Assembly: GCA_002269645.1 (NCBI GenBank)
Contig: NIVC01003274.1
Location: 62,001-126,000, forward strand
Reading direction: 5' to 3'
Source: Macrostomum lignano
Taxonomy: Eukaryota
Length of the DNA: 64,000 nt
Shown here: positions 1 to 64,000 of the stretch, piece by piece
Layout: each line of letters opens with the position of its first letter
Numbering within the stretch: position 1 is the first letter of the stretch
Made by a program: the position numbers and the translations under genes
The notes under the pieces: generated by a model
What the model was told of the DNA's origin: nothing
The model's database searches: none
What the model saw: only the letters and a program-made list of their open reading frames with translations

Positions 1-964
1 CTGCGGCTCCCAGACTCCGAGCTGCTCAGTTCGACTCGTGGATGGCAGCAGACGAGAGGCTGAGCTGGTGAGCGACTGGCCGGCCTTGCCTGACTGATTT
101 TCCACTTTGAGGCTGAGATCTCATGGCATTCTGCGATTTTCAGCTGTTCTCAAGACCTGGCAGTGATCGGATTCGAGTCACCCATTTTGAGTACCTTATG
201 GAGGAGACGGAAATTCCGCGGACTCTGACCTGCTGGCAGGGGGACCCAGCGGCTCTGCAGATTGAGAGGGAAATCGCTGTGGCATGCAAGTCTGGGGCAG
301 CCAATCTGGGGTTTTGCGAGTTCCCACCCGCAGCTGGCATTCAGGGCCCCGTACAGTTTTGGCCCTGTTTAAACCTCTTTATGTACTTTTATTTGCAGCT
401 TATGGTGGAAGCTTTACTCTGTCGGTCTCTCCGGTGTGGGTCTCCGGCAGGAAGGTTTTCTTAGAAACTGAAGCGCAGCGATTCTTTCCGGAGCCCAGGA
501 TTCAGTGTTCGATCAGGGCGGTGACGGAGCAGCCTTTGAAAGTGGAGAGCCAGGTGAGGACAGGTGCATTGTCTTTGAGTGAGCGATACCGCTGGCAGCA
601 CGAGTTGGTCTACAATCTGACCGCAACGCCACAACCCCAAGTTCCCAGTCACCGCGGCCTATCCTTACACAAAGCACACGTAAAATGCAGATACCCCTCA
701 TTCTGTGTCGTTTAACTTTCAGAACCGGTCTGTAGTGAAGGACAATAAAAGCCGGGTTCTGCTGTCAGTTCGCTCAAGGTTCAGCTTTCACGCATCGCTC
801 TCAATGCACGGAGGTCAAATTCTGTGCTGGGTGAATCTGACTGAGGATGAAAACTTGGTTGCTATGAAGTACAAGTTAATTCACATTGTAACGCAGATTA
901 GCGGTGAGAAATGAGCGAATTAAATTCAGACTTCCGTATCTCAGTATTCTGTGTTACCTCTCCC

Positions 965-1787
965 ATCACCCCTCACCTAGCCACCCCTCACCTAGCCACC
1001 CCTCACTCAGCCACCCCTCACCCAGCCACCCTCATCCAGCCACCCCTCACAAAGCCACCCCTCACCCAGTTACCCCTCACCCAGCCACCCCTCACCCAGC
1101 CACCCCTCACCCAGCAACCCCTCACCCAGCCACCCTCACCCAGCCACCCCTCACCCAGCCACCCCTCACCCAGCCACCCCTCACCCAGCCATCACTTACA
1201 CAGCCACCCCTCACGCAGCCACCCCTCACCCAGCCACCCTCATCCATCCACCCCTTACACAGCCACCCCTCACCCAGGCACCCCTCACACAGCCACCCCT
1301 CACCCTGCCACCCCTCACCCAGCCACCCTCACCCAGCCACCCCTCACCCAGACACCCCTCACCCAGCCACCCCTCACCCAGCCACCCCTCACCCAGCCAC
1401 CCCTCACCCAGCCATCACTTACACAGCCACCCCTCACGCAGCCACCCCTCACCCAGCCACCCTCATCCATCCACCCCTTACACAGCCACCCCTCACCCAC
1501 GCACCCCTCACACAGCCACCCCTCACCCAGCCACCCCTCACCCAGCCACCCCTCACCCAGCCACCCCTCGCCCAGCAACCCCTTACACAGCCACCCCTCA
1601 CCCAGCCACCCCTCACCCAGCCACCCCTCACCCAGCCACCCCTCACCCAGCCACCCCTCACCCAGCCACCCCTCACCCAGCCACCCCTCACCCAGCCACC
1701 CCTCACCCAGCCACCGCTCATCCAGCCACCCCTCACCCAGCCACCCCTCACCCAGCCACCCCTCACCCAGCCACCCCTCACCCAGCC
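965..1787. repeat. 15-bp minisatellite (CCACCCCTCACCCAG)n, ~55 units, intronic
   Basis: Period-15 repeat read directly. A shorter copy sits at ~41820-42005 in the equivalent intron of gene E. The minus strand is G-run rich. Confidence 0.97.
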
Positions 1788-2536
1788 AATCGCACGCACT
1801 GCAGAGCCGTGCCAGACGGCCGTAGACCTGGGCTCGAGTCCGCACTGGGAGGTGGGCCAGACCCGCCACATCGCAGTGACCTCCAGCGCCTGCAGCATCT
1901 GAAATGTGAGCCACAGCTGCCGGCTGCTGCAGGCTGATGGCGCTTCACCCGTGCCGCTCCGCAGAGTTGAAGTACGCTTGCACTGAGACTGGCCAAAGTG
2001 CTCAGAGAAGTGCAGAGCCTCACCTGTCCCAATCTGCACCCTCATTCGCATTGCAGCAGAGCAGCTTCAGCAGCGTTCACCAGCTGCAGGTGAGCAGGTC
2101 GATGGCTCACCAGAACTGGTCGGTTCGCTGTAGCGTCAACCAGTCAGGTGTGGTGTATGATGAGGCTGAGAGTCTGGAGCAGCTGCGACCGCCGATTTTC
2201 TGTGAGTGCCGGACAGTGCATGAAGCGATTCTGTGAACCTTTGTTTGAATGCGATTTCCAATTTCACTGCAGACCCGGAAAGCATTCAGGTAGATGCCAG
2301 CATTGAGAGCTCGCTACTGCACCTGGCTGTGGCTGCCTCTGACGCTCGGCCTCCAGTGTCATCTGTTGTCTGCCAGATCGCAAATTTCACTGTGAGTGCT
2401 TGATGCGAGCCCGAAAGAGGGCCGAATAAGCGCGCATGACAGTAGCGTGCAGATGCATCTCTTTGCTACCATCTTTAATATCTTTTCAATGTTAAAATGC
2501 TGTGATGAAAACGTTGCTTGAATTTTTACGAGGTGC

Positions 2537-3088
2537 TGACTAGAGAACCCAGGTGATTGACTAGAGAACCCAGGTGATTGACTAGAGAACCCTGGTGATT
2601 GACTAGAGAACCCAGGTGATTGACTAGAGAACCCAGGTGATTGTCTAGAGAACCCAGGTGATTGACTAGAGAACCCAGGTGATTGACTAGAGAACCCAGG
2701 TGATTGACTAGAGAACCCAGGTGATTGACTAGAGAACCCTGGTGATTGACTAGAGAACCCAGGTGATTGACTAGAGAACCCAGGTGATTGTCTAGAGAAC
2801 CCAGGTGATTGACTAGAGAACCCAGGTGATTGACTAGAGAACCCAGGTGATTGACTAGAGAACCCAGGTGATTGTCTAGAGAACCCAGGTGATTGACTAG
2901 AGAACCCAGGTGATTGACTAGAGAACCCAGGTGATTGACTAGAGAATCCAGGTGATTGACTAGAGAACCCAGGTGATTGACTAGAGAACCCAGGTGATTG
3001 TCTAGAGAACCCAGGTGATCGACTAGAGAACCCAGGTGATTGACTAGAGAACCCAGGTGATTGACTAGAGAACCCAGGTGATTGACTA
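2537..3088. repeat. 21-bp minisatellite (GGTGATTGACTAGAGAACCCA)n, ~26 units
   Basis: Period 21 read directly; absent from the equivalent intron of gene E. Confidence 0.95.
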
Positions 3089-4574
3089 GCGCCCTTCTTA
3101 CCCAGCCTTATTTAACCTAATACTTTAGACTAGTCTGATTCTAGCAAGACTTGAACCGGCCAGGGAGAATTGCATTGACTTGACGGGAAAGCTGTAGCAT
3201 AGGCCTGTGTCTTATTATTCTAACTTAAAGCCGTAGCTTTCAGATGCGCACTTGCGCCAGACTCGTGTGTTTGAGATGTGCGCTTGCGTCGTGAGCGCCA
3301 ATGTAATCTGTTGTCGGGGCAATGAGTGCAGGATTGAAGCCAGCCCCTGTAGGACAATGAGGAGAAATGTGAATCTTGAGCTCGATGTCAACTTGAGCAC
3401 CGGAATGGAACCAAGCGCTCAGCTGTGGACCAAGCTGACTCATTGGACTAAATTCAAAGTCAAATCTCAATAGCTGTCTTCATCCACAGAGTGTTGAGCT
3501 GACACCGATGCAACACAGCCACACCTGGCAGGCAAACGGCAGCATTACACCACCAGCGTGTGCATCGCTGAATAACGAATCGAATTTTCTCATCAACTGC
3601 ACTGCTCAGCAGGACTTCAATGGCTCAACGATTATTCAAACAAGCGAACAGGTCTCTCGAAACTGCCCCTCAAAGGAAACAGGTAACTCATTTTTCCCGA
3701 CGCTTCATGTAATAACAGCCACTCGCAAATAAAATATCGATAAAATATTAAAACAGAAAAATATTGTGTATTCAATGTCAATTCAAATGTCAATTCAAAA
3801 TGTCAATTCAAAGCTTTATACTTTCCAAAGCTTTTTTCAAAGCTTTTGGAATTTTTCAAACAAGCGAACAGGTCTTTCGTAACTGCCCCCCAAAGGAAAC
3901 AGGTTTTTTTTTACCGACACATAACAGCCAATCGCAAATAAAATGTCGTTAAAATAGTAAAACAGCAAAATATTATGTATTTACCTTTGTCAATTCAAAG
4001 CTCTAGACTTTCCAAAGCTGTAAAATTAAAGTACGATTTCCGACCGAAGAGTAACCTAAATTTCGCTATAAACTGGTATTGAACACAAAATATTAGTAAA
4101 CTGCAGCATTTAAAGAAATTGTCCCTGCATTCAACACAGCGTCTCAATAGCTGGATGCACTTCCAGAGGCCCTCCGTCAGGTCACGTTGTTCTTTATGTC
4201 TTCCGGGTCTTCAAATCGGGATCCTTTGAGAGCTATGGGGGACCTGCCAGAAAACGCAGGGGGCATGTCTGGTGAATAAGCTGATGGCTCAGCTCAAGCT
4301 GATGCGTTGTCGTGATGCAGCGATTGGGCATTGTTGCTCCCGCCGCATCCTCGGCATGAGCCTCTTCTTAAAGTGCTCTTCTTTCGTGATTGATGAGGCC
4401 TCGAGAATACAATTCTCGCTAGCGCTGGGAACCTGGCTAAAGCTCTTTGTTTTACTTTTATTTCAGATGAAGATGGAAGTCTCACTCTATCGGTGTCTCC
4501 GGTGTGGGTCTCGGGCATGAAAGTTGAGTCAACGGGTACGGGTTTCTGCCAGACTCACTTTGCTTAAATGTTAA

Positions 4575-4579
4575 TCTAC

Positions 4580-4653
<74 letters not shown>

Positions 4654-4738
4654 ATCTTAGTTAGTTAGTTAGTTAGTTTGTTAGTTGGTTAGTTAGTTAG
4701 TTTGTTTCTTTGTTTGTTTGTTAGTTAGTTTGTTAGTC

Positions 4739-4779
<41 letters not shown>

Positions 4780-4965
4780 GTTTGTTTGTTTGTTTGTTTG
4801 TTTGTCAGTCAGTCAATCACCCACTCAAGTCAGTCAGTCAGTCACCCACTCAAGTCAGTCAGTCAGTCACCCACTCAAGTCAGTCTGTCAGTCACCCACT
4901 CAAGTCAGTCAGTCAGTCACCCACTCAAGTCAGTCAGTCAGTCACCCACTCAAGTCAGTCAGTCA

Positions 4966-5005
<40 letters not shown>

Positions 5006-5130
5006 CCCACTCACTCAAGTCAGTCAGTCAGTCAGTCACCCACTCAAGTCAGTCTGTCAGTCACCCACTCAAGTCAGTCAGTCAGTCACCCACTCAAGTC
5101 AGTCAGTCAGTCACCCACTCAAGTCAGTCA

Positions 5131-5170
<40 letters not shown>

Positions 5171-5215
5171 CCCACTCACTCAAGTCAGTCAGTCAGTCAG
5201 TCAGTCAGTCAGTCA

Positions 5216-5255
<40 letters not shown>

Positions 5256-5522
5256 CCCACTCACTCAAGTCAGTCAGTCAGTCAGTCAGTCAGTCAGTCA
5301 GTCAGTCAGTCAGTCGTCAGTCAGTCAGTCACCCACTCACTCAAGTCAGTCAGTCAGTCAGTCAGTCAGTCACCCACTCACTCAAGTCAGTCAGTCAGTC
5401 AGTCAGTCAGTCAGTCAGTCAGTCAGTCAGTCAGTCAGTCAGTCAGTCAGTCAGTCAGTCAGTCAGTCAGTCAGTCAGTCAGTCAGTCAGTCAGTCAGTC
5501 AGTCAGTCAGTCAGTCAGTCAG
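4575..5522. repeat. Compound microsatellite (CTAT)n-(TTAG)n-(TTTG)n-(CAGT)n with interspersed CACCCACTCAAGT units
   Basis: Direct reading; ends just before the acceptor of the last exon. Gene E has a short (CAGT)n at ~43215-43299 in the same position. Confidence 0.95.
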
Positions 5523-6240
5523 CTGTTCACCTTGCAGAGAGTGTCCCGGTCCCTATTAGCCGCAGTGGCTGCTCAGCGTAGAGGCGGCGGCGCACTTCGG
5601 ATGCAGCCGCTGGCAGCCGCGGCCTCCGCGGGCGCCGGCAGCAGCGCGTACGACTACCCGTCCACGAATGCGACAGCTCAGGGTAGCAGGAGCCACAGCG
5701 AGGCCGGAGAGTCCAACAACATACCCAGTGTCTACCTGGTGCTGACTCCGTCGAGGAGGTCTCAGCAGCAGCAGCAGCTGGTCAGCAGCTTTGAGCCGAG
5801 GCAGCAGAGCTGAGAGATGGCTATCTTTTAAATCGTTTCCAACTCAAAAACTACAGTCTAAAAAATCTCTACTTGTCAATTTTATAGTTCGACGGGTTAT
5901 CAGAGGTTGTAGCCGGCGAACGGGGACAAAATTATTTTTATGAGTCTTTAGTGAAATCGAGTACTTTTCTGCTTCTTTAAAATGATTATTTATAAAAAGT
6001 AAATACAATAAAATAAATTATTGCAGAACATTGTCTTTCCTGACAAATAGAGAAGAAAATAAAAGTCGATCAAGAAAGGAGACAGATTCTATCGCAAAAT
6101 CAAAGGTGCACAAACTCCAAATTCGGGACTGAAAGCTTATTTAATAATTTCAGCTGAAGGTGCGCGTTGAACATTTCGTCTGTTACCCTCTGTCAGTAGC
6201 AGGCAGCCCTGATTATGCCAGTGTGGTTTTCGTCTATGAT

Positions 6241-6996
6241 TGTGACGTGGTCAGTTTAAGGTGATCCCGAAAAGGGCCGCTGGACTATATTTTCCCTTGT
6301 AATTTCTCATATTAATTTCTCCAATAGTTTATTTTAACGTTTACTTATAGTAGAGCCCAACGATTTTGTGGCAATTTCTAATTCACTGTATATTTTGCTA
6401 TCCTCTCTTGCGACCGTATAAAATTGGCACGATCGATAATTTTAAGTTCTCTCGCCAGCCAATGAAAACCACTCGTGCTTCGCGCTACCCCCCTCTGCGC
6501 TCCTTTATTAAACCCCCCGCCTGGCGGCGGCACTCCTCACCGCCCGTCCTTATCTGTGCTTCTCTCTTCCTCCCGGCCTGTCCTCGGCCTTGTTTTCCTT
6601 CTCTCTGTCTGGACCAGCCTGTTTGCACTGCCTGCCACTGTCTGCCACGGCTAACGCCAATCTCACCACTACGCATCTGCCACTGTTGTGCTCATCGCCG
6701 TTACTCACCACGTTGCATCGTCTTGCATCACTCGCCTACCACTCAACTACAATCTCTAACTCACCTTCAATTCAAAACCATTGTTGCAGCCGCCAGTGCC
6801 CCAAAAGCGCAATAAGTTCTATATTGATATTAACCGCATCGAATATTGATCTCAACAATAATAACCAACTACGGCCAGTTTCCGGCCTTGTATGCCAAGT
6901 GCTCCGCTACACAAATCCGCTATCAAGACTTGACTCGATTCATTTGGGACTAAAACGGCCCTTTTAAGGGTCACGGACAACATCAATAACGTGACA
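6241..6996. mobile_element. Solo LTR of an LTR retrotransposon (756 bp)
   Basis: Termini TGTGACGT...ACGTGACA (TG..CA, 7/8 inverted match) with 5-bp TSD ATGAT at 6236-6240 and 6997-7001. The paralogous empty site at ~44041-44070 reads CGTCTATGATGACAGCAG. Confidence 0.85.
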
Positions 6997-7419
6997 ATGA
7001 TGACAGCAGAAACTTCAATAGTTTTCGTTCGGTAGCGGCAGTTGTGTCCTTTTTTGTTTTTTTGTTTGTCTGGTTCAGTAACGCAGTGCAGAATTATACA
7101 TGCGAATGTTTTACATGAGCAGTGCGACAACAAGCCTCAATGTGTCTCAATATTTTGAGTTCTCGGAGAACACGGTGCTTCCAATAAGCCTCGACTAGAA
7201 TTCATTTGTCTGGATTTCGGCTTGGAACAGACCAGCCTGTATCTGCACTGAAAATCTGTGCAGTTTTAATGAGCCGGCGTTAAGAGTACGACATGAATTA
7301 TGAATATTTTGATGAAACACAAGATTAATGTTTGAGATGTTTAGAGTTAGTTTTGCATGTGGTTTCAGTGTTTTTTTGTTAGAATTATACTCGTACCATA
7401 TTTTTATTAAAGGCTGGGG

Positions 7420-7706
7420 CTGTGGCGAACTTTAAGCGACATTGTCACACAACCGGAGAGAGGCATACAAGCGCGCGGATACGTACACAGATATACGCAC
7501 AGGCACACACACACACAATTTTATTTATGGTAAGGCATGTACACTTCCCTGTGCCTTGGGTGTTGGCCCTCAAGGCAATTAATTGCACCAGCAGAGCTAA
7601 GCCGAGATTTCAATTTAACCCCAAATTAATGTGACTGCACTTGGAATCGAGCCTGGGCCGTTGGCACATCAAAAGCGCCGCGCTAAACCACTAGGCGACA
7701 GACCCC
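7420..7706 (-). mobile_element. tRNA-derived SINE, family 1 (internally deleted copy)
   Basis: Minus strand begins GGGTCTGTCGCCTAGTGG (A-box-like) ... GGCTCGATTCC (B-box-like). Body is homologous to the copies at ~23881, ~50100 and ~61656. Confidence 0.75.
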
Positions 7707-8449
7707 CCTTCATTTATATGTATTCTACAGATCTTTACCTTTTGTGTTTGTCAAGTTAATCTTATCAGAAATATTAAACTGTCGAGTCTTAAAATACCGC
7801 TGACTTGTTTTCCAGTATGAAAAAACAGATAAGGCTGTAAAGGATTTTTTAGTTACATAAACACACATTGCACACCGTTTCATGAAGAAAGTGAATTCCC
7901 AATGCACGAATTTGTGCATAAAATACGGACTGCTCATAACATGGTCAGGTGATTTGAAACGCAAGTCTCGAGGTCAATAAAAATCCATTAAAAGTCCATA
8001 ACGGAGGTCGGAGGAGCTGAGAAGTCGATAATATAGCATAAATATATAATGCATATTTATTTACTGGTTCATCATCAAGTCCAGCAGCCATTTTGGTAAG
8101 TTGATAAGAACTATAAGTATGAAGGATTTGACTATCTTGAGTAATCTAAAACGATCAAAATGCCTGATTAGCCTCTTTTATTCTCTGATTTCGCATGTGT
8201 CAGCCAATATGTCTGCTGTCTTTCGCCACTCATTTAGAACTGATTGATGAATGATGCTCTCAGTTGAGTGCATTTTGGTCCAGTTTGCGTCTGGTTCAGT
8301 GGTTCAGTATTATTTTATTGTTTCTGCTTGATTTATTAATCACTGATCGTTGCGAACGCATTTATGCTTGGATTTTTTCACTGTTTTGTTCTTATTTATA
8401 GCGTATTGACTGTTGTGCTGTCCATATTGCATAAAAGCGTTAATAATTG

Positions 8450-8698
8450 TTTTTTTTGAGATTTGCGATTTGAAATTTGAGATATGAGATTGAGATTTAA
8501 GATTGAGATTTGAGATTTGAGATTGAGATTTAAGATTGAGATTGGAGATTGATATTGAGATTTGAAAATTGAGATTGAAATTTGAGATTTATAATTTGAT
8601 ACATGAGATTAAAATTTGAGATTGAGATTTGAGATTGAGATTTGAGATTGAGATTTGAGATTTGAGATTGAGATTGAAACTTTAGATTTTAGATTGAG
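8450..8698. repeat. Degenerate (GAGATT)n simple repeat, resumed at 13170-13542
   Basis: Direct reading; the repeat is split by the 8699-13169 insertion. The paralog at ~51270-51302 has only a short uninterrupted tract. Confidence 0.85.
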
Positions 8699-8856
8699 AC
8701 TAGCAATCTTCGCCCCCCGATGGGGGACATCTGGATAGAATCTCTGTTCTCTACAATTAACAAAAAGACAGCCAAAAAATCCTTCACAAAGACAACAGAC
8801 AAACTGCTCAAATGAAGTGAATTGCAATAAGAAATCTTCCCAAGACCACAAGCATC

Positions 8857-9260
8857 CCCCAGATAGCAAGCATCCTCCAGATAGCAAGCATTCTCCCAGA
8901 TAGCAAGCATTTCCCAGATAGCAAGCATCCCCAAGATAGCAAGCATCCTCCAGATAGCAAGCATCCCCCAGATAGCAAGCATCCCCCAGATAGCAAACAT
9001 CCCCCAGATAGCAAGCATTCCCCAGATAGCAAGCATTCCGCAGATAGCAAGCATCCCCCAGATAGCAAGCATCCCCAAGATAGCAAGCATCCCTCAGATA
9101 GCAAGCATACCCCAAGATAGCAAGCATCCCCCAGATAGCAAGCATTCCCCAGATAGCAAGCATTCCCCAGATAGCAAGCATCCCCCAGAAAGCAAGCATC
9201 CTCCAAATAGCAAGCATCCCCAAGATAGATAGCATCCCCAAATAGCAACCATCCACCAGA
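8857..9260. repeat. 18-bp minisatellite (CAGATAGCAAGCATCCCC)n, ~22 units
   Basis: Period 18 read directly. Confidence 0.93.
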
Positions 9261-9357
9261 CAATAAGTAGCTAGAGCGACAATTTCCTTAGCTTTATAGT
9301 GGCTCCTTTAAATTGGCATGGCGCTTTATACCTTTACATTTGAAATTGGATATCTTG

Positions 9358-12300
9358 AATGTTTGACATGGTGGCTATTTTATGTTTGACATAGTGGCTC
9401 TTCTATGTTTGACATGGTGGCTCTTTTATGTTTGACATAGTGGCTCTTTTATGTTCGACATGGTGGCTCTTCTATGTTTGACATGGTGGCTTTTTTAGGT
9501 TTGACATGGTGGCTCTTTTATGTTTGACATGTTGACTTTTTTATGTTCGACACGGTGGCTTTTTAATGTTCGACATGGTGGCTCTTTTAGGTTTGAACCG
9601 GTGGCTCTTTAATGTTTGACATGGTGGCTCTTTAATGTTCGACATGGTGGCTCTTTTATGTTCGACATGGTGGCTCTTTAATGTTTGACATGGTGGCCCT
9701 TTAATGGTTAACATGGCGGCTCTTTAATTTTCGAAATGGTGGCTCCTTAATTTTCGAAATGGTGGCTGTTTTATGTTTGACATGGTGGCTCTTTAATGTT
9801 CGACATGGTGGCTCTTTAATGTTTGACATGGTGGCCCTTTAATGGTTAACATGGCGGCTCTTTAATTTTCGAAATGGTGGCTCCTTAATTTTCGAAATGG
9901 TGGCTGTTTTATGTTTGACATGGTGGCTCTTTAATGTTCGACATGGTGGCTCTTTAATGTTTGACATGGTGTCTGTTTTATGTTTGATATGGTGGCTCTT
10001 TAATGTTCGACATGGTGGCTCTTTAATGTTTGACATGGTAACTCTTTTATGTTTGATATGGTGGCTCTTTAATGTTCGACATGGTGGCTCTTTAATGTTC
10101 GACATGGTGGCTCTTTAATGTTCGACATGGTGGCTCTTTAATTTTTAACATGGTGACTCTTTTATGTTCGACATGGTGGCTCTTTTATGTTTGACATAGT
10201 GGCTCTTCTATGTTTGACATGGTGGCTCTTTAATGTTTGACATGGTGGCTCTATTATGTTTGACATGGTGGCTCTTCTATGTTTGACATGGTGGCTTTTT
10301 TAGGTTTGACATGGTGGCTCTTTTATGTTTGACATGTTGGCTTTTTAATGTTCGACATGGTGGCTTTTTAATGTTCGACATGGTGGCTCCTTTAGGTTTG
10401 AAATGGTGGCTCTTTAATATTTGACAAGGTGGCTCTTTAATGTTTGACATGGTGGCTCTTTTAGGTTTGAACCGGTGGCTCTTTAATGTTTGACATGGTG
10501 TCTGTTTTATGTTTGACATGGTGGCTCTTTAATGTTCGACATGGTGGCTCTTTAATGTTCGACATGGTGGCTCTTTATTTTTAACATGGTGACTCTTTTA
10601 TGTTCGACATGGTGGCTCCTTAAGGTTTGAAATATTGGCTCTTTAATGTTTAACATGGTGGCTTTTCTATGTTCGACATGGTGGCTTTTCTATGTTCGAC
10701 ATGGTGGCTCTTGTATGTTCGACATGGTGGCTCTTTTAATGGTCGACATGGTGGCTCTTTAATGTTCTTCATGTTGGCTCTTTTATGTTTGACATGGTGG
10801 CTTTTTTATGTTTGACATGGTGGCTCTTTTATGTTCTACATAGCTGCTCTTTTATGTTCGACATTGTGGCTCTTGTATGTTCGACAGGGTCGCTCTTTTA
10901 GGTTTGAAATGGTGGCTCTTTAATATTTGACAAGGTGGCCCTTTAATGTTTAACATGGCGGCTCTTAAATTTTCGAAATGGTGGCTGTTTTATATTTGAC
11001 ATGGTGGCTCTTTAATGTTCGACATGGTAGCTCTTTAATGTTCTTAATGGTGTCTGTTTTATGTTTGACATGGTTGCTCTTTTATGTTCGACATGGTGGC
11101 TCTTTAATTTTTAACATGGTAACTCTTTTGTTTGATATGGTGGCTCTTTTATGTTCGACATGGTGGCTCTTGTATGTTCGACATGGTGGCTTCTTTAGGT
11201 TTGAAATGGTGGCTCTTTAATATTTGACAAGGTGGCTCTTTAATGTTCGACATGGTGGCTCTTTTAGGTTTGAAATGGTGGGTCTTTAATGCTTGACAAT
11301 GTGGCTCTTTAATGTTTGACATGGTGGCTCTTTAATGTTCGACATGGTGGCTCTTTAATGTTTGACATGGTAACTCTTTTATGTTTGATATGGTGGCTCT
11401 TTTATGTTCGACATGGTGGCTCTTTAATGTTAGACATGGTGGCTCTTTAATGTTTGACATGGTAACTCTTTTATGTTTGATATGGTGGCTCTTTTATGTT
11501 CGACATGGTGGCTCTTGTATGTTCGACATGGTGGCTTCTTTAGGTTTGAAATGGTGGCTCTTTAATATTTGACAAGGTGGCCCTTTAATGTTTAACATAG
11601 CGGCTCTTAAATTTTCGAAATGGTGGCTCCTTAATTTTCGAAATGGTGGCTGTTTTAGGTTTGACATGGTGGCTCTTTAATGTTCTTAATGGTGTCTGTT
11701 TTATGTTTGACATGGTGGCTCTTTAATTTTTAACATGGTGGCTCTTTTAGGTTTGAAACGGTGGCTCTTTAATGTTTGACATGGTGGCTTTTCTATGTTC
11801 GACATGGTGGCTCTTGTATGTTCGACATGGTGGCTTCTTTAGGTTTGAAATGGTGGCTCTTTAATATTTGACAAGGTGGCTCTTTAATGTTCGACATGGT
11901 GGCTCTTTAATGTTTGACATGGTGGCTCTTTTAGGTTTGAAATGGTGGGTCTTTAATGCTTGACAATGTGGCTCTTTAATGTTTGACATGGTGGCTCTTT
12001 AATGTTCGACATGGTGGCTCTTTAATGTTTGACATGGTAACTCTTTTATGTTTAATATGGTGGCTCTTTTATGTTCGACATGGTGGCTCTTTAATGTTTG
12101 ACATGGTGGCTATTGAATGTTTGACATGGTAACTATTTTAGGTTTGAAATGGTGGGTCTTTAATGCTTGACAATGTGGCTCTTTAATGTTTGACATGGTG
12201 GCTATTGAATGTTCGACATGGTTGCTCTTTAATGTTCGACATGGTGGCTCTTTAATGTTTGACATGGTAACTCTTTTATGTTTGATATGGTGGCTCTTTT

Positions 12301-12550
12301 ATGTTCGACATGGTGGCTCTTTAATTTTCGACATGGTGGCTCCTTTAGGTTTGAAATGGTGGCTCTTTAATGTTTGACATGGTGGCTCTTCTATGTTCGA
12401 CATGGTGGCTCTTTAATGTTCGACATGGTGGCTCTTTAATTTTTAACATGGTAACTCTTTTATGTTCGATATGGTGGCTCTTTTATGTTCGACATGGTGG
12501 TTCTTTAATGTTCGACATGGTGGCTCCTTTAGGTTTGACATGGTGGCTCT
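9358..12550. repeat. ~23-bp satellite (ATGGTGGCTCTTTAATGTTYGAC)n, ~140 units, with higher-order structure
   Basis: Period 22-24 read directly; multi-unit variant blocks recur (e.g. at ~9694 and ~9832). Confidence 0.95.
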
Positions 12551-12619
12551 TCTATTGCGCTTTTTTTATGTTTAGCAGTTTTTTTGTTTTTAAGGTGTTT
12601 TAATAAAAAAATTATTTTG

Positions 12620-12686
12620 CGCTTCTAAGATTCGAACCCAGGTCGCTACATTAGCATTCCAGTCTGTTCGCATCAGGGCTATCTCT
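12620..12686 (-). other. tRNA-like / SINE-head fragment inside the Helitron-like element
   Basis: Minus strand contains GGGTTCGAATCT (B-box-like) about 40 nt downstream of TAGCCCTGATGCG. No clean cloverleaf, so not called a tRNA gene. Confidence 0.4.
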
Positions 12687-14245
12687 TTTCAATTGGAGAA
12701 CATGAATTGTGGCCCTTATAATTCAATTCTTACAGCAAGTCAATTGGAGTAAAAAGTTATGACATAATCAATTTCTCAGTCAGCCAGTATCAGTCTCACT
12801 TCGAGTTAGCAATATGGTTACGCAATTTCAATCAAGTCGTGTGTGCATTTCTTCGGCACTGTTTTCAACTTGTTGTGATGCAATCTTTATCAGAATTGAA
12901 ATTCAGTCAGTCAGTTTTTTCTCTAGCATTCTTACAATGCATTTCAAGTCGAAAATTTGGCTTGACCTTTGCAAAAAAGCGTGTTTTTCGAATATTTAAT
13001 CCCTTTAACATTGAGCAATTTCTTAGCCAAGATGCATGTACTGTGCCAGGAAAATTTCTGATCGAATGATGCAAGTTTGAAGAAAATCGGTTGAGCCGTT
13101 TTTTCTGAAATCAATCGCATACCCATATACATACATACATACAGACAACTCATTTTTAGTATATAGGATTTAAGATTTGAAATTTGAGATTGAGATTGAG
13201 ATTAATATTTGAGATTTGCGATTGAGATTTGAGATTTGAGATTTAAGACTTGAAATTTGAGATGAGATTGAGATTTGAGATTGAGATTTCAGATTTTAAA
13301 TTGAGATTGGAGAATTGAAATTTGAGATATAAGATTGAGATTGAGATTTAGGATTGAGATTGAGATTGAGATTAGAGATTTGAGATTGAGATTTGAGATT
13401 TGAAACTTGAGATATGAGATTAAGATTGAAATTTAGAGTTTAGATTGAGATTTGTGATTTGAGATTTGAAATTTCAGAGTTGGGATTGAAATAGGAGATT
13501 ACAGATTGTTATTGGGATTAAGATTTGAGATTGAGATTGAGTTTAGGGAATTGCTGAGATGTCAAGGCTGAGGTCAAAAGCTGATTTGACCAGGAAATTG
13601 AGCAGAGATTTGAGCAGAGATTTGAGCAGAGATTTGACCACATGTAGTTTATTTTTAAAAAATTTCCACTCTTTGTTGGCTCCCCTACGTGGGGCGCTCA
13701 TTGCTGGGCAGACTGCCTTTTTTATTACAAAATATCCAAAAGGCCTCAAGAGTTCAGTACAGGGCCTCACTAGCAAATCGCCCAGACTCCATCATCTCGA
13801 GTCTAATCGGAGTCCGCATAGTCCGATTATTCCTAGAAAGTACTTCATGGTGTTACGAATCCTCGAAGTACGAGTTGTACAAGCAAATGTCAATGACTTA
13901 GTCAACAAAATCACTCGGGTTTATAAAAAATGCAGGTTTATCAATCTTTATAAGCTTCGTGTACGAGTCCTACAGTTGCCACCTGAGACAAAAACATTGC
14001 TCCATCCAGAAAATAAAGCATGGTCAAAGTCAGAAGTAGAGCTATATCATTGTGATTTCTATTCAAAGACCATATTTCCTGCAGAGTCCAGTAACTCTAT
14101 CTGTCTGTAGCTCAGCACATCAACTTGAGCTGTTTCAATCGCCCAATTGCAGAACTTCCAACGACTTTTTCTGTCAGTCGGTCTACTGGTATCAGCTTTG
14201 CAGTGAGTAGCGCGCATTTCATCAATTCTGTTCTTGAAAAGACAC

Positions 14246-16080
14246 AGACACGCAGACACTAAAGCAGACAGACAGACACGCAGACACTAAAGCAGACAGA
14301 CAGACACGCAGACACTAAAGCAGACAGACAGACACGCAGACACTAAAGCAGACAGACAGACACGCAGACACTAAAGCAGACAGACAGACACGCAGACACT
14401 AAAGCAGACAGACAGACACGCAGACACTAAAGCAGACAGACAGACACGCAGACACTAAAGCAGACAGACAGACACGCAGACACTAAAGCAGACAGACAGA
14501 CACGCAGACACTAAAGCAGACAGACAGACACGCAGACACTAAAGCAGACAGACAGACACGCAGACACTAAAGCAGACAGACAGACACGCAGACACTAAAG
14601 CAGACAGACAGACACGCAGACACTAAAGCAGACAGACAGACACGCAGACACTAAAGCAGACAGACAGACACGCAGACACTAAAGCAGACAGACAGACACG
14701 CAGACACTAAAGCAGACAGACAGACACGCAGACACTAAAGCAGACAGACAGACACGCAGACACTAAAGCAGACAGACAGACACGCAGACACTAAAGCAGA
14801 CAGACAGACACGCAGACACTAAAGCAGACAGACAGACACGCAGACACTAAAGCAGACAGACAGACACGCAGACACTAAAGCAGACAGACAGACACGCAGA
14901 CACTAAAGCAGACAGACAGACACGCAGACACTAAAGCAGACAGACAGACACGCAGACACTAAAGCAGACAGACAGACACGCAGACACTAAAGCAGACAGA
15001 CAGACACGCAGACACTAAAGCAGACAGACAGACACGCAGACACTAAAGCAGACAGACAGACACGCAGACACTAAAGCAGACAGACAGACACGCAGACACT
15101 AAAGCAGACAGACAGACACGCAGACACTAAAGCAGACAGACAGACACGCAGACACTAAAGCAGACAGACAGACACGCAGACACTAAAGCAGACAGACAGA
15201 CACGCAGACACTAAAGCAGACAGACAGACACGCAGACACTAAAGCAGACAGACAGACACGCAGACACTAAAGCAGACAGACAGACACGCAGACACTAAAG
15301 CAGACAGACAGACACGCAGACACTAAAGCAGACAGACAGACACGCAGACACTAAAGCAGACAGACAGACACGCAGACACTAAAGCAGACAGACAGACACG
15401 CAGACACTAAAGCAGACAGACAGACACGCAGACACTAAAGCAGACAGACAGACACGCAGACACTAAAGCAGACAGACAGACACGCAGACACTAAAGCAGA
15501 CAGACAGACACGCAGACACTAAAGCAGACAGACAGACACGCAGACACTAAAGCAGACAGACAGACACGCAGACACTAAAGCAGACAGACAGACATGCAGA
15601 CACTAAAGCAGACAGACAGACATGCAGACACTAAAGCAGACAGACAGACACGCAGACACTAAAGCAGACAGACAGACACGCAGACACTAAAGCAGACAGA
15701 CAGACACGCAGACACTAAAGCAGACAGACAGACACGCAGACACTAAAGCAGACAGACAGACACGCAGACACTAAAGCAGACAGACAGACACGCAGACACT
15801 AAAGCAGACAGACAGACACGCAGACACTAAAGCAGACAGACAGACACGCAGACACTAAAGCAGACAGACAGACACGCAGACACTAAAGCAGACAGACAGA
15901 CACGCAGACACTAAAGCAGACAGACAGACATGCAGACACTAAAGCAGACAGACAGACATGCAGACACTAAAGCAGACAGACAGACACGCAGACACTAAAG
16001 CAGACAGACAGACACGCAGACACTAAAGCAGACAGACAGACATGCAGACACTAAAGCAAACAGACAGACATGCAGACACT
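14246..16080. repeat. Highly homogeneous 28-bp minisatellite (CAGACACTAAAGCAGACAGACAGACACG)n, ~65 units, followed by (CAGA)n and a compound GACACTAAGA repeat to ~16555
   Basis: Period 28 read directly; intronic in B1. Confidence 0.97.
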
Positions 16081-16131
16081 AAGACAGACACTGGGAGACA
16101 GGCAGACAGACAGACAGACAGACAGACAGAA

Positions 16132-16184
<53 letters not shown>

Positions 16185-17064
16185 CAGACAGACACGAAGA
16201 CACTACGGCTCTAAGACAGACAGACACTAAGACACGCAGACACTACACAAGATAATAAGAGACCCAGACACTAAGACAGCCAGACACTACACAAGATACT
16301 ATGACACCCAGACACTAAGACACTCAGACACTAAGACACGCAGACACTACACAAGATACTATGACACCCAGACACTAAGACACTCAGACACTAAGACACG
16401 CAGACACTACACAAGATAATAAGAGACCCAGACACTAAGACAGCCAGACACTACACAAGATACTATGACACCCAGACACTAAGACACTCAGACACTAAGA
16501 CACGCAGACACTACACAAGACACTAAGACACCCAGACACTCCACAAGACACTAAGACAGGCGCTACCAAAGTACCAAAGCTGCAATAATTTCAACGCAAA
16601 GCTGAACAAAACTTCAATCAGAATCGAAGCCGCCAATCACTACTGCGTGAACCAGCTGACGCTAAAAATCAGTCTGGACGATTTCTATCACCGCGACGAG
16701 ATTTTGATTCCGCAACTGCCGCACGAGACTGAGGTCAGTGAGGTGCGCCATCGCAGGTGCAGGTGGATTGTAAGCTTCAACACCGGCAGCAAATGCACGC
16801 AGCTGGTACTGGCTGGGTTGCCAGCTCGGGAGAACTCCAGTTTCAGTTCGACTGACAGCCGTTTAAGATTCACCTCGATGTCGAATGCAAAAACGACTGT
16901 CTTACCTGGAATATTCCATGTCGTTCCTTTGGAGAGCAAGTACGTTACCTGTAGTCAGTGCTTGTCGCTTTATTACCATTATTTCGCCCAACACAAGTGA
17001 AATGGAAAATTTGCAATAAAGACTCCCTGCACGGAGGCGGCCTCTCCTGCGTGCGCCCTACCCC

Positions 17065-17265
17065 GTGCTCTGTGCTGATTGGCTGCGGCCAGCCCGTCTG
17101 TGACACGAAGGCTGCGCCCTGCCCCGTGCCCTGTGCTGATTGGCTGCGGCCAGCCCGTCTGTGACACGAAGGCTGCGCCCCGCCCCGTGCCCTGTGCTGA
17201 TTTGCTGCGGCCAGCCCGTCTGTGACACGAAGGCTGCGCCCTGCCCTGCGCGGGGTTCTGATTGG
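17065..17265. repeat. 61-bp tandem repeat, ~3.3 units (contains CTGATTGGC)
   Basis: TGTGCTGA recurs at 17071, 17132 and 17193; single copy in the B3 paralog at ~53645. Confidence 0.85.
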
Positions 17266-17848
17266 CTGGCCTTATGCGCAGTTGGCGGGCTTCGCTGATG
17301 GGGTCGCCTAGCCCCGCCCTATTGTACGGGTTTTTCTTTATTATTTATTACTTTTTTTGCTTCCTGTTGGGTCTTGGTTCCATGGCGACGAATCATTCAC
17401 GGTAGCTGACTTTGGAGGTCAGGTAAGCAGCCTATTCAGCTGTGTACAAACCGAGGCCAACTCTGCTTAACCTGCAGCGTTAGCGGCACTTCAGACTAAT
17501 TTAATTTACACGTACAGAATATAAATAAATAAACTGATTACAGTAGAAAAGCATGAGGTGTTCTTAGCTTTAAATCTAAGTTCCTAGGTTACACACCGTT
17601 TGCAGCAAAATCTTGGGATCCGCGAGCTGATGGCCAAAATGCTGCAAACTACAGATTTCTGCTGCCACTTCCCAGCATCTGCAGCCGCGACATGCTGAGC
17701 TACCGGAGCAGCTGCTTTGCTGTTGTCTCACTTCAGCAGAGCTTGACAGATGCGCTGTCCAGCATCAGGGGTGACGCTCAGCTAGCCAGCTTCACCAGTT
17801 GGTCCGAGATAGAGGAGTTCATTGCATCCAGTGAGTGGTTTTCACATG

Positions 17849-17945
<97 letters not shown>

Positions 17946-17971
17946 CGATAGATAGATAGATAGATAGATAC

Positions 17972-18039
<68 letters not shown>

Positions 18040-18040
18040 G

Positions 18041-18111
<71 letters not shown>

Positions 18112-18120
18112 ATAGATAGG
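17849..18120. repeat. (GATA)n microsatellite
   Basis: Direct reading. Confidence 0.98.
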
Positions 18121-19454
18121 TTGATAACTTGAAACTCTAGACAGAGAGGTATTGTGAGCAAGTGTTAAAAATAGAATTATTGGCTTCCAGTGAAATTTTC
18201 ACGACTTGCGAGTCCAAAAGTCCTTCTGCTTGAGTTGCTCATGCTCTTAACAATTATCTTTATAGTAAGTCTCCAAATAGCTGACCCTCTTTCATACAAA
18301 AAGTCACATCAACATTGCAGTAAGATCGCGAATGCCTCTGGCGGCAACTGTGTTTCGTTGAGAGTCGACTCAAACGGACCTGTTATTGCCTTTGTTAACT
18401 GCAACATCCCGATGCTGTCGCTAGTCAGCTTCCCAGAGACTCATTCCGGTCTCAGCCAGTTGGACTGCAATATATCAGGCAGATTGTCTGACTTGTTCTC
18501 CGCAAATGAGGCTGTGAAACAGGTGAAAGCGGATGCTTCAATGAAGTTGCAGGGTGACGAAGACGATCGTGTGCCACCAGGAGTATCAAGTTTCGAGCTC
18601 AATGAAGCTATGAGAGGGAGTGAAAATCAACCTTCAGCCAGCAATCAGAAGGCTCCCTTTGCCATACCGGTCATCGCGGCAATACTCCAATACTCTTTGT
18701 TTTTACTCTGTTTTTACTTTACACAACTTTTTACTTTCTGAACTATTTCTATTGTCAATCGCATTCAAGTACCGCCTCTGCATAGGTAATTCTGCAAACT
18801 TAGTTTTTTTGATTTAGATAAAACTCAAAAACTCTAAGTACTTCAGATTAATAATGATGCCTAGTAAAAGGCTGAAATGATTTGTGTTTTATTAACGTAT
18901 TGATTTTCAGTTTAGTGCTAATCATATTTACTATCGATATTATTCATGTATATAAATTGAGTATAAGCCAGTCGGTGTTTATCATTATTTTTTAACTAAA
19001 CACACAAATTGATCAATTCAAAATTACAGTGTAAACGGGTTCAATTTTTTTATTAGCATGAGACATTTTAAAACACTGAGAGGAGCTATTTACTACCTAC
19101 CAGGCAGATGCTTGGCTTGAAGTAAATCCTGATTTCTGCGTCAGCTGCTTTGGCTATTACAGAATACAGAGTCACAGAGTAATAAATAAGCCAAACTGAC
19201 TAAATTCAAATGTAAGGATTCAAAACATTCACATAAATGCTTAAAATAGCCTTAGTAAAAACAGTCCATTTTTCAGGGACATTAACTGTAGCAGCAGTTC
19301 AAGGCAATCGTCGGAGAGGCGGCATATTGATGTAAACAAAGCAGGCAGTCATAAAATCTTCAAGTCCAAGCTGCATCCATCGCACACTGCGTAAAACTTT
19401 TAAGTAAAAATCGACATTAGCGAAAGCTTTCTTTAGCTAAATATTAGATTTTCA

Positions 19455-22400
19455 ATGAAGGATTTTTACAAATTGCTGCAGTTGTTGCTGCTATGCAACA
19501 CGAGATTCACCGCCAGCAACCCAGACTGCTCCTCCACGAGTCAAGCCGGTGAGGCCAGCGAATTTAGCACGTAAAATGCATATCAACTCCAGCTAACACA
19601 GAGATTGAAAGTAAGCACTATCTACTCTTTTCCAGTGACAGTGCAGCTGAGCAGGGCTGACGTTCTGCGCACCTGGCAACCCAGCGATGCGCACTGCCGT
19701 TGGTGGGAGAGTCGACAGTCAGAGACAAACCGATTCCCTGCTGCTGTGCGGTCCGGGCCTCGGTGGCTTGTGATGCAGCTGACGCAGCCGATGATGCTGG
19801 AGGCGGTGAGCGTGCGAGACTGGGGTGAGTGACGCTGACCGACTCATTCTCATGATGCATGATGAGGCAGAGGGAGCCTTGGACCCAAAGTGTGAGACAG
19901 TGTGATGCTAGCATCTAATTAGCACTCTGAGACAGTGTGAGACCAGCTAGTATCTAATTAGCACTCTGAGACAGTGTGAGACCAGCTAGCATCTAATTAG
20001 CACTCTGAGACAGTGTGAGACCAGCTAGCATCTAATTAGCACTCTGAGACAGTGTGAGACCAGCTAGCATCTAATTAGCACTCTGAGACGGTGTGAGACC
20101 AGCTAGCATCTAATCAGCACTCTGAGACAGTGTGAGATCAGCTAGCATCTAATTAGCACTCTGAGACAGTGTGAGACCAGCTAGCATCTAATTAGCACTC
20201 TGAGACAGTGTGAGACCAGCTAGCATCTAATTAGCACTCTGAGACAGTGTGAGACCAGCTAGCATCTAATTAGCATCTAATTAGCACTCTGAGACAGTGT
20301 AAGACCAGCTAGCATCTAATTAGCACTCTGAGACACTATGATACCAGCTAGCATCTAATAAGCACTCTGAGACAGTGTGAGACTAGCTAGCATCTAATTA
20401 GCACTCTGAGACAGTGTGAGACCAGCTAGCATCTAATTAGCACTCTGAGACAGTGTGAGACCAGCTAGCATCTAATTAGCACTCTGAGACAGTGTAAGAC
20501 AAGCTAGCATCTAATTAGCACTCTGAGACAGTGTGAGACCAGCTAGTATCTAATTAGCACTCTGAGACAGTGTGAGACCAGCTAGCATCTAATTAGCACT
20601 CTGAGACAGTGTGAGACCAGCTAGCATGTAATTAGCACTCTGAGACAGTGTGAGACCAGCTAGCATCTAATTAGCACTCTGAGACAGTGTGAGACCAGCT
20701 AGCATCTAATTAGCACTCTGAGACAGTGTGAGACCAGCTAGCATCTAATTAGCACTCTGAGACAGTGTGAGACCAGCTAGCAGCCAAGCACTCGTGTTGC
20801 AGATGGCCAGTGGCACGCAGCAGCTCCGGTCGGCTCGCCTGTGTCAGCGGTCGGAGCCTCGAGCCTCCCGCTGGAGCTGCAGCTGGAGGATCCGTGCCGC
20901 GCCAGCTGGGAGGCCTTCGGCAGCAGCGACCGCTGGAGGCAGATTGGGGTGAACGGAGTAGATCAAGTAAGCTGCTTCATTTGAATTATCTTATCATAAT
21001 AATGAAATTAATAAATCCATCCATTTCACACTTCAGCCCGTAGTTCGTTTCCTTGTGCTAAGTAGCTTGAGAACTGCTGGACTTAGCTGGAGGGCCGTCT
21101 CATTAACAGGTTCCAAAGAGACTTTTAAATTTTATGAAGTTATCACTGAATCATAGCTTATTGTGAATTAAGTGCTTTAGAAGCAGGTGCAATTTTTCTT
21201 GTAGGTCGCTTTCTACCGCTGAGCCTCACAGTAACTGACAACCGTTTTTGCCCTCTGAGAGACCTGTCCGCCTTGCACGATGGAGTTGAAGCCTGCTTCT
21301 CTGTTTCAAGATGTACCAGCGAATCAATTCAATGCTTCTTTAACCTAAGCAATGGCGCAACTCTGGAGCCGAGACTGGTCTGCTCAACTCTTCTTTATAG
21401 CGTGCTATCAATACTTCTTCTTGCACTGACTTGATACAAAATTCGCTTTTTCAGCTACGAAGCCAAAAGCAGCAAGCTGAATTCGAGTTCACAGCCAATT
21501 TCTCGCTGCACGGAGCACTGCTCACCTGTCTTCTGCCTGATCGGCCAGGGATTCGAATCGAGCAGACCATTGGAATCGTTGGTGAGAAAGAAGTGTCTGC
21601 CTGAGTTAAAAAATGTATTTTAAGTCCGCTTTGAAGATTACAAAGCGAAACATGCACTTTTCAGTCACACCAAGTGTTGAACTGTCGTTATCAACCGTGT
21701 GGGTGATTGGTCGCAGAGCCAAGGTGTACTTTTTCTCAAGCCCAGCTTATCCTCCTCAGCAGCACAGGTGCCAAATTATCTCTGGCAGCAGCACCTGGGA
21801 ACTGAATGAGCATTTTAGTAAGGTAAGTAGTATTATATTATTGTTGAAAATGCTGTACCTTGCCCAATCATGTACTTTTCCATGAAATAAACTTCCAGAC
21901 TAGACAGGCTTATATCAGGAACAGCATCAACATGTCGCTAACTGAAGTAAAGTCTGAATTTGTTGTCACAGTCACGTCAGACATGCTGAATGGCACCGTG
22001 AGATGCAGTAGCAGCTATAAAAGTACAAGTCAAGGAGAAGTCATGAAAGATATCGTTATTTCAAGCATCAGCGGTAAGTGCTTGCATTAGAGAATCTCCT
22101 ATACGCCCGATTGGAAGAGCCATAAAATCTCCTCATTTCAGAGCCTTGCACAACTGCCATTCATGTAGACAACATCCAGTACTCGTATCAGGTTGTACAA
22201 GTGACGTCACTGAAGTGCAGCATTTGGAATGTTCAGCACAGCTGCTGGCTTGTCAAGCCCAAAGAAGATGTCCTGGAGCATCTAATTAAGCTTGCTGTAC
22301 GGTTCTTTGATTTTGTAATAATGCTTTTTATTCAGAAGTTACTGCAACAATATCTGATGTCTTCTATTGCAGCAAGACGGCTTCAGCAGCACTCACAGGT

Positions 22401-24705
22401 TGAATATTATGAAACAAGAGCAGAAAAGAGACTGGCTAGTGAGATGCAGCGTTAATCAGTCGGGAGTGACATACCCGGATGTGGAAATTGAGTTAGCAAG
22501 CGATGCTGACAGTGAGTCAAACGATGCATTCAATCACTGTTAATTGTTCCAATGCAAGTTCAAAGGTTTTTTACCACTTAAATCTACACTACACGTTGCT
22601 ACATTTGTACTCGTATTAATACGAGCGTAATGCAAGAGACCTGCGAGCACCCCGACGCTACGTCTTCGGCGACCTTGTCCGCAATCAGCTGCCCGTTCCG
22701 CTCACTCCTGATCACATACGAGCGTACGAGCGCCTCAATACTGCACACAGGCACGCACTCATACGCACGCTCCCACAAGGTGTACTGCGGCCCTGACTTT
22801 CTAAGCGTCAGGCATGTACCTCTCTGGGCCTTAAGGGCTGGTCCTCATGAGCACTGAGCACGTTTGCTCTACTCACCTCCAGAATAAAAACAAATGAGCG
22901 TTTTTAATATTATAAACTGTACTCGTTCGTATTCTGTTGGCTGCCATTAAAGCGACTTTTGATAACAGTCAACCCACAGCCAGCGTGGAGTCGACCCAAA
23001 TTAATTGGTCATTCCACATGTAAGCACTCGAGAGTGCTTACTTAAGCAACTATTCTTAATCGTTAAATTTTCAGGTAGTGTATCTTCATTTGCTTATTAC
23101 CCCTCGTAACTTTGAGGTTGTAACTGTTGCGAGCCTAAGTGTTCGATGTGTAACTACTCTGCCACTTACTAACCCCACTTTCTTCAGCTTTCTACTATCA
23201 GTGTGGACTGAGTTGCATAATTTTGCCGATTTTATCTGCCCTCGGCCTCATCCTGAGCTGCATGATTATTCGAAGAATTCGCCGCGCTAAATCAGCAAAG
23301 CCAAACTCGACTTCAAGTAGAAGTTCGACATTTAGAGGACGACGTACCCTCCTCTCGAGTGCGGCCACCTCGCCGCAGGCACAGGTAGGGTTAGCCACAG
23401 ATTTAGTTTGTACATTAGGGCACGCATGTAAGTGTCAAATACTGGTGTTTTGATGAAGAATAGCTTTAAACTTAAAAGAAAATTCTAGCTACCAGGGGTT
23501 GTTTTGGCTATTCGCTCAAGCACTTTTGCTACTGGCTTTTGCCTGAAACTGAAGCTATTTCTTAGATTAGCCTGGACACAGATTGCCTGGTAAATAGCGC
23601 TGCTTATCTGATCAGATTTCAGGTGTGCACAGAAGCACAGTTCTAATTAGAACTTCCCTCAGCCTGAACGGCAATATTACATAAGTCCATGTGACTAAAA
23701 TTTAGCAGTGAATTTCGGTGCATCTAATACCAGCTTTTCTAGAGCTAGATCCACTTTTGTTTCTTTAAAAGTTTAATTCCCATTCTAAATAGCAATATAG
23801 TAGAGATATTCTGTTGAGTTTGTGAAATGAATTGCGATCGCTTTCAATCAAGCGTGCTATGGCCTGCACGAGTATTCTATGAAGCCGTAGCCCATTGGTC
23901 AATCATGGATGAATAAAACCTTTGGTCTAGTGCGGCGCTCTGATGTGCCAGCGGCCCAGGCTCGATTCCAAGTGCAGTCATTAATTTGGGGCTAAATTGG
24001 AATCTCGGCTTGGCTCTGCTCGTGCAATTAACGCCCCTGATCAGGGCCAACCCCCAAGGCACAGTGAAGTGCACATGTCTAAGATAAAGTTAGGGCCGCT
24101 GTAAACTCCTGTGTGAGTGAGTGCCTGTGCGTATGACTGCGTACGTATCCGCGCGCTTGTGTGCCTGCTCAGGGGAGTCGGGGGAATGGGCAGCAATGCC
24201 TCTCGCCGGTTGTGACAATGTCGCCTAAAGTGCATCATGGGTGCAAACAGCTCCTTGCCTGTAACAAAAAAATGGCCCTTATATTCCGTAGCCCAGAATC
24301 ATGAGCAGGCTGAACTGCTAGATAGACAAGGAAGAAGCTGGCGTGATCAAAGCAATCTGTTAACTTTCTCACCTTTAAGGCCTATTAAAGTATCATGTTA
24401 AAATTCTTCAAAAGAAATGACTCTGAATAACAGAAATCAATTGTTTCCACCCCCAGCGAGCGGCACCACAGCTCACTCATCATCAGGTTGATTCCTCGGC
24501 GTCAGTGAGCACAGGTGGTCCACCACCTGCAGAAAGCAGCAGCCGCGGCAATGAAAACAAGTCAATTAGCAGTCAAGAGACCGACCCAGTGTACGAAGAA
24601 GTATCTTTGTGTGTCTACAGGCCGGTGCACCCGCTGCCACGGTACTCACGGCAGTTCTCAGAAAAAAATTGTCGACGCGCCCACGACTCCAGTCGGTTTG
24701 ATTGA
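19455..24705 (+). CDS. Family-1 receptor C1: signal peptide, discoidin-like domain, 3 Ig-like domains, TM, Tyr-motif tail; apparently intact
   Basis: Exons 19455-19548 (MKDFYKLLQLLLLC), 19636-19824, 20803-20966, 21037-21109, 21205-21377, 21455-21581 (FTANFSLHGALLTC), 21665-21822, 21899-22073, 22142-22296 (CSIWNVQHSC), 22373-22511, 23188-23384 (TM CIILPILSALGLILSCMII-RRIRR), 24457-24705 (DPVYEEV). Phases join without stops; two donors (21110, 21378) are weak. Confidence 0.8.
19888..20782. repeat. 39-bp intronic minisatellite (AGCACTCTGAGACAGTGTGAGACCAGCTAGCATCTAATT)n, ~23 units
   Basis: Period 39; intron 2 of C1. Confidence 0.97.
22640..22880 (-). mobile_element. Diverged partial SINE related to family 1 (paralog at ~60400-60650)
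   Basis: Similarity to the SINE body (GCGGCCCTGACTTT...GGCATGTAC). Confidence 0.45.
23881..24270 (+). mobile_element. tRNA-derived SINE family 1 (intronic in C1)
   Basis: GCCGTAGCCCATTGG head interrupted by a short insertion, then GGCTCGATTCC B-box; body matches the 50100-50467 copy. Confidence 0.75.
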
Positions 24706-25764
24706 AACTCTTGATCACATTCTGTAGGAACCATTGAATAGAATGCACTGCAAACGGCACTTCGAGTATGTTCAGTAAACATTCTGATTCTACAAAAATA
24801 GGGATTGCTTCATCACTATTTGTATTACTAATATTATCATTATTAAATGCACACACCCAGTGTTTTGAGTTTTATTTTTTACGATATTATTTGAGGCAAC
24901 CTTATAAACACAGCGAAATAAGAAATTAAAAAAAGCTAGTGCGCAACGTTTTTTGGCGCAAATCGAAATTTAAAATAGAATCTCATATGCGCAAACAAAT
25001 TATTCGAGATTCTTTTCGGTACCGATATGAAGCCTCAGGGCAGTTGCATTCTGGCCTGCGTCATGCCTTTGATGTATTTTTTGGGATTTCCATTATAAGA
25101 AGGGCCAGATAGAGAATCTAGCGCATTACTGTGGAGAGAGGAGAGGGAGAGAAAGAAAAGGGAGAGAAAAAGAGAAGAGATAATACAGTTGAGAGAGACA
25201 AGCTTTGTGCGGACTGCATTGCTATTTTGAAGTTTCAAAGGACCAGATGCGTATTAGATAGAGAGACTTCGCAGGTCGCATGTTACCTGGGAACCGCAGT
25301 TTGCCAACCCCTGTTTTAGAGTTATTACGTAAAGTACTTTATCCTCTGTAGGAAGTCGCTGTTAAATTCGAAACTTTATCCATGATTTCCTGTTCAAACT
25401 TATAACAGGAGCACAATAAAAGTTCCCACTACACCTAAGCAGGAAACGAACTTCACTTCCTACACAGCACCCACATGGCATTTTGGGCAGGTCCTGTTCT
25501 CATAAGATATCTTTGGTCTCGCAGTCCTCATATATTGCTTTGCAGGCCAGTTTGTGGTTCGCTAATCTAAACTGTAACAGGGTGTGCTTAAATTCAATTC
25601 CAGCTCAAAAGCCAGCTCTGTGTGCTCTGATTGATTTTGCTACTCGTCCATGCTGACAGTTTCGCATCATTTTGCTGTTGACTTTAGCTGCAATGCCAGC
25701 CTCTGTAGCTATATTGTTGACTATATATGGTTAGCTATATATGGTTAGCTATATATGGTTAGCG

Positions 25765-26080
25765 GTTGTAGTTTTAGTGGTTAGGGTTTCAGACTCACGA
25801 CTTGAAGGTTGGGGTTTGATTCCCGATCGGACTGGAACAATTTGTGTCGCTTGATTGAATTTGAATTTTGAATTTGAATTTTGCATTGCTTCATAGTTCA
25901 CCCAGCTGTAAAATGGGTGCCAGCATTACTGGGGTAATTGAGGGTGTGTGGCGACCCCCAGTCCTTGGACTGAACAGCCGTACGCAGCCTTCAGATGCAC
26001 CGCGAAATAGCTGCGGCTGAGCTGTCGGTTGCACATCTGGCCCCATTGGGGCAGGTGTAGTCAATAGTTATTGTTATTAT
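25765..26080 (+). mobile_element. tRNA-derived SINE family 2 with CORE/Meta-like central domain
   Basis: Degenerate A/B boxes (TAGTGGTTAG; GGTTTGATTCC), central TGCATTGCTTCA..TTCACCCAGCTGTAAAATGGG, and a TTA-rich tail. Confidence 0.65.
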
Positions 26081-26873
26081 TTATTTATTACGCAGTTATA
26101 TGTAGTATTCACTGCTATCTGAAGACTTAGCAACTGAATAACTTTTTTCAAGTTTTTGCAAAATCTATTGTACATTCAATTGTATCGTCTAAAACTTTCG
26201 CTGTACTGTAAATAAAAAAATCGTAAAATGGTAAGTTGTACTTGCTTTAGGATTAGATAATTTAGACTCATACCTCGTTTCTGCGGAATCTGAATTTAAA
26301 ATTATAGAGAAGTTGATTTCAGTAGTCCCGAAGGAACATGCACGATCGTCTTTGCAACTATAGAATCATCCTGACGCATCTGAAACTTGTAATTTTAGCT
26401 TCAATATTGCAAACTAGACAGCGCAACGGCGACTATAATCAAATTCATAACTACAAAAAAGCGTACAACCAGAAATTCAGTTTGGGTTGTTCCTGCCTCG
26501 ATGCTGCTTTCGAATTAAAGGTTACATAATGATCTGGCTGTCACAAACAGTAAGCATCTGTGACGGCAAGAAACACTGAACTTCGCTAGCTGCAGGTAAA
26601 TTTAAGGCGTGATAAATTTCTGCCATCCAACAATATTATCAGCTGAAAGCATAATCCAAGCCAAGTTGCTCAACAAGAAACGAAAAAGAATACCAGATGG
26701 ATCACAATCTTGTATGCATTCTGGTGCTGTTACTGAGCTCAAGAATTGCATGCAATGCTCTGCTCTGCACTGATGCAAGTCACGAGAAGGGTCAGCTGAG
26801 TTACTTACTGCCTTTTGAGCCTTTCATTCATGCCTCAGAAAATTTAGCGAATCCTTTGCGATAAATGTTTTAG

Positions 26874-28466
26874 TGACAGTGCAGCTGAGCAGGGCTGACG
26901 TTCTGCGCACCTGGCAACCCAGCGGTGCGCACTGCCGTTGGTGGGAGAGTCGGCAGTGCTGGAGGCGGTGAGCTTGCGAGACCGGGGTGAGTGACGCTGA
27001 CCGACTCATTCTCATGATGCATGATGAGGCAGAGGGAGTTTGAGACACAAAGTGTGAGACAGTGTGAGACCAGCTAGCATCTACGAGCGTAATTAGCACT
27101 CTGAGACAGTGTGAGACCAGCTAGCAGCCAAGCACTCGTGTTGCAGATGGCCAGTGGCGCCAAACACTCGTGTTGCAGATGGCCAGTGGCTCGCAGCAGC
27201 TCCGGTCGGCTCGCCCGTGTCAGCGGTCGGAGCCTCGAGCCTCCCGCTGGAGCTGCAGCTGGAGGATCCGTGCCGCGCCAGCTGGGAGGCCTTCGGCAGC
27301 AGCGACCGCTGGAGGCACCTTGGAAGATCTTACAACAAGGTAGCAATGTTTACCTCGAACCCGTTGTGTATCTTTGCGGGATCGAGTATTTTAATAAAAG
27401 CAAGATCGAGGGAAATTTTTGCTTCAGGGTAAGGTCCGGTACATACTGGTCAGGAGCTGGACGAATGTTCCGCTAAGTTGGAGTGCCATGAAACTGTCAG
27501 GTCTTTTATTAAATTATTAAATCATCCTACTTATAATGGATGCGTTAAATTTTGTGACAATCGAGGCGCAAGACTAGTGAGTTATCTTTTTTAGGACCTT
27601 ATGCTCCACTGAACCTCACCGTGATGAACATTATGCAATGTTGGTTTAAAAACGTGGAAGCCATGAAGGCTGGGACCTTTGCCTGCCTCTTAGTTTCGAG
27701 CTGTCTTAACGGCTCGCTTGGCTGCCTCTTGAAGTATAGCAACGGGTCAACTCATCACCTGAGACAGGTGTGCCAATCTTTTTAAATAGATTTCGAATTG
27801 TCTGGAGCTTTGCTAAATTTTCTTATAAAACTCTCCATCATGGCAGCTGAACAACCAGACGCAGCCTGCAGTGTTCGAACTCAGAGCCACCTCGGCAATG
27901 CACGATGCGACGCTCAGCTGCTTTCTGACAGACTGACCTGCTGAGCGCATTGAGCAGACTATTGGCATTATTCGTGAGAGCGTTTTAATGAGAATGTTTC
28001 TGTTTCAGTTGACCCTGCCAGTCTGTCAGTATCGGTGTCACCCGTGTGGGTCAGCGGCAGCAGCGTTACTGTGAATGTCACATCAGCTCCGGTTTACCCA
28101 GCACTGCATCACAGCTGCAGCATCATTTCTGCCAGCTCTGAGTGGCGTCTGGATGAAAACCGCACAGATGTGAGATGAACTCATGACTTCTCTTTCTGCA
28201 GGACATCCTGTGAGATCAACTGTGCCTGACAATTCTTATCTTTACTGTTACTCATTGTTGACGTTCAAACAACTTCCAGGTAAAAACGGCTGTCGCAAAA
28301 AATGACAAAAATCAGGCACTGGTGGCGGTGGCGTCTCAGTTCAGATTCCAGGTCAGCGCCGAGATGCTGAACGGCACGTTGGAATGCGAGGGCAGATTTA
28401 GAGACCAAGTGAGGGAAACCGTTGCAGTGCAAACCAATGAGCGCTTTTTCATATCAGCAATAAGTG
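26874..28466 (+). pseudogene. Family-1 copy F: truncated pseudogene
   Basis: Exon-2 homolog with a large internal deletion, ~2-unit minisatellite, duplicated acceptor and exon-3 homolog. Ig exon with TGA at 27934-27936 (LSCFLTD*PAERIEQTIGII vs C1 LTCLLPDRPGIRIEQTIGIV). Further exons SVSPVWVSG and FQVSAEMLNGTLEC. No TM or tail exons found. Confidence 0.75.
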
Positions 28467-28670
28467 GTGAGCTTCTTCAGAAAAAAGTTTCCATACTGAA
28501 TGTAGACATAATTGCGTTTTTATTTGCAATTCAGCCGTCTAATTTGGTACCCTTTGATGAACTGCCTGTCTGCAAAAAATTCAAACTCCAAATATTTTCA
28601 AACTGCTATTATCCTTCTAAAACAGAACAGTTGACAGAATTATAGGGTCAATCGTACATTCCAAATGTCC

Positions 28671-28830
28671 GGGTTTGTAGCCTGGTGTTTAGAGCGTCGG
28701 ACTCACAACTTGAAGAACGGGGGTTCGATTCTCGATCGCACTGGAATAATTTCTATCCTTGAGCAATACACTCAACTCTGCATTGCTTCAGTTCACCCAG
28801 CTGTAAAATGGGTGCCAGCATTATGAAAGC
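28671..28830 (+). mobile_element. tRNA-derived SINE family 2, 3'-truncated
   Basis: TAGCCTGGTG A-box-like, GGTTCGATTCT B-box, CCTTGAGCAA...CCCAGCTGTAAAATGGG core. Confidence 0.7.
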
Positions 28831-29443
28831 TTGGGCGTATCTCTATCTGATCCGGCGCAACTGCAGAAGTTACCAACATTTGTAAACAGTAGACAGATTC
28901 TAGGAAAATCAGTGGTCTGCTATAATTAATTATAATCTTGCAATTCTTACATGAATTTTGTCCATCAAAGCAGCCTTTGACTAACTGTGAGGCTAGCAAA
29001 GGCAAGCGTGTCAGAGGTCGCTTTTAAAAGCTAATAAAAGCCATGGATTATTGAATACGCTCGTGCAACGAGAAATTATGATCACTGTGACGTTACACCC
29101 ATCCGCCCAAAAAGCTTCTGAACAATCGCTTGAAAAACCATAGTTTACATGCAAATTCAAGTTTTAGTCACATTTCTGCTTGTAGGACTTGATTTTTGGC
29201 TGTTTTAGATTTTAGTAGTTTTGTAAGAACTTGGAGCCCTAACGCACTTGAAAACCTGCAACCTGCAATCTACCGTAAATACCGAGAAACAACTTTTTTT
29301 AGCATATCGGACTGGCCGAAAGTGCCACAGCGATTCTAATCAGATTTATAACTTGAACCGGAATGTGATGTCTCTCACCAAAGCGTACAACCAGAAACTC
29401 ACCGGCTGGGTCCTTCCTGCGTCGATGCTTCTTCCGAAAGAAA

Positions 29444-29848
29444 GGTCGGATAAAAAGCTCTTAGCATCTCTCTGACTAGTCCGATGTTTTTAACTGACAA
29501 CCGCTGAGACAAGTCGGAAAAGCGTGACTGAATACAGTAACAAGGTCTGATAAAAAGCTCTTAGCATCTCACTCTGACTATTCCGATGTTTTTAACTGAC
29601 AACCACTGAGACAAGTCGGAAAAGCGTGACTGAATACAGTAACAAGGTCTGATAAAAAGCTCTTAGCATCTCACTCTGACTATTCCGATGTTTTTAACTG
29701 ACAACCACTGAGACAAGTCGGAAAAGCGTGACTGAATACAGTAACAAGGTCGGATAAAAAGCTCTTAGCATCTCTCTCTGACTATTCCGATGTTTTTAGC
29801 TGACAACCGCTGAGACAAGTCGGAAAAGCGTGACTGAATACAGTAACA
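29444..29848. repeat. ~100-102-bp tandem repeat, ~4 units
   Basis: GGTCNGATAAAAAGCTC recurs at 29444, 29544, 29646 and 29748. Confidence 0.9.
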
Positions 29849-30377
29849 AAGACAATCCTAACTAGGAAAACCCCACTGCTCCGTATGCTAGACCGAACAG
29901 ATATTGGTATATCCGCAACAGATTGGGAATATACTGGGGATAGGCAATTCATAATAACATCTTCTTTCAAAAGAACTATTTAAATCTAAATTGAATTTCT
30001 CATCTTAAAGTTCCGCAATAATCAAATTTTAATAAAAATTTCACAGCCAGAAAGTGTCTGAGCTAAAAAAACTGTCACCTCTGTCTCTCCGGTCCTGCGA
30101 TAGCAAGTGAGAAGGTAGAGAATTTCTATTCTACTAGTGGCAAGAGATCAGAAACGTGGCAAACTTGCCATGAAAGCATCAAAACACCAGATGGAGTGAA
30201 TGCCAGTACAGTCCATTGCATTGCGATCAGATATGATGGGCTTTTATGCTGCTTGCTGGATGCAACGGAACACGTCATTTAAAATATAAAAGAAGCAGAA
30301 TTAGGTCTGCGATTGTAACTTTAAAACCGGATAGCCAGCAACAGACTCGTAGCAGCAAAGATTTTAATAAAAGACCA

Positions 30378-33300
30378 ATGAAAATTTCGCTTTGGCAGTT
30401 GCTGCCTCTGCTGCTGAGCATGCGAGTTGCTGCATCTTTGGACTGCTCCGCTGTGAATCGCACGGGTGAGTCAGCTGCTTTTAGCGGCAGCTCAAAGTCT
30501 GGCAAGGCAAAGCTGCAAATCCTTTGCGCTAAATGTTCCAGTGTCAGTGCAGCTGAGCAGGGCTGACGTTCTGCGCACCTGGCAACCCAGCGGTGCGCAC
30601 TGCCGTTGGTGGGAGAGTCGGCAGTCAGAGACAAACCGATTCCCTGCTGCTGTGCGGTCCGGGCCTCGGTGGCTTGTGATGCAGCTGAGGCAGCCGATGA
30701 TGCTGGAGGCGGTGAGCGTTCGAGACTGGGGTGAGTGACGCTGACCGACTCATTCTCATGATGCATGATGAGGCAGAGGGAGCCTTGGACCCAAAGTGTG
30801 AGACAGTGTGAGACCAGCTAGCATCTAATTAGCACTCTGAGACAGTGTGAGACCAGCTAGCATCTAATTAGCACTCTGAGACAGTGTGAGACCAGCTAGC
30901 ATCTAATTAGCACTCTGAGACAGTGTGAGACCAGCTAGCATCTAATCAGCACTCTGAGACAGTGTGAGACCAGCTAGCATCTAATTAGCACTCTGAGACA
31001 GTGTGAGATCAGCTAGCATCTAATTAGCACTCTGAGACAGTGTGAGACCAGCTAGCATCTAATTAGCACTCTGAGACAGTGTGAGACCAGCTAGCATCTA
31101 ATTAGCACTCTGAGACAGTGTGAGACCAGCTAGCATCTAATTAGCATCTAATTAGCACTCTGAGACAGTGTGAGACCAGCTAGCATCTAATTAGCACTCT
31201 GAGACAGTGTGAGACCAGCTAGCATCTAATTAGCACTCTGAGACAGTGTGAGACCAGCTAGCATCTAATTAGCACTCTGAGACAGTGTGAGACCAGCTAG
31301 CATCTAATTAGCACTCTGAGACAGTGTGAGACCAGCTAGCATCTAATTATCACTCTGAGAGAGTGTGAGACCAGCTAGCATCTAATTAGCACTCTGAGAC
31401 AGAGTGAGACCAGCTAACATCTAATTAGCACTCTGAGACAGTGTGAGACCAGCTAGCATCTAATTAGCACTCTGAGACAGTGTGAGACCAGCTAGCATCT
31501 AATTAGCACTCTGAGACAGTGTGAGACCAGCTAGCATCTAATTAGCACTCTGAGACAGTGTGAGACCAGCTAGCATCTAATTAGCACTCTGAGACAGTGT
31601 GAGACCAGCTAGCATCTAATTAGCACTCTGAGACAGTGTGAGACCAGCTAGCATCTAATTAGCACTCTGAGACAGTGTGAGACCAGCTAGCAGCCAAGCA
31701 CTCGTGTTGCAGATGGCCAGTGGCTCGCAGCAGCTCCGGTCGGCTCGCCCGTGTCAGCGGTCGGAGCCTCGAGCCTCCCGCTGGAGCTGCAGCTGGAGGA
31801 TCCGTGCGGCGCCAGCTGGGAGGCCTTCGGCAGCAGCGACCGCTGGAGGCCGATCGGACGTGGCGAAGCGGTGAGACAGATGCAGCAAATGTTTGGTTTT
31901 CTTTCCACCTCAAGCCAATCACGTTTCACTCCAGGCTTTGACAACGTTTATCCGGCTACTCAGCGAGAGTTCGCTTGCTTGGCAGGCCATAAATATCTCA
32001 GGAAGGTTGCTCATTTCTCTTTACTAATTTCATTCAGTCTTTTATGTATCGGTGATAAATATTTCCAGGCCGCTATGCCGTAATGCGCATCAACATGAGC
32101 CTGTCCAGTCACCTGCTTTTCCATCGGCTCGGCCTCTTCGTCAGCGAAGACGCTCAACGTTCGACTTCCTTGTTCTTCCTAGACAGCTGAAGCTTCGACA
32201 AGGCCGCCTGCTGGCTTTCCGATTCTTCTGGAAGAATTGTCAGCGCCCCGCTGGTGAGCTTCCATGCTTTCAAGCATGCATTCGATTGTGCATTCAGTAG
32301 GCTAAGAAATTTCTCAACTGTCTTCAGGTTGGCTCATCTTCAGCTGATGCCAATGGGATTCGGACTCACAAGTTCGAGATTAAAACTCTCCCTAATTACC
32401 ACGGCAAGCTTCTGCAGTGCGGCTTGAGCACTTCTCATGGCGCTATTCTGCTTGAGAAGCTGCTGTTGTGGGAAGGTGCTCTTCTTTTGCTTTTCTAAAC
32501 TTACGAGCAGTTAGAATTGCGGATCGTAGCTGGCATTGCTACTGAAGTTTAGGGACAGACTCAGATGTACCCTTGACAGCCTAGTTATCTTAACGCCATG
32601 GTAAATATAATTATTTTTAGTTCCAGTCAAAGTTCTGCACGTCTCACCAGTCCTGGTTGCTGGGCAGCTGGCAAAGCTCAGCGTGTTCTCAGACTCCCTG
32701 CCTGAGGCTCAGCACCGCTGCTCCATCGAGAGGCCGGGGTCGCAGCGAAGAAGACACCTCACTGTTCTCAGCACTGTAACGTCCTGTCGAATTCAAATGC
32801 ATTGCGTACGCATTTCCAGGAAATGAACTTTGATTATTGATTTTCAATTTCAGAGCCAGTCAAAAACAATCGACAGCACGAACAGAATACTCGTCAGAGT
32901 GCGCTCAGGGTTCAGTTTTAATGTATCGATGGCTGATAGAAATGCCGACATCGTGTGCAAAGGAACTGCTGGATCAGAAGGGAAGGACATTGTTGGGTCT
33001 CGAAGTATTTCAGAAATCAGTGGTATGCACATCCGAACTCTTTGGGGAAAACATGATAATAAATCAAAAAATAAAAATAACTTTTTCAGTCTATGCTTCT
33101 ATGCTAAATCAGTCTATGCTTCATCTTTCAGAGCCCTGCGAGACAGCCGTGGACTTGGGACCGGAGAAATTCTGGCTGGCGGGGCAGACCAAGCTGGTTC
33201 AGGTGATCTCTAAGCGCTGCAGCATCTGGAATGTGATCCACAGCTGCTGGCTGAAACTGAATGGTGACGCTGCAGTCAACACGCCGCTTCAGAAAGTGCA

Positions 33301-34875
33301 AGTGAGTGAAAATCACCTTGGGAAAATTTTCAATCAACAAACTTCATTCAAGTCTAGAATATTTCAGCTGTCTTCACCTCTGCACCAATTGTGATTACAG
33401 CAGGGTGAGTTCAACAGTACTCACGAGCTTCGGGTAGTCGAGGCGATGACCCGTCAGAATTGGCAGGTTTTGTGCAGCGTCAGTCAGTCTGGAGTTGAGC
33501 ACACTGACTCAGAGAGCAGTCTGAGCAGTGCACCAGCTGTTTTTAGTGAGTCCTTTTAGCCGATTCGAGTCTGATTATAAAATTTGATGTTGCGACTCAA
33601 TTGAATTGAAAGAAAATCAAAAGTCGAATCTTTCTTGCCATTGAAAAAACCTCAAGGCGAAGCCAGCAAGTCAACGCTTGAACTCGCGTTAGCCTACGTC
33701 GGTAACAGTCAGTCTGAAGTGAGCGTGCATGCAGTTGATCAAAATGAAAACCAAAACGCACTACTTCCGGTCTACAGCATCAACTGCTCAGTTGCGGGGG
33801 ATGAGGCGTCGACAGAGCTGAGCAGCAGCAATAGCAGTAGCACTGAGTGGCGTGCCTTACTGAAACTGAGATGGAACCGCTCATCTGTGAACGTCTGCTG
33901 CTCCAGTTACCAAACTTATGCCGGATTGACTGTCTTTCGGTCTCTGCAGTGCAAATCTTTAACCCAACAGCCCATTGGTAAAGACGGTGAGCAGATGTTT
34001 GTGGTTAGTGATTCACAGTCATCGTCATTAACCGATGAGCAGCATTTGATCGGCTTCTATTAAGAGAATGCCCTAGCTCTGTTGGTAGTCAGCCTTTGGT
34101 GATTTTCTAAGAAACGGAGTGTCCTGTCCCTCTGCCATAGTCGTCTTTGACAGAAGCAGGAAGTTCTCAACTGGAAATACGAGCGTAATTGAAATATGGG
34201 TAGCTAAGATATGTTCTTAACATGACCTAATAGTAGCGCATAATGCTTCCCTGAAAATTGCAGCTCAGTGGGACGATCGCTCGGCAAGGTTTTTCTCGCT
34301 TCTATTGGCTTCTATACTGGCTTCACTAGTTGTGGGCTTCCTTCTGTCTGCAATATACCACAAATCTGGTATGCTTTTTACCTGCGAAAGAAATCCTGTG
34401 AGTCATATTTAAGTCATTTCAAAATTCAATTTAAAATCTGCCAGAAAGTGTTTCACGTCATTATTTCGTACCATTTATGGTGCTGTGTTCATGCATACTC
34501 CATAGATCAAAGTTCATCATGCATATTTTCTTAATGCTTCGACTATGAAATTGCGATTTTTAATTCATCCTTGATACATGGAATGAATCCTGTAAGCTTG
34601 CAAAATTTCAGCCACAGAGAGGTCACACTGGACTTCGAAGTCAGCACAATGCAGGTCAGGCCGTCCCAATGCGAATGCGGAACAACTTCGCAGTGCAAAG
34701 TGACTCACACGGCAGTAGTGAATACGACTACCCAACCACTGAGCAGCCAGGAAGCTGCAAAAATGAACAGTTGGGTAAAGAAGGTGCCTACACACAGGTG
34801 CTGCTGGTTCCTTTACAACAGGGACCACTGAATGAAGGTCGGGTTTACGTCAACCAGACTGAAAATGCTACTTGA
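30378..34875 (+). CDS. Family-1 receptor D: signal peptide, discoidin-like domain, Ig-like domains, TM, Tyr-motif tail; intactness uncertain
   Basis: Exons 30378-30465 (MKISLWQLLPLLLSMRVAAS), 30542-30730, 31713-31870, unresolved exons ~32070-32500, 32621-32775, 32854-33022, 33132-33301 (CSIWNVIHSC), 33401-33545, ~33650-33975, TM 34264-34368 (FFSLLLASILASLVVGFLLSAIY) and tail to 34875 (SEYDYP, AYTQV, VYVN). Phases at exon 3/4 and TM/tail could not be reconciled by eye. Confidence 0.65.
30797..31692. repeat. 39-bp intronic minisatellite, ~23 units (intron 2 of D)
   Basis: Same unit as in C1 and C2. Confidence 0.97.
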
Positions 34876-36540
34876 GTCAGTTGAGCATTAAAGTAAAGAA
34901 CTTGGGAGGCTGTGAGATCTATTTTGACATTGTTGCTTGCCGAGTGCACCAGTGTCCAATATTCAGTTATGCGAGCCATAATTAAACGCTTCAAACCGAG
35001 TCTGACTTGGCAACAAGTCGGTACTGCTATGCTTAATGATGACCAATACTGATTTATCACTGTGTGCACTATTAGCTCTGATTTGTAGATCTTTTTTGGA
35101 AAAAAATTATGTAAACTGAAGCCTCGGGATTCGGAATTGAGAGACAAGGAATCGATATATAATCTAACTGTGGTAAAACGAGTGTTAATTTCACTATTGC
35201 TGTTATGCGTCTTATCATGCATGGCTGCTGGCTGCTTATCATACTCTTCGAAGTTATGCATATAAGCGGCTTGACCAACCTCTCTGCTGCTTTGTCTGCA
35301 GTGGTCAGCTTGGTTTCCGTTCTTGCTTGCAGGAAAACAGAAAAACAGTAGTACAAATTTTTGTGTCTATTAGAAAGTAACTTTTTCAAACGGCCCTTTA
35401 TCTGATGTTATTCGAGTGCTCCCATAACAATAATTAAACTCGATTTTCTTGGTCAAGAATCCAAATATTTCTTTGTTTTGAATTCAAAACTCATTTAACA
35501 GGTTTATTTGTTGATTCTAGCAAACACTTTGAAAAAGTGCCGAAGCGTTTAGAAGTGAAATCTTTAAAGGCCACTCGACCCACTGCATTACAGCGCTGCA
35601 CATCTCGCGCGTGCTTTTACTTGAACGATTGCTCTAACTGTTCTCAATAAATTTGTAGCAAACTGTCTTGAGCCTTTGAGACGCTGAACTGATAGCTGTA
35701 GTTTTTCGTTGCGGTCGGATTCTTCATTGGCAGACTGTAGATCCGGTTTATAGTACTTGTACTGTCAGTAGCAGTGGACCGATTACCTTCTGGGAAATGC
35801 GCTCGTAGCTATGTGCTCCAAAGCAAAATGGGAGGACAGCATCAAAACTCAACAATGGGCTTAATAGCCAAGCAGTATAGGTCATTGGTTGCGTAGCTCG
35901 TACATGTATATACGGTGAACGGGTTATTATTATTATAAACGGACTTATTTTTCGACACAGGAGGGTTGGACAAATCAAGTCCTAATCGAAGGACTTACGA
36001 CAGCCTTAAACATCCTTCGAAGCACTGAGCACGTGATTGCGTAAGGTTTTGTTACTCGTTAAGATTGCTCATTTACAGGTGTGAAACGCTAAGGGCTTTC
36101 GGCAACCTAGTCTACTGTAAGCGTGCGTGATTGATACCATTTTAGGGGATCGATGGTGCGCACAGTATGATGGATTAAAATTCATGCAACGATTATGTCG
36201 GTCTCTAAAGGTCAACTGAATTTTTGATTGCTTATGTGGAGCTAATATTAGTCATATTATATTTTCAGCAGATTTACAAACGCATTTTCTTACCTTTCTG
36301 TTGTCACTGCACTCTACATGGGTTTTTCTTGTGCTTTGGATCGACTCTTATCTCTTTTGCTTAAAAATGTGCAGTATATGCTGAAGCAAAGATTGCAAGG
36401 TAGAATTTTTGTATAAAATACAGAAAAGCCAGACAATGATACTTGATTTAGACAAAAGTAAATTGGTAAAAGCTAACACTAACTAAAATAAAGTGCGGCT
36501 TTTGGATTCAAGTACGTCTACGGACTCGAATCGTTTTGCA

Positions 36541-37477
36541 ATGTCTGATAAGTTAAACAGCGGAAATTTCAAACTGACATTTGCACTTTTGAATCTGCAA
36601 GTCTTCATCTTGTTGTCATTGGTTTCAGAGTATGTAGCAAATAAAACACTTTTTCCAATGTTTCATCCAATTGTACTTAAGAGTTTCTTGTTCCACATTT
36701 CAGACACCATGCCGCAAATCACTATTGTGTGAGCGGACTGACGCTGAGTCTGCGACTCGACGATTTCTACCACAGAGACGAGCTCATCATTCCGCAGCTG
36801 TCAGATGAGTCCGAGCAGAGTTTGATGAAGCGCAGGATCTGTAAGTGGGCCGTCAGAGCGGACTCCAGAAGGAGGGATCTTCAGCTCGTGCTGGAAGGGC
36901 GAACAGCGGGTTTTGGGAAAAACCCTGTCAGTTTAAACATTCGCTACTCACCGGGCTCAAAAGGATGGGCGGCTGTGTCGCCTGGAATGTTTCGAGTATT
37001 TCCGTTGGCAAAAGGGCAAGTCTAATTTTGCTCATGTCATCATTACACTGTTTGCGCAACCTACACAGCTGCATGTAGCAGGCCGTATCATACATATAAA
37101 CGGCATGGCATGCTAAATATAGAGATTTGCTTAAATTTTGTATTGCTTTAATAAATAGACTCGCAAAACGCGTCATACATGCTATTGCTTGCTTCCATAG
37201 CATGATTTCGATTCCATGCAAATTTTTCTTTCCAGAAATCAGTTCAATGTGGAGACAAACTGGGATACGAGATATCAGAATAGAAGCATGTCAAACCTGA
37301 GGATTGTCCTGCCACTTCCCGGGTTCTGCAGCCGGGAAATGCTCAGCTTCAATAGAAAATGCTACGCCGTGAGCTCAGCAAAGCAGAATGCTTCAGCCGC
37401 AATGTCCAGCATTGAAGGCGATGCTCAGCTGGCCAGCTTCTCCAGCATGGCTGAGATCAGCGAGCTCATCGCTGCCA
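36541..37477 (+). pseudogene. Family-2 copy B2: signal peptide + CUB-like + first half of C-type lectin domain, 3'-truncated by a mariner remnant
   Basis: Exons 36541-36629 (MSDK..FALLNLQVFILLSLVS), 36704-37015 (CKWAVRAD..LQLVL; GC donor), 37236-37477 (FCSREMLSFNRKCYAV..LASFSSMAEISELI). Phases 2/2/1 match. No last exon found downstream. Confidence 0.7.
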
Positions 37478-37512
37478 GTGAGTGAGCATCGTCTTAGATT
37501 GCAATGTAGGTT

Positions 37513-38438
37513 ATGATTTCGAAATTCAATGATACTTTTCTCATCATATCAGACACCAAAAAGCTGCAGGAAGACCCACAGCAGTCTGTCAGTGAGCTAG
37601 CGGACTGCTTGGAGATTGATTTCGAGACAGTCCATCGCATCCTGACAGAGGATCTCCATCACCGCAATGTCTGCTCAGTCTGGGTGCCCCGCGACCTCAC
37701 TGCGGAACAGCGGCAGCTTCTTGTGAACTGCCTCAAGCAGATGCGCAAGGTGCTCAGCAGCCGGTGCTTGAATGACATCCTAAATTGCCTGGTTGTTGAG
37801 GATGAAACCTGGCTCCACCTGGATGGCAAGGGCAGCAAGGCAGGCAATCGCTGCTGGCTGGGCGCTGGGGACTCCAGGAGGTCCATCTCAGACAAGAAGA
37901 CCATGCTGCTGGTGGCCTTCAAACAAACGAGTCTCCATCCGCACAACTTCACCAAACACCAACCTCGATGGCCAGTATTTATCGATTTTGTCCTGCACAC
38001 TGCGGACCTCTGGCGCACTCTCCAGTCAAATCAAATTCACCTGGAGTAGGTACTGTGGCAGATGGACAACGCACAGCCGCACACCTGTAAGGCTGCTTCG
38101 GATTTTCTGCCTGGACGGCAAGTGAATCTGCTCTGGCAGTGTCCCTACAGCCTGGACTTCAACTTATGCGACAGATTTCTGTTTAAATTGCTGACGGCTG
38201 ACTTTTCTAAGAGGATTTTTGCAAACCATGAGAGTTCAAACACGTGGCGTTGCACTGGTTCCGGCAGCTGAAGGAAAAACACTGCAGGCTGAGGTGGAGA
38301 AGCTGTATGAGCACTACTGCCAGAGGGCGATTGAGAATGGGGGACTCTGTGTTGCTGAGTGATACAGTTTTGTTTATCTGTGATTGCAAGTTCGTCTGTT
38401 TTCACATCAGTGGCATTACTTATGACACACCCGAAGTA
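37513..38438 (+). mobile_element. Degenerate mariner (Tc1/mariner) transposase remnant, 5'-truncated
   Basis: Motifs WVPRDL (cf. WVPHEL), DETW, DNAQPH and YSLDFNLCD (cf. YSPDLAPxD), with stops/frameshifts. Candidate right TIR TTATGACACACCCGAAG-TA at ~38420-38438; left TIR not found. Confidence 0.88.
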
Positions 38439-39039
38439 CATTACATGTGAATTGCTAAACTCTCTAATTCAAAACCGTACCAACAGCAACTGCAATCAAC
38501 TATAAGTTTATATTTAGCTTTCACTTGACTATTTTAATTTGAATTACTATTATTTGTGTTTCAAAGTTAATACCTTCATGTTGGATACCACAATGCACAA
38601 TATACCGCAACATGCCTTCACAGGACACTCTAAATTATATAATTTTTTTAATTTGTTAAAATCTGTCCTTTCTAACTGGAAGCAGCTTCTTATTGTAAAT
38701 AATATCTGGGCAAACGCAGGCTCTTCTGTGTTGTTTATCGGTCACATGACAGCCACCATCCAAGAGTAGAGTTCCTACAGTTTAGTGGTAAAAAACCATA
38801 AGCATGCCAAAACTTGCATGGAAACCACACAGACATAAGGAATAGATTGACTGCTACTGCAGTTCTGGATGCGATCTGATATGATGGGGCTGAAGTTCTG
38901 CAGCTGCCGAACTTCTACAAGCTATATTTAAGACAGTTAATATAAAATTAAATACCAAAGACATCCAGTTTTAAATTTTCAAATACAAGCTAACAAGCAA
39001 GAAGCAAAAAGGTAATCATACTAGCGTATTTAAAAAACT

Positions 39040-42000
39040 ATGAAAAGTACGCTTTGGCAGTTGCTGCCTATGCTGCTGAGCATGCGAGTTGCTGCATCAC
39101 TGGACTGCTCCGCTGTAAATCGCACGGGTGAGTCAGCTGCTGTTAGGGGCAGCTCAAAGACCAGCAATGCAAGGCTGCAAATACTTTGCGATAAATTTTT
39201 CAGTCACAGTGCAGCTGAGCAGGGCTGACGTTCTGCGCACCTGGCAACCCAGCGGTGCGCACTGCCGTTGGTGGGAGAGTCTGCAGTCAGAGACAAACCG
39301 TTTCCCTGCTGCTGTGCGGTCCGGGCCTCGGTGGCTTGTGATGCAGCTGAGGCAGCCGATGATGCTGGAGGTGGTGAGCGTTCGAGACTGGGGTGAGTGA
39401 CGCTGACCGACTCATTCTCATGATGCATGATGAGGCAGAGGTAGTCTGGGACTCAAAGTGTGAGACAGTGTGAGACCAGCCAATAACTAGCACTCTGAGA
39501 CAGTGTGAGGACCAGATACTGTAGCATTCAAGCACTCTGAGACAGTATGAGGACCAGCTACTGTAGCATTCAAGCACTCTGAGACAGTATGAGGACCAGA
39601 TACTGTAGCATTCAAGCACTCTGAGACAGTATGAGGACCAGATACTGTAGCATTCAAGCACTCTGAGACAGTATGAGGACCAGATACTGTAGCATTCAAG
39701 CACTCTGAGACAGTATGAGGACCAGATACTGTAGCATTCAAGCACTCTGAGACAGTATGAGGACCAGCTACTGTAGCATTCAAGCACTCTGAGACAGTAT
39801 GAGGACCAGCTACTGTAGCATTCAAGCACTCTGAGACAGTGTGAGAGCAGCTACTGTAGTCTTCAAGCACTCTGAGACAGTGTGAGACCAGCTACTGTAG
39901 CCTTAAAGCACTCTGAGACAGTGTGAGACCAGCTACTGTAGCCTTAAAGCACTCTGAGACAGTGTGAGACCAGCTACTGTAGCATTCAAGCACTCTGAGA
40001 CAGTGTGAGACCAGCTACTGTAGCATTCAAGCACTCTGAGACAGTGTGAGACCAGCTACTGTAGCATTCAAGCACTCTGAGACAGTGTGAGACCAGCTAC
40101 TGTAGCATTCAAGCACTCTGAGACAGTGTGAGACCAGCTACTGTAGCATTCAAGCACTCTGAGACAGTGTGAGACCAGCTACTGTAGCATTCAAGCACTC
40201 TGAGACAGTGTGAGACCAGCTACTGTAGCATTCAAGCACTCGTATTGCAGGTTTCTTGTGGCACCCAGCACCTCCAGGGGTCGGAGTCGGAGTCTCGAGC
40301 CTCCCGCTGGAGCTGCAGCTCGAGGATCCGTGCAGCGCCAGCGGGGATGCCTTCTGCATCGATCGCTTGCGGAGTCATGATGGCTCCAGTGGCACCGCCG
40401 TGGTGAGTGAAAGAGAAAATTTGCTGTTTGTACGAGCGCATGCTGCACACTGTCTTCCACATTGTGAAGAACTCTGACATTCTGAGCACCCCTCTCACTA
40501 GCAGCCAGCGGCCTTCTTTCTGTTTAGCGGCTACATGTGCCGGCAGCCTCTCCAATGGAACGGTCTCCTTCTGCATGGTGAGGTCTTTCAATTTAGTGCT
40601 TTGATTCGCGGGTTATTGAGTTCGTTTTGCAGCGCCGCGAAACCGCTGTTCGCTGCTCAGTGCAGTGAAACGGCTGATGGCGCTTCATTCGCAGTAAAAA
40701 ATATTCGTCCCACCGCACCCTCAGGCCGCACGGCCCCAATGCAGCTGAAGGAGACCAGAAACTCATTTTGCCTGAACTGCGAGCCCCTCACATGGAGACC
40801 CGGAGATCGCATTGGCTTCTCAGTGAGCAGCTGCGGCTCCCAGACTCCAGGCTGCTCAGTTCGACTCGCGGATGGCAGCAGGCGGGAGGCTCAGTTGGTG
40901 AGCGACTGGCCGGTCTTGCCTGACAGATTTTCCACTTTGAGTCTGAGATCTCAGGGCATTCTGTGAATTTTAGCTGATCTCAAGACCGGGCGCTGGTCGG
41001 ATTCGAGTCACCCATTTTGAGTACTTTGTGGAGGAGAGCGACATTCCGCGGACTCTGACCTGCTGGCAGGGGGACCCAGCGGCTCTGCAGATTGAGAGGA
41101 AAATCGCTGTAGCATGCAAGTCTTGGGCAGCCAATTCTGGTATCCAAGGCTTCGTATAGTTTTGCACCTGCTTAAACCTCTTGATTTTACTTTTATTTCA
41201 GCTTCCGATGGAAGCTGTACTCTATCGGTCTCTCCGGTGTGGGTCTCAGGCAGGAAGATTTTCTTAGAAGCCGAAGCGCAGCGATTCTTTCCGGAGCCCA
41301 GGATTCAGTGTTCGATCAGGGCGGTGACGGAGCAGCCTTTGAAAGTTGAGAGTCAGGTGAGGACAGGTGCACTGTCTTTGAGTGGGCAAATTTGGGTGAG
41401 CAGGACCGCTAACAGATCACAAATTGGGGTTGAAAATCTGACCTCCACGTGATCCACCCAATTTTCCAGTCACTTGCCAACCCAAACACTTTGCGCGCGA
41501 CCTACATGTATCCTCACACAGACACTTAAACTTTGGGTGCCACTTAGTTTACATGTATATCTTGTATATTCTTCAACTTTCAGAGCCGGTCTGTAGTGAA
41601 GGACAATGAAAACAGGGTTCTGCTGTCAGTTCGCTCAAGGTTCAGCTTTCACGCCTCGCTCTCGATGGTTGGAGGCCGAATTCTGTGCTGGGTGAATCTG
41701 ACTGGAGGCGAAAATCGTGTTAGAAGTACTGTGAAGATAAAATTAAATCACAATATAACGTTGATAAGCGGTGAGAAATTCTAAAAATAATTAGATTTAC
41801 ATATTTTATAGATATGAGCCACCCAGCCACCCCTCACCTAGCCACCCCTCACCCAGCCACCCCTCACCCAGCCGCCCCTCACCCAGCCACCCCTCACCCA
41901 GCCACCCCTCACCCAGCAACCCCTCACCCAGCCACCCCTCACCCAGCCACCCCTCACCCAGCCACCCTCACCCAGCCACCCCTCACCCAGCCACCCCTCA

Positions 42001-43551
42001 CCCAGCCACTCACTCGCACTGCAGAGCCGTGCCAGACGGCTGTTGATCTGGGCTCGAGTCCGCACTGGGAGGTGGGCCAGACCCGCCACATCGCAGTGAC
42101 CTCCAGCGCCTGCAGCATCTGGAATGTGAGCCACAGCTGCCGGCTGCTGCAGGCTGATGGCGCTTCACCCGTGCCGCTCCGCAGAGTTGAAGTACGCTTG
42201 CACTGAGACTGGCCAAAGTGCTCAGAGAAGTGCAGAGCCTCACCTGTCCCCATCTGCACCCTCATTCGCATTGCAGCAGAGCAGCTTCAGCAGCGCTCAC
42301 CAGCTGCAGGTGAGCAGGTCGATGGCTCACCAGAACTGGTCGGTTCGCTGCAGCGTCAACCAGTCAGGTGTGGTGTATGATAAGGCTGAGAGTCTGGAGC
42401 AGCTGCGACCGCCGATTTTCTGTGAGTGCCGAACAGTGAATGAAGCGAGTCAGCTGTGAACGCTTTGCTTGAATGCGATTTCCAATTTCACTGCAGACCC
42501 GGCAAGCATTCAGGTAAATGGCAGCATTGAGAGCTCGCGACTGCACCTGGCTGTGGCTGCCTCCGACGCTCGGCCTCCGGTGACATCCGTGAAATGCTTA
42601 ATTTCGAGTTCTATTGTGAGCAGTAGCTTTGATATTTGTTGTTGGTTTTTCTGCTTGAAATTATTCGCAAAAATTCGAACAATTTATTTTCTTCCTGTCT
42701 CCAGCAAGTGACTCTGCACAAGCAAAGCGATGCCAACACGTGGAGTTTTGATAGCGATGGAGGTCCAATGAATGTTTTTTACAGAAGGCAGCACCTCGCT
42801 GCATCGAACATCACTATCTACTGCACTGCCCATCAGGGGTCAACGAATGGCAACCTGATATTTCAGAGCCACAGCTCGAAACAAATTTACGTAGCTGAAT
42901 CGATTGGCACTACGGATCTGCCAAGCACTCAATCAGTGAAGGCTGTTGAGTCAAAGGGTATGGGGCTTGAGTCGCACTCACTGTTCTAACATGTTTATTG
43001 AGAACATCGGAGCTAATCAACCTTCAAGAAACACACTAGCTGGTAAAATTATTGCTGCAGGTCCATTCTCAACCGTGTACGCCTTTCCACTGTCGCACCT
43101 GCTCGTTGCGTCCGCTTCGGTGATAGCCGTAATTGTGATGGTTGGCATTGCCTCAGCTGGGATTGCCTGGGTAAATAATACCTTTTCTGGATAGGTACAG
43201 TGGTAGCTATCACTGTCAGTCAGTCAGTCAGTCAGTCAGTCAGTCAGTCAGTCAGTCAGTCAGTCAGTCAGTCAGTCAGTCAGTCAGTCAGTCAGTCAGC
43301 TGTTACCCTTGCAGAGAGTGTCCCGGTCCAGATTAGTCGCACTGGCTGCTCAGCGCAGAGGCGGCGGTGCTCTTCAGATGCAGCCGCTGGCAGCCGCGAC
43401 CTCCGCGGGCGCCGGCAGCAGCGCGTACGACTACCCGTCCACGAATGCGACAGTTCAGGGCAGCAGGAGCCACAGCGAGGCCGGAGAGTCCAACAACATA
43501 CCCAGTGTCTACCTGGTGCTCACTCCGTCGAGGAGGTCTCAGCAGCAGTAG
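39040..43551 (+). CDS. Family-1 receptor E: signal peptide, discoidin-like domain, 4 Ig-like domains, TM, tail with YDYP and ITIM-consensus SVYLVL; apparently intact, ~730 aa
   Basis: 14 exons: 39040-39127, 39204-39392, 40251-40402, 40502-40577, 40725-40897, 40974-41115 (GC donor), 41202-41356, 41584-41770, 42025-42191, 42277-42421, 42497-42615, 42705-42957, 43061-43170 (TM LLVASASVIAVIVMVGIASAGIAW), 43315-43551. Phases join without stops. Confidence 0.82.
39460..40240. repeat. 41-bp variant of the intron-2 minisatellite (AGCACTCTGAGACAGTRTGAGACCAGCTACTGTAGCATTCA), ~19 units
   Basis: Period 41; the first ~29 nt are shared with the 39-bp unit. Confidence 0.95.
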
Positions 43552-44339
43552 CAGCTGGTCAGCAGCTTTGAGCCGAGGCAGCAGAGCTGAGAGATGCTGA
43601 AAGCAGGGAATAAACTGATTTTTTCTACGACCTACTTTGAAGTTATTTTCCACTCAAAAACTACAATATAAAGCTTTTAGTTCGTCAATTTTATAGTTCG
43701 ACTGGTTATCAGAGTTTGTAGCGGCGAAAAAAGGATTCTTGTGAGTCTTTAAGTGAAACTTTTTTGCTTCTTGAAAGGATTATTTTAACAATAGCATTAA
43801 TTTATGATAAAAATTAAATACAATAAAATAAATTATTGCAGAAAATTGTCCTTCCAGACAAAAAGAGAAGAAAATAAAATTTGATCAAGAAAGGAGACAG
43901 ATTCTATCGCAAAATCAAAGGTGCACAAACTCAAAATTCGAGACTGAAAGCTTATTTAATAATTTCAGCTGAAGGTGCGTGTTGAACATTTTGTCTGTTA
44001 CCCTCTGTCAGTAGCAGGTAGCCTGATTATGCCAGTGTAGTTTTCGTCTATGATGACAGCAGAAACTTCAATAGTTTCGATCGGTAGCGGCAGTTGTGTG
44101 TCCTTTTTTGTTTTTTTGTTTGTCTGGTTCAGTAACGCAGTGCAGAATTATACATGCGAATGTTTTATATGAGCAGTGCAACAACAAGCCTGAACGTGTC
44201 TCAATATTTTGAGTTCTCGGAGAACACGGTGCTTACTTAGACTTAGCTGCAGGGTGGTCCGTAGACACAGCGGGGAGGCGAGGGTCGCCCATTCCGCTAG
44301 CCCCTGAAGGCCCGCAGATAGGCAGAGGCGTGGGGCCGG

Positions 44340-47300
44340 TCAGGGTGGTCCGCCGGTCCGTCCTGCAGCGTGATCTTCCGTAGGGAAGAAAGTGGCTCGT
44401 CTAGTCGCCCGAAGGAACTGGATGAGCCGTGGGATGCTGTCGGGCTGGCAGACCTCGTCAATGGACGGGTTCGGCCCGAGGTAGCGTAGCCGGTCTCTGT
44501 TAAAGAAGGGGCAGTGACAGACAAAGTGCTGAGCATCTTCATTGTCGCACTCGCAAAAGGGGCAAATTTCGCTCTCGAGGTCGCCTCGGAGGAAGCAGTG
44601 CCTGGCGAGGTAGCCATGGCCGGTAAGGGTCATGACAAGGGCTCGAATATCCTTCCGATTCTGGTTCAGAAGGATGTTTCTGAGCCTGTGAGACGGGCAA
44701 GGAACCGCGGCACGAGATTGCCGGCAGTTTTGGGTGCCCGCCCATCTGTCCCTGTGGAGGGAGTCAGCCCAGTCGTCGATCTGACGATTGATGACTGTCA
44801 AGGGCATAGGGACCAGGGGGGCAGGGCCGAAGAAAGAGCCAGAGCCGCCCCTCTTGGCGAGGGTGTCTGCCAGCTCGTTCCCCGGAAACCCTGCGTGCCC
44901 TGGGATCCACTTCAGCCTGACAGTATTGCTTCTGGCCAGGAGGTTGAGCTGCCGGGCGCAGTCGGCGACTGTCCGGGAGTTCGTTGTGGTGTGGCAAAGG
45001 GCCTGTAAGGCCGCTTGGCTGTCGGAGTGGATGACAATAGTCTTTCCTCTCGTAACCTTGGCGTTCAGCTCTGCAGCGCAAGAGCTGATGGCAAGGACTT
45101 CGTTCTGGAAGACTGTGGAGAGTCTACCAGTGTGCTGGGCATGCGTGGCAATTACGCGGCCGTTGATGATGGTGCAGACCCCAAAACCGGCGCGACCGTC
45201 TTTGATGGATCCGTCCGTGTAGCAATGGACCTCCTGGAAATTCCAGTGGTCATTGGCAGCATCCCTAGAGGGGATGGTGACCTTGTAGCGCTGAAAGAGG
45301 TTGAGAGTGCGGGGTTCGCCGTCAGATAGGACGTGGAGCCCGCCGCTGTCTCTCAAGTCCTTGAGGCAGAGGTCAGCGTGGGGCAGAAGCTTGCGCTTAG
45401 CCATGGCCCTATGGGGCTGGATTCGAATACCAGCGTCAGCTAGACGGCGGGCAGTCTTAGCCGCTTCCCTGCGGACAAAGATGTCCAGCGGAGGAATGTT
45501 GAGGAAGGCGTTGAGGCCATCGTAAGGAGCAGACGGAGGGGCGCTCATGATCGTGCGACATGCGCGCCCTTGTGCTCTCCTGAGAGCCTCTAGACAGGTC
45601 TTTATCTGCAGGGCGCTAGCCCAGATCAGGCCGCCATACGAGATAGCGGGCCTAACCATTGCAGTGTAGATCCACCAGAGGCGCTTGGGGGTGAGCCCCC
45701 AGGTGGTGCCGACAGCCCTGCGCAGTTGCGCGAGGACTGTGAAGGCCTTTTTGGCTTTTGTTTGAACGTGGGGTGACCAGTTCAGCCTGTGGTCCAGGGT
45801 AATACCCAGACATTTAGTCTGCTTGCAGAAGGGGATTTCCCTTCCGTAAAGCGTGAGCGGCCGAATCTGCCACTTGGTCCTGCTGGTGAACATGATCGCT
45901 GCGGTCTTAGTCTCAGAGAGCCTTAAACCACAGCGGTCCGCCCATTGCTCAGCGGCGTAGATAAAGTTCTGAAGAAGGTCCCTGAGGGTATCAGGGGACG
46001 GACCAGATGCCACCGCGGTGACATCGTCCGCATATCCAACTTTCAGAATGGGGTCAGGCCGAACATCCCGGAGGAGCTCATCGATGACCATATTCCAGAG
46101 AACTGGAGACAGCACCCCACCTTGCGGGCTACCTTTGCAGACGGGGACCGTCCTCTGGTAGCCCAGCAGACTGGCGGTGGCCGTGCGATGGCTGATCATG
46201 TACATGATCCACTGGTGAGATGTGAGTGCGTTTGCCTCTCACAAAGAGCTCTTCGGAACGCCTCAAAGAGGACGTTATCGAAGGCGCCAATGATGTCCAG
46301 GAAGATCCCCAGAGCAATGCCATTACCAAGCACGACCTTCTCGAGTTTATCGACCAGGACGTGCAGCGCGCTTTCAGTGGAGCGACCCGCCCGAAAAGCG
46401 TGCTGGTTCTCGCTGAGAGGTGCGCCAAAGCACCAGTCTCTCCATCAGCTTGACCAGGGAGGAGGTCAAGCTGATCGGTCTGAAGGATTTGTTAGAATGG
46501 TAGTCCGGGCGGCCTGGCTTAGGGATAAAGATCACCTTTGCCTCGGTCCATGCCTGTGGGACATAACCAAGCGAGCGTGATGCATGCCCGAAGAAGGCTG
46601 CAAAGTTTGCGCAGGAAGCCTGGGCATTTAACCGCCTCTCTTAGGAGGGTCGGTACAATGCCGTCGGGTCCTGGGGCTTTGAAAGGCTTGAAGGAATTTG
46701 CCGCTCTCACGATGCAGTCCTCCGTGATGATAGAGGCAGCCAGCGCGTGACCTCCCTCCGAGTGATCCGGAGTGGTCTGGTTAGCTGGCTCGTTGGGGAA
46801 AAACGCAGTGAGCATTACATCAAGCGTTTCCCCTGGGTTGTCCGTGGACGTACCGTCGGTGCGTTTGACCGAGGAGAGCTTAGACATTTTGTCCAGCGTG
46901 AGCGCTTTCACAACTCTGGAGGTGGGGCGTGAGCCCTCTAGCTCCTCACAGTATTGTCGCCATTTTTGAGCCTTTGCATTCCTAACCTGCCTTTTAAACT
47001 CATGGATTGCTTCATGATAGGCGTTGGTCTGCAGGGCTCTTAGTTTTAGTTGCTCTGCGGTGGAGTCTCTTAGCCCTGCGACGGAGGTTGCCGAGCTCGG
47101 GATTCCACCACGGCGCCGATTTTTTCCCTTTATAGGCTTTTTAAAGGGCAGGACGCCTCAAAGGCGGCGGTTAGCGTCTCTGTCAAAACAGTCGCGCACT
47201 CATCCGCCTCTCGGCACGACGTGATCGTGAATGGTTGGCCAGGAGACCGATGGAATTCCTTCAGGGTGAGCCCGAAGGTTTCCCAATCAGTATTTCTGGC

Positions 47301-48034
47301 GTTCCGTCTCCACGTAACACGAGTTGCGCTACGCGCGGCCATTAGGTTGAAGGAGATGAACTTGTGATCCGAGAGTGAGGACACTGGAAGCACCCGCCAC
47401 GCCCCAATACTCTGGTAGAGTCTGGGCGTTGCGAGCGTAGCGTCGATCACCTCCGACCACCGTCCGTTGTCAAAGGTAGGGGTGGACCCAGAGTTGCAGA
47501 ACTCGAGGGTCGTAGAGGCAACGTAGGCTAGGAGGTCTTCGCCTCTCTGATTAATGCCAGTGCTGCCCCAGTGAGTGTGGTGGGCGTTGATGTCGCCGGC
47601 AACCATGAGCTCGTAGTTTTACCAGAGCTACCAGAGCAGAGCTCTACCAGCGTAGCGAGGGCTCTGGGGACGACCGCAGCATCGCCTGGTAGGTAAACCG
47701 AGGCAATGAGGGTGGTCTTCCCAGGAAGAAGGTCATCGGATTGGATGACGCAGATGTCCCTGTTGGACAGGTCCGATCTGAGCCACGCACTGAGCGTTTT
47801 GCTCGCAAAGATGCAAGCTCTGGGAGGCTGGTTGGCCTCGCGAGGGTAAGTATAAAAACAATTGTAGCCAGCAGGGGCGTTTTGAGGCTTACCTCTGAGA
47901 GTCCAGGGTTCCTGGACGAGGATGAGCCCCGGCTTGTCGAGCTCGGCGTAACGCATAAGGTTGACCGAGGCTGCGACGCAGTGCTGCAGATTAATCTGCA
48001 GGCAATGGATTCCCTGGTTGCTGATCATTATCAC
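44340..48034 (-). CDS. LINE ORF2 (endonuclease-reverse transcriptase-RNase H-zinc knuckle), frameshifted in several places
   Basis: APE motifs LQINLQH, ILVQEPW, GDINAHH, SDH; RT motifs KAPGPDGI, PQGGVLSP, YADD; RNase H motifs YTDGS, SDSQAAL, WIPGHAGFPGNELAD; C-terminal CPFC..EDAQHFVCHC. Split over ORFs 47528-48034, 47130-47606, 46519-46911, 46226-46453 and 44340-46205. Confidence 0.9.
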
Positions 48035-49496
48035 GCAGTTGGGGAATCGTTGAGCAGGTCATCCTCCTCCTTTTCAGTGGTGGGTGACCCGCAGACCTCC
48101 ATGGGAGTTTCAGCGTCCTCAGCAGTTAGGGTGGCTGTGGAGTCCTCCGCGGACGTGAGCCCAGCGTGGACGTTACCGTCGCCTCCCCTGCGTGCTTCGG
48201 TGCTGTCACTGCCCGTCCCCTCTGCCTCGTCGGTCAGGTCGATGCGGGTGGCGCCAGCCTCCTGGTGAGTCACAGACTCGAACCAGTCGGTCGGAGCCTC
48301 CCCGCTTAGAGTCTGGCCTTCTGGCTGTTGAGGTGGAGCGCGAGAAGCGCGGGCCCGCTCACGATGCGCACGAAGGTTCTTGGCCTGGTCCAGCGCGCGC
48401 TGGATCAGGCCGGACCTCCGGGTGCTCCTGGCGGGTCTGCGATTGTGATTTCCGGTTTCAGCAGCGCGAACTGCCTTACCGGGCATAGGATCGGCCGTTT
48501 GCCTCGGCTTCTTTGCCGGAGGAGCCTGGGCCCCAGTTCCGGTTTCGGAAGCTTTGGCATTCTTGGCTTCATCAGCTTTCCGCTCCTCGCAACGGAGGAT
48601 GGTCAGCTGAGTCAGACCAATATGAATTGTGGAGTTAGGCGGCAAGCGCTTAGCCCAGTCATCAGAGAGCCCTAGGATCACCGTAGCCCCCTTCTCCTTG
48701 CGGGAAGTGGCGTGGTGTAGGAGCCCGTTGACCTCAAGGTCGGGGTGCAGCTTTAGCAATATTTGCCTAAGCTGATCTCCGGACTTAATGGCACTGCCGG
48801 CCGGGATCCAGACGCGAAAGCGCTGGGTCTTCTGTCGTTCGCCCTCGCTGGCGAAGACGAGCTTGCCGAGCTTCTTGGGCCAGTTCAGCTTTGGCAGAAG
48901 CTCGCGTAGATTGCGGCTGCTCTCCTCCGAGCTGCACCAGATGAAGATGCAGCCGTCGGTCTTGGCAGACTTGACCACGCTCACAGGGCGGCCCGCCAGG
49001 AGCTGGTCGATGAGCGCAGCATCGATGGTGCGCCAGGCACTGTCGAGCCCGTCGGCCGTGAGGTCCTGCTCTTCCCCGAAGACGATGACCGCCGGTTGGA
49101 GCTTGACCTTTGAGGCGTAGTTGGTGGCGGCGGTTCCCGAAGGCCCGGCCGCGCTTGTAGCATGTATACTGGGTGGCTCACCAGCGGGGGTTGTATCCTG
49201 GGGGGCAGGGGTTGCTGTGGTTCCTTTCGGCCCAACAGCAGCCCGCCCTCCCTAGGTTTCCCCTCCGCCGGTGGCCGGCCCGCAGTACCCCGTAGTCGCC
49301 GTCGCCGCTCGTTGCGGCGTTGGTTGCGGGTGCGTCGGGCTTCAGCGGAGGGCCCGGTTGCGCGTGCGGGCATGTCACCGGCCGAGCCGGCGGCAAGCCC
49401 ATCTGCCCCCGGTGGGGCGGCGCTGGTGCCAGAGTCACCGGCCGGAGTTGCCGGGGCCCCGGCTTCAGCGGGGTTGAAAGAGGCGGATGACGCCAT
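48031..49496 (-). CDS. LINE ORF1 (gag-like), one apparent frameshift near 49150
   Basis: ATG at 49496 (MASSASFNP..), Arg/Ala/Pro-rich N-terminus, continuing into ORF 48031-48984 directly upstream of ORF2. Confidence 0.7.
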
Positions 49497-50099
49497 AGCT
49501 GAAAGCGGGAAGGAGTGAGCTGAGTCACAAAAGAAAGAGGAAAGAAGAAAAAGAAAAGGACCGCTAGCGACCGGACAACCCCCGGCCTTCCAGCCCATCG
49601 GCACGGTCAAACACCTTAGGCATTAGGGGGTACGTTAAGCAGTACCACGGCCTGCAGGCTGGCAAGCCAGACCCGCATACCCAAGTTCGGCCGAAGCCAC
49701 TGGATGGGTCGCCAGCGTCGGAGCCCAGTCTGTCCAGCAGCCCTAGGGTCTGCCTTGAACACACGCGGGGACGAGTACCCTGGGTCGACTTGTGAAACAG
49801 CGTGAGGGGGGGTCTGCGGCTGCCAGCGGCAAATAGCGGGTGCAGACCTCCCTCTCCAGCCTTGACCTGCTGAAGATAGGGGCAGGCGCGAAGCATCGCA
49901 GACCGTAGCCCATAGGCCTGGTCTGTCTCATACTTCACTGGCGTGCTGAATACACCTTCGCGTGCGAACACGAACACGGTACGACATTATGAATTATGAA
50001 TATTTTAATGAAACATAGGATTAATGTTTGAGATGATTAGAGTTAGTTTTGCGTCTGGTTTCATTTTTTTACGTTAGAATTGTACCATTTTCTATTATA

Positions 50100-50467
50100 G
50101 GCAAAAGGCTGTGTGCACCCTGGCGCACTTGAAGCGACATTGTCACACAACCGGCGAGAGAGAGGCATTGCTGCCCATTGCGCCAACTCCCCTGAGCTGC
50201 AGGCACACAAGCGCGCGGATACGTACGCAGTCATACGCACAAGCACACACTCACACGGGAGTGTACAGCGGCCCCTGACTTTATTTATCGTTAGGCATGT
50301 ACACTTCACTGCGCCTTGGGGGTTGGCCCTCAAGGGCGTTAATTGCACGAGCAGAGCCAAGCCGAGATTCCAATTTAGCGACAAATATTAATGTGACTGG
50401 AATTGGAATCGAGCCTGGGCCGCTGGCACATCAGAGCGCCCACGCTAAACCAGTGGGCTACGGCCCC
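50100..50467 (-). mobile_element. tRNA-derived SINE family 1 (most complete copy)
   Basis: Minus strand GGGGCCGTAGCCCACTGGTTTAGCG..GGCTCGATTCC; syntenic with the 7420-7706 copy. Confidence 0.8.
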
Positions 50468-52509
50468 CTTGAAATGATACTACTGTGTCATGCAGTCCTG
50501 TCACGCTGAATACACAGGCTTAAAGCAGTAGTGTTTTTTATGATTTTGCAGTTTTTAAAGATTTTTACTTTTTGCGTTTGTCAATTTAATCTTATCAATT
50601 ATATTGGCCTGTCGAGTCTTAAAATACAGCTGACTTGTTTTCCAGTTTGAAAAAACAGAGAAAACTGTAAAGCTGATTAAACGATTTATTAGTTACAGAA
50701 ACATGCATTGCACTGCACTATTTCACGAAGAAAATTCATGCCCAATGTACAAATTTTTGCATAAAGTGCGAACTACTCATAACATGGTCAGGTGATTTGC
50801 AACTCATTTGAGCCTGAATGTTATTAACAATCCATAAAAAGTCCATAATTATGTATTCAACTCCATAGTATCACGAGTGAATATTTATTTTCGAGCTCAT
50901 AATCAAGTCCAGCTGCCGTTATGGTAAGTTGGTAGGCACTCATAACTTGAAAGATTTGAGCATCTTACGTAATTTAAAACTATCGAAATACCTTAATAAT
51001 TCCCTCTATTCTCTGATTTCGCATGTGTCAGCCAATATGTCTGCTGTCTTTCGCCACTCATTTAGAACTGATTGATGAATGATGATCTCAGTTGAGTGCA
51101 TTTTGGTAAAGCTTGTGTCTTGTTCAGTGCTTTCAGTAATATTTTGTGGTTTCTGCTTGATTTATTAGTCACTGATCGTTGTGAACGTACTCATGCTTGG
51201 ATTCTTATTAATACGAGCAGTGACTGTTCTAGCGGCCATTGCGTAAAAGCGTTGTTAATTGTTTGTTTGAGATTTGAGATCTGAGATTGCGATTGAGATT
51301 TTAGGGAATTGCTGAGATGTGAAGGCTGAGGTCAAAAGCTGATTTGACCACTGATACTATAAACAACGCGTTTATGGTAATCGGTGGATTTGACCAGGAA
51401 ATTGAGCAGAAATTTGAGCAGGGATTTGAGCAGGGATTCGAGCAGAGATTTGAGCAGGGATTTGAGCACATGTTGTTAAGTAAAAACATGTTAACTCTTT
51501 GTTAGCTACCCAAGGTGGGGCGCTGATTGCTAATTTGGAATATAGTTAGATACTCTGACAGCACTGGCAGCAATGGAACCCGCTCAGAGCTAGGCAGACT
51601 GCCTTTATTGCATACTCAGCATCAACACTGAAAAGTCGCCACTCTATGCGCCAGTGAGCAATTTCTCTTGGACTGTTCTGAAATAAAAGATGCGAGAAAA
51701 CTGATCGGGGTAGCTTTAATCCGTCCAACCCTCGCACACCGCTACCCCGACTTCATTCCTCAACTCGAGTCTGCCGCGGTGTAGCTGAGTTGCGTCACTC
51801 GCAAAGATTGAGAAACTTTACCTGCACTCCCAAAAGTGGCGACCACAGACGGAGTCTTCTGTGATGGCGACTTTTCGATGTTGCTGAGCATACAATATCC
51901 AAACAAGAATTCAGTACCGGGGTCTCACTAGGAAATCGCCCAGACTCCATCATCTCGAGAGTGCGTTTTAGTTCTTAATTTGTTAGTTTCAGTTATTTGT
52001 ACTCATTCAATGTGTGCTGAGCTGCAGGAAAGGTGCGACTTGCGTTCCAATTATTCTTAGAAAAGGTACTTCTGGTGCGCCCAATCCTCGAAGTACGATT
52101 ATGTAAAGATGTACAAGCAAATGCCAATGATTTAGTCAGTTGAATCACTCTGGATCTCAAAATCCGCTCTAGACAACATCTGCTCCATCTGGAAAATAAA
52201 TCATGGCCAATGCGACAGCTAAATAGTTCCAACTTCGAGTACAAGTAGTGCATAGCTTACCTGTTCACAGTTTCTTACTGCATAGTCGATGTCTGTATTG
52301 TAAATATAAAATTAGAGAGACTATATATCCACGAGACTTCTATATGACGTGCAAAGAGCATATTTCTGATCTTGGTAATTACTCGTAGATCGTTGAATTA
52401 CCATCAAGCTAAGTTAAGGGGTCTCTTGCAAAACTGCAGGGAGCAGTAATTCTATCTATGTGTAGCTCAGCACATTCACTTGAGTTGTTTGAATCGCCCA
52501 TTTGCAGAA

Positions 52510-56414
<3,905 letters not shown>

Positions 56415-57127
56415 ACTATTTCTATTGTCAATCGCATTCAAGTACCGCCTCTGCATAGGTAATTCTGCAAACTTAGTTTTTTTGATTTAGATAAAACTCA
56501 AAAACTCTAAGTACTTCAGATTAATAATGATGCCTAGTAAAAGGCTGAAATGATTTGTGTTTTATTAACGTATTGATTTTCAGTTTAGTGCTAATCATAT
56601 TTACTATCGATATTATTCATGTATATAAATTGAGTATAAGCCAGTCGGTGTTTATCATTATTTTTTAACTAAACACACAAATTGATCAATTCATTTTTAC
56701 AGTGTAAACGGGTTCAATTTTTTTATTAGCATGAGACATTTTAAAACACTGAGAGGAGCTATTTACTACCTACCAGGCAGATGCTTGGCTTGAAGTAAAT
56801 CCTGATTTCTGCGTCAGCTGCTTTGGCTATTACAGAATACAGAGTCACAGAGTAATAAATAAGCCAAACTGACTAAATTCAAATGTAAGGATTCAAAACA
56901 TTCACATAAATGCTTAAAATAGCCTTAGTAAAAACAGTCCATTTTTCAGGGACATTAACTGTAGCAGCAGTTCAAGGCAATCGTCGGAGAGGCGGCATAT
57001 TGATGTAAACAAAGCAGGCAGTCATAAAATCTTCAAGTCCAAGCTGCATCCATCGCACACTGCGTAAAACTTTTAAGTAAAAATCGACATTAGCGAAAGC
57101 TTTCTTTAGCTAAATATTAGATTTTCA

Positions 57128-60100
57128 ATGAAGGATTTTTACAAATTGCTGCAGTTGTTGCTGCTATGCAACACGAGATTCACCGCCAGCAACCCAGACT
57201 GCTCCTCCACGAGTCAAGCCGGTGAGGCCAGCGAATTTAGCACGTAAAATGCATATCAACTCCAGCTAACACAGAGATTGAAAGTAAGCACTATCTACTC
57301 TTTTCCAGTGACAGTGCAGCTGAGCAGGGCTGACGTTCTGCGCACCTGGCAACCCAGCGGTGCGCACTGCCGTTGGTGGGAGAGTCGACAGTCAGAGACA
57401 AACCGATTCCCTGCTGCTGTGCGGTCCGGGCCTCGGTGGCTTGTGATGCAGCTGACGCAGCCGATGATGCTGGAGGCGGTGAGCGTGCGAGACTGGGGTG
57501 AGTGACGCTGACCGACTCATTCTCATGATGCATGATGAGGCAGAGGGAGCCTTGGACCCAAAGTGTGAGACAGTGTGATGCTAGCATCTAATTAGCACTC
57601 TGAGACAGTGTGAGACCAGCTAGTATCTAATTAGCACTCTGAGACAGTGTGAGACCAGCTAGCATCTAATTAGCACTCTGAGACAGTGTGAGACCAGCTA
57701 GCATCTAATTAGCACTCTGAGACAGTGTGAGACCAGCTAGCATCTAATTAGCACTCTGAGACGGTGTGAGACCAGCTAGCATCTAATCAGCACTCTGAGA
57801 CAGTGTGAGACCAGCTAGCATCTAATTAGCACTCTGAGACAGTGTGAGACCAGCTAGCATCTAATTAGCACTCTGAGACAGTGTGAGACCAGCTAGCATC
57901 TAATTAGCATCTAATTAGCACTCTGAGACAGTGTGAGACCAGCTAGCATCTAATTAGCATCTAATTAGCACTCTGAGACAGTGTAAGACCAGCTAGCATC
58001 TAATTAGCACTCTGAGACACTATGATACCAGCTAGCATCTAATAAGCACTCTGAGACAGTGTGAGACCAGCTAGCATCTAATTAGCACTCTGAGACAGTG
58101 TGAGACCAGCTAGCATCTAATTAGCACTCTGAGACAGTGTGAGACCAGCTAGCATCTAATTAGCACTCTGAGACAGTGTAAGACAAGCTAGCATCTAATT
58201 AGCACTCTGAGACAGTGTGAGACCAGCTAGTATCTAATTAGCACTCTGAGACAGTGTGAGACCAGCTAGCATCTAATTAGCACTCTGAGACAGTGTGAGA
58301 CCAGCTAGCATCTAATTAGCACTCTGAGACAGTGTGAGACCAGCTAGCATGTAATTAGCACTCTGAGACAGTGTGAGACCAGCTAGCATCTAATTAGCAC
58401 TCTGAGACAGTGTGAGACCAGCTAGCATCTAATTAGCACTCTGAGACAGTGTGAGACCAGCTAGCATCTAATTAGCACTCTGAGACAGTGTGAGACCAGC
58501 TAGCATCTAATTAGCACTCTGAGACAGTGTGAGACCAGCTAGCAGCCAAGCACTCGTGTTGCAGATGGCCAGTGGCACGCAGCAGCTCCAGTCGGCTCGC
58601 CTGTGTCAGCGGTCGGAGCCTCGAGCCTCCCGCTGGAGCTGCAGCTGGAGGATCCGTGCCGCGCCAGCTGGGAGGCCTTCGGCAGCAGCGACCGCTGGAG
58701 GCAGATTGGGGTGAACGGAGTAGATCAAGTAAGCTGCTTCATTTGAATTATCTTATCATAATAATGAAATTAATAAATCCATCCATTTCACACTTCAGCC
58801 CGTAGTTCGTTTCCTTGTGCTAAGTAGCTTGAGAACTGCTGGACTTAGCTGGAGGGCCGTCTCATTAACAGGTTCCAAAGAGACTTTTAAATTTTATGAA
58901 GTTATCACTGAATCATAGCTTATTGTGAATTAAGTGCTTTAGAAGCAGGTGCAATTTTTCTTGTAGGTCGCTTTCTACCGCTGAGCCTCACAGTAACTGA
59001 CAACCGTTTTTGCCCTCTGAGAGACCTGTCCGCCTTGCACGATGGAGTTGAAGCCTGCTTCTCTGTTTCAAGATGTACCAGCGAATCAATTCAATGCTTC
59101 TTTAACCTAAGCAATGGCGCAACTCTGGAGCCGAGACTGGTCTGCTCAACTCTTCTTTATAGCGTGCTATCAATACTTCTTCTTGCACTGACTTGATACA
59201 AAATTCGCTTTTTCAGCTACGAAGCCAAAAGCAGCAAGCTGAATTCGAGTTCACAGCCAATTTCTCGCTGCACGGAGCACTGCTCACCTGTCTTCTGCCT
59301 GATCGGCCAGGGATTCGAATCGAGCAGACCATTGGAATCGTTGGTGAGAAAGAAGTGTCTGCCTGAGTTAAAAAATGTATTTTAAGTCCGCTTTGAAGAT
59401 TACAAAGCGAAACATGCACTTTTCAGTCACACCAAGTGTTGAACTGTCGTTATCAACCGTGTGGGTGATTGGTCGCAGAGCCAAGGTGCACTTTTTCTCA
59501 AGCCCAGCTTATCCTCCTCAGCAGCACAGGTGCCAAATTATCTCTGGCAGCAGCACCTGGGAACTGAATGAGCATTTTAGTAAGGTAAGTAGTATTATAT
59601 TATTGTTGAAAATGCTGTACCTTGCCCAATCATGTACTTTTCCATGAAATAAACTTCCAGACTAGACAGGCTTATATCAGGAACAGCATCAACATGTCGC
59701 TAACTGAAGTAAAGTCTGAATTTGTTGTCACAGTCACGTCAGACATGCTGAATGGCACCGTGAGATGCAGTAGCAGCTATAAAAGTACAAGTCAAGGAGA
59801 AGTCATGAAAGATATCGTTATTTCAAGCATCAGCGGTAAGTGCTTGCATTAGAGAATCTCCTATACGCCCGATTGGAAGAGCCATAAAATCTCCTCATTT
59901 CAGAGCCTTGCACAACTGCCATTCATGTAGACAACATCCAGTACTCGTATCAGGTTGTACAAGTGACGTCACTGAAGTGCAGCATTTGGAATGTTCAGCA
60001 CAGCTGCTGGCTTGTCAAGCCCAAAGAAGATGTCCTGGAGCATCTAATTAAGCTTGCTGTACGGTTCTTTGATTTTGTAATAATGCTTTTTATTCAGAAG

Positions 60101-62491
60101 TTACTGCAACAATATCTGATGTCTTCTATTGCAGCAAGACGGCTTCAGCAGCACTCACAGGTTGAATATTATGAAACAAGAGCAGAAAAGAGACTGGCTA
60201 GTGAGATGCAGCGTTAATCAGTCGGGAGTGACATACCCGGATGTGGAAATTGAGTTAGCAAGCGATGATGACAGTGAGTCAAACGATGCATTCAATCACT
60301 TTTAATTGTTCCAATGCAAGTTCAAAGGTTTTTTACCACTTGAATCTACACTACACGTAGCTACATTTGTACTCGTATTAATACGAGCGTAATGCAAGAG
60401 ACCTGCGAGCACCCCGACGCTACGTCTTGGGCGACCTTGTCCCGCAATCAGCTGCCCGTTCCGCTCACTCCTGATCACATACGAGCGTACGAGCGCCTCA
60501 ATACTGCACACAGGCACGCACTCATACGCACGCTCCCACAGGGTGTACAGCGGCCCTGACTTTCTAAGCCTCAGGCATGTACCTCTCTGTGCCTTAAGGG
60601 CTGGTCCTCATGAGCACTGAGCACGTTTGCTCTACCCACCTCCAGAATAAAAACAACTGAGCGTTTTTAATCTAATAAACTGTACTCGTTCGTATTCTGT
60701 TGGCTGCCATTGAAGCGACTTTTGATAACAGTCAACCCACAGCCAGCGTGGAGTCGACCCAAATTAATTGGTCATTCCACATGTCAGCACTCGAGAGTGC
60801 TTACTTAAACAACTATTCTTAATCGTTAAATTTTCAGGTAGTGTATCTTCATTTGCTTATTACCCCTCGTAACTTTGAGGTTGTAACTGTTGCGAGCCTG
60901 TGTTCGATTTGTAACTACTCTGCCACTTATCAACCCAACTGTCTTCAGCTTTCTACTATCAGTGGGGACTGAGTTGCATAATTTTGCTGATTTTATCTGC
61001 CCTCGGCCTCATCCTGAGCTGCATGATTATTCGAAGAATTCGCCGCGCTAAATCAGCAAAGCCAAACTCGACTTCAAGTAGAAGTTCGACATTCCCAGGA
61101 CGACGTACCCTCCTCTCGAGTGCGGCCACCTCGCCGCAGGCACAGGTAGGGCTAGCCACAGATTTAGTTTGTACATTAAAACACGCATGTAAGTGTCAAA
61201 TACTGGTGTTTTGATGAAGAATAGCTGTAAACTTAAAAGAAAATTCTAGCTACCAGGGGTTGTTTTGGCTATTCGCTCAAGCACTTTTGCTTCTGGCTTT
61301 TGCCTGAAACTGAAGCTCTTTCTTAGATTAGCGTGGACACAGATTGCCTGGTAAATAGCGCTGCTTATCTGATCAGATTTATGTGTGCACAAATGCAAAC
61401 TACTAATTAGAACTTCCCTCAGCCTGAACCGCAATATTACCTAAGTCCATATGACTGTAAAATCCAGCAGTGAATTCCGGTGCATCTAATATCTGCTTTG
61501 TTACAGCTATATTTATTTTTGTTTCTTTAAAGGTTCAATTCCCATTCTAAATAGTAATATAGTAGAGATACTCGTATTCTGTTGAGTTTGTGAAATGAGT
61601 TGCGATTGCTTTCACTCAAGCGTGCTATGGCCTGTACGAGCACGGGTATTGTATGAAGCCGTAGCCCATTGGTCAATCATGGATGAATAAAACCATGGGT
61701 CTAGTGCGGCGCTCTGATGTGTCAGCGGCCCAGGCTCGATTCCAAGTGCAGTCACAATAATTCGGAGCTAAATTGGAATCTCGGCTTGGCTCTGCTCGTG
61801 CAAGTAACGCCCCTGATCAGGGCCAACCCCCAAAACACAGTGAAGTGTACATGCCTAACGATAGATAAAGTTAGGGCTGCTGTACACTCCTGTGTGAGTG
61901 AGTGCCTGTGCGTTTGACTGCGTACGTATCTGAGCGCTTGTGTGCATGCAGCTCAGGGGAGTCGGCGGAATGGGCAGTAATGCCTCTCGCCGGTTGTGTG
62001 ACAATGTCGTCTAAAGTGCACCATGGGTGCAAACAGCTCCTTGCCTGTAACAAAAAAATGGCCCTTATATTCCGTAGCCCAGAATCATGAGCAGGCTGAA
62101 CTGCTAGATAGACAAGGAAAAAGCTGGCGTGATCAAAGTAATCTGTTAAATTTCTCGCCTCTAAGGCCTACTAAAGTATCATGTTAAAATTCTTCGAAAG
62201 AAATGACTCTGAATAACATAAATCAATCGTTTCCACCCCCAGCGAGCGGCACCACAGCTCAATCATCATCAGGTTGATTCCTCGCAGTCAGTGAGCAGAG
62301 GCGGTCCACCACCTGCAGAAAGCAGCTGCCGCGGCTATGAAAGCCAGCCAACCAGCAGTCAGGAGATCGACCCAGTGTACGAAGAAGTATCTTTGTGTGT
62401 CTACAGGCCGGTGCACCCTCTGCCGCGGTACCCACGGCAGTTCTCAGAAAAAAATTGTCGACACGCCTACTATTCCAGTCGGTTTGATTGA
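57128..62491 (+). CDS. Family-1 receptor C2, near-identical paralog of C1; apparently intact
   Basis: Same exon structure as C1 (exon 1 57128-57221, exon 2 57309-57497, TM exon 60949-61145, last exon 62243-62491). Confidence 0.8.
57565..58542. repeat. 39-bp intronic minisatellite, ~25 units (intron 2 of C2)
   Basis: Same unit as in C1 and D. Confidence 0.97.
61656..62056 (+). mobile_element. tRNA-derived SINE family 1 (intronic in C2, syntenic with 23881)
   Basis: Same head insertion and body as the 23881 copy. Confidence 0.75.
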
Positions 62492-62929
62492 GACTCTTGA
62501 GCACACTCTGTAGGAACCATTAAATGGAATGCACTGCAAACGGAACTACGAGTATGTTCAGTAATCATTCTGATTCTACAAAAGTAGGGATTGCTTCATC
62601 ACTTTTATTGGTAGCTATTTGTGTTACTAATATTATCATTATTAAATGCGACACACCCAGTGTTTTGAGTTTTATTTTTTACGATATTATTTCAGGCAAC
62701 CTTACATACACAGCGAAATAAGAAATTAGAAAAAAGCTTGTGCGTAACGTTTTTGGCGCAATTCAGAACTTAAATAGAATCTCATATGCGCAAACAAATT
62801 ATTCGAGATTCTTTTCGGTACCGATATGAAGCCTCACCGCAGTTGCATTCTGGCCTGCGTCATGCCTTTGATGTATTTTTGGGATTTCCATTATAAGAAG
62901 GACCAGATAGAGAATCTAGCGCATGACTG

Positions 62930-63105
62930 CGGCGAGAGAGGAGATGCAAGAGAGAAGAGAGGAGAGAGAGTAGAGGAGAGAGAGTAGAGGAGAGAGAGTA
63001 TAGGAGAGAGAGTAGAGGAGAGAGAGTAGAGGAGAGAGAGTAGAGGAGAGAGAGTAGAGGAGAGAGAGTAGCGGAGAGAAGAGAGGAGAGAAGGGAGCTG
63101 AGAAG
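62930..63105. repeat. Purine-rich 14-bp repeat (GAGGAGAGAGAGTA)n
   Basis: Direct reading; a shorter GA-rich tract lies at ~25130-25200 in the paralog. Confidence 0.85.
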
Positions 63106-64000
63106 AGACACAAGCCTTGTGCGGACTGGATTGCTATTTTGATGTTTCAAAGGACCCTGATGTCTTGATAGAGAGACTTTGCAGGCCGCATGTGACTCAG
63201 GGGGCCGGATTTTTTCGACTCCTAGTTGTTCTATAGAGTAATTAGATAGAAAATATCCTCTGTTTTTTAAACTCGAAACTATATCTCAGATTTTCCGTTT
63301 AAGCTCATCACGGGAAGGAAATATAAAAGCTCCAACTGCACTTGAGAAACAGGGAGTGAACTTTACTTTCTCCCACCACATGGCACTTTGGGCAGGTCTT
63401 ATTCTCGTATGGGAGAGGATGTTTTGACTCGCAGTTGTCATTGTTTCGCAGACCAGTTTATGGTTTGTAACAGCTAGGTTGCGCCAGAATTCTGGATTGT
63501 AAATTTCTAGAAAATATTGTACCTTTATGCAGTTGAGTAGTACCATTTGAAGCTTTAGTAAAAGTGACTTTGCAGAGTTCTCTACTCTTTAATTGTCTCC
63601 AGTGTCTCGCGAATTCCAGTTCAAAAGTTTCGCATCATTTCGCTGTTCATTTCAGTTTTAAAGCCAACCTCACTGTTAGCGATTTGCTAGAGAGACCCGG
63701 TACTGAATAATTCTCTCCTCAATATTTCATATTAAAGAGTCTGCCCAGCTCTGAACGGCCTCAGCTACTGTCAGTATTATGGCTAACTTGTCAAATTGCC
63801 TAGCAAGATCTGAAATTCATCCATTTAGTTCAACTTCCGTCGGTCCAAGTGTCCCCACGTCGTCGAAGGCTAAGAGGAAATTATGACATAAAATTTTGAT
63901 TCCGGAAATTTGAGATGCCAGAAAACATCACACAGGCCCATTGAACATTAATATAATTGGTTTCATGTTCTGCAGCTATAGTGTTAGCCTAGGGGGGTGT

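Follow-up and report, generated by a model that had tools for sequence, protein, structure and literature searches.

A Macrostomum lignano gene cluster of two linked, species-restricted families of predicted surface proteins

In the window, a 64-kb stretch of the Macrostomum lignano contig C3274, spliced models place six genes for receptors (R1-R6) and three of another family (L1-L3), all on the plus strand (Table 1). Nine co-oriented copies of two families had been described in an earlier note made from the letters alone, and its guess of a flatworm origin is borne out by matches to M. lignano database proteins, including those of R2. The scaffold peptides quoted there were all found on the plus strand, in four copies each: CSIWNVxHSC at 22216, 33218, 42111, and 59978, SVSPVWVSG at 422, 4490, 28032, and 41225, and RCSVNQSGV at 2126, 22442, 42346, and 60204. 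By chance, any one 9-residue peptide should turn up ~1e-7 times when 64 kb are translated in all six frames, so four copies are not due to chance. Self-comparison of the window revealed two internal duplications, 1-6240 with 40831-44054 (84-96% identity) and 14079-25197 with 52434-62998 (95-99% identity).

Table 1. Genes and other features of the window (SP, signal peptide exon; N1-N3, N-domain exons; D1a-D4b, Ig-like domain exons; TM, transmembrane exon).
Feature	Position	Strand	Parts	Basis
R1, receptor pseudogene, R5-like	1..5750	+		tblastn with R5 protein
R2, intact receptor gene, 12 exons	19455..24705	+	SP 19455-19548, N1 19636-19824, N2 20803-20966, N3 21037-21109, D1a 21205-21377, D1b 21455-21581, D2a 21665-21822, D2b 21908-22073, D3a 22142-22296, D3b 22373-22511, TM 23188-23384, tail 24457-24705	Splice-site chain uninterrupted Met to stop
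R3, truncated receptor pseudogene	26697..28465 (end approximate)	+		tblastn, splice chain
R4, receptor gene, four Ig-like domains	30378..34875	+	TM 34264-~34397, then tail	P0016 exact mapping, splice chain
R5, open receptor gene, 14 exons	39040..43551	+	SP 39040-39127, N1 39210-39392, N2 40278-40402 (shortened, diverged), N3 40505-40577, D1a 40725-40897, D1b 40974-41115, D2a 41250-41356, D2b 41584-41770, D3a 42025-42191, D3b 42277-42421, D4a 42497-42615, D4b 42705-42957, TM 43061-43170, tail 43315-43551	P0016 exact mapping; splice chain Met to stop
R6, intact receptor gene, tandem duplicate of R2	57128..62491	+	57128-57221, 57309-57497, 58565-58728, 58799-58871, 58967-59139, 59217-59343, 59427-59584, 59670-59835, 59904-60058, 60135-60273, 60949-61145, 62243-62491	Splice chain Met to stop
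L1, CUB-like + CTLD-like gene	14150..18741	+	14150-14202 (signal peptide, no genomic ATG), 16622-16939, ~17568-17830, ~18266-18741	P0042 mapping, splice chain
L2, truncated L gene	36684..37482	+	E1 and E2 only	tblastx vs L1, tblastn
L3, complete L gene	52505..56414	+	52505-52557 (signal peptide, no genomic ATG), 53205-53522 (CUB-like), 54035-54276, 55452-55599, 55994-56414	Splice chain open to stop, P0042 mapping
Non-LTR retrotransposon, in neither family	44340..49622	-	Between R5 and L3; ORFs in several frames	Pfam endonuclease, RVT_1, RNase_H matches
Mariner-like ORF	37510-38049		Directly after L2	
R2 homogenised tract	19627..20930	+	N1 exon, minisatellite intron, most of N2 exon	
Equivalent tracts	30536-31854 (R4), 39196-40358 (R5, partly diverged), 57301-58706 (R6)			

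R genes consist of 12-14 exons and encode a signal peptide, an N-domain of ~145 aa (three exons), 3-4 Ig-like domains, a TM segment, and a tail with Tyr motifs. Each Ig-like domain is split over two exons, with a phase-0 intron inside and phase-1 introns at its borders, and the intron phases of R5 alternate 1/0. The gene extents given earlier had to be revised, as the receptors really start ~1.7-2.7 kb before the first Ig exon, with a signal peptide exon and three N-domain exons that had been overlooked. The R6 unit is 95-99% identical to that of R2 and has the same 12-exon layout. No stop interrupts the reading frames of R2, R5, R6, and L3, while three of the six R genes and two of the three L genes are damaged, which agrees with the mixture of intact, truncated, and stop-containing copies first reported. 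R1 was found to retain D1a (part), D1b, D2a, D2b, D3a, D3b, and D4a, followed by ~3 kb of repeats and a tail exon (5538-5750); neither D4b nor a TM exon was found by tblastn with the R5 protein. It carries a TGA (1900-1902) after 'ACSI' where R5 has TGG, as well as a stray 17-aa D2a fragment at 4475-4525, and its 5' end lies ~1.2 kb upstream of the window (SP and N1 exons at C3274:~60771 and 60937). R3 keeps SP, part of N1 (26873-26956 only), N2, N3, D1, and D2, and the splice sites flanking D1a are conserved between R2 and R3. No minisatellite, D3, TM, or tail was found in R3, nor a homologous TM-like exon downstream. Its in-frame TGA in D1b (27934-27936) also occurs in the collinear contig C2252. 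R4 contains a single in-frame TGA in D1a (32188-32190); C2252 has TGC (Cys) there, and the protein model P0016 likewise has Cys.

Among the L genes, L1 lacks the internal exon corresponding to L3 55452-55599, and its first intron holds a minisatellite of 28 bp x70 (14244-16195). The acceptor of L3 sits at the first coding base, that of L1 reads ttgcag followed directly by AACTTC, and the protein P0042 begins MNFQR. As the M. lignano spliced leader ends in ATG (PMC8629364), the L genes probably receive their start codon from the leader. This second family had been called lectin-like. Its N-terminal domain is instead CUB-like as modelled, with Foldseek matches to Neto2 (1e-4), neuropilin-2 CUB1 (5e-4, TMt 0.57), and the spermadhesin aSFP, and the lectin-like part follows it. 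For this second domain, 23/23 PDB profile matches were C-type-lectin-like domains (CTLDs), the best being NK-type (CD69, NKR-P1A); with a best E of 0.011 and an AF2 model of this half that was not confident, the assignment to a divergent CTLD is marginal. No EPN/QPD/WND carbohydrate-binding motifs were visible in it. The last exon of L3 encodes this CTLD-like part, an acidic/Ser linker, and a C-terminus that is hydrophobic by hydrophobicity analysis and may serve as a GPI signal or TM anchor.

Pfam detected no R or L domain above threshold. D2-D3 of the R protein were modelled by AF2 with pLDDT 75-90, and Foldseek returned >1100 matches at E<=0.001, of which the best 50 listed were all IgSF, with SIRP-gamma (8e-8) and Necl-4 at the top. 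On these models the repeated domains have an Ig fold, and the tandem, fast-diverging, Ig-type receptors of the first description stand. The N-domain, with a pLDDT of ~30, is an orphan domain; aligned as a discoidin domain, it gave an hhalign probability of 0.2%, the same as controls. No charged residue of the kind that marks activating partners was found in the R TM segment. The tails do carry Tyr motifs as noted earlier. A strict ITIM (SVYLVL) occurs in the R5/R1 tail type only, R2/R6 having an acidic YEEV motif in its place that is also conserved in the distant P0034. SH2 domains were found as well, some of them in tandem-SH2 ORFs.

The high-ranking matches to Necl-4, CD155, and SYG-1/SYG-2, with aSFP on the L side, could mean that R proteins are nectin/SynCAM/SYG-like receptors and L proteins spermadhesin-type CUB proteins, acting in gamete, sperm-female-tract, or cell contacts and diverging by sexual selection. 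Reproductive proteins evolve quickly in the genus Macrostomum, and the species restriction and fast evolution of R and L fit such a role. However, the IgSF matches are generic, no adhesion family showed homology at the sequence level, and the Tyr-motif tails are not PDZ- or 4.1-binding. A reproductive or adhesive function is therefore considered unlikely, though it keeps some weight.

Further analysis revealed that the cluster runs past both window ends. In C3274:32-156 kb, 7 R and at least 9 L genes were mapped, and three further L-exon matches at 161-170 kb raise the L count to at least 12. All 13 R-bearing contigs also carry L exons. The earlier note had overlooked this extension and linkage as well as the homogenised N1-intron-N2 tract. 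Collapsed or mis-joined haplotypes might be suspected behind the tandem copies, because redundancy is high in the Mlig_3_7 assembly, where blocks of >=95% identity add up to 180 Mb, and REAPR rates just 64% of the bases as error-free. Yet the copies differ in sequence, microsatellite length, and intervening genes. Moreover, the independently assembled C2252 matches the window collinearly (96-99.6% identity) and repeats its order, R2-R3-R4-L2-R5-TE-L3-R6, including the retrotransposon, and P0016, an older ML2-based model, spans R4-L2-R5 and maps exactly onto the window. An assembly artefact is thus extremely improbable.

In a search of 1.84 billion representatives, matches to the R and L families came only from M. 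lignano, and a draft R2 protein likewise matched only M. lignano proteins. This agrees with the lineage specificity first proposed and excludes a conserved adhesion ortholog. Transcript-based NCBI models exist for the family members Mlig025426, Mlig016317, Mlig028913, Mlig007224, and Mlig026732; none was found for R2/R6 or the L query in that annotation, which excluded repeat-overlapping transcripts. The cluster of species-restricted R and L genes is real and apparently undescribed so far: no description of an R/L complex was found in the searchable literature, in keeping with the earlier note. The R/L family itself is new, while the type of system is ordinary.

The mode of evolution is most visible in N1-N2. 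In sliding windows, the identity of R2 to R4/R5 rises from ~40% to 93-100% at 19627 and drops near 20930, with R5 at 85-95% to R2 only in mid-N2; BLAST aligned 19630-20944 with 30536-31854 at 96%. The R2 tract includes an intron with a 39-bp x22 minisatellite (19907-20782). Among paralogs N1-N2 are 92-95% identical, as opposed to 14-40% for Ig domains (other domains 14-43%), and only 31-35% identical to an outgroup subfamily; genome-wide, 54 N1 exons are >=95% identical. Near-identity of both exons and the intron in paralogs with such divergent Ig domains, together with the sharp boundaries, indicates that gene conversion homogenises this cassette. In the Ig exons dN/dS is 0.5-0.7, a range compatible with rapid adaptive change and equally with relaxed constraint.

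These data also bear on allorecognition or self-incompatibility of the kind known from Hydractinia Alr, Botryllus fuhc, and Ciona Themis, in which linked R and L would be a polymorphic receptor-ligand pair telling self from partner (e.g. sperm, tissue). The tight, recurrent linkage of the families speaks for it, with L-to-R pairs ~700 bp apart and duplicated as a unit. M. lignano is an outcrossing hermaphrodite, and Hydractinia Alr IgSF domains are overlooked by Pfam just as this unusual IgSF is. However, the distal N-domain is homogenised across paralogs, and over their Ig exons R2, R4, and R5 each show just 0-6 nonsynonymous differences between the collinear copies from the single sequenced line (R6 pN ~3%). 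We also know of no fusion or rejection biology in this solitary worm. Given this constant distal head and the near-identity of the collinear copies, the analogy to allorecognition drawn earlier is disfavoured and now seems very improbable.

Alternatively, the window could be a decaying duplicate array in a repeat-rich, partly polyploid genome, its copies without current function. The pseudogenes R1 and R3, the stop in R4, the missing exon of L1, the truncation of L2, the retrotransposon and huge minisatellites, the dN/dS of 0.5-0.8, and the failure to find a transcript-based NCBI model for C3274 would all suit this. Conversely, the 5-14 exons of R2, R5, R6, and L3 have all stayed open, and their splice sites are usable; at a paralog dS of ~0.1 this would be improbable in the absence of selection. 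Paralogs elsewhere have transcript-based full-length models, and the tail motif is conserved across deep subfamilies. Mere debris is accordingly rated improbable.

With its gene structures, Ig and CUB folds, species restriction, R-L linkage, and conversion tract established here, the window is best read, at a probability of about 0.6, as part of an M. lignano-restricted complex of two linked surface-protein families that evolves by duplication, decay, and gene conversion, and for which receptor signalling is proposed. R proteins would be type-I membrane receptors whose ectodomain, at the cell surface, binds a ligand. Its constant N-domain may engage a common partner, for which, as for co-receptors, the linked L proteins are the foremost candidates, while the variable Ig domains may tune specificity or spacing. 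Once the receptor is engaged, its tail tyrosines (acidic-YEEV/YxxI types, one ITIM-type) would be phosphorylated and then read by SH2 proteins. The conjectural parts of this scheme are the binding of R to L, the phosphorylation of Tyr, and the GPI anchor. The complex would evolve by tandem segmental duplication and copy decay (nonsense mutations, exon loss, transposon insertion), while gene conversion would keep N1-intron-N2 near-identical among otherwise very divergent paralogs.

As for the setting, microbial or non-self sensing is ranked above mating or gamete recognition, and the latter above adhesion. An innate immune complex, the main reading of the earlier note, is a tentative possibility; R would then be pattern or non-self receptors whose diversified Ig domains recognise microbes or parasites, with signalling by way of the Tyr motifs, and L would be soluble or anchored lectin-type co-recognition molecules. 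In C. elegans the typical pathogen-response classes include CUB-like and CTLD genes, and here such genes share a cluster with lineage-specific, tandemly expanded, fast-diverging IgSF genes with pseudogenes and Tyr motifs (one ITIM-fitting, acidic YxxV/I). Nevertheless, the absence of visible carbohydrate-binding motifs, the constant rather than diversified membrane-distal domain, and a dN/dS <1 count against it.

Several known systems resemble the proposed complex of linked surface proteins. Like R, Hydractinia Alr1/Alr2 and their paralogs are tandem, lineage-specific type-I membrane proteins, with intact genes among pseudogenes, Ig-like domains that standard HMMs miss and structural comparison reveals, and cytoplasmic Tyr motifs. 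The distal Alr domain, however, is hypervariable between alleles and binds homophilically and allele-specifically, whereas R has a homogenised distal N1-N2, near-identical collinear copies, a solitary host, and no sequence homology to Alr. The vertebrate families of the leukocyte receptor complex (LRC) type, namely KIR, LILR, SIRP, and fish NITR/LITR, the group of the top structural match SIRP-gamma, are also multigene IgSF families with ITIM/ITAM-type tails that evolve by birth-and-death and gene conversion. R differs from these LRC-type families in lacking homology and a charged TM residue, in its extra orphan N-domain, and in having a strict ITIM in just one tail type. Interleaved genes for interacting surface proteins are known from NKR-P1/Clr of the NK complex, and R and L are interleaved too, with their interaction hypothesised; there both partners are type-II CTLD proteins, while here R is type-I IgSF and L is CUB+CTLD with a C-terminal anchor. 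Biomphalaria FREPs and amphioxus VCBPs share lineage-specific expansion and the combination of Ig-type domains with a non-Ig binding head, and for FREPs somatic or germline diversification and gene conversion are discussed. Unlike R, which is a membrane protein headed by an orphan domain, they are secreted and have Ig domains N-terminal to a lectin head. Nectin/Necl (SynCAM) and SYG-1/SYG-2 (IrreC/nephrin) likewise have a three-to-four Ig ectodomain and a single TM, but are orthologs conserved across phyla, in contrast to the multi-copy R with its different tail and relatives detected only in M. lignano. Finally, the CUB-like and clec clusters of C. elegans resemble L in being large, clustered, and fast-evolving sets of CUB and CTLD proteins that are either secreted or anchored and in some cases contain both domains; this is a likeness without demonstrated homology, and those genes are not interleaved with IgSF receptors as L genes are with R.

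The cluster on contig NIVC01003274.1 (C3274) of the Macrostomum lignano assembly consists of Ig-type receptor genes (R) and CUB/lectin-like genes (L), all on the + strand in the order R1, L1, R2, R3, R4, L2, R5, a retrotransposon, L3, R6 and R7, the last being the next receptor copy downstream of the window. The DNA of the window, C3274:62001-126000, is eukaryotic and contains many micro- and minisatellites. An earlier note had proposed here an immune or allorecognition complex of Ig-type and lectin-like receptors, and the peptide motifs it quoted were all found on the + strand, at several sites each. A given nine-residue peptide has an expectation of ~1e-7 in a six-frame translation of 64 kb and four occurrences were observed, so these copies are not due to chance. 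Self-BLAST revealed an internal duplication (1-6240 to 40831-44054, 84-96% identity) and a duplicated unit of 11 kb (14079-25197 to 52434-62998, 95-99% identity). Between more divergent copies, translated comparison gave short conserved blocks separated by gaps of 60-110 nt, which is the pattern of exons. Moreover, positions 1-43,538 of a second contig, C2252, are collinear with 19,322-63,995 of the window at 96-99.6% identity and with identical gene order, including the retrotransposon. This collinearity rules out a trivial assembly artefact, which had been raised as a way in which the cluster might prove unreal.

The R genes are present as first described, but each is longer than was proposed, as established by database models and donor/acceptor scoring. 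An exon with the ATG and signal peptide (SP) is followed by three exons (N1, N2 and N3) which encode an N-terminal domain of ~145 aa (the N-domain), by three or four domains of ~95 aa (D1 to D4), each split across two exons (a and b), and by a transmembrane (TM) exon and a tail exon. Splice chains are uninterrupted from Met to stop in R2 and R6 (12 exons) and likewise in R5 (14 exons). P0016, a database protein modelled on an older assembly, aligns without any mismatch to R4, one exon of L2 and R5. A single gene made of L exons and the R exons that follow was considered and rejected, as every R gene opens with an ATG and signal-peptide exon of its own, and L terminates with a stop codon after a hydrophobic C-terminus. 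In R4 every part is present, with the TM exon placed at 34264-~34397 by a hydrophobicity scan, but D1a contains one TGA. This codon is TGC (Cys) on C2252, and P0016 has Cys; since the stop is absent from the collinear contig, it represents either a null allele or a base error. R3 retains just half of N1 and ends with D2; its TGA also occurs on C2252. R1 starts ~1.2 kb upstream of the window. Its D3a exon contains a TGA, and where D4b and the TM exon would lie there are ~3 kb of repeats, with a stray D2a fragment inside. The in-frame stops of R1 (1900-1902), R3 (27934-27936) and R4 (32188-32190) are thus all TGA, each one substitution from the codon (TGG, TGC) or, compared at residue level, from the amino acid (Arg) of its relatives.

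The repeated domains of the R proteins are assigned to the Ig-like fold on modelled structure and gene architecture rather than on HMMs, because Pfam scores stayed below threshold while all of the top 50 Foldseek matches listed were chains of the Ig superfamily (IgSF). Pfam gave no match to spliced R2 and none above threshold for R or L domains in raw exon ORFs and spliced proteins; R proteins reached only C2-set_2 (E 0.0024-0.015, 16-18 bits, against a cut-off of 21 bits). A PDB sequence search with the R-type database protein P0004 found nothing meaningful, and the UniProt label 'Ig-like domain-containing' on R-type proteins is the source's own annotation. The AlphaFold2 (AF2) model of P0004, built from a family alignment of 16 sequences, is all-beta in D2-D3 (pLDDT 75-90) and of low confidence in D1 and D4. 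Searched against the PDB with Foldseek, it gave >1100 matches at E<=0.001. The best among those listed was SIRP-gamma (8e-8), and the top 50 included Necl-4, CD22, SYG-1/2, CD155, and antibody and TCR chains. Structure comparison therefore bears out, for D2-D3, the Ig-type receptors of the earlier note. Read from sequence, the Cys residues of the B and F strands are spaced ~50-60 residues apart, and the Trp of the C strand follows the first of them by ~10-14 residues, for instance in D3 of R2 ('...LKCSIWNVQHSCW...WLVRCSV') and D4 of R5 ('...VKCLI...IYCTA'), and pairs occur in D1 and D2 as well. Intron phases in R2, R5 and R6 alternate throughout, being 1 between domains and 0 inside them. Phase-1 modules are the classical gene arrangement of the IgSF.

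L genes have five coding exons. L3 (52505-56414) is open to its stop, L1 lacks the exon matching L3 55452-55599, and L2 ends after exon 2, with a mariner-like ORF directly 3' whose insertion may have truncated it. The first coding exons of L1 (14150-14202) and L3 (52505-52557) start at a splice acceptor (ttgcag, then AACTTC) with no genomic ATG. The spliced leader of M. lignano ends in ...TTGCATG at its 3' end (PMC8629364), and the database model of an L-type protein, P0042, begins with MNFQR. From these three features, it is probable that the start codon is supplied by trans-splicing, which would give a normal signal peptide. No Pfam family matched the L proteins, with no CUB match at E<=10. 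In the AF2 model (mean pLDDT 50), residues 22-148 (~55-80) form an N-terminal beta-sandwich and the second half reaches 25-55. Foldseek matched the N-terminal half to Neto2 (1.4e-4), to CUB1 of neuropilin-2 (5.5e-4; TMt 0.57, rmsd 5.2), and to CUB domains of C1r (CUB2), TSG-6, aSFP (a spermadhesin) and PCPE-1. The N-terminal half is thus predicted to be a CUB fold, at moderate model confidence. For the second domain, a nine-paralog profile gave 23 matches in the PDB sequence set, all 23 of them in register with C-type lectin-like domains (CTLDs), with a best E of only 0.011 (CD69); others were DC-SIGN/DC-SIGNR, NKR-P1A and PLA2R. No CTLD was among the top 50 Foldseek matches listed for the L model, in which that half is modelled unconfidently. 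As the EPN, QPD and WND motifs of Ca2+/carbohydrate binding are absent from the alignment of nine L paralogs, classical sugar binding appears unlikely. The description 'lectin-like' was therefore half right: it suits a putative divergent CTLD, probably not sugar-binding, but not the CUB-like N-terminal half. A Ser/acidic linker then leads to a hydrophobic end of ~25 residues, which would fit a GPI signal or a tail anchor.

Both families appear confined to one species. A draft spliced R2 protein matched only M. lignano proteins, so the flatworm origin suspected in the earlier note was correct. When phmmer was run exhaustively over 1.84 billion representatives, it returned 25 clusters, 24 of them from M. 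lignano; the remaining one is a fungal low-complexity repeat protein and spurious. All 31 proteins found with the R family profile were from M. lignano, as was every match to an L query. With no orthologs across phyla in the phmmer and profile searches, the R genes are not conserved adhesion molecules of the nephrin/IrreC or nectin type, an identity that the earlier note had held against its own proposal. Full-text literature searches found no published description of either family. Transcript-based GenBank models exist for R paralogs (Mlig025426.g1/g2, Mlig016317.g1, Mlig028913.g1, Mlig007224.g1 and Mlig026732.g2), one of which maps within a paralogous R/L cluster on contig C1776. No such model was found for C3274; this is not evidence of silence, because the GenBank set left out transcripts overlapping repeat annotation (PMC5730564). 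Truncated and stop-containing copies might also belong to a purely decaying gene array, which is unlikely because three long ORFs remain intact over many exons and paralogs have transcript support.

The array extends past the window. Beyond R7, C3274 carries at least six more L genes at 136-152 kb and three L-exon hits at 161-170 kb, counted together as a tandem array of nine or more L genes, all on the + strand; the 29 kb upstream of the array contain no member of either family. The genome search that had been suggested for further copies found paralogous clusters on other contigs; the genome totals were at least 104 hits to D2/D3 exons, 66 to N1 and 146 to L exons. Every contig with N1 exons (13 of 13) also bears L exons, at interleaved coordinates, and L-only arrays exist as well (contigs C271, C413 and C3412). 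Since the Mlig_3_7 assembly is redundant (PMC5730564), distinct loci are fewer than these counts; we estimate that a few dozen R genes may exist, in perhaps a handful of clusters.

Minisatellites in the window are very large and lie within introns and intergenic DNA. The same intron holds 55 copies of a 15-bp repeat in R1 (967-1788) and 13 in R5 (41820-42009), and the equivalent intron 1 of L1 and L3 contains different repeats. Of the copies of a dispersed ~350-bp repeat, two are intronic, within the final introns of R2 and R6. A tRNA-Cys-like sequence had no Rfam match and is therefore probably repeat-derived. These elements are listed in the table.

Repeats and other elements of the window, and loci of the outgroup receptor subfamily on other contigs
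Feature	Position	Strand	Description
Minisatellite	2537-3089		21 bp x26
Minisatellite	9353-12551		23 bp x139
Minisatellite	14244-16195		28 bp x70, 98% identity
tRNA-Cys-like sequence	6836-6922	-	87 nt, anticodon aca; ARAGORN
Dispersed ~350-bp repeat	7458-7690, 23923-24275, 50085-50443, 61704-62061	both	copies 81-87% identical
Mariner/Tc1-like-looking ORF	37510-38049		179 aa; after last surviving L2 exon; no significant Pfam match
Non-LTR retrotransposon	44340-49622	-	endonuclease, RT, RNase H; ORF2 split over several frames; same place on C2252
Outgroup receptor subfamily (PAA83733.1-like)	C363:106900-108400, C363:123300-124800, C1432:23700-25200		same three-exon N-domain, no intronic minisatellite

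The N-domain matched no Pfam family, F5_F8_type_C being reached only at E = 0.1 in one divergent member. A discoidin/galactose-binding-like identity was rejected, as hhalign against genuine M. lignano discoidin domains gave a probability of 0.2%, equal to negative controls. AF2 produced no usable fold from a P0004 target without exon N3 and an alignment nearly invariant in that region. The striking feature of this domain is its uniformity. Nucleotide identity between R2 and R4 or R5 rises from a background of ~40% to 93-100% some 9 nt ahead of the N1 acceptor, continues at ~100% into the N1-N2 intron, the site of a 39-bp x22 minisatellite, resumes past this repeat and collapses within exon N2 near 20930. 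R5 is an exception in which just mid-N2 reaches 85-95% identity to R2. In protein sequence, R2, R4 and the database protein P0011 share 92-95% identity over N1-N2, against 14-43% over SP, N3 and D1-D3; in R5, where N2 is diverged and shortened, N1-N2 identity is 76-78%. Across the genome, 54 N1 exons show identity of 95% or more, and identity of N1-N2 to an outgroup subfamily (P0034; C363, C1432) is 31-35%. Conservation of the intron equals that of the exons, and the outgroup demonstrates that divergence of the domain is possible; the homogeneity of N1-N2 therefore seems best explained by gene conversion inside one subfamily. An exon-carrying transposon made of N1, minisatellite and N2 is unlikely, since the tract runs from ~9 nt ahead of the N1 acceptor to an in-frame end inside N2, and since the outgroup has the three-exon domain without the repeat. 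The minisatellite may favour the proposed conversion; that it is required is unsupported, as the introns of R1 and R7 are short and their N1 exons 100% identical. Gene conversion would make this sharply bounded exon-intron-exon cassette a clean natural case of concerted evolution confined to one domain cassette, within genes otherwise almost unalignable.

Tyrosine motifs occur in the tails as the earlier note described, but the strict ITIM, (S/I/V/L)xYxx(I/V/L), is limited to the R5/R1 type. The R5 tail has SSxYDYP and SVYLVL; the latter fits the ITIM and recurs in the homologous tail exon of R1. R2 and R6 have acidic-YEEV tails (E[TI]DPVYEEV), with YEEV also found in the distant P0034; R4 has YTQV and YVN, P0011 and P0013 have YEDPDxYxxI, and P0004, P0018 and P0024 combine an acidic stretch with GHYDxDG..FV.Y. 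The ITIM is absent from R2/R6 (DPVYEEV, LCVYRPV), P0004, P0011, P0018 and P0034. No charged residue was found in the R TM segments. The M. lignano genome encodes SH2 domains, including tandem-SH2 ORFs, and R proteins would be signalling receptors with readout via the tail tyrosines.

Comparison with C2252, from one laboratory line and with a second copy that could stem from a duplicated chromosome instead of being allelic, gave synonymous/nonsynonymous differences (Sd/Nd) in the Ig exons of 0/1 for R2, 0/6 for R4 and 0/1 for R5; divergence is greater for the R6 counterpart, with pN/pS at 0.50. Among paralogs of intermediate divergence, dN/dS of the Ig exons was 0.48 (R5/R1) and 0.70 (R4/R7), and that of TM plus tail was 0.79 for R2/R6. 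With dN/dS at 0.5-0.8, no positive selection was evident across whole genes. The R family shows fast evolution or relaxed constraint, with no hyper-polymorphism seen in the single line. Alr and fuhc are marked by extreme allelic polymorphism in the distal recognition domain, which was not found between the window and C2252 in this one line. Homogenisation of the distal N1-N2 among paralogs and near-identity of the collinear copies therefore disfavour the allorecognition reading of the earlier note.

R and L are two species-restricted, physically linked families of surface-protein genes with Ig and CUB folds, which evolve by birth and death and include a sharply bounded tract of probable gene conversion. 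Across the receptors, a constant N-domain would contact the same partner, and the linked L proteins are the natural candidates for it. Taken further, R and L might form a linked receptor-partner system, in which anchored CUB-CTLD L proteins would be ligands or co-receptors of an N-domain held constant by conversion, and divergent Ig domains with alternative tyrosine tails would yield many signalling variants. Such a uniform binding head on a diversifying stalk, flatworm-specific, directed at immunity or at mates and gametes and evolved separately from every known system, is a speculative reading to which we give a probability of about 15%. By analogy, a role in immune or non-self sensing is plausible, and the structural matches of the models fit a role in reproduction or adhesion just as well. 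If the partnership were true, it would represent an independent invention of linked receptor-ligand recognition genes.

To our knowledge, no multigene surface-receptor system comparable to the vertebrate LRC/NKC, cnidarian Alr or mollusc FREPs has been described in flatworms. M. lignano is a flatworm model with transgenesis and RNAi, and R/L offers a concrete, experimentally tractable candidate. It is made of two orphan families, whose exons in the assembly number at least 54 for the receptor head and at least 146 for L, and the R family combines Ig ectodomains with tyrosine signalling tails. Like Hydractinia Alr, the vertebrate LRC families and fish NITRs, the complex is a lineage-specific cluster of IgSF receptors, and its interleaving of R and L recalls the interleaved receptor and ligand genes of the NK complex. 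It belongs to none of these systems, as it has no sequence homology to them and several of their defining features were not found. The two families form a new pair within a familiar general type of receptor cluster. Three of its traits are unusual: the head domain is an orphan that gene conversion apparently holds uniform as the Ig domains diverge, R co-clusters with a CUB/CTLD-like family on every R contig, and the start codons of L probably come from the spliced leader.

Follow-up and report, generated by a model that had tools for sequence, protein, structure and literature searches.

A near-identical exon-minisatellite cassette in otherwise divergent paralogs of Macrostomum lignano, probably maintained by ectopic recombination

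How do tandem paralogs that are mostly no more alike than shuffled sequence come to share two exons, and the minisatellite-bearing intron between them, almost without change? The question is raised by a 64-kb stretch of Macrostomum lignano DNA (the window), which contains six genes of one family, all on the same strand (E0, C1, F, D, E, C2). The window is best explained as a portion of a tandem cluster encoding a Macrostomum-specific family of single-pass membrane proteins; all family members with a source shown or looked up are from M. lignano, and no relatives of this receptor family were detected outside that species. In the predicted layout a signal-peptide exon comes first, then an N-terminal region and what are probably Ig-like repeats, and a transmembrane segment leads into a tail with tyrosine motifs. 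Pfam gave nothing above cut-off for the family proteins, the best match being C2-set_2 in P0005 (E = 0.0024, 18 bits, cut-off 21 bits). The AF2 model of P0007 is confident for residues 170-265 only and its PDB matches are Ig-like sandwiches with E-values of 1e-3 or weaker, and many family members are labelled 'Ig-like domain-containing' in UniProt. The genes of the window and one highly similar tract are as follows.

1..5810, forward strand: E0, 3' part of an E-type gene, truncated by the window edge (tblastn of P0021, 64-97% identity)
18290..22400, partner 55963-60163, forward strand: C1/C2 tract of 4.1 kb, ~99.7% identical (sliding-window alignment)
19455..24705, forward strand: gene C1, 12 exons, intact 630-aa ORF (hand-built model; P0001 match 93-100%)
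26697..28466, forward strand: F, truncated pseudogene of P0005/P0007 type
30378..34875, forward strand: gene D, a mosaic with a body of P0015/P0019 type
39040..43551, forward strand: gene E, intact 613-aa ORF, P0021 type
57128..62491, forward strand: gene C2, intact 630-aa ORF

In the C1 model all introns are GT-AG and the frame is open; by inspection the protein has a signal-peptide-like N-terminus, a single hydrophobic segment and a cytoplasmic tail. Identity between C2 and C1 is 99-100% over exons 1-10 and falls to 97.5% in exon 11 and to 91.6% in exon 12, and the 99.7% tract is nested in an older duplication of ~40 kb (1-25200 versus 40831-63000 by self-blast, 75-96% identical). E0 is a duplicate of E (self-blast, 1-6240 matching 40831-44054), with a recent tract from exon 9 to exon 10, intron included, at 96-99% identity; its cassette falls outside the window. 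Gene D has an in-frame TGA at 32188-32190.

The cassette, ~0.5-2 kb altogether, runs from exon 2 through intron 2, where the 39-bp minisatellite lies, into the first 115-145 nt of exon 3.

19636..20947, forward strand: C1 cassette (exon 2 19636-19824; intron 2 19825-20802; exon 3 20803-20966, homogenised to ~20947)
19907-20782, forward strand: C1 array, 39-bp units, ~22 copies
26874-27339, forward strand: F cassette remnant (exon 2 26874-26986; array collapsed to ~1.5 units)
30536..31857, forward strand: D cassette (exon 2 30542-30730; exon 3 31713-31870, homogenised to ~31857)
30799-31692, forward strand: D array, 39-bp units, ~22.6 copies
39204..40402, forward strand: E cassette (exon 2 39204-39392; exon 3 40251-40402)
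39489-40241, forward strand: E array, 18 copies, 8 of 42 bp and 10 of 41 bp
57309..58709, forward strand: C2 cassette (exon 2 57309-57497; exon 3 58565-58728)
57580-58544, forward strand: C2 array, 39-bp units, ~24 copies

Exon 2 is 189 nt long in C1, C2, D and E. The preliminary description of this DNA had put the differences between C1 and E at about 8, and exactly 8 are present, with 5 between C1 and D and 1 between C1 and C2. It had also called exon 2 near-identical in D, C2 and F, which is correct for D and C2 and fails for F, where a 76-nt deletion causes a frameshift with a TGA at 26969; further lesions in F are a 32-bp duplication at the exon 3 acceptor (27127-27190) and a second TGA (27926-27928). 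C, D and E match one another at 96-97% of exon 2 positions, whereas exons and introns 4-10 among C, D, E and F are 45-62% identical, to be read against a shuffled-sequence baseline of 50.8 +/- 1.9 (maximum 58), and introns of strongly unequal length fall below that range. Only D-E exons 9/10 (68-69%) and C1-F exon 6 (66%) exceed the shuffled level. That C and E cannot be aligned outside the cassette is borne out by exons at the shuffled level and by the lack of any blastn match between them there. Intron 2 begins with 57 nt that are invariant in 5/5 window copies, and its non-repeat flank is conserved to the same degree as the exons.

One and the same pattern is found in 14 cassettes over three contigs. 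Homeolog is used here for a collinear copy, and the three contigs may be homeologs, further tandem repeats or haplotypes. Over 57 non-homeologous pairs, median identities are 54% upstream, 95% in exon 2 plus flank, 97% in the exon 3 core and 53% downstream, with ranges of 92-99% for the cassette and 48-63% for the flanks. At the protein level, median identity over the family is 94% in exon 2, 89% in the exon 3 core and 31% in the remainder. The suggestion that this reverses a hypervariable-tip pattern is half right: exons 2-3 (~110 mature residues) are invariant, but the adjoining exons 4-5 are as variable as the rest.

Full constraint on the exon 2-3 peptide would make exchange of DNA unnecessary, and the peptide is nearly invariant across about 30 predicted proteins, with dN/dS below 1 and cassette edges that match the limits of the conserved coding block. 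Yet exon 2 has a dS of 0.045-0.094 (dN 0.014-0.021) where the rest of the gene has a saturated pS of 0.67-0.79, its synonymous sites being 10 to 20 times less diverged than those elsewhere. The homogenisation had thus rightly been placed at the DNA level; selection alone had been expected to leave synonymous divergence in exon 2 as high as in the Ig exons, and it is far lower. Protein-level selection as the only force is ruled out by low synonymous divergence in exon 2 together with conservation of intron 2 outside the repeat. The array is conserved as well, the pseudogenised F, L_E and L_F retain near-consensus remnants, and the relationships of the cassettes conflict with those of their flanks. 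Moreover, the divergent member P0035 has only ~35% identity in the cassette region (by eye), and the protein region that the cassette encodes can therefore change. We regard protein constraint by itself as highly improbable. Selection on the protein alone was rejected as contradicted by the synonymous, intron-flank and flank-discordance evidence. Purifying selection does act on the cassette too, as its dN/dS of ~0.2-0.5 shows.

Alternatively, a non-coding function (regulatory element, structured RNA or splicing control) might fix the DNA itself, and the least variable 30 nt of the cassette (0.5%) do lie in the intron 2 flank, at alignment columns 271-300 (the GC-CGACTCATTCTCATGATGCATGATGAGGC region). 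However, an Rfam search of 19400-21100 gave no match even at E-values up to 1, and array length and unit type vary freely. For E and its homeolog L_E, exon 2 plus flank and the upstream 250 nt both show 95% identity, and in this pair the cassette is therefore no better conserved than the flank. Haplotypes common across gene types need exchange in any case, and we consider constraint on the nucleotides unlikely.

The homeolog pairs C/L_C, E/L_E, F/L_F and L_g/M_3 are evident in the flanks, which are only 78-95% identical, and within the cassette they are no closer than other pairs. W_C1/C2, W_D and L_g have a 98-99% identical 5' half, including the flank haplotype, joined to three different gene bodies, and L_C and M_3, the homeologs of that haplotype group, have other haplotypes. 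On the 5' side L_g matches W_C/W_D at 99% identity, against 90-96% in exon 3; the two cassette halves have different histories. A His/Leu variant in exon 3 occurs in both states within the C clade and likewise within the D clade. In the four-gamete test 124/378 informative-site pairs are incompatible (Rm at least 5), part of which recurrent mutation could account for, and the PHI test was not significant on the cassette core (p = 0.28) and gave p = 0.023 with the boundary zone included.

Gene D had been described as a mosaic with an E-type exon 1, and we concur. Its 5' module (~30365-30541, exon 1 and intron 1) resembles that of E, being 93% identical in exon 1 and 86% in intron 1 as against ~58% to C for both, and is followed by a cassette of the common type (30536-31857, 95.7% identical to C1 19630-20947); the diagnostic sites of exons 2 and 3 place D with E, F and L_C, not with C. 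The array and exon 3 of D had been assigned to a C type, which is in fact the type common to the family: a 39-bp array with the common exon 3 is found in 12/14 cassettes, the exceptions being E and its homeolog. It is E that is the outlier, with an exon 3 that is 68-73% identical to other copies and has lost conserved Trp residues, and with an array of 41/42-bp units (78-82% identical). More mosaics, also joined at cassette edges, are found on the two other contigs. L_b is a mosaic of four parts, M_1 joins an L_a upstream to an L_b cassette and M_2 joins an L_a downstream to an L_b-type upstream. The cassette is where 5' and 3' modules reassort (in D, L_b and L_a/M_1/M_2), and the switch points that can be mapped (L_b, D) lie at cassette edges, none inside the array.

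We infer that repeated ectopic homologous recombination between paralogs keeps the cassette near-identical (probability about 0.78), given the observed homogenisation at the DNA level, cassette/flank discordance, module reassortment and fast array turnover. Exchanges would take place among paralogs on one contig and on two collinear contigs, mostly as interlocus gene conversion and now and then as a longer conversion or an unequal crossover. They would be limited to the cassette because it is the sole long near-identical stretch that the paralogs have in common, and edges would remain sharp where the conserved coding sequence, and with it the homology, ends. Exchanges resolved at an edge would reassort 5' modules (promoter and exon 1) with 3' modules (the variable ectodomain), giving mosaics such as D. 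GC and GC3 are highest in exons 2-3 (64-73% and 73-81%), as GC-biased conversion would give, against 42-55% and 42-56% in the other exons of C1, with a GC3 of 74% in exon 1. Several D and E exons also have high GC3. This is concerted evolution restricted to one region of an uncharacterised family; the process is known and the family is new.

Mosaics and identity could also have been created in the assembly, by mis-joins at arrays or by polishing with cross-mapped reads. M. lignano has a repeat-rich, partly duplicated genome, our analysis is based on assembled contigs rather than reads, and many UniProt gene models break at the array (starting GQW... or ending ...VRDW), all of which favour such an artefact. 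Against it, each copy is distinguished by private substitutions and by an array length and unit map of its own, the arrays (0.2-1.7 kb) are short relative to long reads, and the pattern is repeated on three contigs and in UniProt (A0A1I8...) protein models. One of these models, P0024, reproduces the join of D exon 3 to the D body, with E after D. Its Cys at the TGA of the window (32188-32190) means that the exact window sequence was not the source of the prediction. An assembly artefact therefore seems to us very unlikely. We give still less credence, and almost none, to a mobile cassette, spread by a transposon or exon shuffling into unrelated genes. The sharp 5' edge, at the exon 2 acceptor in most copies, would suit such an origin, but 14/14 copies occupy the same position and orientation in homologous genes whose neighbouring exons are homologous at the protein level, every copy found in 192 kb belongs to a family gene or a fragment of one, and no terminal repeats were noticed by eye.

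If recombination between paralogs is the cause, the role of the array has still to be considered: it may start exchange, supply homology or be a passenger. Array turnover is fast. The 39-42-bp units number from 1.5 to ~42; C1 has 22 and C2 24 despite 99.7% identical flanks, and C2 has 24 where its homeolog L_C has ~5. Rare variant units had been said to recur in similar order in C1, D and C2. This is confirmed by the unit map for an AATCA unit and a 50-bp unit with a duplicated GCATCTAATTA, which are in the same order in all three, the duplication being 11 bp and not 10; a GAGATCAG unit is present in C1 and D and absent from C2.

That the minisatellite is a hotspot, with breaks in or beside it starting tracts that spread into exons 2 and 3, had been proposed earlier. 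The array lies near the centre of the homogenised tract (~270 nt 5', 140-170 nt 3'), turnover is fast, the cassette halves differ in history, and some human minisatellites adjoin conversion hotspots; variant units common to C1 and D are confined to the 5' half of the array, the sole hint of polarity. The flanks give no such hint, as the diversity profile of 13 copies is a step function, ~60% outside and 0.5-5% inside with no gradient toward the array, and the most variable stretch of the cassette (15%) is the 30 nt adjoining the array on the 5' side. Furthermore, E exon 2 is still homogenised though its array and exon 3 have diverged, F and L_E have near-consensus flanks with almost no array, and the mapped switch points are at the cassette edges. 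The array may simply ride inside the tract, because the edges sit where conserved coding sequence ends, and we find an initiating role possible, yet doubtful. A bolder and improbable idea is that the cassette is a dedicated recombination module, with two invariant coding blocks and the array as landing pad. Were this so, variable ectodomain bodies would be moved often, perhaps somatically, between promoters and signal-peptide modules, generating diversity in flatworm recognition receptors in the manner of the VSG 70-bp repeats or of gene-conversion systems in other animals.

Several known systems resemble the flatworm cluster in part. Vertebrate clustered protocadherins are likewise tandem same-strand cell-surface receptors whose variable exons are under region-restricted conversion, with one part homogenised and raised in GC3 while other parts of the ectodomain diversify. 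In the flatworm, by contrast, the homogenised part is N-terminal and consists of two exons and a minisatellite-bearing intron, the cassette is also the junction for module swaps, and no relatives of the family are detectable beyond M. lignano. The 70-bp repeats of trypanosome VSG genes, which are recombination anchors, also form an imperfect tandem repeat before each variable gene body, mark the upstream limit of copied segments and vary widely in number. Unlike these, the flatworm repeat is intronic and lies between two conserved coding blocks, no homogenised 3' anchor is present across gene types (downstream exons 52-69%, exons 9-10 58-69%), and there is no evidence for an expression site or programmed switching. 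Sea urchin Sp185/333 (SpTransformer) genes are similarly lineage-restricted, clustered and mosaic, and are bordered by simple repeats proposed to promote recombination; theirs are intergenic microsatellites, with mosaic elements inside one exon, whereas the flatworm has a 39-bp intronic minisatellite inside a homogenised two-exon block. The human hypervariable minisatellites MS32 and CEB1, which are flanked by conversion hotspots, share with the flatworm arrays units of tens of bp, interspersed variants, fast length change and variant sharing limited to one array end, as between C1 and D. Their exchanges are allelic, at a single locus and measured in sperm, whereas those in the flatworm would be between paralogs and leave flanks without a polarity gradient. 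Finally, KIR/LILR and MHC clusters likewise hold Ig-type receptors, in which unequal crossover and conversion produce hybrid genes and patchy identity; introns and most exons remain alignable in these clusters, whereas flatworm identity outside the cassette is at the random level.

Six members of one gene family lie in the window, all on the plus strand; their models were built by hand, with GT-AG boundaries at all introns.

E0: 1 to about 5810, plus strand, cut by the window edge
C1: 19455-24705, plus strand, intact, 630 aa
F: 26697-28466, plus strand, truncated pseudogene
D: 30378-34875, plus strand, one in-frame TGA
E: 39040-43551, plus strand, intact, 613 aa
C2: 57128-62491, plus strand, intact, 630 aa
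Cytoplasmic tails: 24457-24705, 34612-34875 and 43315-43551, differing by gene type, with tyrosine motifs in all (by eye)

All 22 protein matches to the first C1 translation are from Macrostomum lignano, as is every member looked up among the 35 recovered when a profile was searched against 1.84 billion representative proteins, indicating a lineage-restricted and uncharacterised family. Literature searches returned no paper on the family, nor on minisatellites or gene conversion in M. lignano. On inspection, exon 1 looks like a signal peptide, there is a single hydrophobic segment, and the tail carries tyrosine motifs, which suggest signalling receptors. Motifs recognised by eye in the tails include DPVYEEV in C1/C2, RVYVNQ and AYTQVL in D, and the ITIM-like SVYLVL in E. 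Pfam had no match above cut-off for the N-terminal 302 aa of C1 or for five family proteins. An AF2 model of one family protein (P0007), made from a 16-sequence paralog alignment, was partly confident (pLDDT 56.6), and no fold is assignable to exons 2-3 because the cassette-encoded part falls below 50. Searched against PDB folds, this model returned weak Ig-like or Ig-sandwich matches and nothing else; the label 'Ig-like' may tentatively be applied to the family.

One block, here termed the cassette, is nearly constant among these genes and comprises exon 2, intron 2 with its minisatellite array, and the first part of exon 3. As stated in the preliminary description, exon 2 is 189 nt long and C1 differs from E at 8 positions; the corresponding counts are 5 for D and 1 for C2. 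A comparison of each segment in turn puts exon 2 at 96-97% identity among C, D and E; among C, D and F, exon 3 reaches 90-91% over its whole length and 96-98% in its core. The Ig exons of C and E had been called unalignable at the DNA level, and indeed the remaining exons and introns of these genes reach only 45-62% identity, where shuffled sequence gives 50.8 +/- 1.9; exceptions are exon 1 (93%), intron 1 (86%) and exons 9/10 (68-69%) between D and E, and exon 6 (66%) between C1 and F. Protein comparison across the family gives a median pairwise identity of 94% in exon 2 and 89% in the exon 3 core, but 31% over the remaining ectodomain. On the 5' side the boundary is abrupt: between gene types there is no alignment upstream of the exon 2 acceptor, D, E and F having a further ~25 nt upstream in common. 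All five window copies agree throughout the first 57 nt of intron 2, and the 3' boundary falls within exon 3, directly past ...DRWR, where clade-specific tails begin. The suggestion that this is the reverse of a hypervariable tip is partly upheld, as ~110 residues are invariant, but variable exons follow directly 3' of exon 3; in C1, two short ones (21037-21109 and 21205-21377) separate it from the first Ig-like exon. What survives of the cassette in F is near-consensus, but its exon 2, which had been called near-identical, carries a frameshifting 76-nt deletion and its array has collapsed. In F the last full exon 2 codon has also changed from Trp to Arg, a TGA lies at 27926-27928, the exon 3 acceptor is duplicated over 32 bp (27127-27190), and there are no exons past 28466.

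Intron 2 arrays consist of 39-bp units in C1, D and C2 and of 41/42-bp units in E. Unit maps bear out the sharing of rare units, in conserved order, by C1, D and C2, with the duplicated motif measuring 11 bp rather than the 10 bp first reported:

C1: b a a a c d a a e f g h a a i b a j a a a
C2: b a a a c a a e e f g a a a i b a a j a a a a
D: a a c' a d a a e, followed chiefly by consensus units

The array is non-coding, its unit having stops in all six frames (by eye), and Rfam gave no match to 19400-21100 at E-values up to 1.

Fourteen cassettes were compared, drawn from the window and two contigs fetched from NCBI: L001 (NIVC01001776.1:336021-433236; six cassettes, prefixed L_), which is collinear with the window at 77-96% identity, and L002 (NIVC01003341.1; three cassettes, prefixed M_). 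Homeologs, the matching copies on collinear contigs, are obvious from their flanks:

C and L_C: upstream 78%, downstream 93%
E and L_E: upstream 95%
F and L_F: upstream 81%, downstream 79%
L_g and M_3: upstream 90%, downstream 94%

Cassette identity is 92-99% for all pairs, homeologous or otherwise, excepting the deleted F and the divergent exon 3 of E. The 57 non-homeologous pairs have median identities of 54% upstream and 53% downstream, compared with 95% in exon 2 with its flank and 97% in the exon 3 core, confirming homogenised exons in divergent paralogs as a family-wide feature. One 5' haplotype, flank variants included, is common at 98-99% to the window genes C1/C2 and D and to L_g, which have three different gene bodies, but the homeologs L_C and M_3 carry other haplotypes; exchange therefore went on after the contigs diverged.

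Had protein-level selection alone kept the exons alike, exon 2 would be expected to be as diverged at synonymous sites as the Ig exons. Instead, exon 2 has a dS of 0.045-0.094 and a dN of 0.014-0.021 (C2, D and E), while the remaining coding sequence is saturated (pS 0.67-0.79), and this result together with the homogenised intron rules out such selection as the sole cause. A mobile cassette is ruled out by the position of the copies, 14/14 of which occupy the same place in homologous genes. Four-gamete incompatibility was found for 124 of 378 pairs of 28 informative sites (Rm at least 5); the PHI test was not significant for the cassette core (p = 0.28) and gave p = 0.023 when the boundary zone was included. 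GC and GC3 peak in exons 2-3 of C1, a faint hint of biased conversion, though several D and E exons are also high in GC3. Overall, gene conversion with mosaicism is well supported.

D was rightly recognised as a mosaic, in which an E-type 5' module (from ~13 nt before the ATG) precedes the common cassette and D's own body. Its array and exon 3, previously called C-type, are really of the family-common type, the odd ones being those of E and its homeolog L_E. Mosaic genes outside the window are located as follows:

L001 19000-25700 (L_b)
L002 780-3100
L002 9900-13500

L_b is a four-part mosaic of an upstream region with 99.3% identity to that of L_g, an exon 1 region of its own, a stretch from the array end to 22704 with 95.6% identity to L_a, and an E0-type body. 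On L002, M_1 joins an L_a upstream region (97-98%) to the L_b cassette (98% over 1710 nt, both with a 1400-nt intron), and M_2 combines an L_b-type upstream (83%) with an L_a-type downstream region (96%). In D, L_b, M_1 and M_2, 5' and 3' modules have thus reassorted at the cassette. Further recent tracts are present in the cluster. C1 and C2 are ~99.7% identical over 4.1 kb from promoter to exon 10, introns included (18290-22400 vs 55963-60163), beyond which identity is 97% and then 92-95% downstream, and 84-96% upstream. The pattern suggests either a large conversion of recent date or a duplication nested within the window's older ~40-kb repeat (1-25200 vs 40831-63000, 75-96% identity). A candidate second conversion tract covers exon 9, intron 9 and exon 10 of E0 and E (1734-2330 vs 41955-42554) at 96-99%; upstream of it, identity is about 90-94% in exons and 69-80% in introns.

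The preliminary description cast the minisatellite as the hotspot of this exchange. Arrays clearly change fast, ranging from 1.5 to about 42 units and being unlike in C1 and C2 despite 99.7% identical flanks. Conversion and mosaicism stand, but the array as initiator is unproven: a polarity gradient toward it was absent from the diversity profile of 13 copies, which is a step function (about 60% outside the cassette, 0.5-5% inside), and mappable mosaic switch points are at the cassette edges. Within the cassette, diversity is highest (15%) in the 30 nt adjoining the array on its 5' side, and in E a homogenised exon 2 sits beside a diverged array and exon 3. On the simplest reading, homology would be kept by the two conserved coding blocks and the intron between them carried along as a passenger, its array possibly adding length of perfect homology. 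Many other minisatellites occur in the window (967-1788, 2537-3089, 9353-12551, 14244-16195, 29442-29849 and 41820-42009), among them 15-bp units in intron 8 of both E0 and E, 26 copies of a 21-bp unit, 139 of a 23-bp unit, 70 of a 28-bp unit and 4 of a 102-bp unit. Such arrays being common in the genome, the one in intron 2 is in itself not unusual.

The in-frame TGA of D (32188-32190, exon 5) replaces a Cys of the paralogs, and since a UniProt model that fuses D and E and is otherwise identical (P0024) has Cys at this position, the stop may be an allele or an erroneous base, and not a lesion fixed in a pseudogene. The long form of D exon 4 (31935-32005) is out of frame, and an internal GT donor (31968/31969) restores the frame at the cost of the conserved ...W.A.N.SG strand; public models of the relatives P0015 and P0019 use this donor. 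In E, exon 3 (40251-40402) has lost conserved Trp residues (ASWEAF to ASGDAF, DRWR to DRLR), and in L_E a deletion (L001 about 38440-38560) fuses the array to mid-exon 3. The E lineage seems to be decaying at exon 3, with exon 2 still consensus-like. Several of the UniProt models P0002, P0010, P0012 and P0033 read part of exon 2 off-frame (e.g. ...SQRQTDSLLLCGPGLG...), and many family models begin at exon 3 or stop at exon 2. Annotation is broken at the cassette, either by indels or by the array splitting the models, a practical warning that many public gene models of this family are broken or fused at the array. An interspersed ~350-bp repeat, probably a short mobile element, is present in both orientations, in intron 11 of C1 and C2, in intergenic sequence, and on L001 and L002:

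7461-7690
23923-24271, minus strand
50088-50440
61698-62057, minus strand

Transgenesis and RNAi are available in this laboratory animal, and the genes form a small natural test bed for asking whether ectopic exchange is started by an intronic minisatellite or simply carries it along. They also raise the question of why the first ~110 residues stay the same in about 30 otherwise hyperdivergent receptors, for which a shared partner, a processing step or an assembly interface are possible explanations. Partial concerted evolution is well known, and the present case adds a new, region-restricted variation on it in a new receptor family confined to flatworms. It is unusually clean, identity rising from the random level to 95-99% and falling again over a few bases. 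The family is without known relatives outside one flatworm, and its homogenised block doubles as the junction at which modules are reshuffled.

Follow-up and report, generated by a model that had tools for sequence, protein, structure and literature searches.

A tandem cluster of Ig-like receptor genes in Macrostomum lignano with exchangeable tails bearing candidate phosphotyrosine docking motifs

Results

A tandem gene cluster of a family seen only in M. lignano

The window analyzed here, a 64,000-nucleotide stretch of the M. lignano genome, contains a tandem cluster of six copies (A, B, C1, D, E, and C2) of one receptor gene family. C1, D, E, and C2 are intact genes, and A and B are pseudogenes. 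A sequence search for the family returned 17 matches, all 17 from M. lignano; the family had 32 representatives among 1.84 billion proteins, and the 10 examined were again all from M. lignano. As judged by these searches, the family is seen in this species only. A literature search on family members found no papers.

Each intact gene is predicted to encode a type I membrane protein, an Ig-like receptor. In order, the exons specify a signal peptide, a near-invariant N-terminal domain, at least two Ig-like domains, each divided between two exons, a small transmembrane (TM) exon, and one terminal exon that encodes a disordered tail of 78 to 120 residues beginning with a basic juxtamembrane stretch. 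The NCBI model P0005 (in L001) has the same layout of TM exon and tail exon. The membrane-distal N-domain is hyper-conserved and nearly invariant between paralogs. In gene D, the signal-peptide exon and two N-domain exons occupy 30390 to 31870 on the forward strand, and the intron between carries a 39/78-bp minisatellite; the equivalent blocks lie at 19584 to 20969 (C1), 39040 to 40400 (E), and 57257 to 58731 (C2). This block is 95.7% identical in nucleotides between C1 and D, intron included, while the remainder of both genes is strongly diverged. C1 and C2 belong to a segmental duplicate, in which 18120 to 25197 matches 55793 to 62998 at 95.5%.

The ectodomain is predicted to be Ig-like

The exon pieces of the window itself had no match in Pfam; in P0038, the C2-set_2 profile scored 21.4 bits, a borderline value given the cut-off of 21. 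The structure examined was the AlphaFold model of the paralog P0005, which is not a window gene. It shows beta-sandwich domains (pLDDT 60–85), a TM helix at residues 608 to 639, and a disordered tail. Foldseek returned 468 PDB matches with E ≤ 0.001 for this model, with multi-Ig ectodomains on top; the best matches were SYG-2 D1–D4 (E = 1e-10), PirB, PD-L1, SIRP-alpha, and KIT. The TM-scores of the SYG-2 match are low (0.23/0.38), and the sequence identity is 11%. In the model, the ectodomain is thus made of Ig-like beta-sandwich domains, as in members of the immunoglobulin superfamily.

Transmembrane and tail exons

All TM and tail exons described here are on the forward strand. The C1 TM exon (23188–23384; ...GLSCIILPILSALGLILSCMII RRIRRAK...SPQAQ) encodes a hydrophobic 22-mer and, after it, a basic stop-transfer sequence. 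It can be entered from the phase 1 donor aca|GTGAGT at 22512, which is compatible with the acceptor TTCTTCAG| at 23187, and left through the phase 0 donor CAG|GTAGGG at 23384, which is compatible with the tail exon; it is absent from all public gene models. The tail exon (24457–24705; RAAPQL...DPVYEEVSLCVYRPVHPLPRY...SRFD, then stop) has the phase 0 acceptor CCCCAG|CGA and encodes a tail that matches the C-terminus of model P0014 at 100% identity. In the duplicate, C2, the TM exon lies at about 60949 to 61145 and the tail exon at 62243 to 62491, the latter with 91.5% nucleotide identity to that of C1.

The D TM exon (34264–34397; AQWDDRSAR FFSLLLASILASLVVGFLLSAIY HKSGMLFTCERNP) starts at an acceptor used by model P0018 (GKD|AQWDD) and ends at the consensus phase 0 donor CCT|GTGAGT (34397/8). 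The D tail exon (34612–34875; PQRGHTG...SSEYDYPTTEQ...GAYTQV...RVYVNQTENAT, then stop) has the phase 0 acceptor TTTCAG|CCA, and model P0048 is in the same frame from RGHTGL on, with 99% identity. Reading by hand, we also noticed an alternative phase 1 donor at 34367 that would yield a 30-residue tail without tyrosines.

The E TM exon (43061–43170; PFSTVYAFPLSHLLVASASVIAVIVMVGIASAGIAW; donor TGG|GTAAAT) is used by models P0018 and P0001–3. The E tail exon (43315–43551; RVSRSRL...SSAYDYPSTNAT...SVYLVLTPSRRSQQQ, then stop) has the phase 0 acceptor CCTTGCAG|AGA and matches the C-terminus of P0018 (A0A1I8G6I6).

Gene A is probably a pseudogene, as a TGG codon has become TGA at 1900 to 1902, within the conserved CSIWNV codons, and a tblastn search for its TM exon found none. 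Its E-class tail exon (5538–5813) is 94.8% identical in nucleotides to that of E. The pseudogene B is a fragment of the P0007/8/9 type at 26873 to 28393 (forward strand), its exons placed by tblastn, with a TGA at 27934 to 27936 inside TD*PAERIEQ; no TM or tail exon was found, and a search downstream for the family motifs found none.

Tyrosine motifs and relationships of the tails

A first-pass annotation of 24457 to 43551, a range that opens with the C1 tail exon and closes with the E stop codon, had listed SH2-type tyrosine motifs in two classes of cytoplasmic tail. A six-frame scan located every one of them on the forward strand: SSAYDYP (43417–43437) and SVYLVL (43504–43521) in E; SSEYDYP (34714–34734), GAYTQV (34783–34800), and RVYVN (34840–34854) in D; and DPVYEEV (24583–24603) and CVYRPV (24610–24627) in C1. 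Beyond that range are the copies in A (SSAYDYP, 5640–5660; SVYLVL, 5727–5744) and C2 (DPVYEEV, 62369–62389; CVYRPV, 62396–62413). The tail frames agree with public gene models, namely P0018 and P0001–3 for A/E, P0014/17/22/49 for C, and P0048 for D.

The D and A/E tails had been described as barely alignable, their shared YDYP suggesting selection. They turned out to be readily related, with E and D 37% identical over 57 residues (shuffle z = 8.1), and given this overall identity a shared four-residue block by itself proves little. Both also resemble the P0005 tail (z = 3.0–3.5). The separate standing of the C tails was borne out, as their similarity to other tails is not detectable. Across the family, the tails form several unrelated classes and are modular.

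Recurrence across the family, not single motifs, exceeds chance

The motifs, and the ITIM above all, might be chance matches in fast-evolving disordered tails with no signaling role. We compared motif counts with shuffles of single tails and of 13 tail classes across the family. In the single-tail shuffles, no motif rose above chance (ITIM, P = 0.13; YxxP, P = 0.14–0.25; YxN, P = 0.29). The C1/C2 comparison also leaves room for a chance origin: all 14 amino-acid changes fall outside DPVYEEVSLCVYRPVHPLPRY, yet this unchanged block spanning the C motifs does not reach significance (P = 0.15). The dN/dS of recent duplicate tails is moderately low at best, at 0.41 for A/E and 0.74 for C1/C2.

The picture across the family was different. 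An acidic tyrosine core, Y-[DE]-x-[PD], a pattern defined post hoc after the tails had been inspected, is present in nine of 13 tail classes versus 0.64 expected, and the YDYP of A, E, and D is one instance of it. YxN occurs in six of 13 classes versus 1.64 expected (P = 0.002), and within the last 12 residues in four (D, P0005, P0011/12, and P0044) versus 0.20 expected; the RVYVN of D is an instance of Y-[VI]-N at the extreme C-terminus, and YxN is absent from the A/E and C tails. YEE[VI], seen as YEEV in C1 and C2, is found in two of 13 classes versus 0.01 expected. Because the acidic core was chosen post hoc and the tail classes are kin by descent, these shuffle P-values gauge conservation rather than independent occurrence. 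What exceeds chance is the recurrence of motifs over the family, not any motif in a single tail. The YDYP site thus finds its support as part of the family-wide core, not as a block shared by D and E. The recurring motifs moreover sit in tails without other detectable similarity, and the A/E-class tails are conserved as much as the folded ectodomains (90–94% versus 85–92% identity). Together, these observations make pure chance an improbable account of the recurring motifs.

An explanation of about the same low probability is that the motifs are trafficking signals, with YxxPhi sites (YLVL, YTQV, YEEV, YRPV, and YSQI) serving AP-2 mu2 endocytosis and acid-rich stretches serving as acidic-cluster sorting signals. 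The class II tails abound in S/D/E clusters. At least one YxxPhi is present in eight of 13 classes, but this is not an enrichment (5.87 expected, P = 0.17); Y[DE]x[PD] and YxN, which are enriched, do not fit the YxxPhi pattern, and neither [DE]xxxL[LI] nor NPxY was found in any tail.

Slightly less probable again is the proposal that the C-type and D-type genes do not yield membrane receptors, their transcripts skipping the TM exon so that the "tails" would be C-termini of secreted or misannotated proteins and could not be cytoplasmic docking sites: all five public models with such tails (P0014, P0017, P0022, P0049, and P0048) do skip the TM exon and none joins it to the tail, but the models are fragmentary or fused (P0018 is D plus E, and P0019 is two genes), several break the conserved Ig cysteine motif, the TM exons of C1, C2, and D lie between Ig and tail exons, have consensus splice sites (GTGAGT donors), and agree in phase, and the complete models P0005, P0007–12, P0021, P0027, and P0044 all have a TM segment and a tail.

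The ITIM and the inhibitory/activating question

SVYLVL fits the ITIM pattern [I/L/V/S]xYxx[I/V/L] in the E and A tails and in E lies 3' of the TM exon. Any sequence that fits the ITIM consensus is also a YxxPhi motif. The pattern is absent from D, C1, C2, and every other tail class, being limited to a recently duplicated clade (A, E, P0001–3, and P0018) whose members are 90 to 94% identical over the entire tail, and one of its two copies in the window belongs to pseudogene A. Although the first-pass annotation had singled it out as a perfect consensus, the motif is single rather than paired and occurs in one of 13 tail classes versus 1.58 expected from shuffles. Inhibitory receptors usually recruit SHP-1, SHP-2, or SHIP upon phosphorylation by way of two ITIM/ITSM sites that serve tandem SH2 domains. 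Conservation over more paralogs, which the annotation had made a test of its proposal, was found for the Y-[DE]-x-[PD] core and the C-terminal YxN but not for the ITIM. Since chance gives one consensus ITIM in about one in eight tails of ~80 residues, a single one is no evidence of inhibitory signaling. As a match to a pattern, SVYLVL may or may not act as an ITIM; it occupies the position of YxN in other class I tails.

No tail matches the ITAM Yxx[IL]x6-9Yxx[LI] or its relaxed form, and no tail contains an ITSM or hemITAM partner motif, except for one DENYQTL noticed post hoc. None of the TM segments inspected by eye (C, D, and E of the window, and P0007) has a mid-membrane basic residue (K or R). 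With these motifs and charges lacking and the ITIM at chance level, an inhibitory/activating dichotomy is not visible.

Similar ectodomains carry unrelated tails

Three gene pairs (P0021/P0026, P0019a/P0019b, and D/P0027) join ectodomains of 88 to 89% identity to unrelated TM-plus-tail modules, whose local alignment scores (26–30) are at background level. Near-identical ectodomains on unrelated tails make it plausible that paralogs signal differently. This general part of the earlier proposal is strengthened by the three tail-swapped pairs; its analogy with inhibitory and activating receptor sets is not.

Discussion

We propose that the tails are candidate phosphotyrosine docking tails of the Nck/Crk, Grb2, and Src-SH2 type, a reading to which we assign a probability of roughly 0.55. 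A Y-D/E-x-P/D/V site kept among relatives in a disordered tail, as would suit a Nck/Crk-type site, was found, albeit with a pattern defined post hoc; the tails likewise hold a YxN kept among relatives, as would suit a Grb2-type site. We infer that ligand-driven clustering would lead a Src/Abl-type cytoplasmic tyrosine kinase to phosphorylate the tail sites. These would then dock SH2 adaptors, with pY-D-x-P/D of the Nck/Crk type, pYxN of the Grb2/Drk type, and pYEEV bound by Src-family SH2 domains. Docking would couple the receptor to the actin and Ras-MAPK pathways, as in nephrin/SYG-2 and vaccinia A36, and distinct tail modules on near-identical ectodomains could give distinct outputs from one ligand. 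The Nck, Crk, Grb2, SHP, and Src homologues are presumably present in M. lignano, as in Bilateria generally.

As a long shot, these could be flatworm-specific recognition receptors built on a new plan, in which a gene-converted, near-invariant head (intron included), diverging Ig-like stalks, and swapped TM-plus-tail cassettes would link one ligand-binding head to alternative phosphotyrosine outputs. The A/E cassette, with SVYLVL replacing the terminal YxN, would then be a true SHP-recruiting inhibitory variant, and one could imagine that the receptors help this hermaphrodite to recognize self and non-self, partners, or sperm.

Receptors combining Ig-like ectodomains with tyrosine-motif tails have a central place in vertebrate immunity, and cnidarians and tunicates are now yielding them as well; our searches turned up no such family in flatworms. 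The present family is lineage-restricted, amplified in tandem, and accompanied by pseudogenes; with its exchangeable tail modules and with tyrosine sites conserved across its members, it offers a concrete, testable candidate, and the negative ITIM result is as useful as the positive part. RNAi and transgenesis are both established in M. lignano, a laboratory model.

The Hydractinia Alr IgSF family offers several parallels (PMC9546547). It too consists of lineage-restricted, tandemly clustered single-pass receptors with many pseudogenes, whose Ig-like domains are missed by sequence-based detection and are Ig-like in predicted fold; its tails are too diverse for one alignment, similar ectodomains can bear unrelated tails, and tyrosine motifs were identified via pattern search. 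However, Alr tails have ITAMs (14 proteins) and ITIMs (two proteins), whereas the M. lignano family has no ITAM and one ITIM class, and an Alr Ig domain is one exon rather than two (PMC9546547). The families share no sequence similarity, and the near-invariant membrane-distal N-domain sets the M. lignano paralogs apart.

Vertebrate paired receptors (KIR, LILR/PIR, SIRP, and Siglec) also form tandem clusters with pseudogenes and place near-identical ectodomains on differing TM-plus-tail modules, and PirB and SIRP-alpha are among our fold matches. Their activating partners have short tails and recruit an ITAM adaptor through a charged TM residue, and their inhibitory partners usually have at least two ITIM/ITSM; neither arrangement is seen here. 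In the M. lignano family all tail classes are long and all but one contain tyrosines, and the tail swapping resembles paired receptors in form only.

Nck is established to bind the YDxV motifs of nephrin, and vaccinia A36 has Nck plus Grb2 sites (PMC9333988). With nephrin/SYG-2 the M. lignano receptors share a multi-Ig ectodomain, SYG-2 D1–D4 being the best Foldseek match, and a disordered tail in which sites of the pY-D-x-[V/P] type occur; the likeness is one of fold and motif, not of membership. Nephrin differs in its Fn3 domain and in its three YDxV sites, spaced by ~20 residues; each M. lignano tail has a single Y[DE]x[PD] site, and there is no Fn3. A36/LAT-type tails are unrelated proteins, and the A36 sites are about 20 residues apart compared with about 40 to 55 in M. 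lignano. The class I tails (D and P0005) have YD[YV]P toward the N-terminal end and Y[VI]N toward the C-terminal end, the order in which A36 carries its Nck site and then its Grb2 site (PMC9333988).

Receptor gene copies and neighboring elements

Self-comparison of the window and tblastn located six tandem copies of the receptor family, all on the plus strand: A (~1-5813), C1 (~19584-24705), B (26873-28393), D (~30390-34875), E (~39040-43551), and C2 (~57257-62491). A 7-kb segmental duplication, 95.5% identical, contains C1 and C2, and A and E share patchy identity (78-95%). In A, the conserved CSIWNVSHSC has lost its tryptophan codon to a TGA at 1900-1902 (the matching codon in E is TGG), and no transmembrane (TM) exon was found in the stretch from the Ig exons to the tail exon; by these signs, copy A as assembled is a pseudogene. 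B is fragmentary, with a TGA at 27934-27936, and no downstream Ig, TM, or tail exons were found for it.

The block of two exons and an intron that encodes the N-terminal domain is 95.7% identical in nucleotides between 19630-20947 and 30536-31857; related stretches lie at 57303-58709, 39196-40358, and 26873-27324, and at 4509-5268 of L001, a locus on another contig that encodes P0005 (P handles denote public M. lignano models or proteins of the family). Among C1, D, and C2, these exons and their intron, which carries a 39/78-bp minisatellite, share 92-96% nucleotide identity, and the three copies are strongly diverged outside the block. This looks like gene conversion or a very recent exon-block transfer, and with the block so nearly identical among paralogs, no part of the receptor is better conserved than the membrane-distal domain. 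The 39/78-bp minisatellite also has a copy upstream of the P0005 gene.

The window is exceptionally rich in micro- and minisatellites (957-1790, 2537-3089, 4560-5530, 9330-12555, 14240-16560, 41820-42010, 43215-43300, 52600-53150, and 54290-55380), among them (AGTC)n, (CTAT)n, and units of 15 bp (CCACCCCTCAC type), 56 bp, and 69 bp. Several tracts lie inside receptor-gene introns, and an (AGTC)n tract fills the TM-to-tail intron in both A and E. CUB-like and C-type-lectin-like exons lie upstream of C1, E, and C2 on the plus strand (16527-18738, 36681-37485, and 53131-56411); Pfam gave no match for them. In P0010, exons of this kind are joined to a family receptor, and another one resembling them is located upstream of P0005 (L001:5735-5920). 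A separate neighboring gene may account for them, or they may serve the receptor genes as an alternative 5′ portion. Immediately downstream of the lectin-like exon that precedes E, a mariner/Tc1-type transposase-like ORF in two frame-shifted pieces (37510-38271, plus strand) appears to interrupt the lectin-like gene copy; Pfam returned no significant match, so this identification is a reading of the sequence alone. Just downstream of E, a G+C-rich block (44340-49610, minus strand; 57-63% versus ~45% elsewhere) holds long minus-strand ORFs, one of 621 aa with reverse-transcriptase-like and RNase-H-like sequence and, upstream of it, endonuclease-like and gag-like ORFs. It is most likely an inserted non-LTR (LINE-type) retrotransposon.

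Family distribution and protein architecture

When the exons of the gene that ends at 43551 were translated conceptually and searched for homologues, 17 proteins matched, 17/17 from the free-living flatworm Macrostomum lignano and most named merely "Ig-like domain-containing protein". Three matches were at 100%: P0014 to the C1 tail, P0029 to one exon of A, and P0018 (UniProt A0A1I8G6I6) to the last ectodomain exon of E, whose tail it also shares. The window is accordingly M. lignano sequence, and the homology search overturned a fish origin that the mariner-like ORF had suggested. A profile of 11 family members gave 32 matches in all among 1.84 billion representative proteins; each of the 10 that were looked up came from M. 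lignano. P0004 (843 aa, "protein kinase domain-containing") was rejected as a sign of a receptor kinase, being a fused repetitive model in which reading by eye showed no kinase domain. Flanking the P0005 locus, no other family gene with a tail was found, and a literature search on M. lignano Ig/tyrosine receptors or the family's NCBI locus tags found nothing relevant.

The complete models P0005, P0007-12, P0021, P0027, and P0044 are built alike. A signal peptide precedes an N-terminal domain of ~100 residues that scarcely varies among paralogs (TVQLSRADVLRTWQPSGAHCRWWES...LPLELQLEDPC); cysteine-bearing β domains come next, variable in number and each encoded across two exons, and a single hydrophobic segment with basic residues after it leads into a tail of 40-120 residues. 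Pfam matched none of the window exon translations and gave at best a borderline C2-set Ig match across the family, and no PDB sequence matched a profile of the family alignment (A1) even at E<=10. An AlphaFold model of the paralog P0005, which is not a window gene, was built from an 11-sequence alignment; it was poor overall (mean pLDDT 50). Its β-sandwich domains reached pLDDT 60-85, residues 608-639 formed a TM helix, and the tail was disordered. Because Foldseek placed the P0005 β domains among multi-Ig ectodomains (SYG-2 D1-D4 top, E=1e-10; further matches to the B-cell receptor, PirB, PD-L1, SIRP-alpha, and KIT), we accepted the family as predicted Ig-like type I receptors, the fold of the N-terminal domain aside. 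That conserved domain had no resolved structure in the model (pLDDT ~30), and a discoidin-like jelly roll, our first guess for it, is not claimed.

Splicing and reading frames of the tail exons

All tail motifs quoted in the first-pass annotation were found in the window, and its tail frames recur in public models for A/E (P0001-3 and P0018), C (P0014/17/22/49), and D (P0048). The window tails lie in terminal exons whose splice sites fit the consensus and are compatible in phase. The TM-to-tail junctions are in phase 0 in E (...IAW/GTAAAT to TTGCAG/AGA GTG), C1 (...AQ/GTAGGG to CCCCAG/CGA), and D (...NP/GTGAGT to TTTCAG/CCA), and in C1 the phase-1 GTGAGT donor of the exon preceding the TM exon is compatible with the acceptor of the TM exon. 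A rival reading is that the C and D products are not membrane-bound: the TM exon is included in P0001-3 and P0018, which carry the A/E tail, and skipped in every public model with a C or D tail. The public models are plainly fragmentary or fused, since P0018 runs D into E and P0019 combines two genes. The NCBI model P0005 at the other locus has the same layout of a small TM exon and a single tail exon.

Retention of tyrosine motifs across the family

The rival that the tyrosine motifs are chance matches is not beaten within any one tail. In composition-preserving shuffles of single tails, the ITIM pattern in E (P=0.13), YxxP (P=0.14-0.25), and YxN in D (P=0.29) were no more than chance. The first-pass annotation had taken the retention of YDYP between the D and A/E tails, which it considered barely alignable, as a sign of selection; E and D are homologous in their tails, with 57 residues aligned at 37% identity (z=8.1), so this retention is weak evidence alone. 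Recent duplicates add little to the case: dN/dS is 0.41 for the A/E tails and 0.74 for C1/C2, and 14/14 C1/C2 replacements fall outside DPVYEEVSLCVYRPVHPLPRY, a run of that length being not significant (P=0.15).

The family-wide test covered 13 non-redundant tail classes (3 from the window and 10 family proteins), each compared with its own shuffles. YxN occurred in six classes (expected 1.64, P=0.002) and YxxP in five (expected 2.3, P=0.058). Three further patterns were seen first and tested afterward, in tails that share ancestry, so their counts reflect retention through extensive divergence, not independent origin: Y-[DE]-x-[PD] in 9/13 classes (expected 0.64) and YxN in the last 12 residues in 4/13 (expected 0.20), both with P below the resolution of 20,000 shuffles, and YEE[VI] in 2/13 (expected 0.01, P=0.00005). 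The acidic core takes the forms AYDYP, EYDYP, PYDVP, PYDND, DYEDP, YYEDP, HYDLD, HYELD, and HYDTD; the terminal YxN is carried by D, P0005, P0011/12, and the distant member P0044, and YEE[VI] by the C type and P0044. Apart from the motifs, no similarity could be detected among many of the family tails. Conservation of the A/E-class tails (90-94%) is on par with that of the folded ectodomains (85-92%), which is unusual for a disordered segment. Trafficking signals are a further rival: YxxPhi, which SVYLVL also fits, occurs in 8/13 classes (expected 5.9, not significant). The broader claim of selection on tyrosine docking sites is moderately supported by these sequence comparisons.

Candidate ITIM and tail exchange

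SVYLVL had been read as a perfect ITIM. It is limited to A and E together with the closely related P0001-3 and P0018, occurs singly per tail, and occupies the YxN place of other class I tails; with one of 13 classes against 1.58 expected, and that in the A/E clade alone, the pattern is not enriched and a functional ITIM is unsupported. Searches of the family tails for ITAM, relaxed ITAM, ITSM, NPxY, and dileucine motifs found none. Outside the window, the P0036 tail (CPYDNDENYQTL) holds a single hemITAM-like match ([DE][DE]xYxxL), DENYQTL, adjoining the conserved Y-D-x-D core, which we set aside as post hoc.

The proposed set of inhibitory and activating receptors lacks its defining features, because the tails have no ITAM, ITSM, or NPxY and no mid-membrane basic residue was seen by eye in the TM segments of C, D, E, and P0007. 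One formal feature of paired receptors is present, namely like ectodomains with unrelated TM and tail modules: in three pairs (P0021 and P0026, the two tandem genes fused in P0019, and window D and P0027), the ectodomains are 88-89% identical and the TM and tail modules unrelated. Tail cassettes have evidently been exchanged among paralogs. The general idea that the paralogs signal differently fits this exchange; its activating/inhibitory form is unsupported.

Discussion

The type I topology, in which basic residues follow the TM segment, the disordered tails, and the conserved tyrosine sites are the basis for a mechanism in which cytoplasmic tyrosine kinases would phosphorylate tail tyrosines and the phosphorylated sites would dock SH2 domains along known preferences. 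The docking assignments follow Songyang-type peptide specificities. By analogy with nephrin, pY-D-x-P/D/V would recruit Nck/Crk; pYxN would recruit Grb2, and pYEE[IV] Src-family SH2 domains. Nephrin binds Nck through its YDxV motifs (PMC9333988 and references therein), and flatworms have receptor tyrosine kinases, M. lignano having eight EGFRs (PMC4914847).

We regard the Hydractinia Alr family as the closest analogue of the M. lignano family. Alr genes are lineage-restricted, clustered, and pseudogene-rich, their Ig-like domains are missed by sequence tools, and their tails are too diverse to align, the tyrosine motifs having been found by pattern (PMC9546547). Unlike Alr, the M. lignano family is without ITAMs, encodes each Ig-like domain across two exons, has swapped tail cassettes, and shows its strongest conservation, not its greatest variability, in the membrane-distal domain of the protein.
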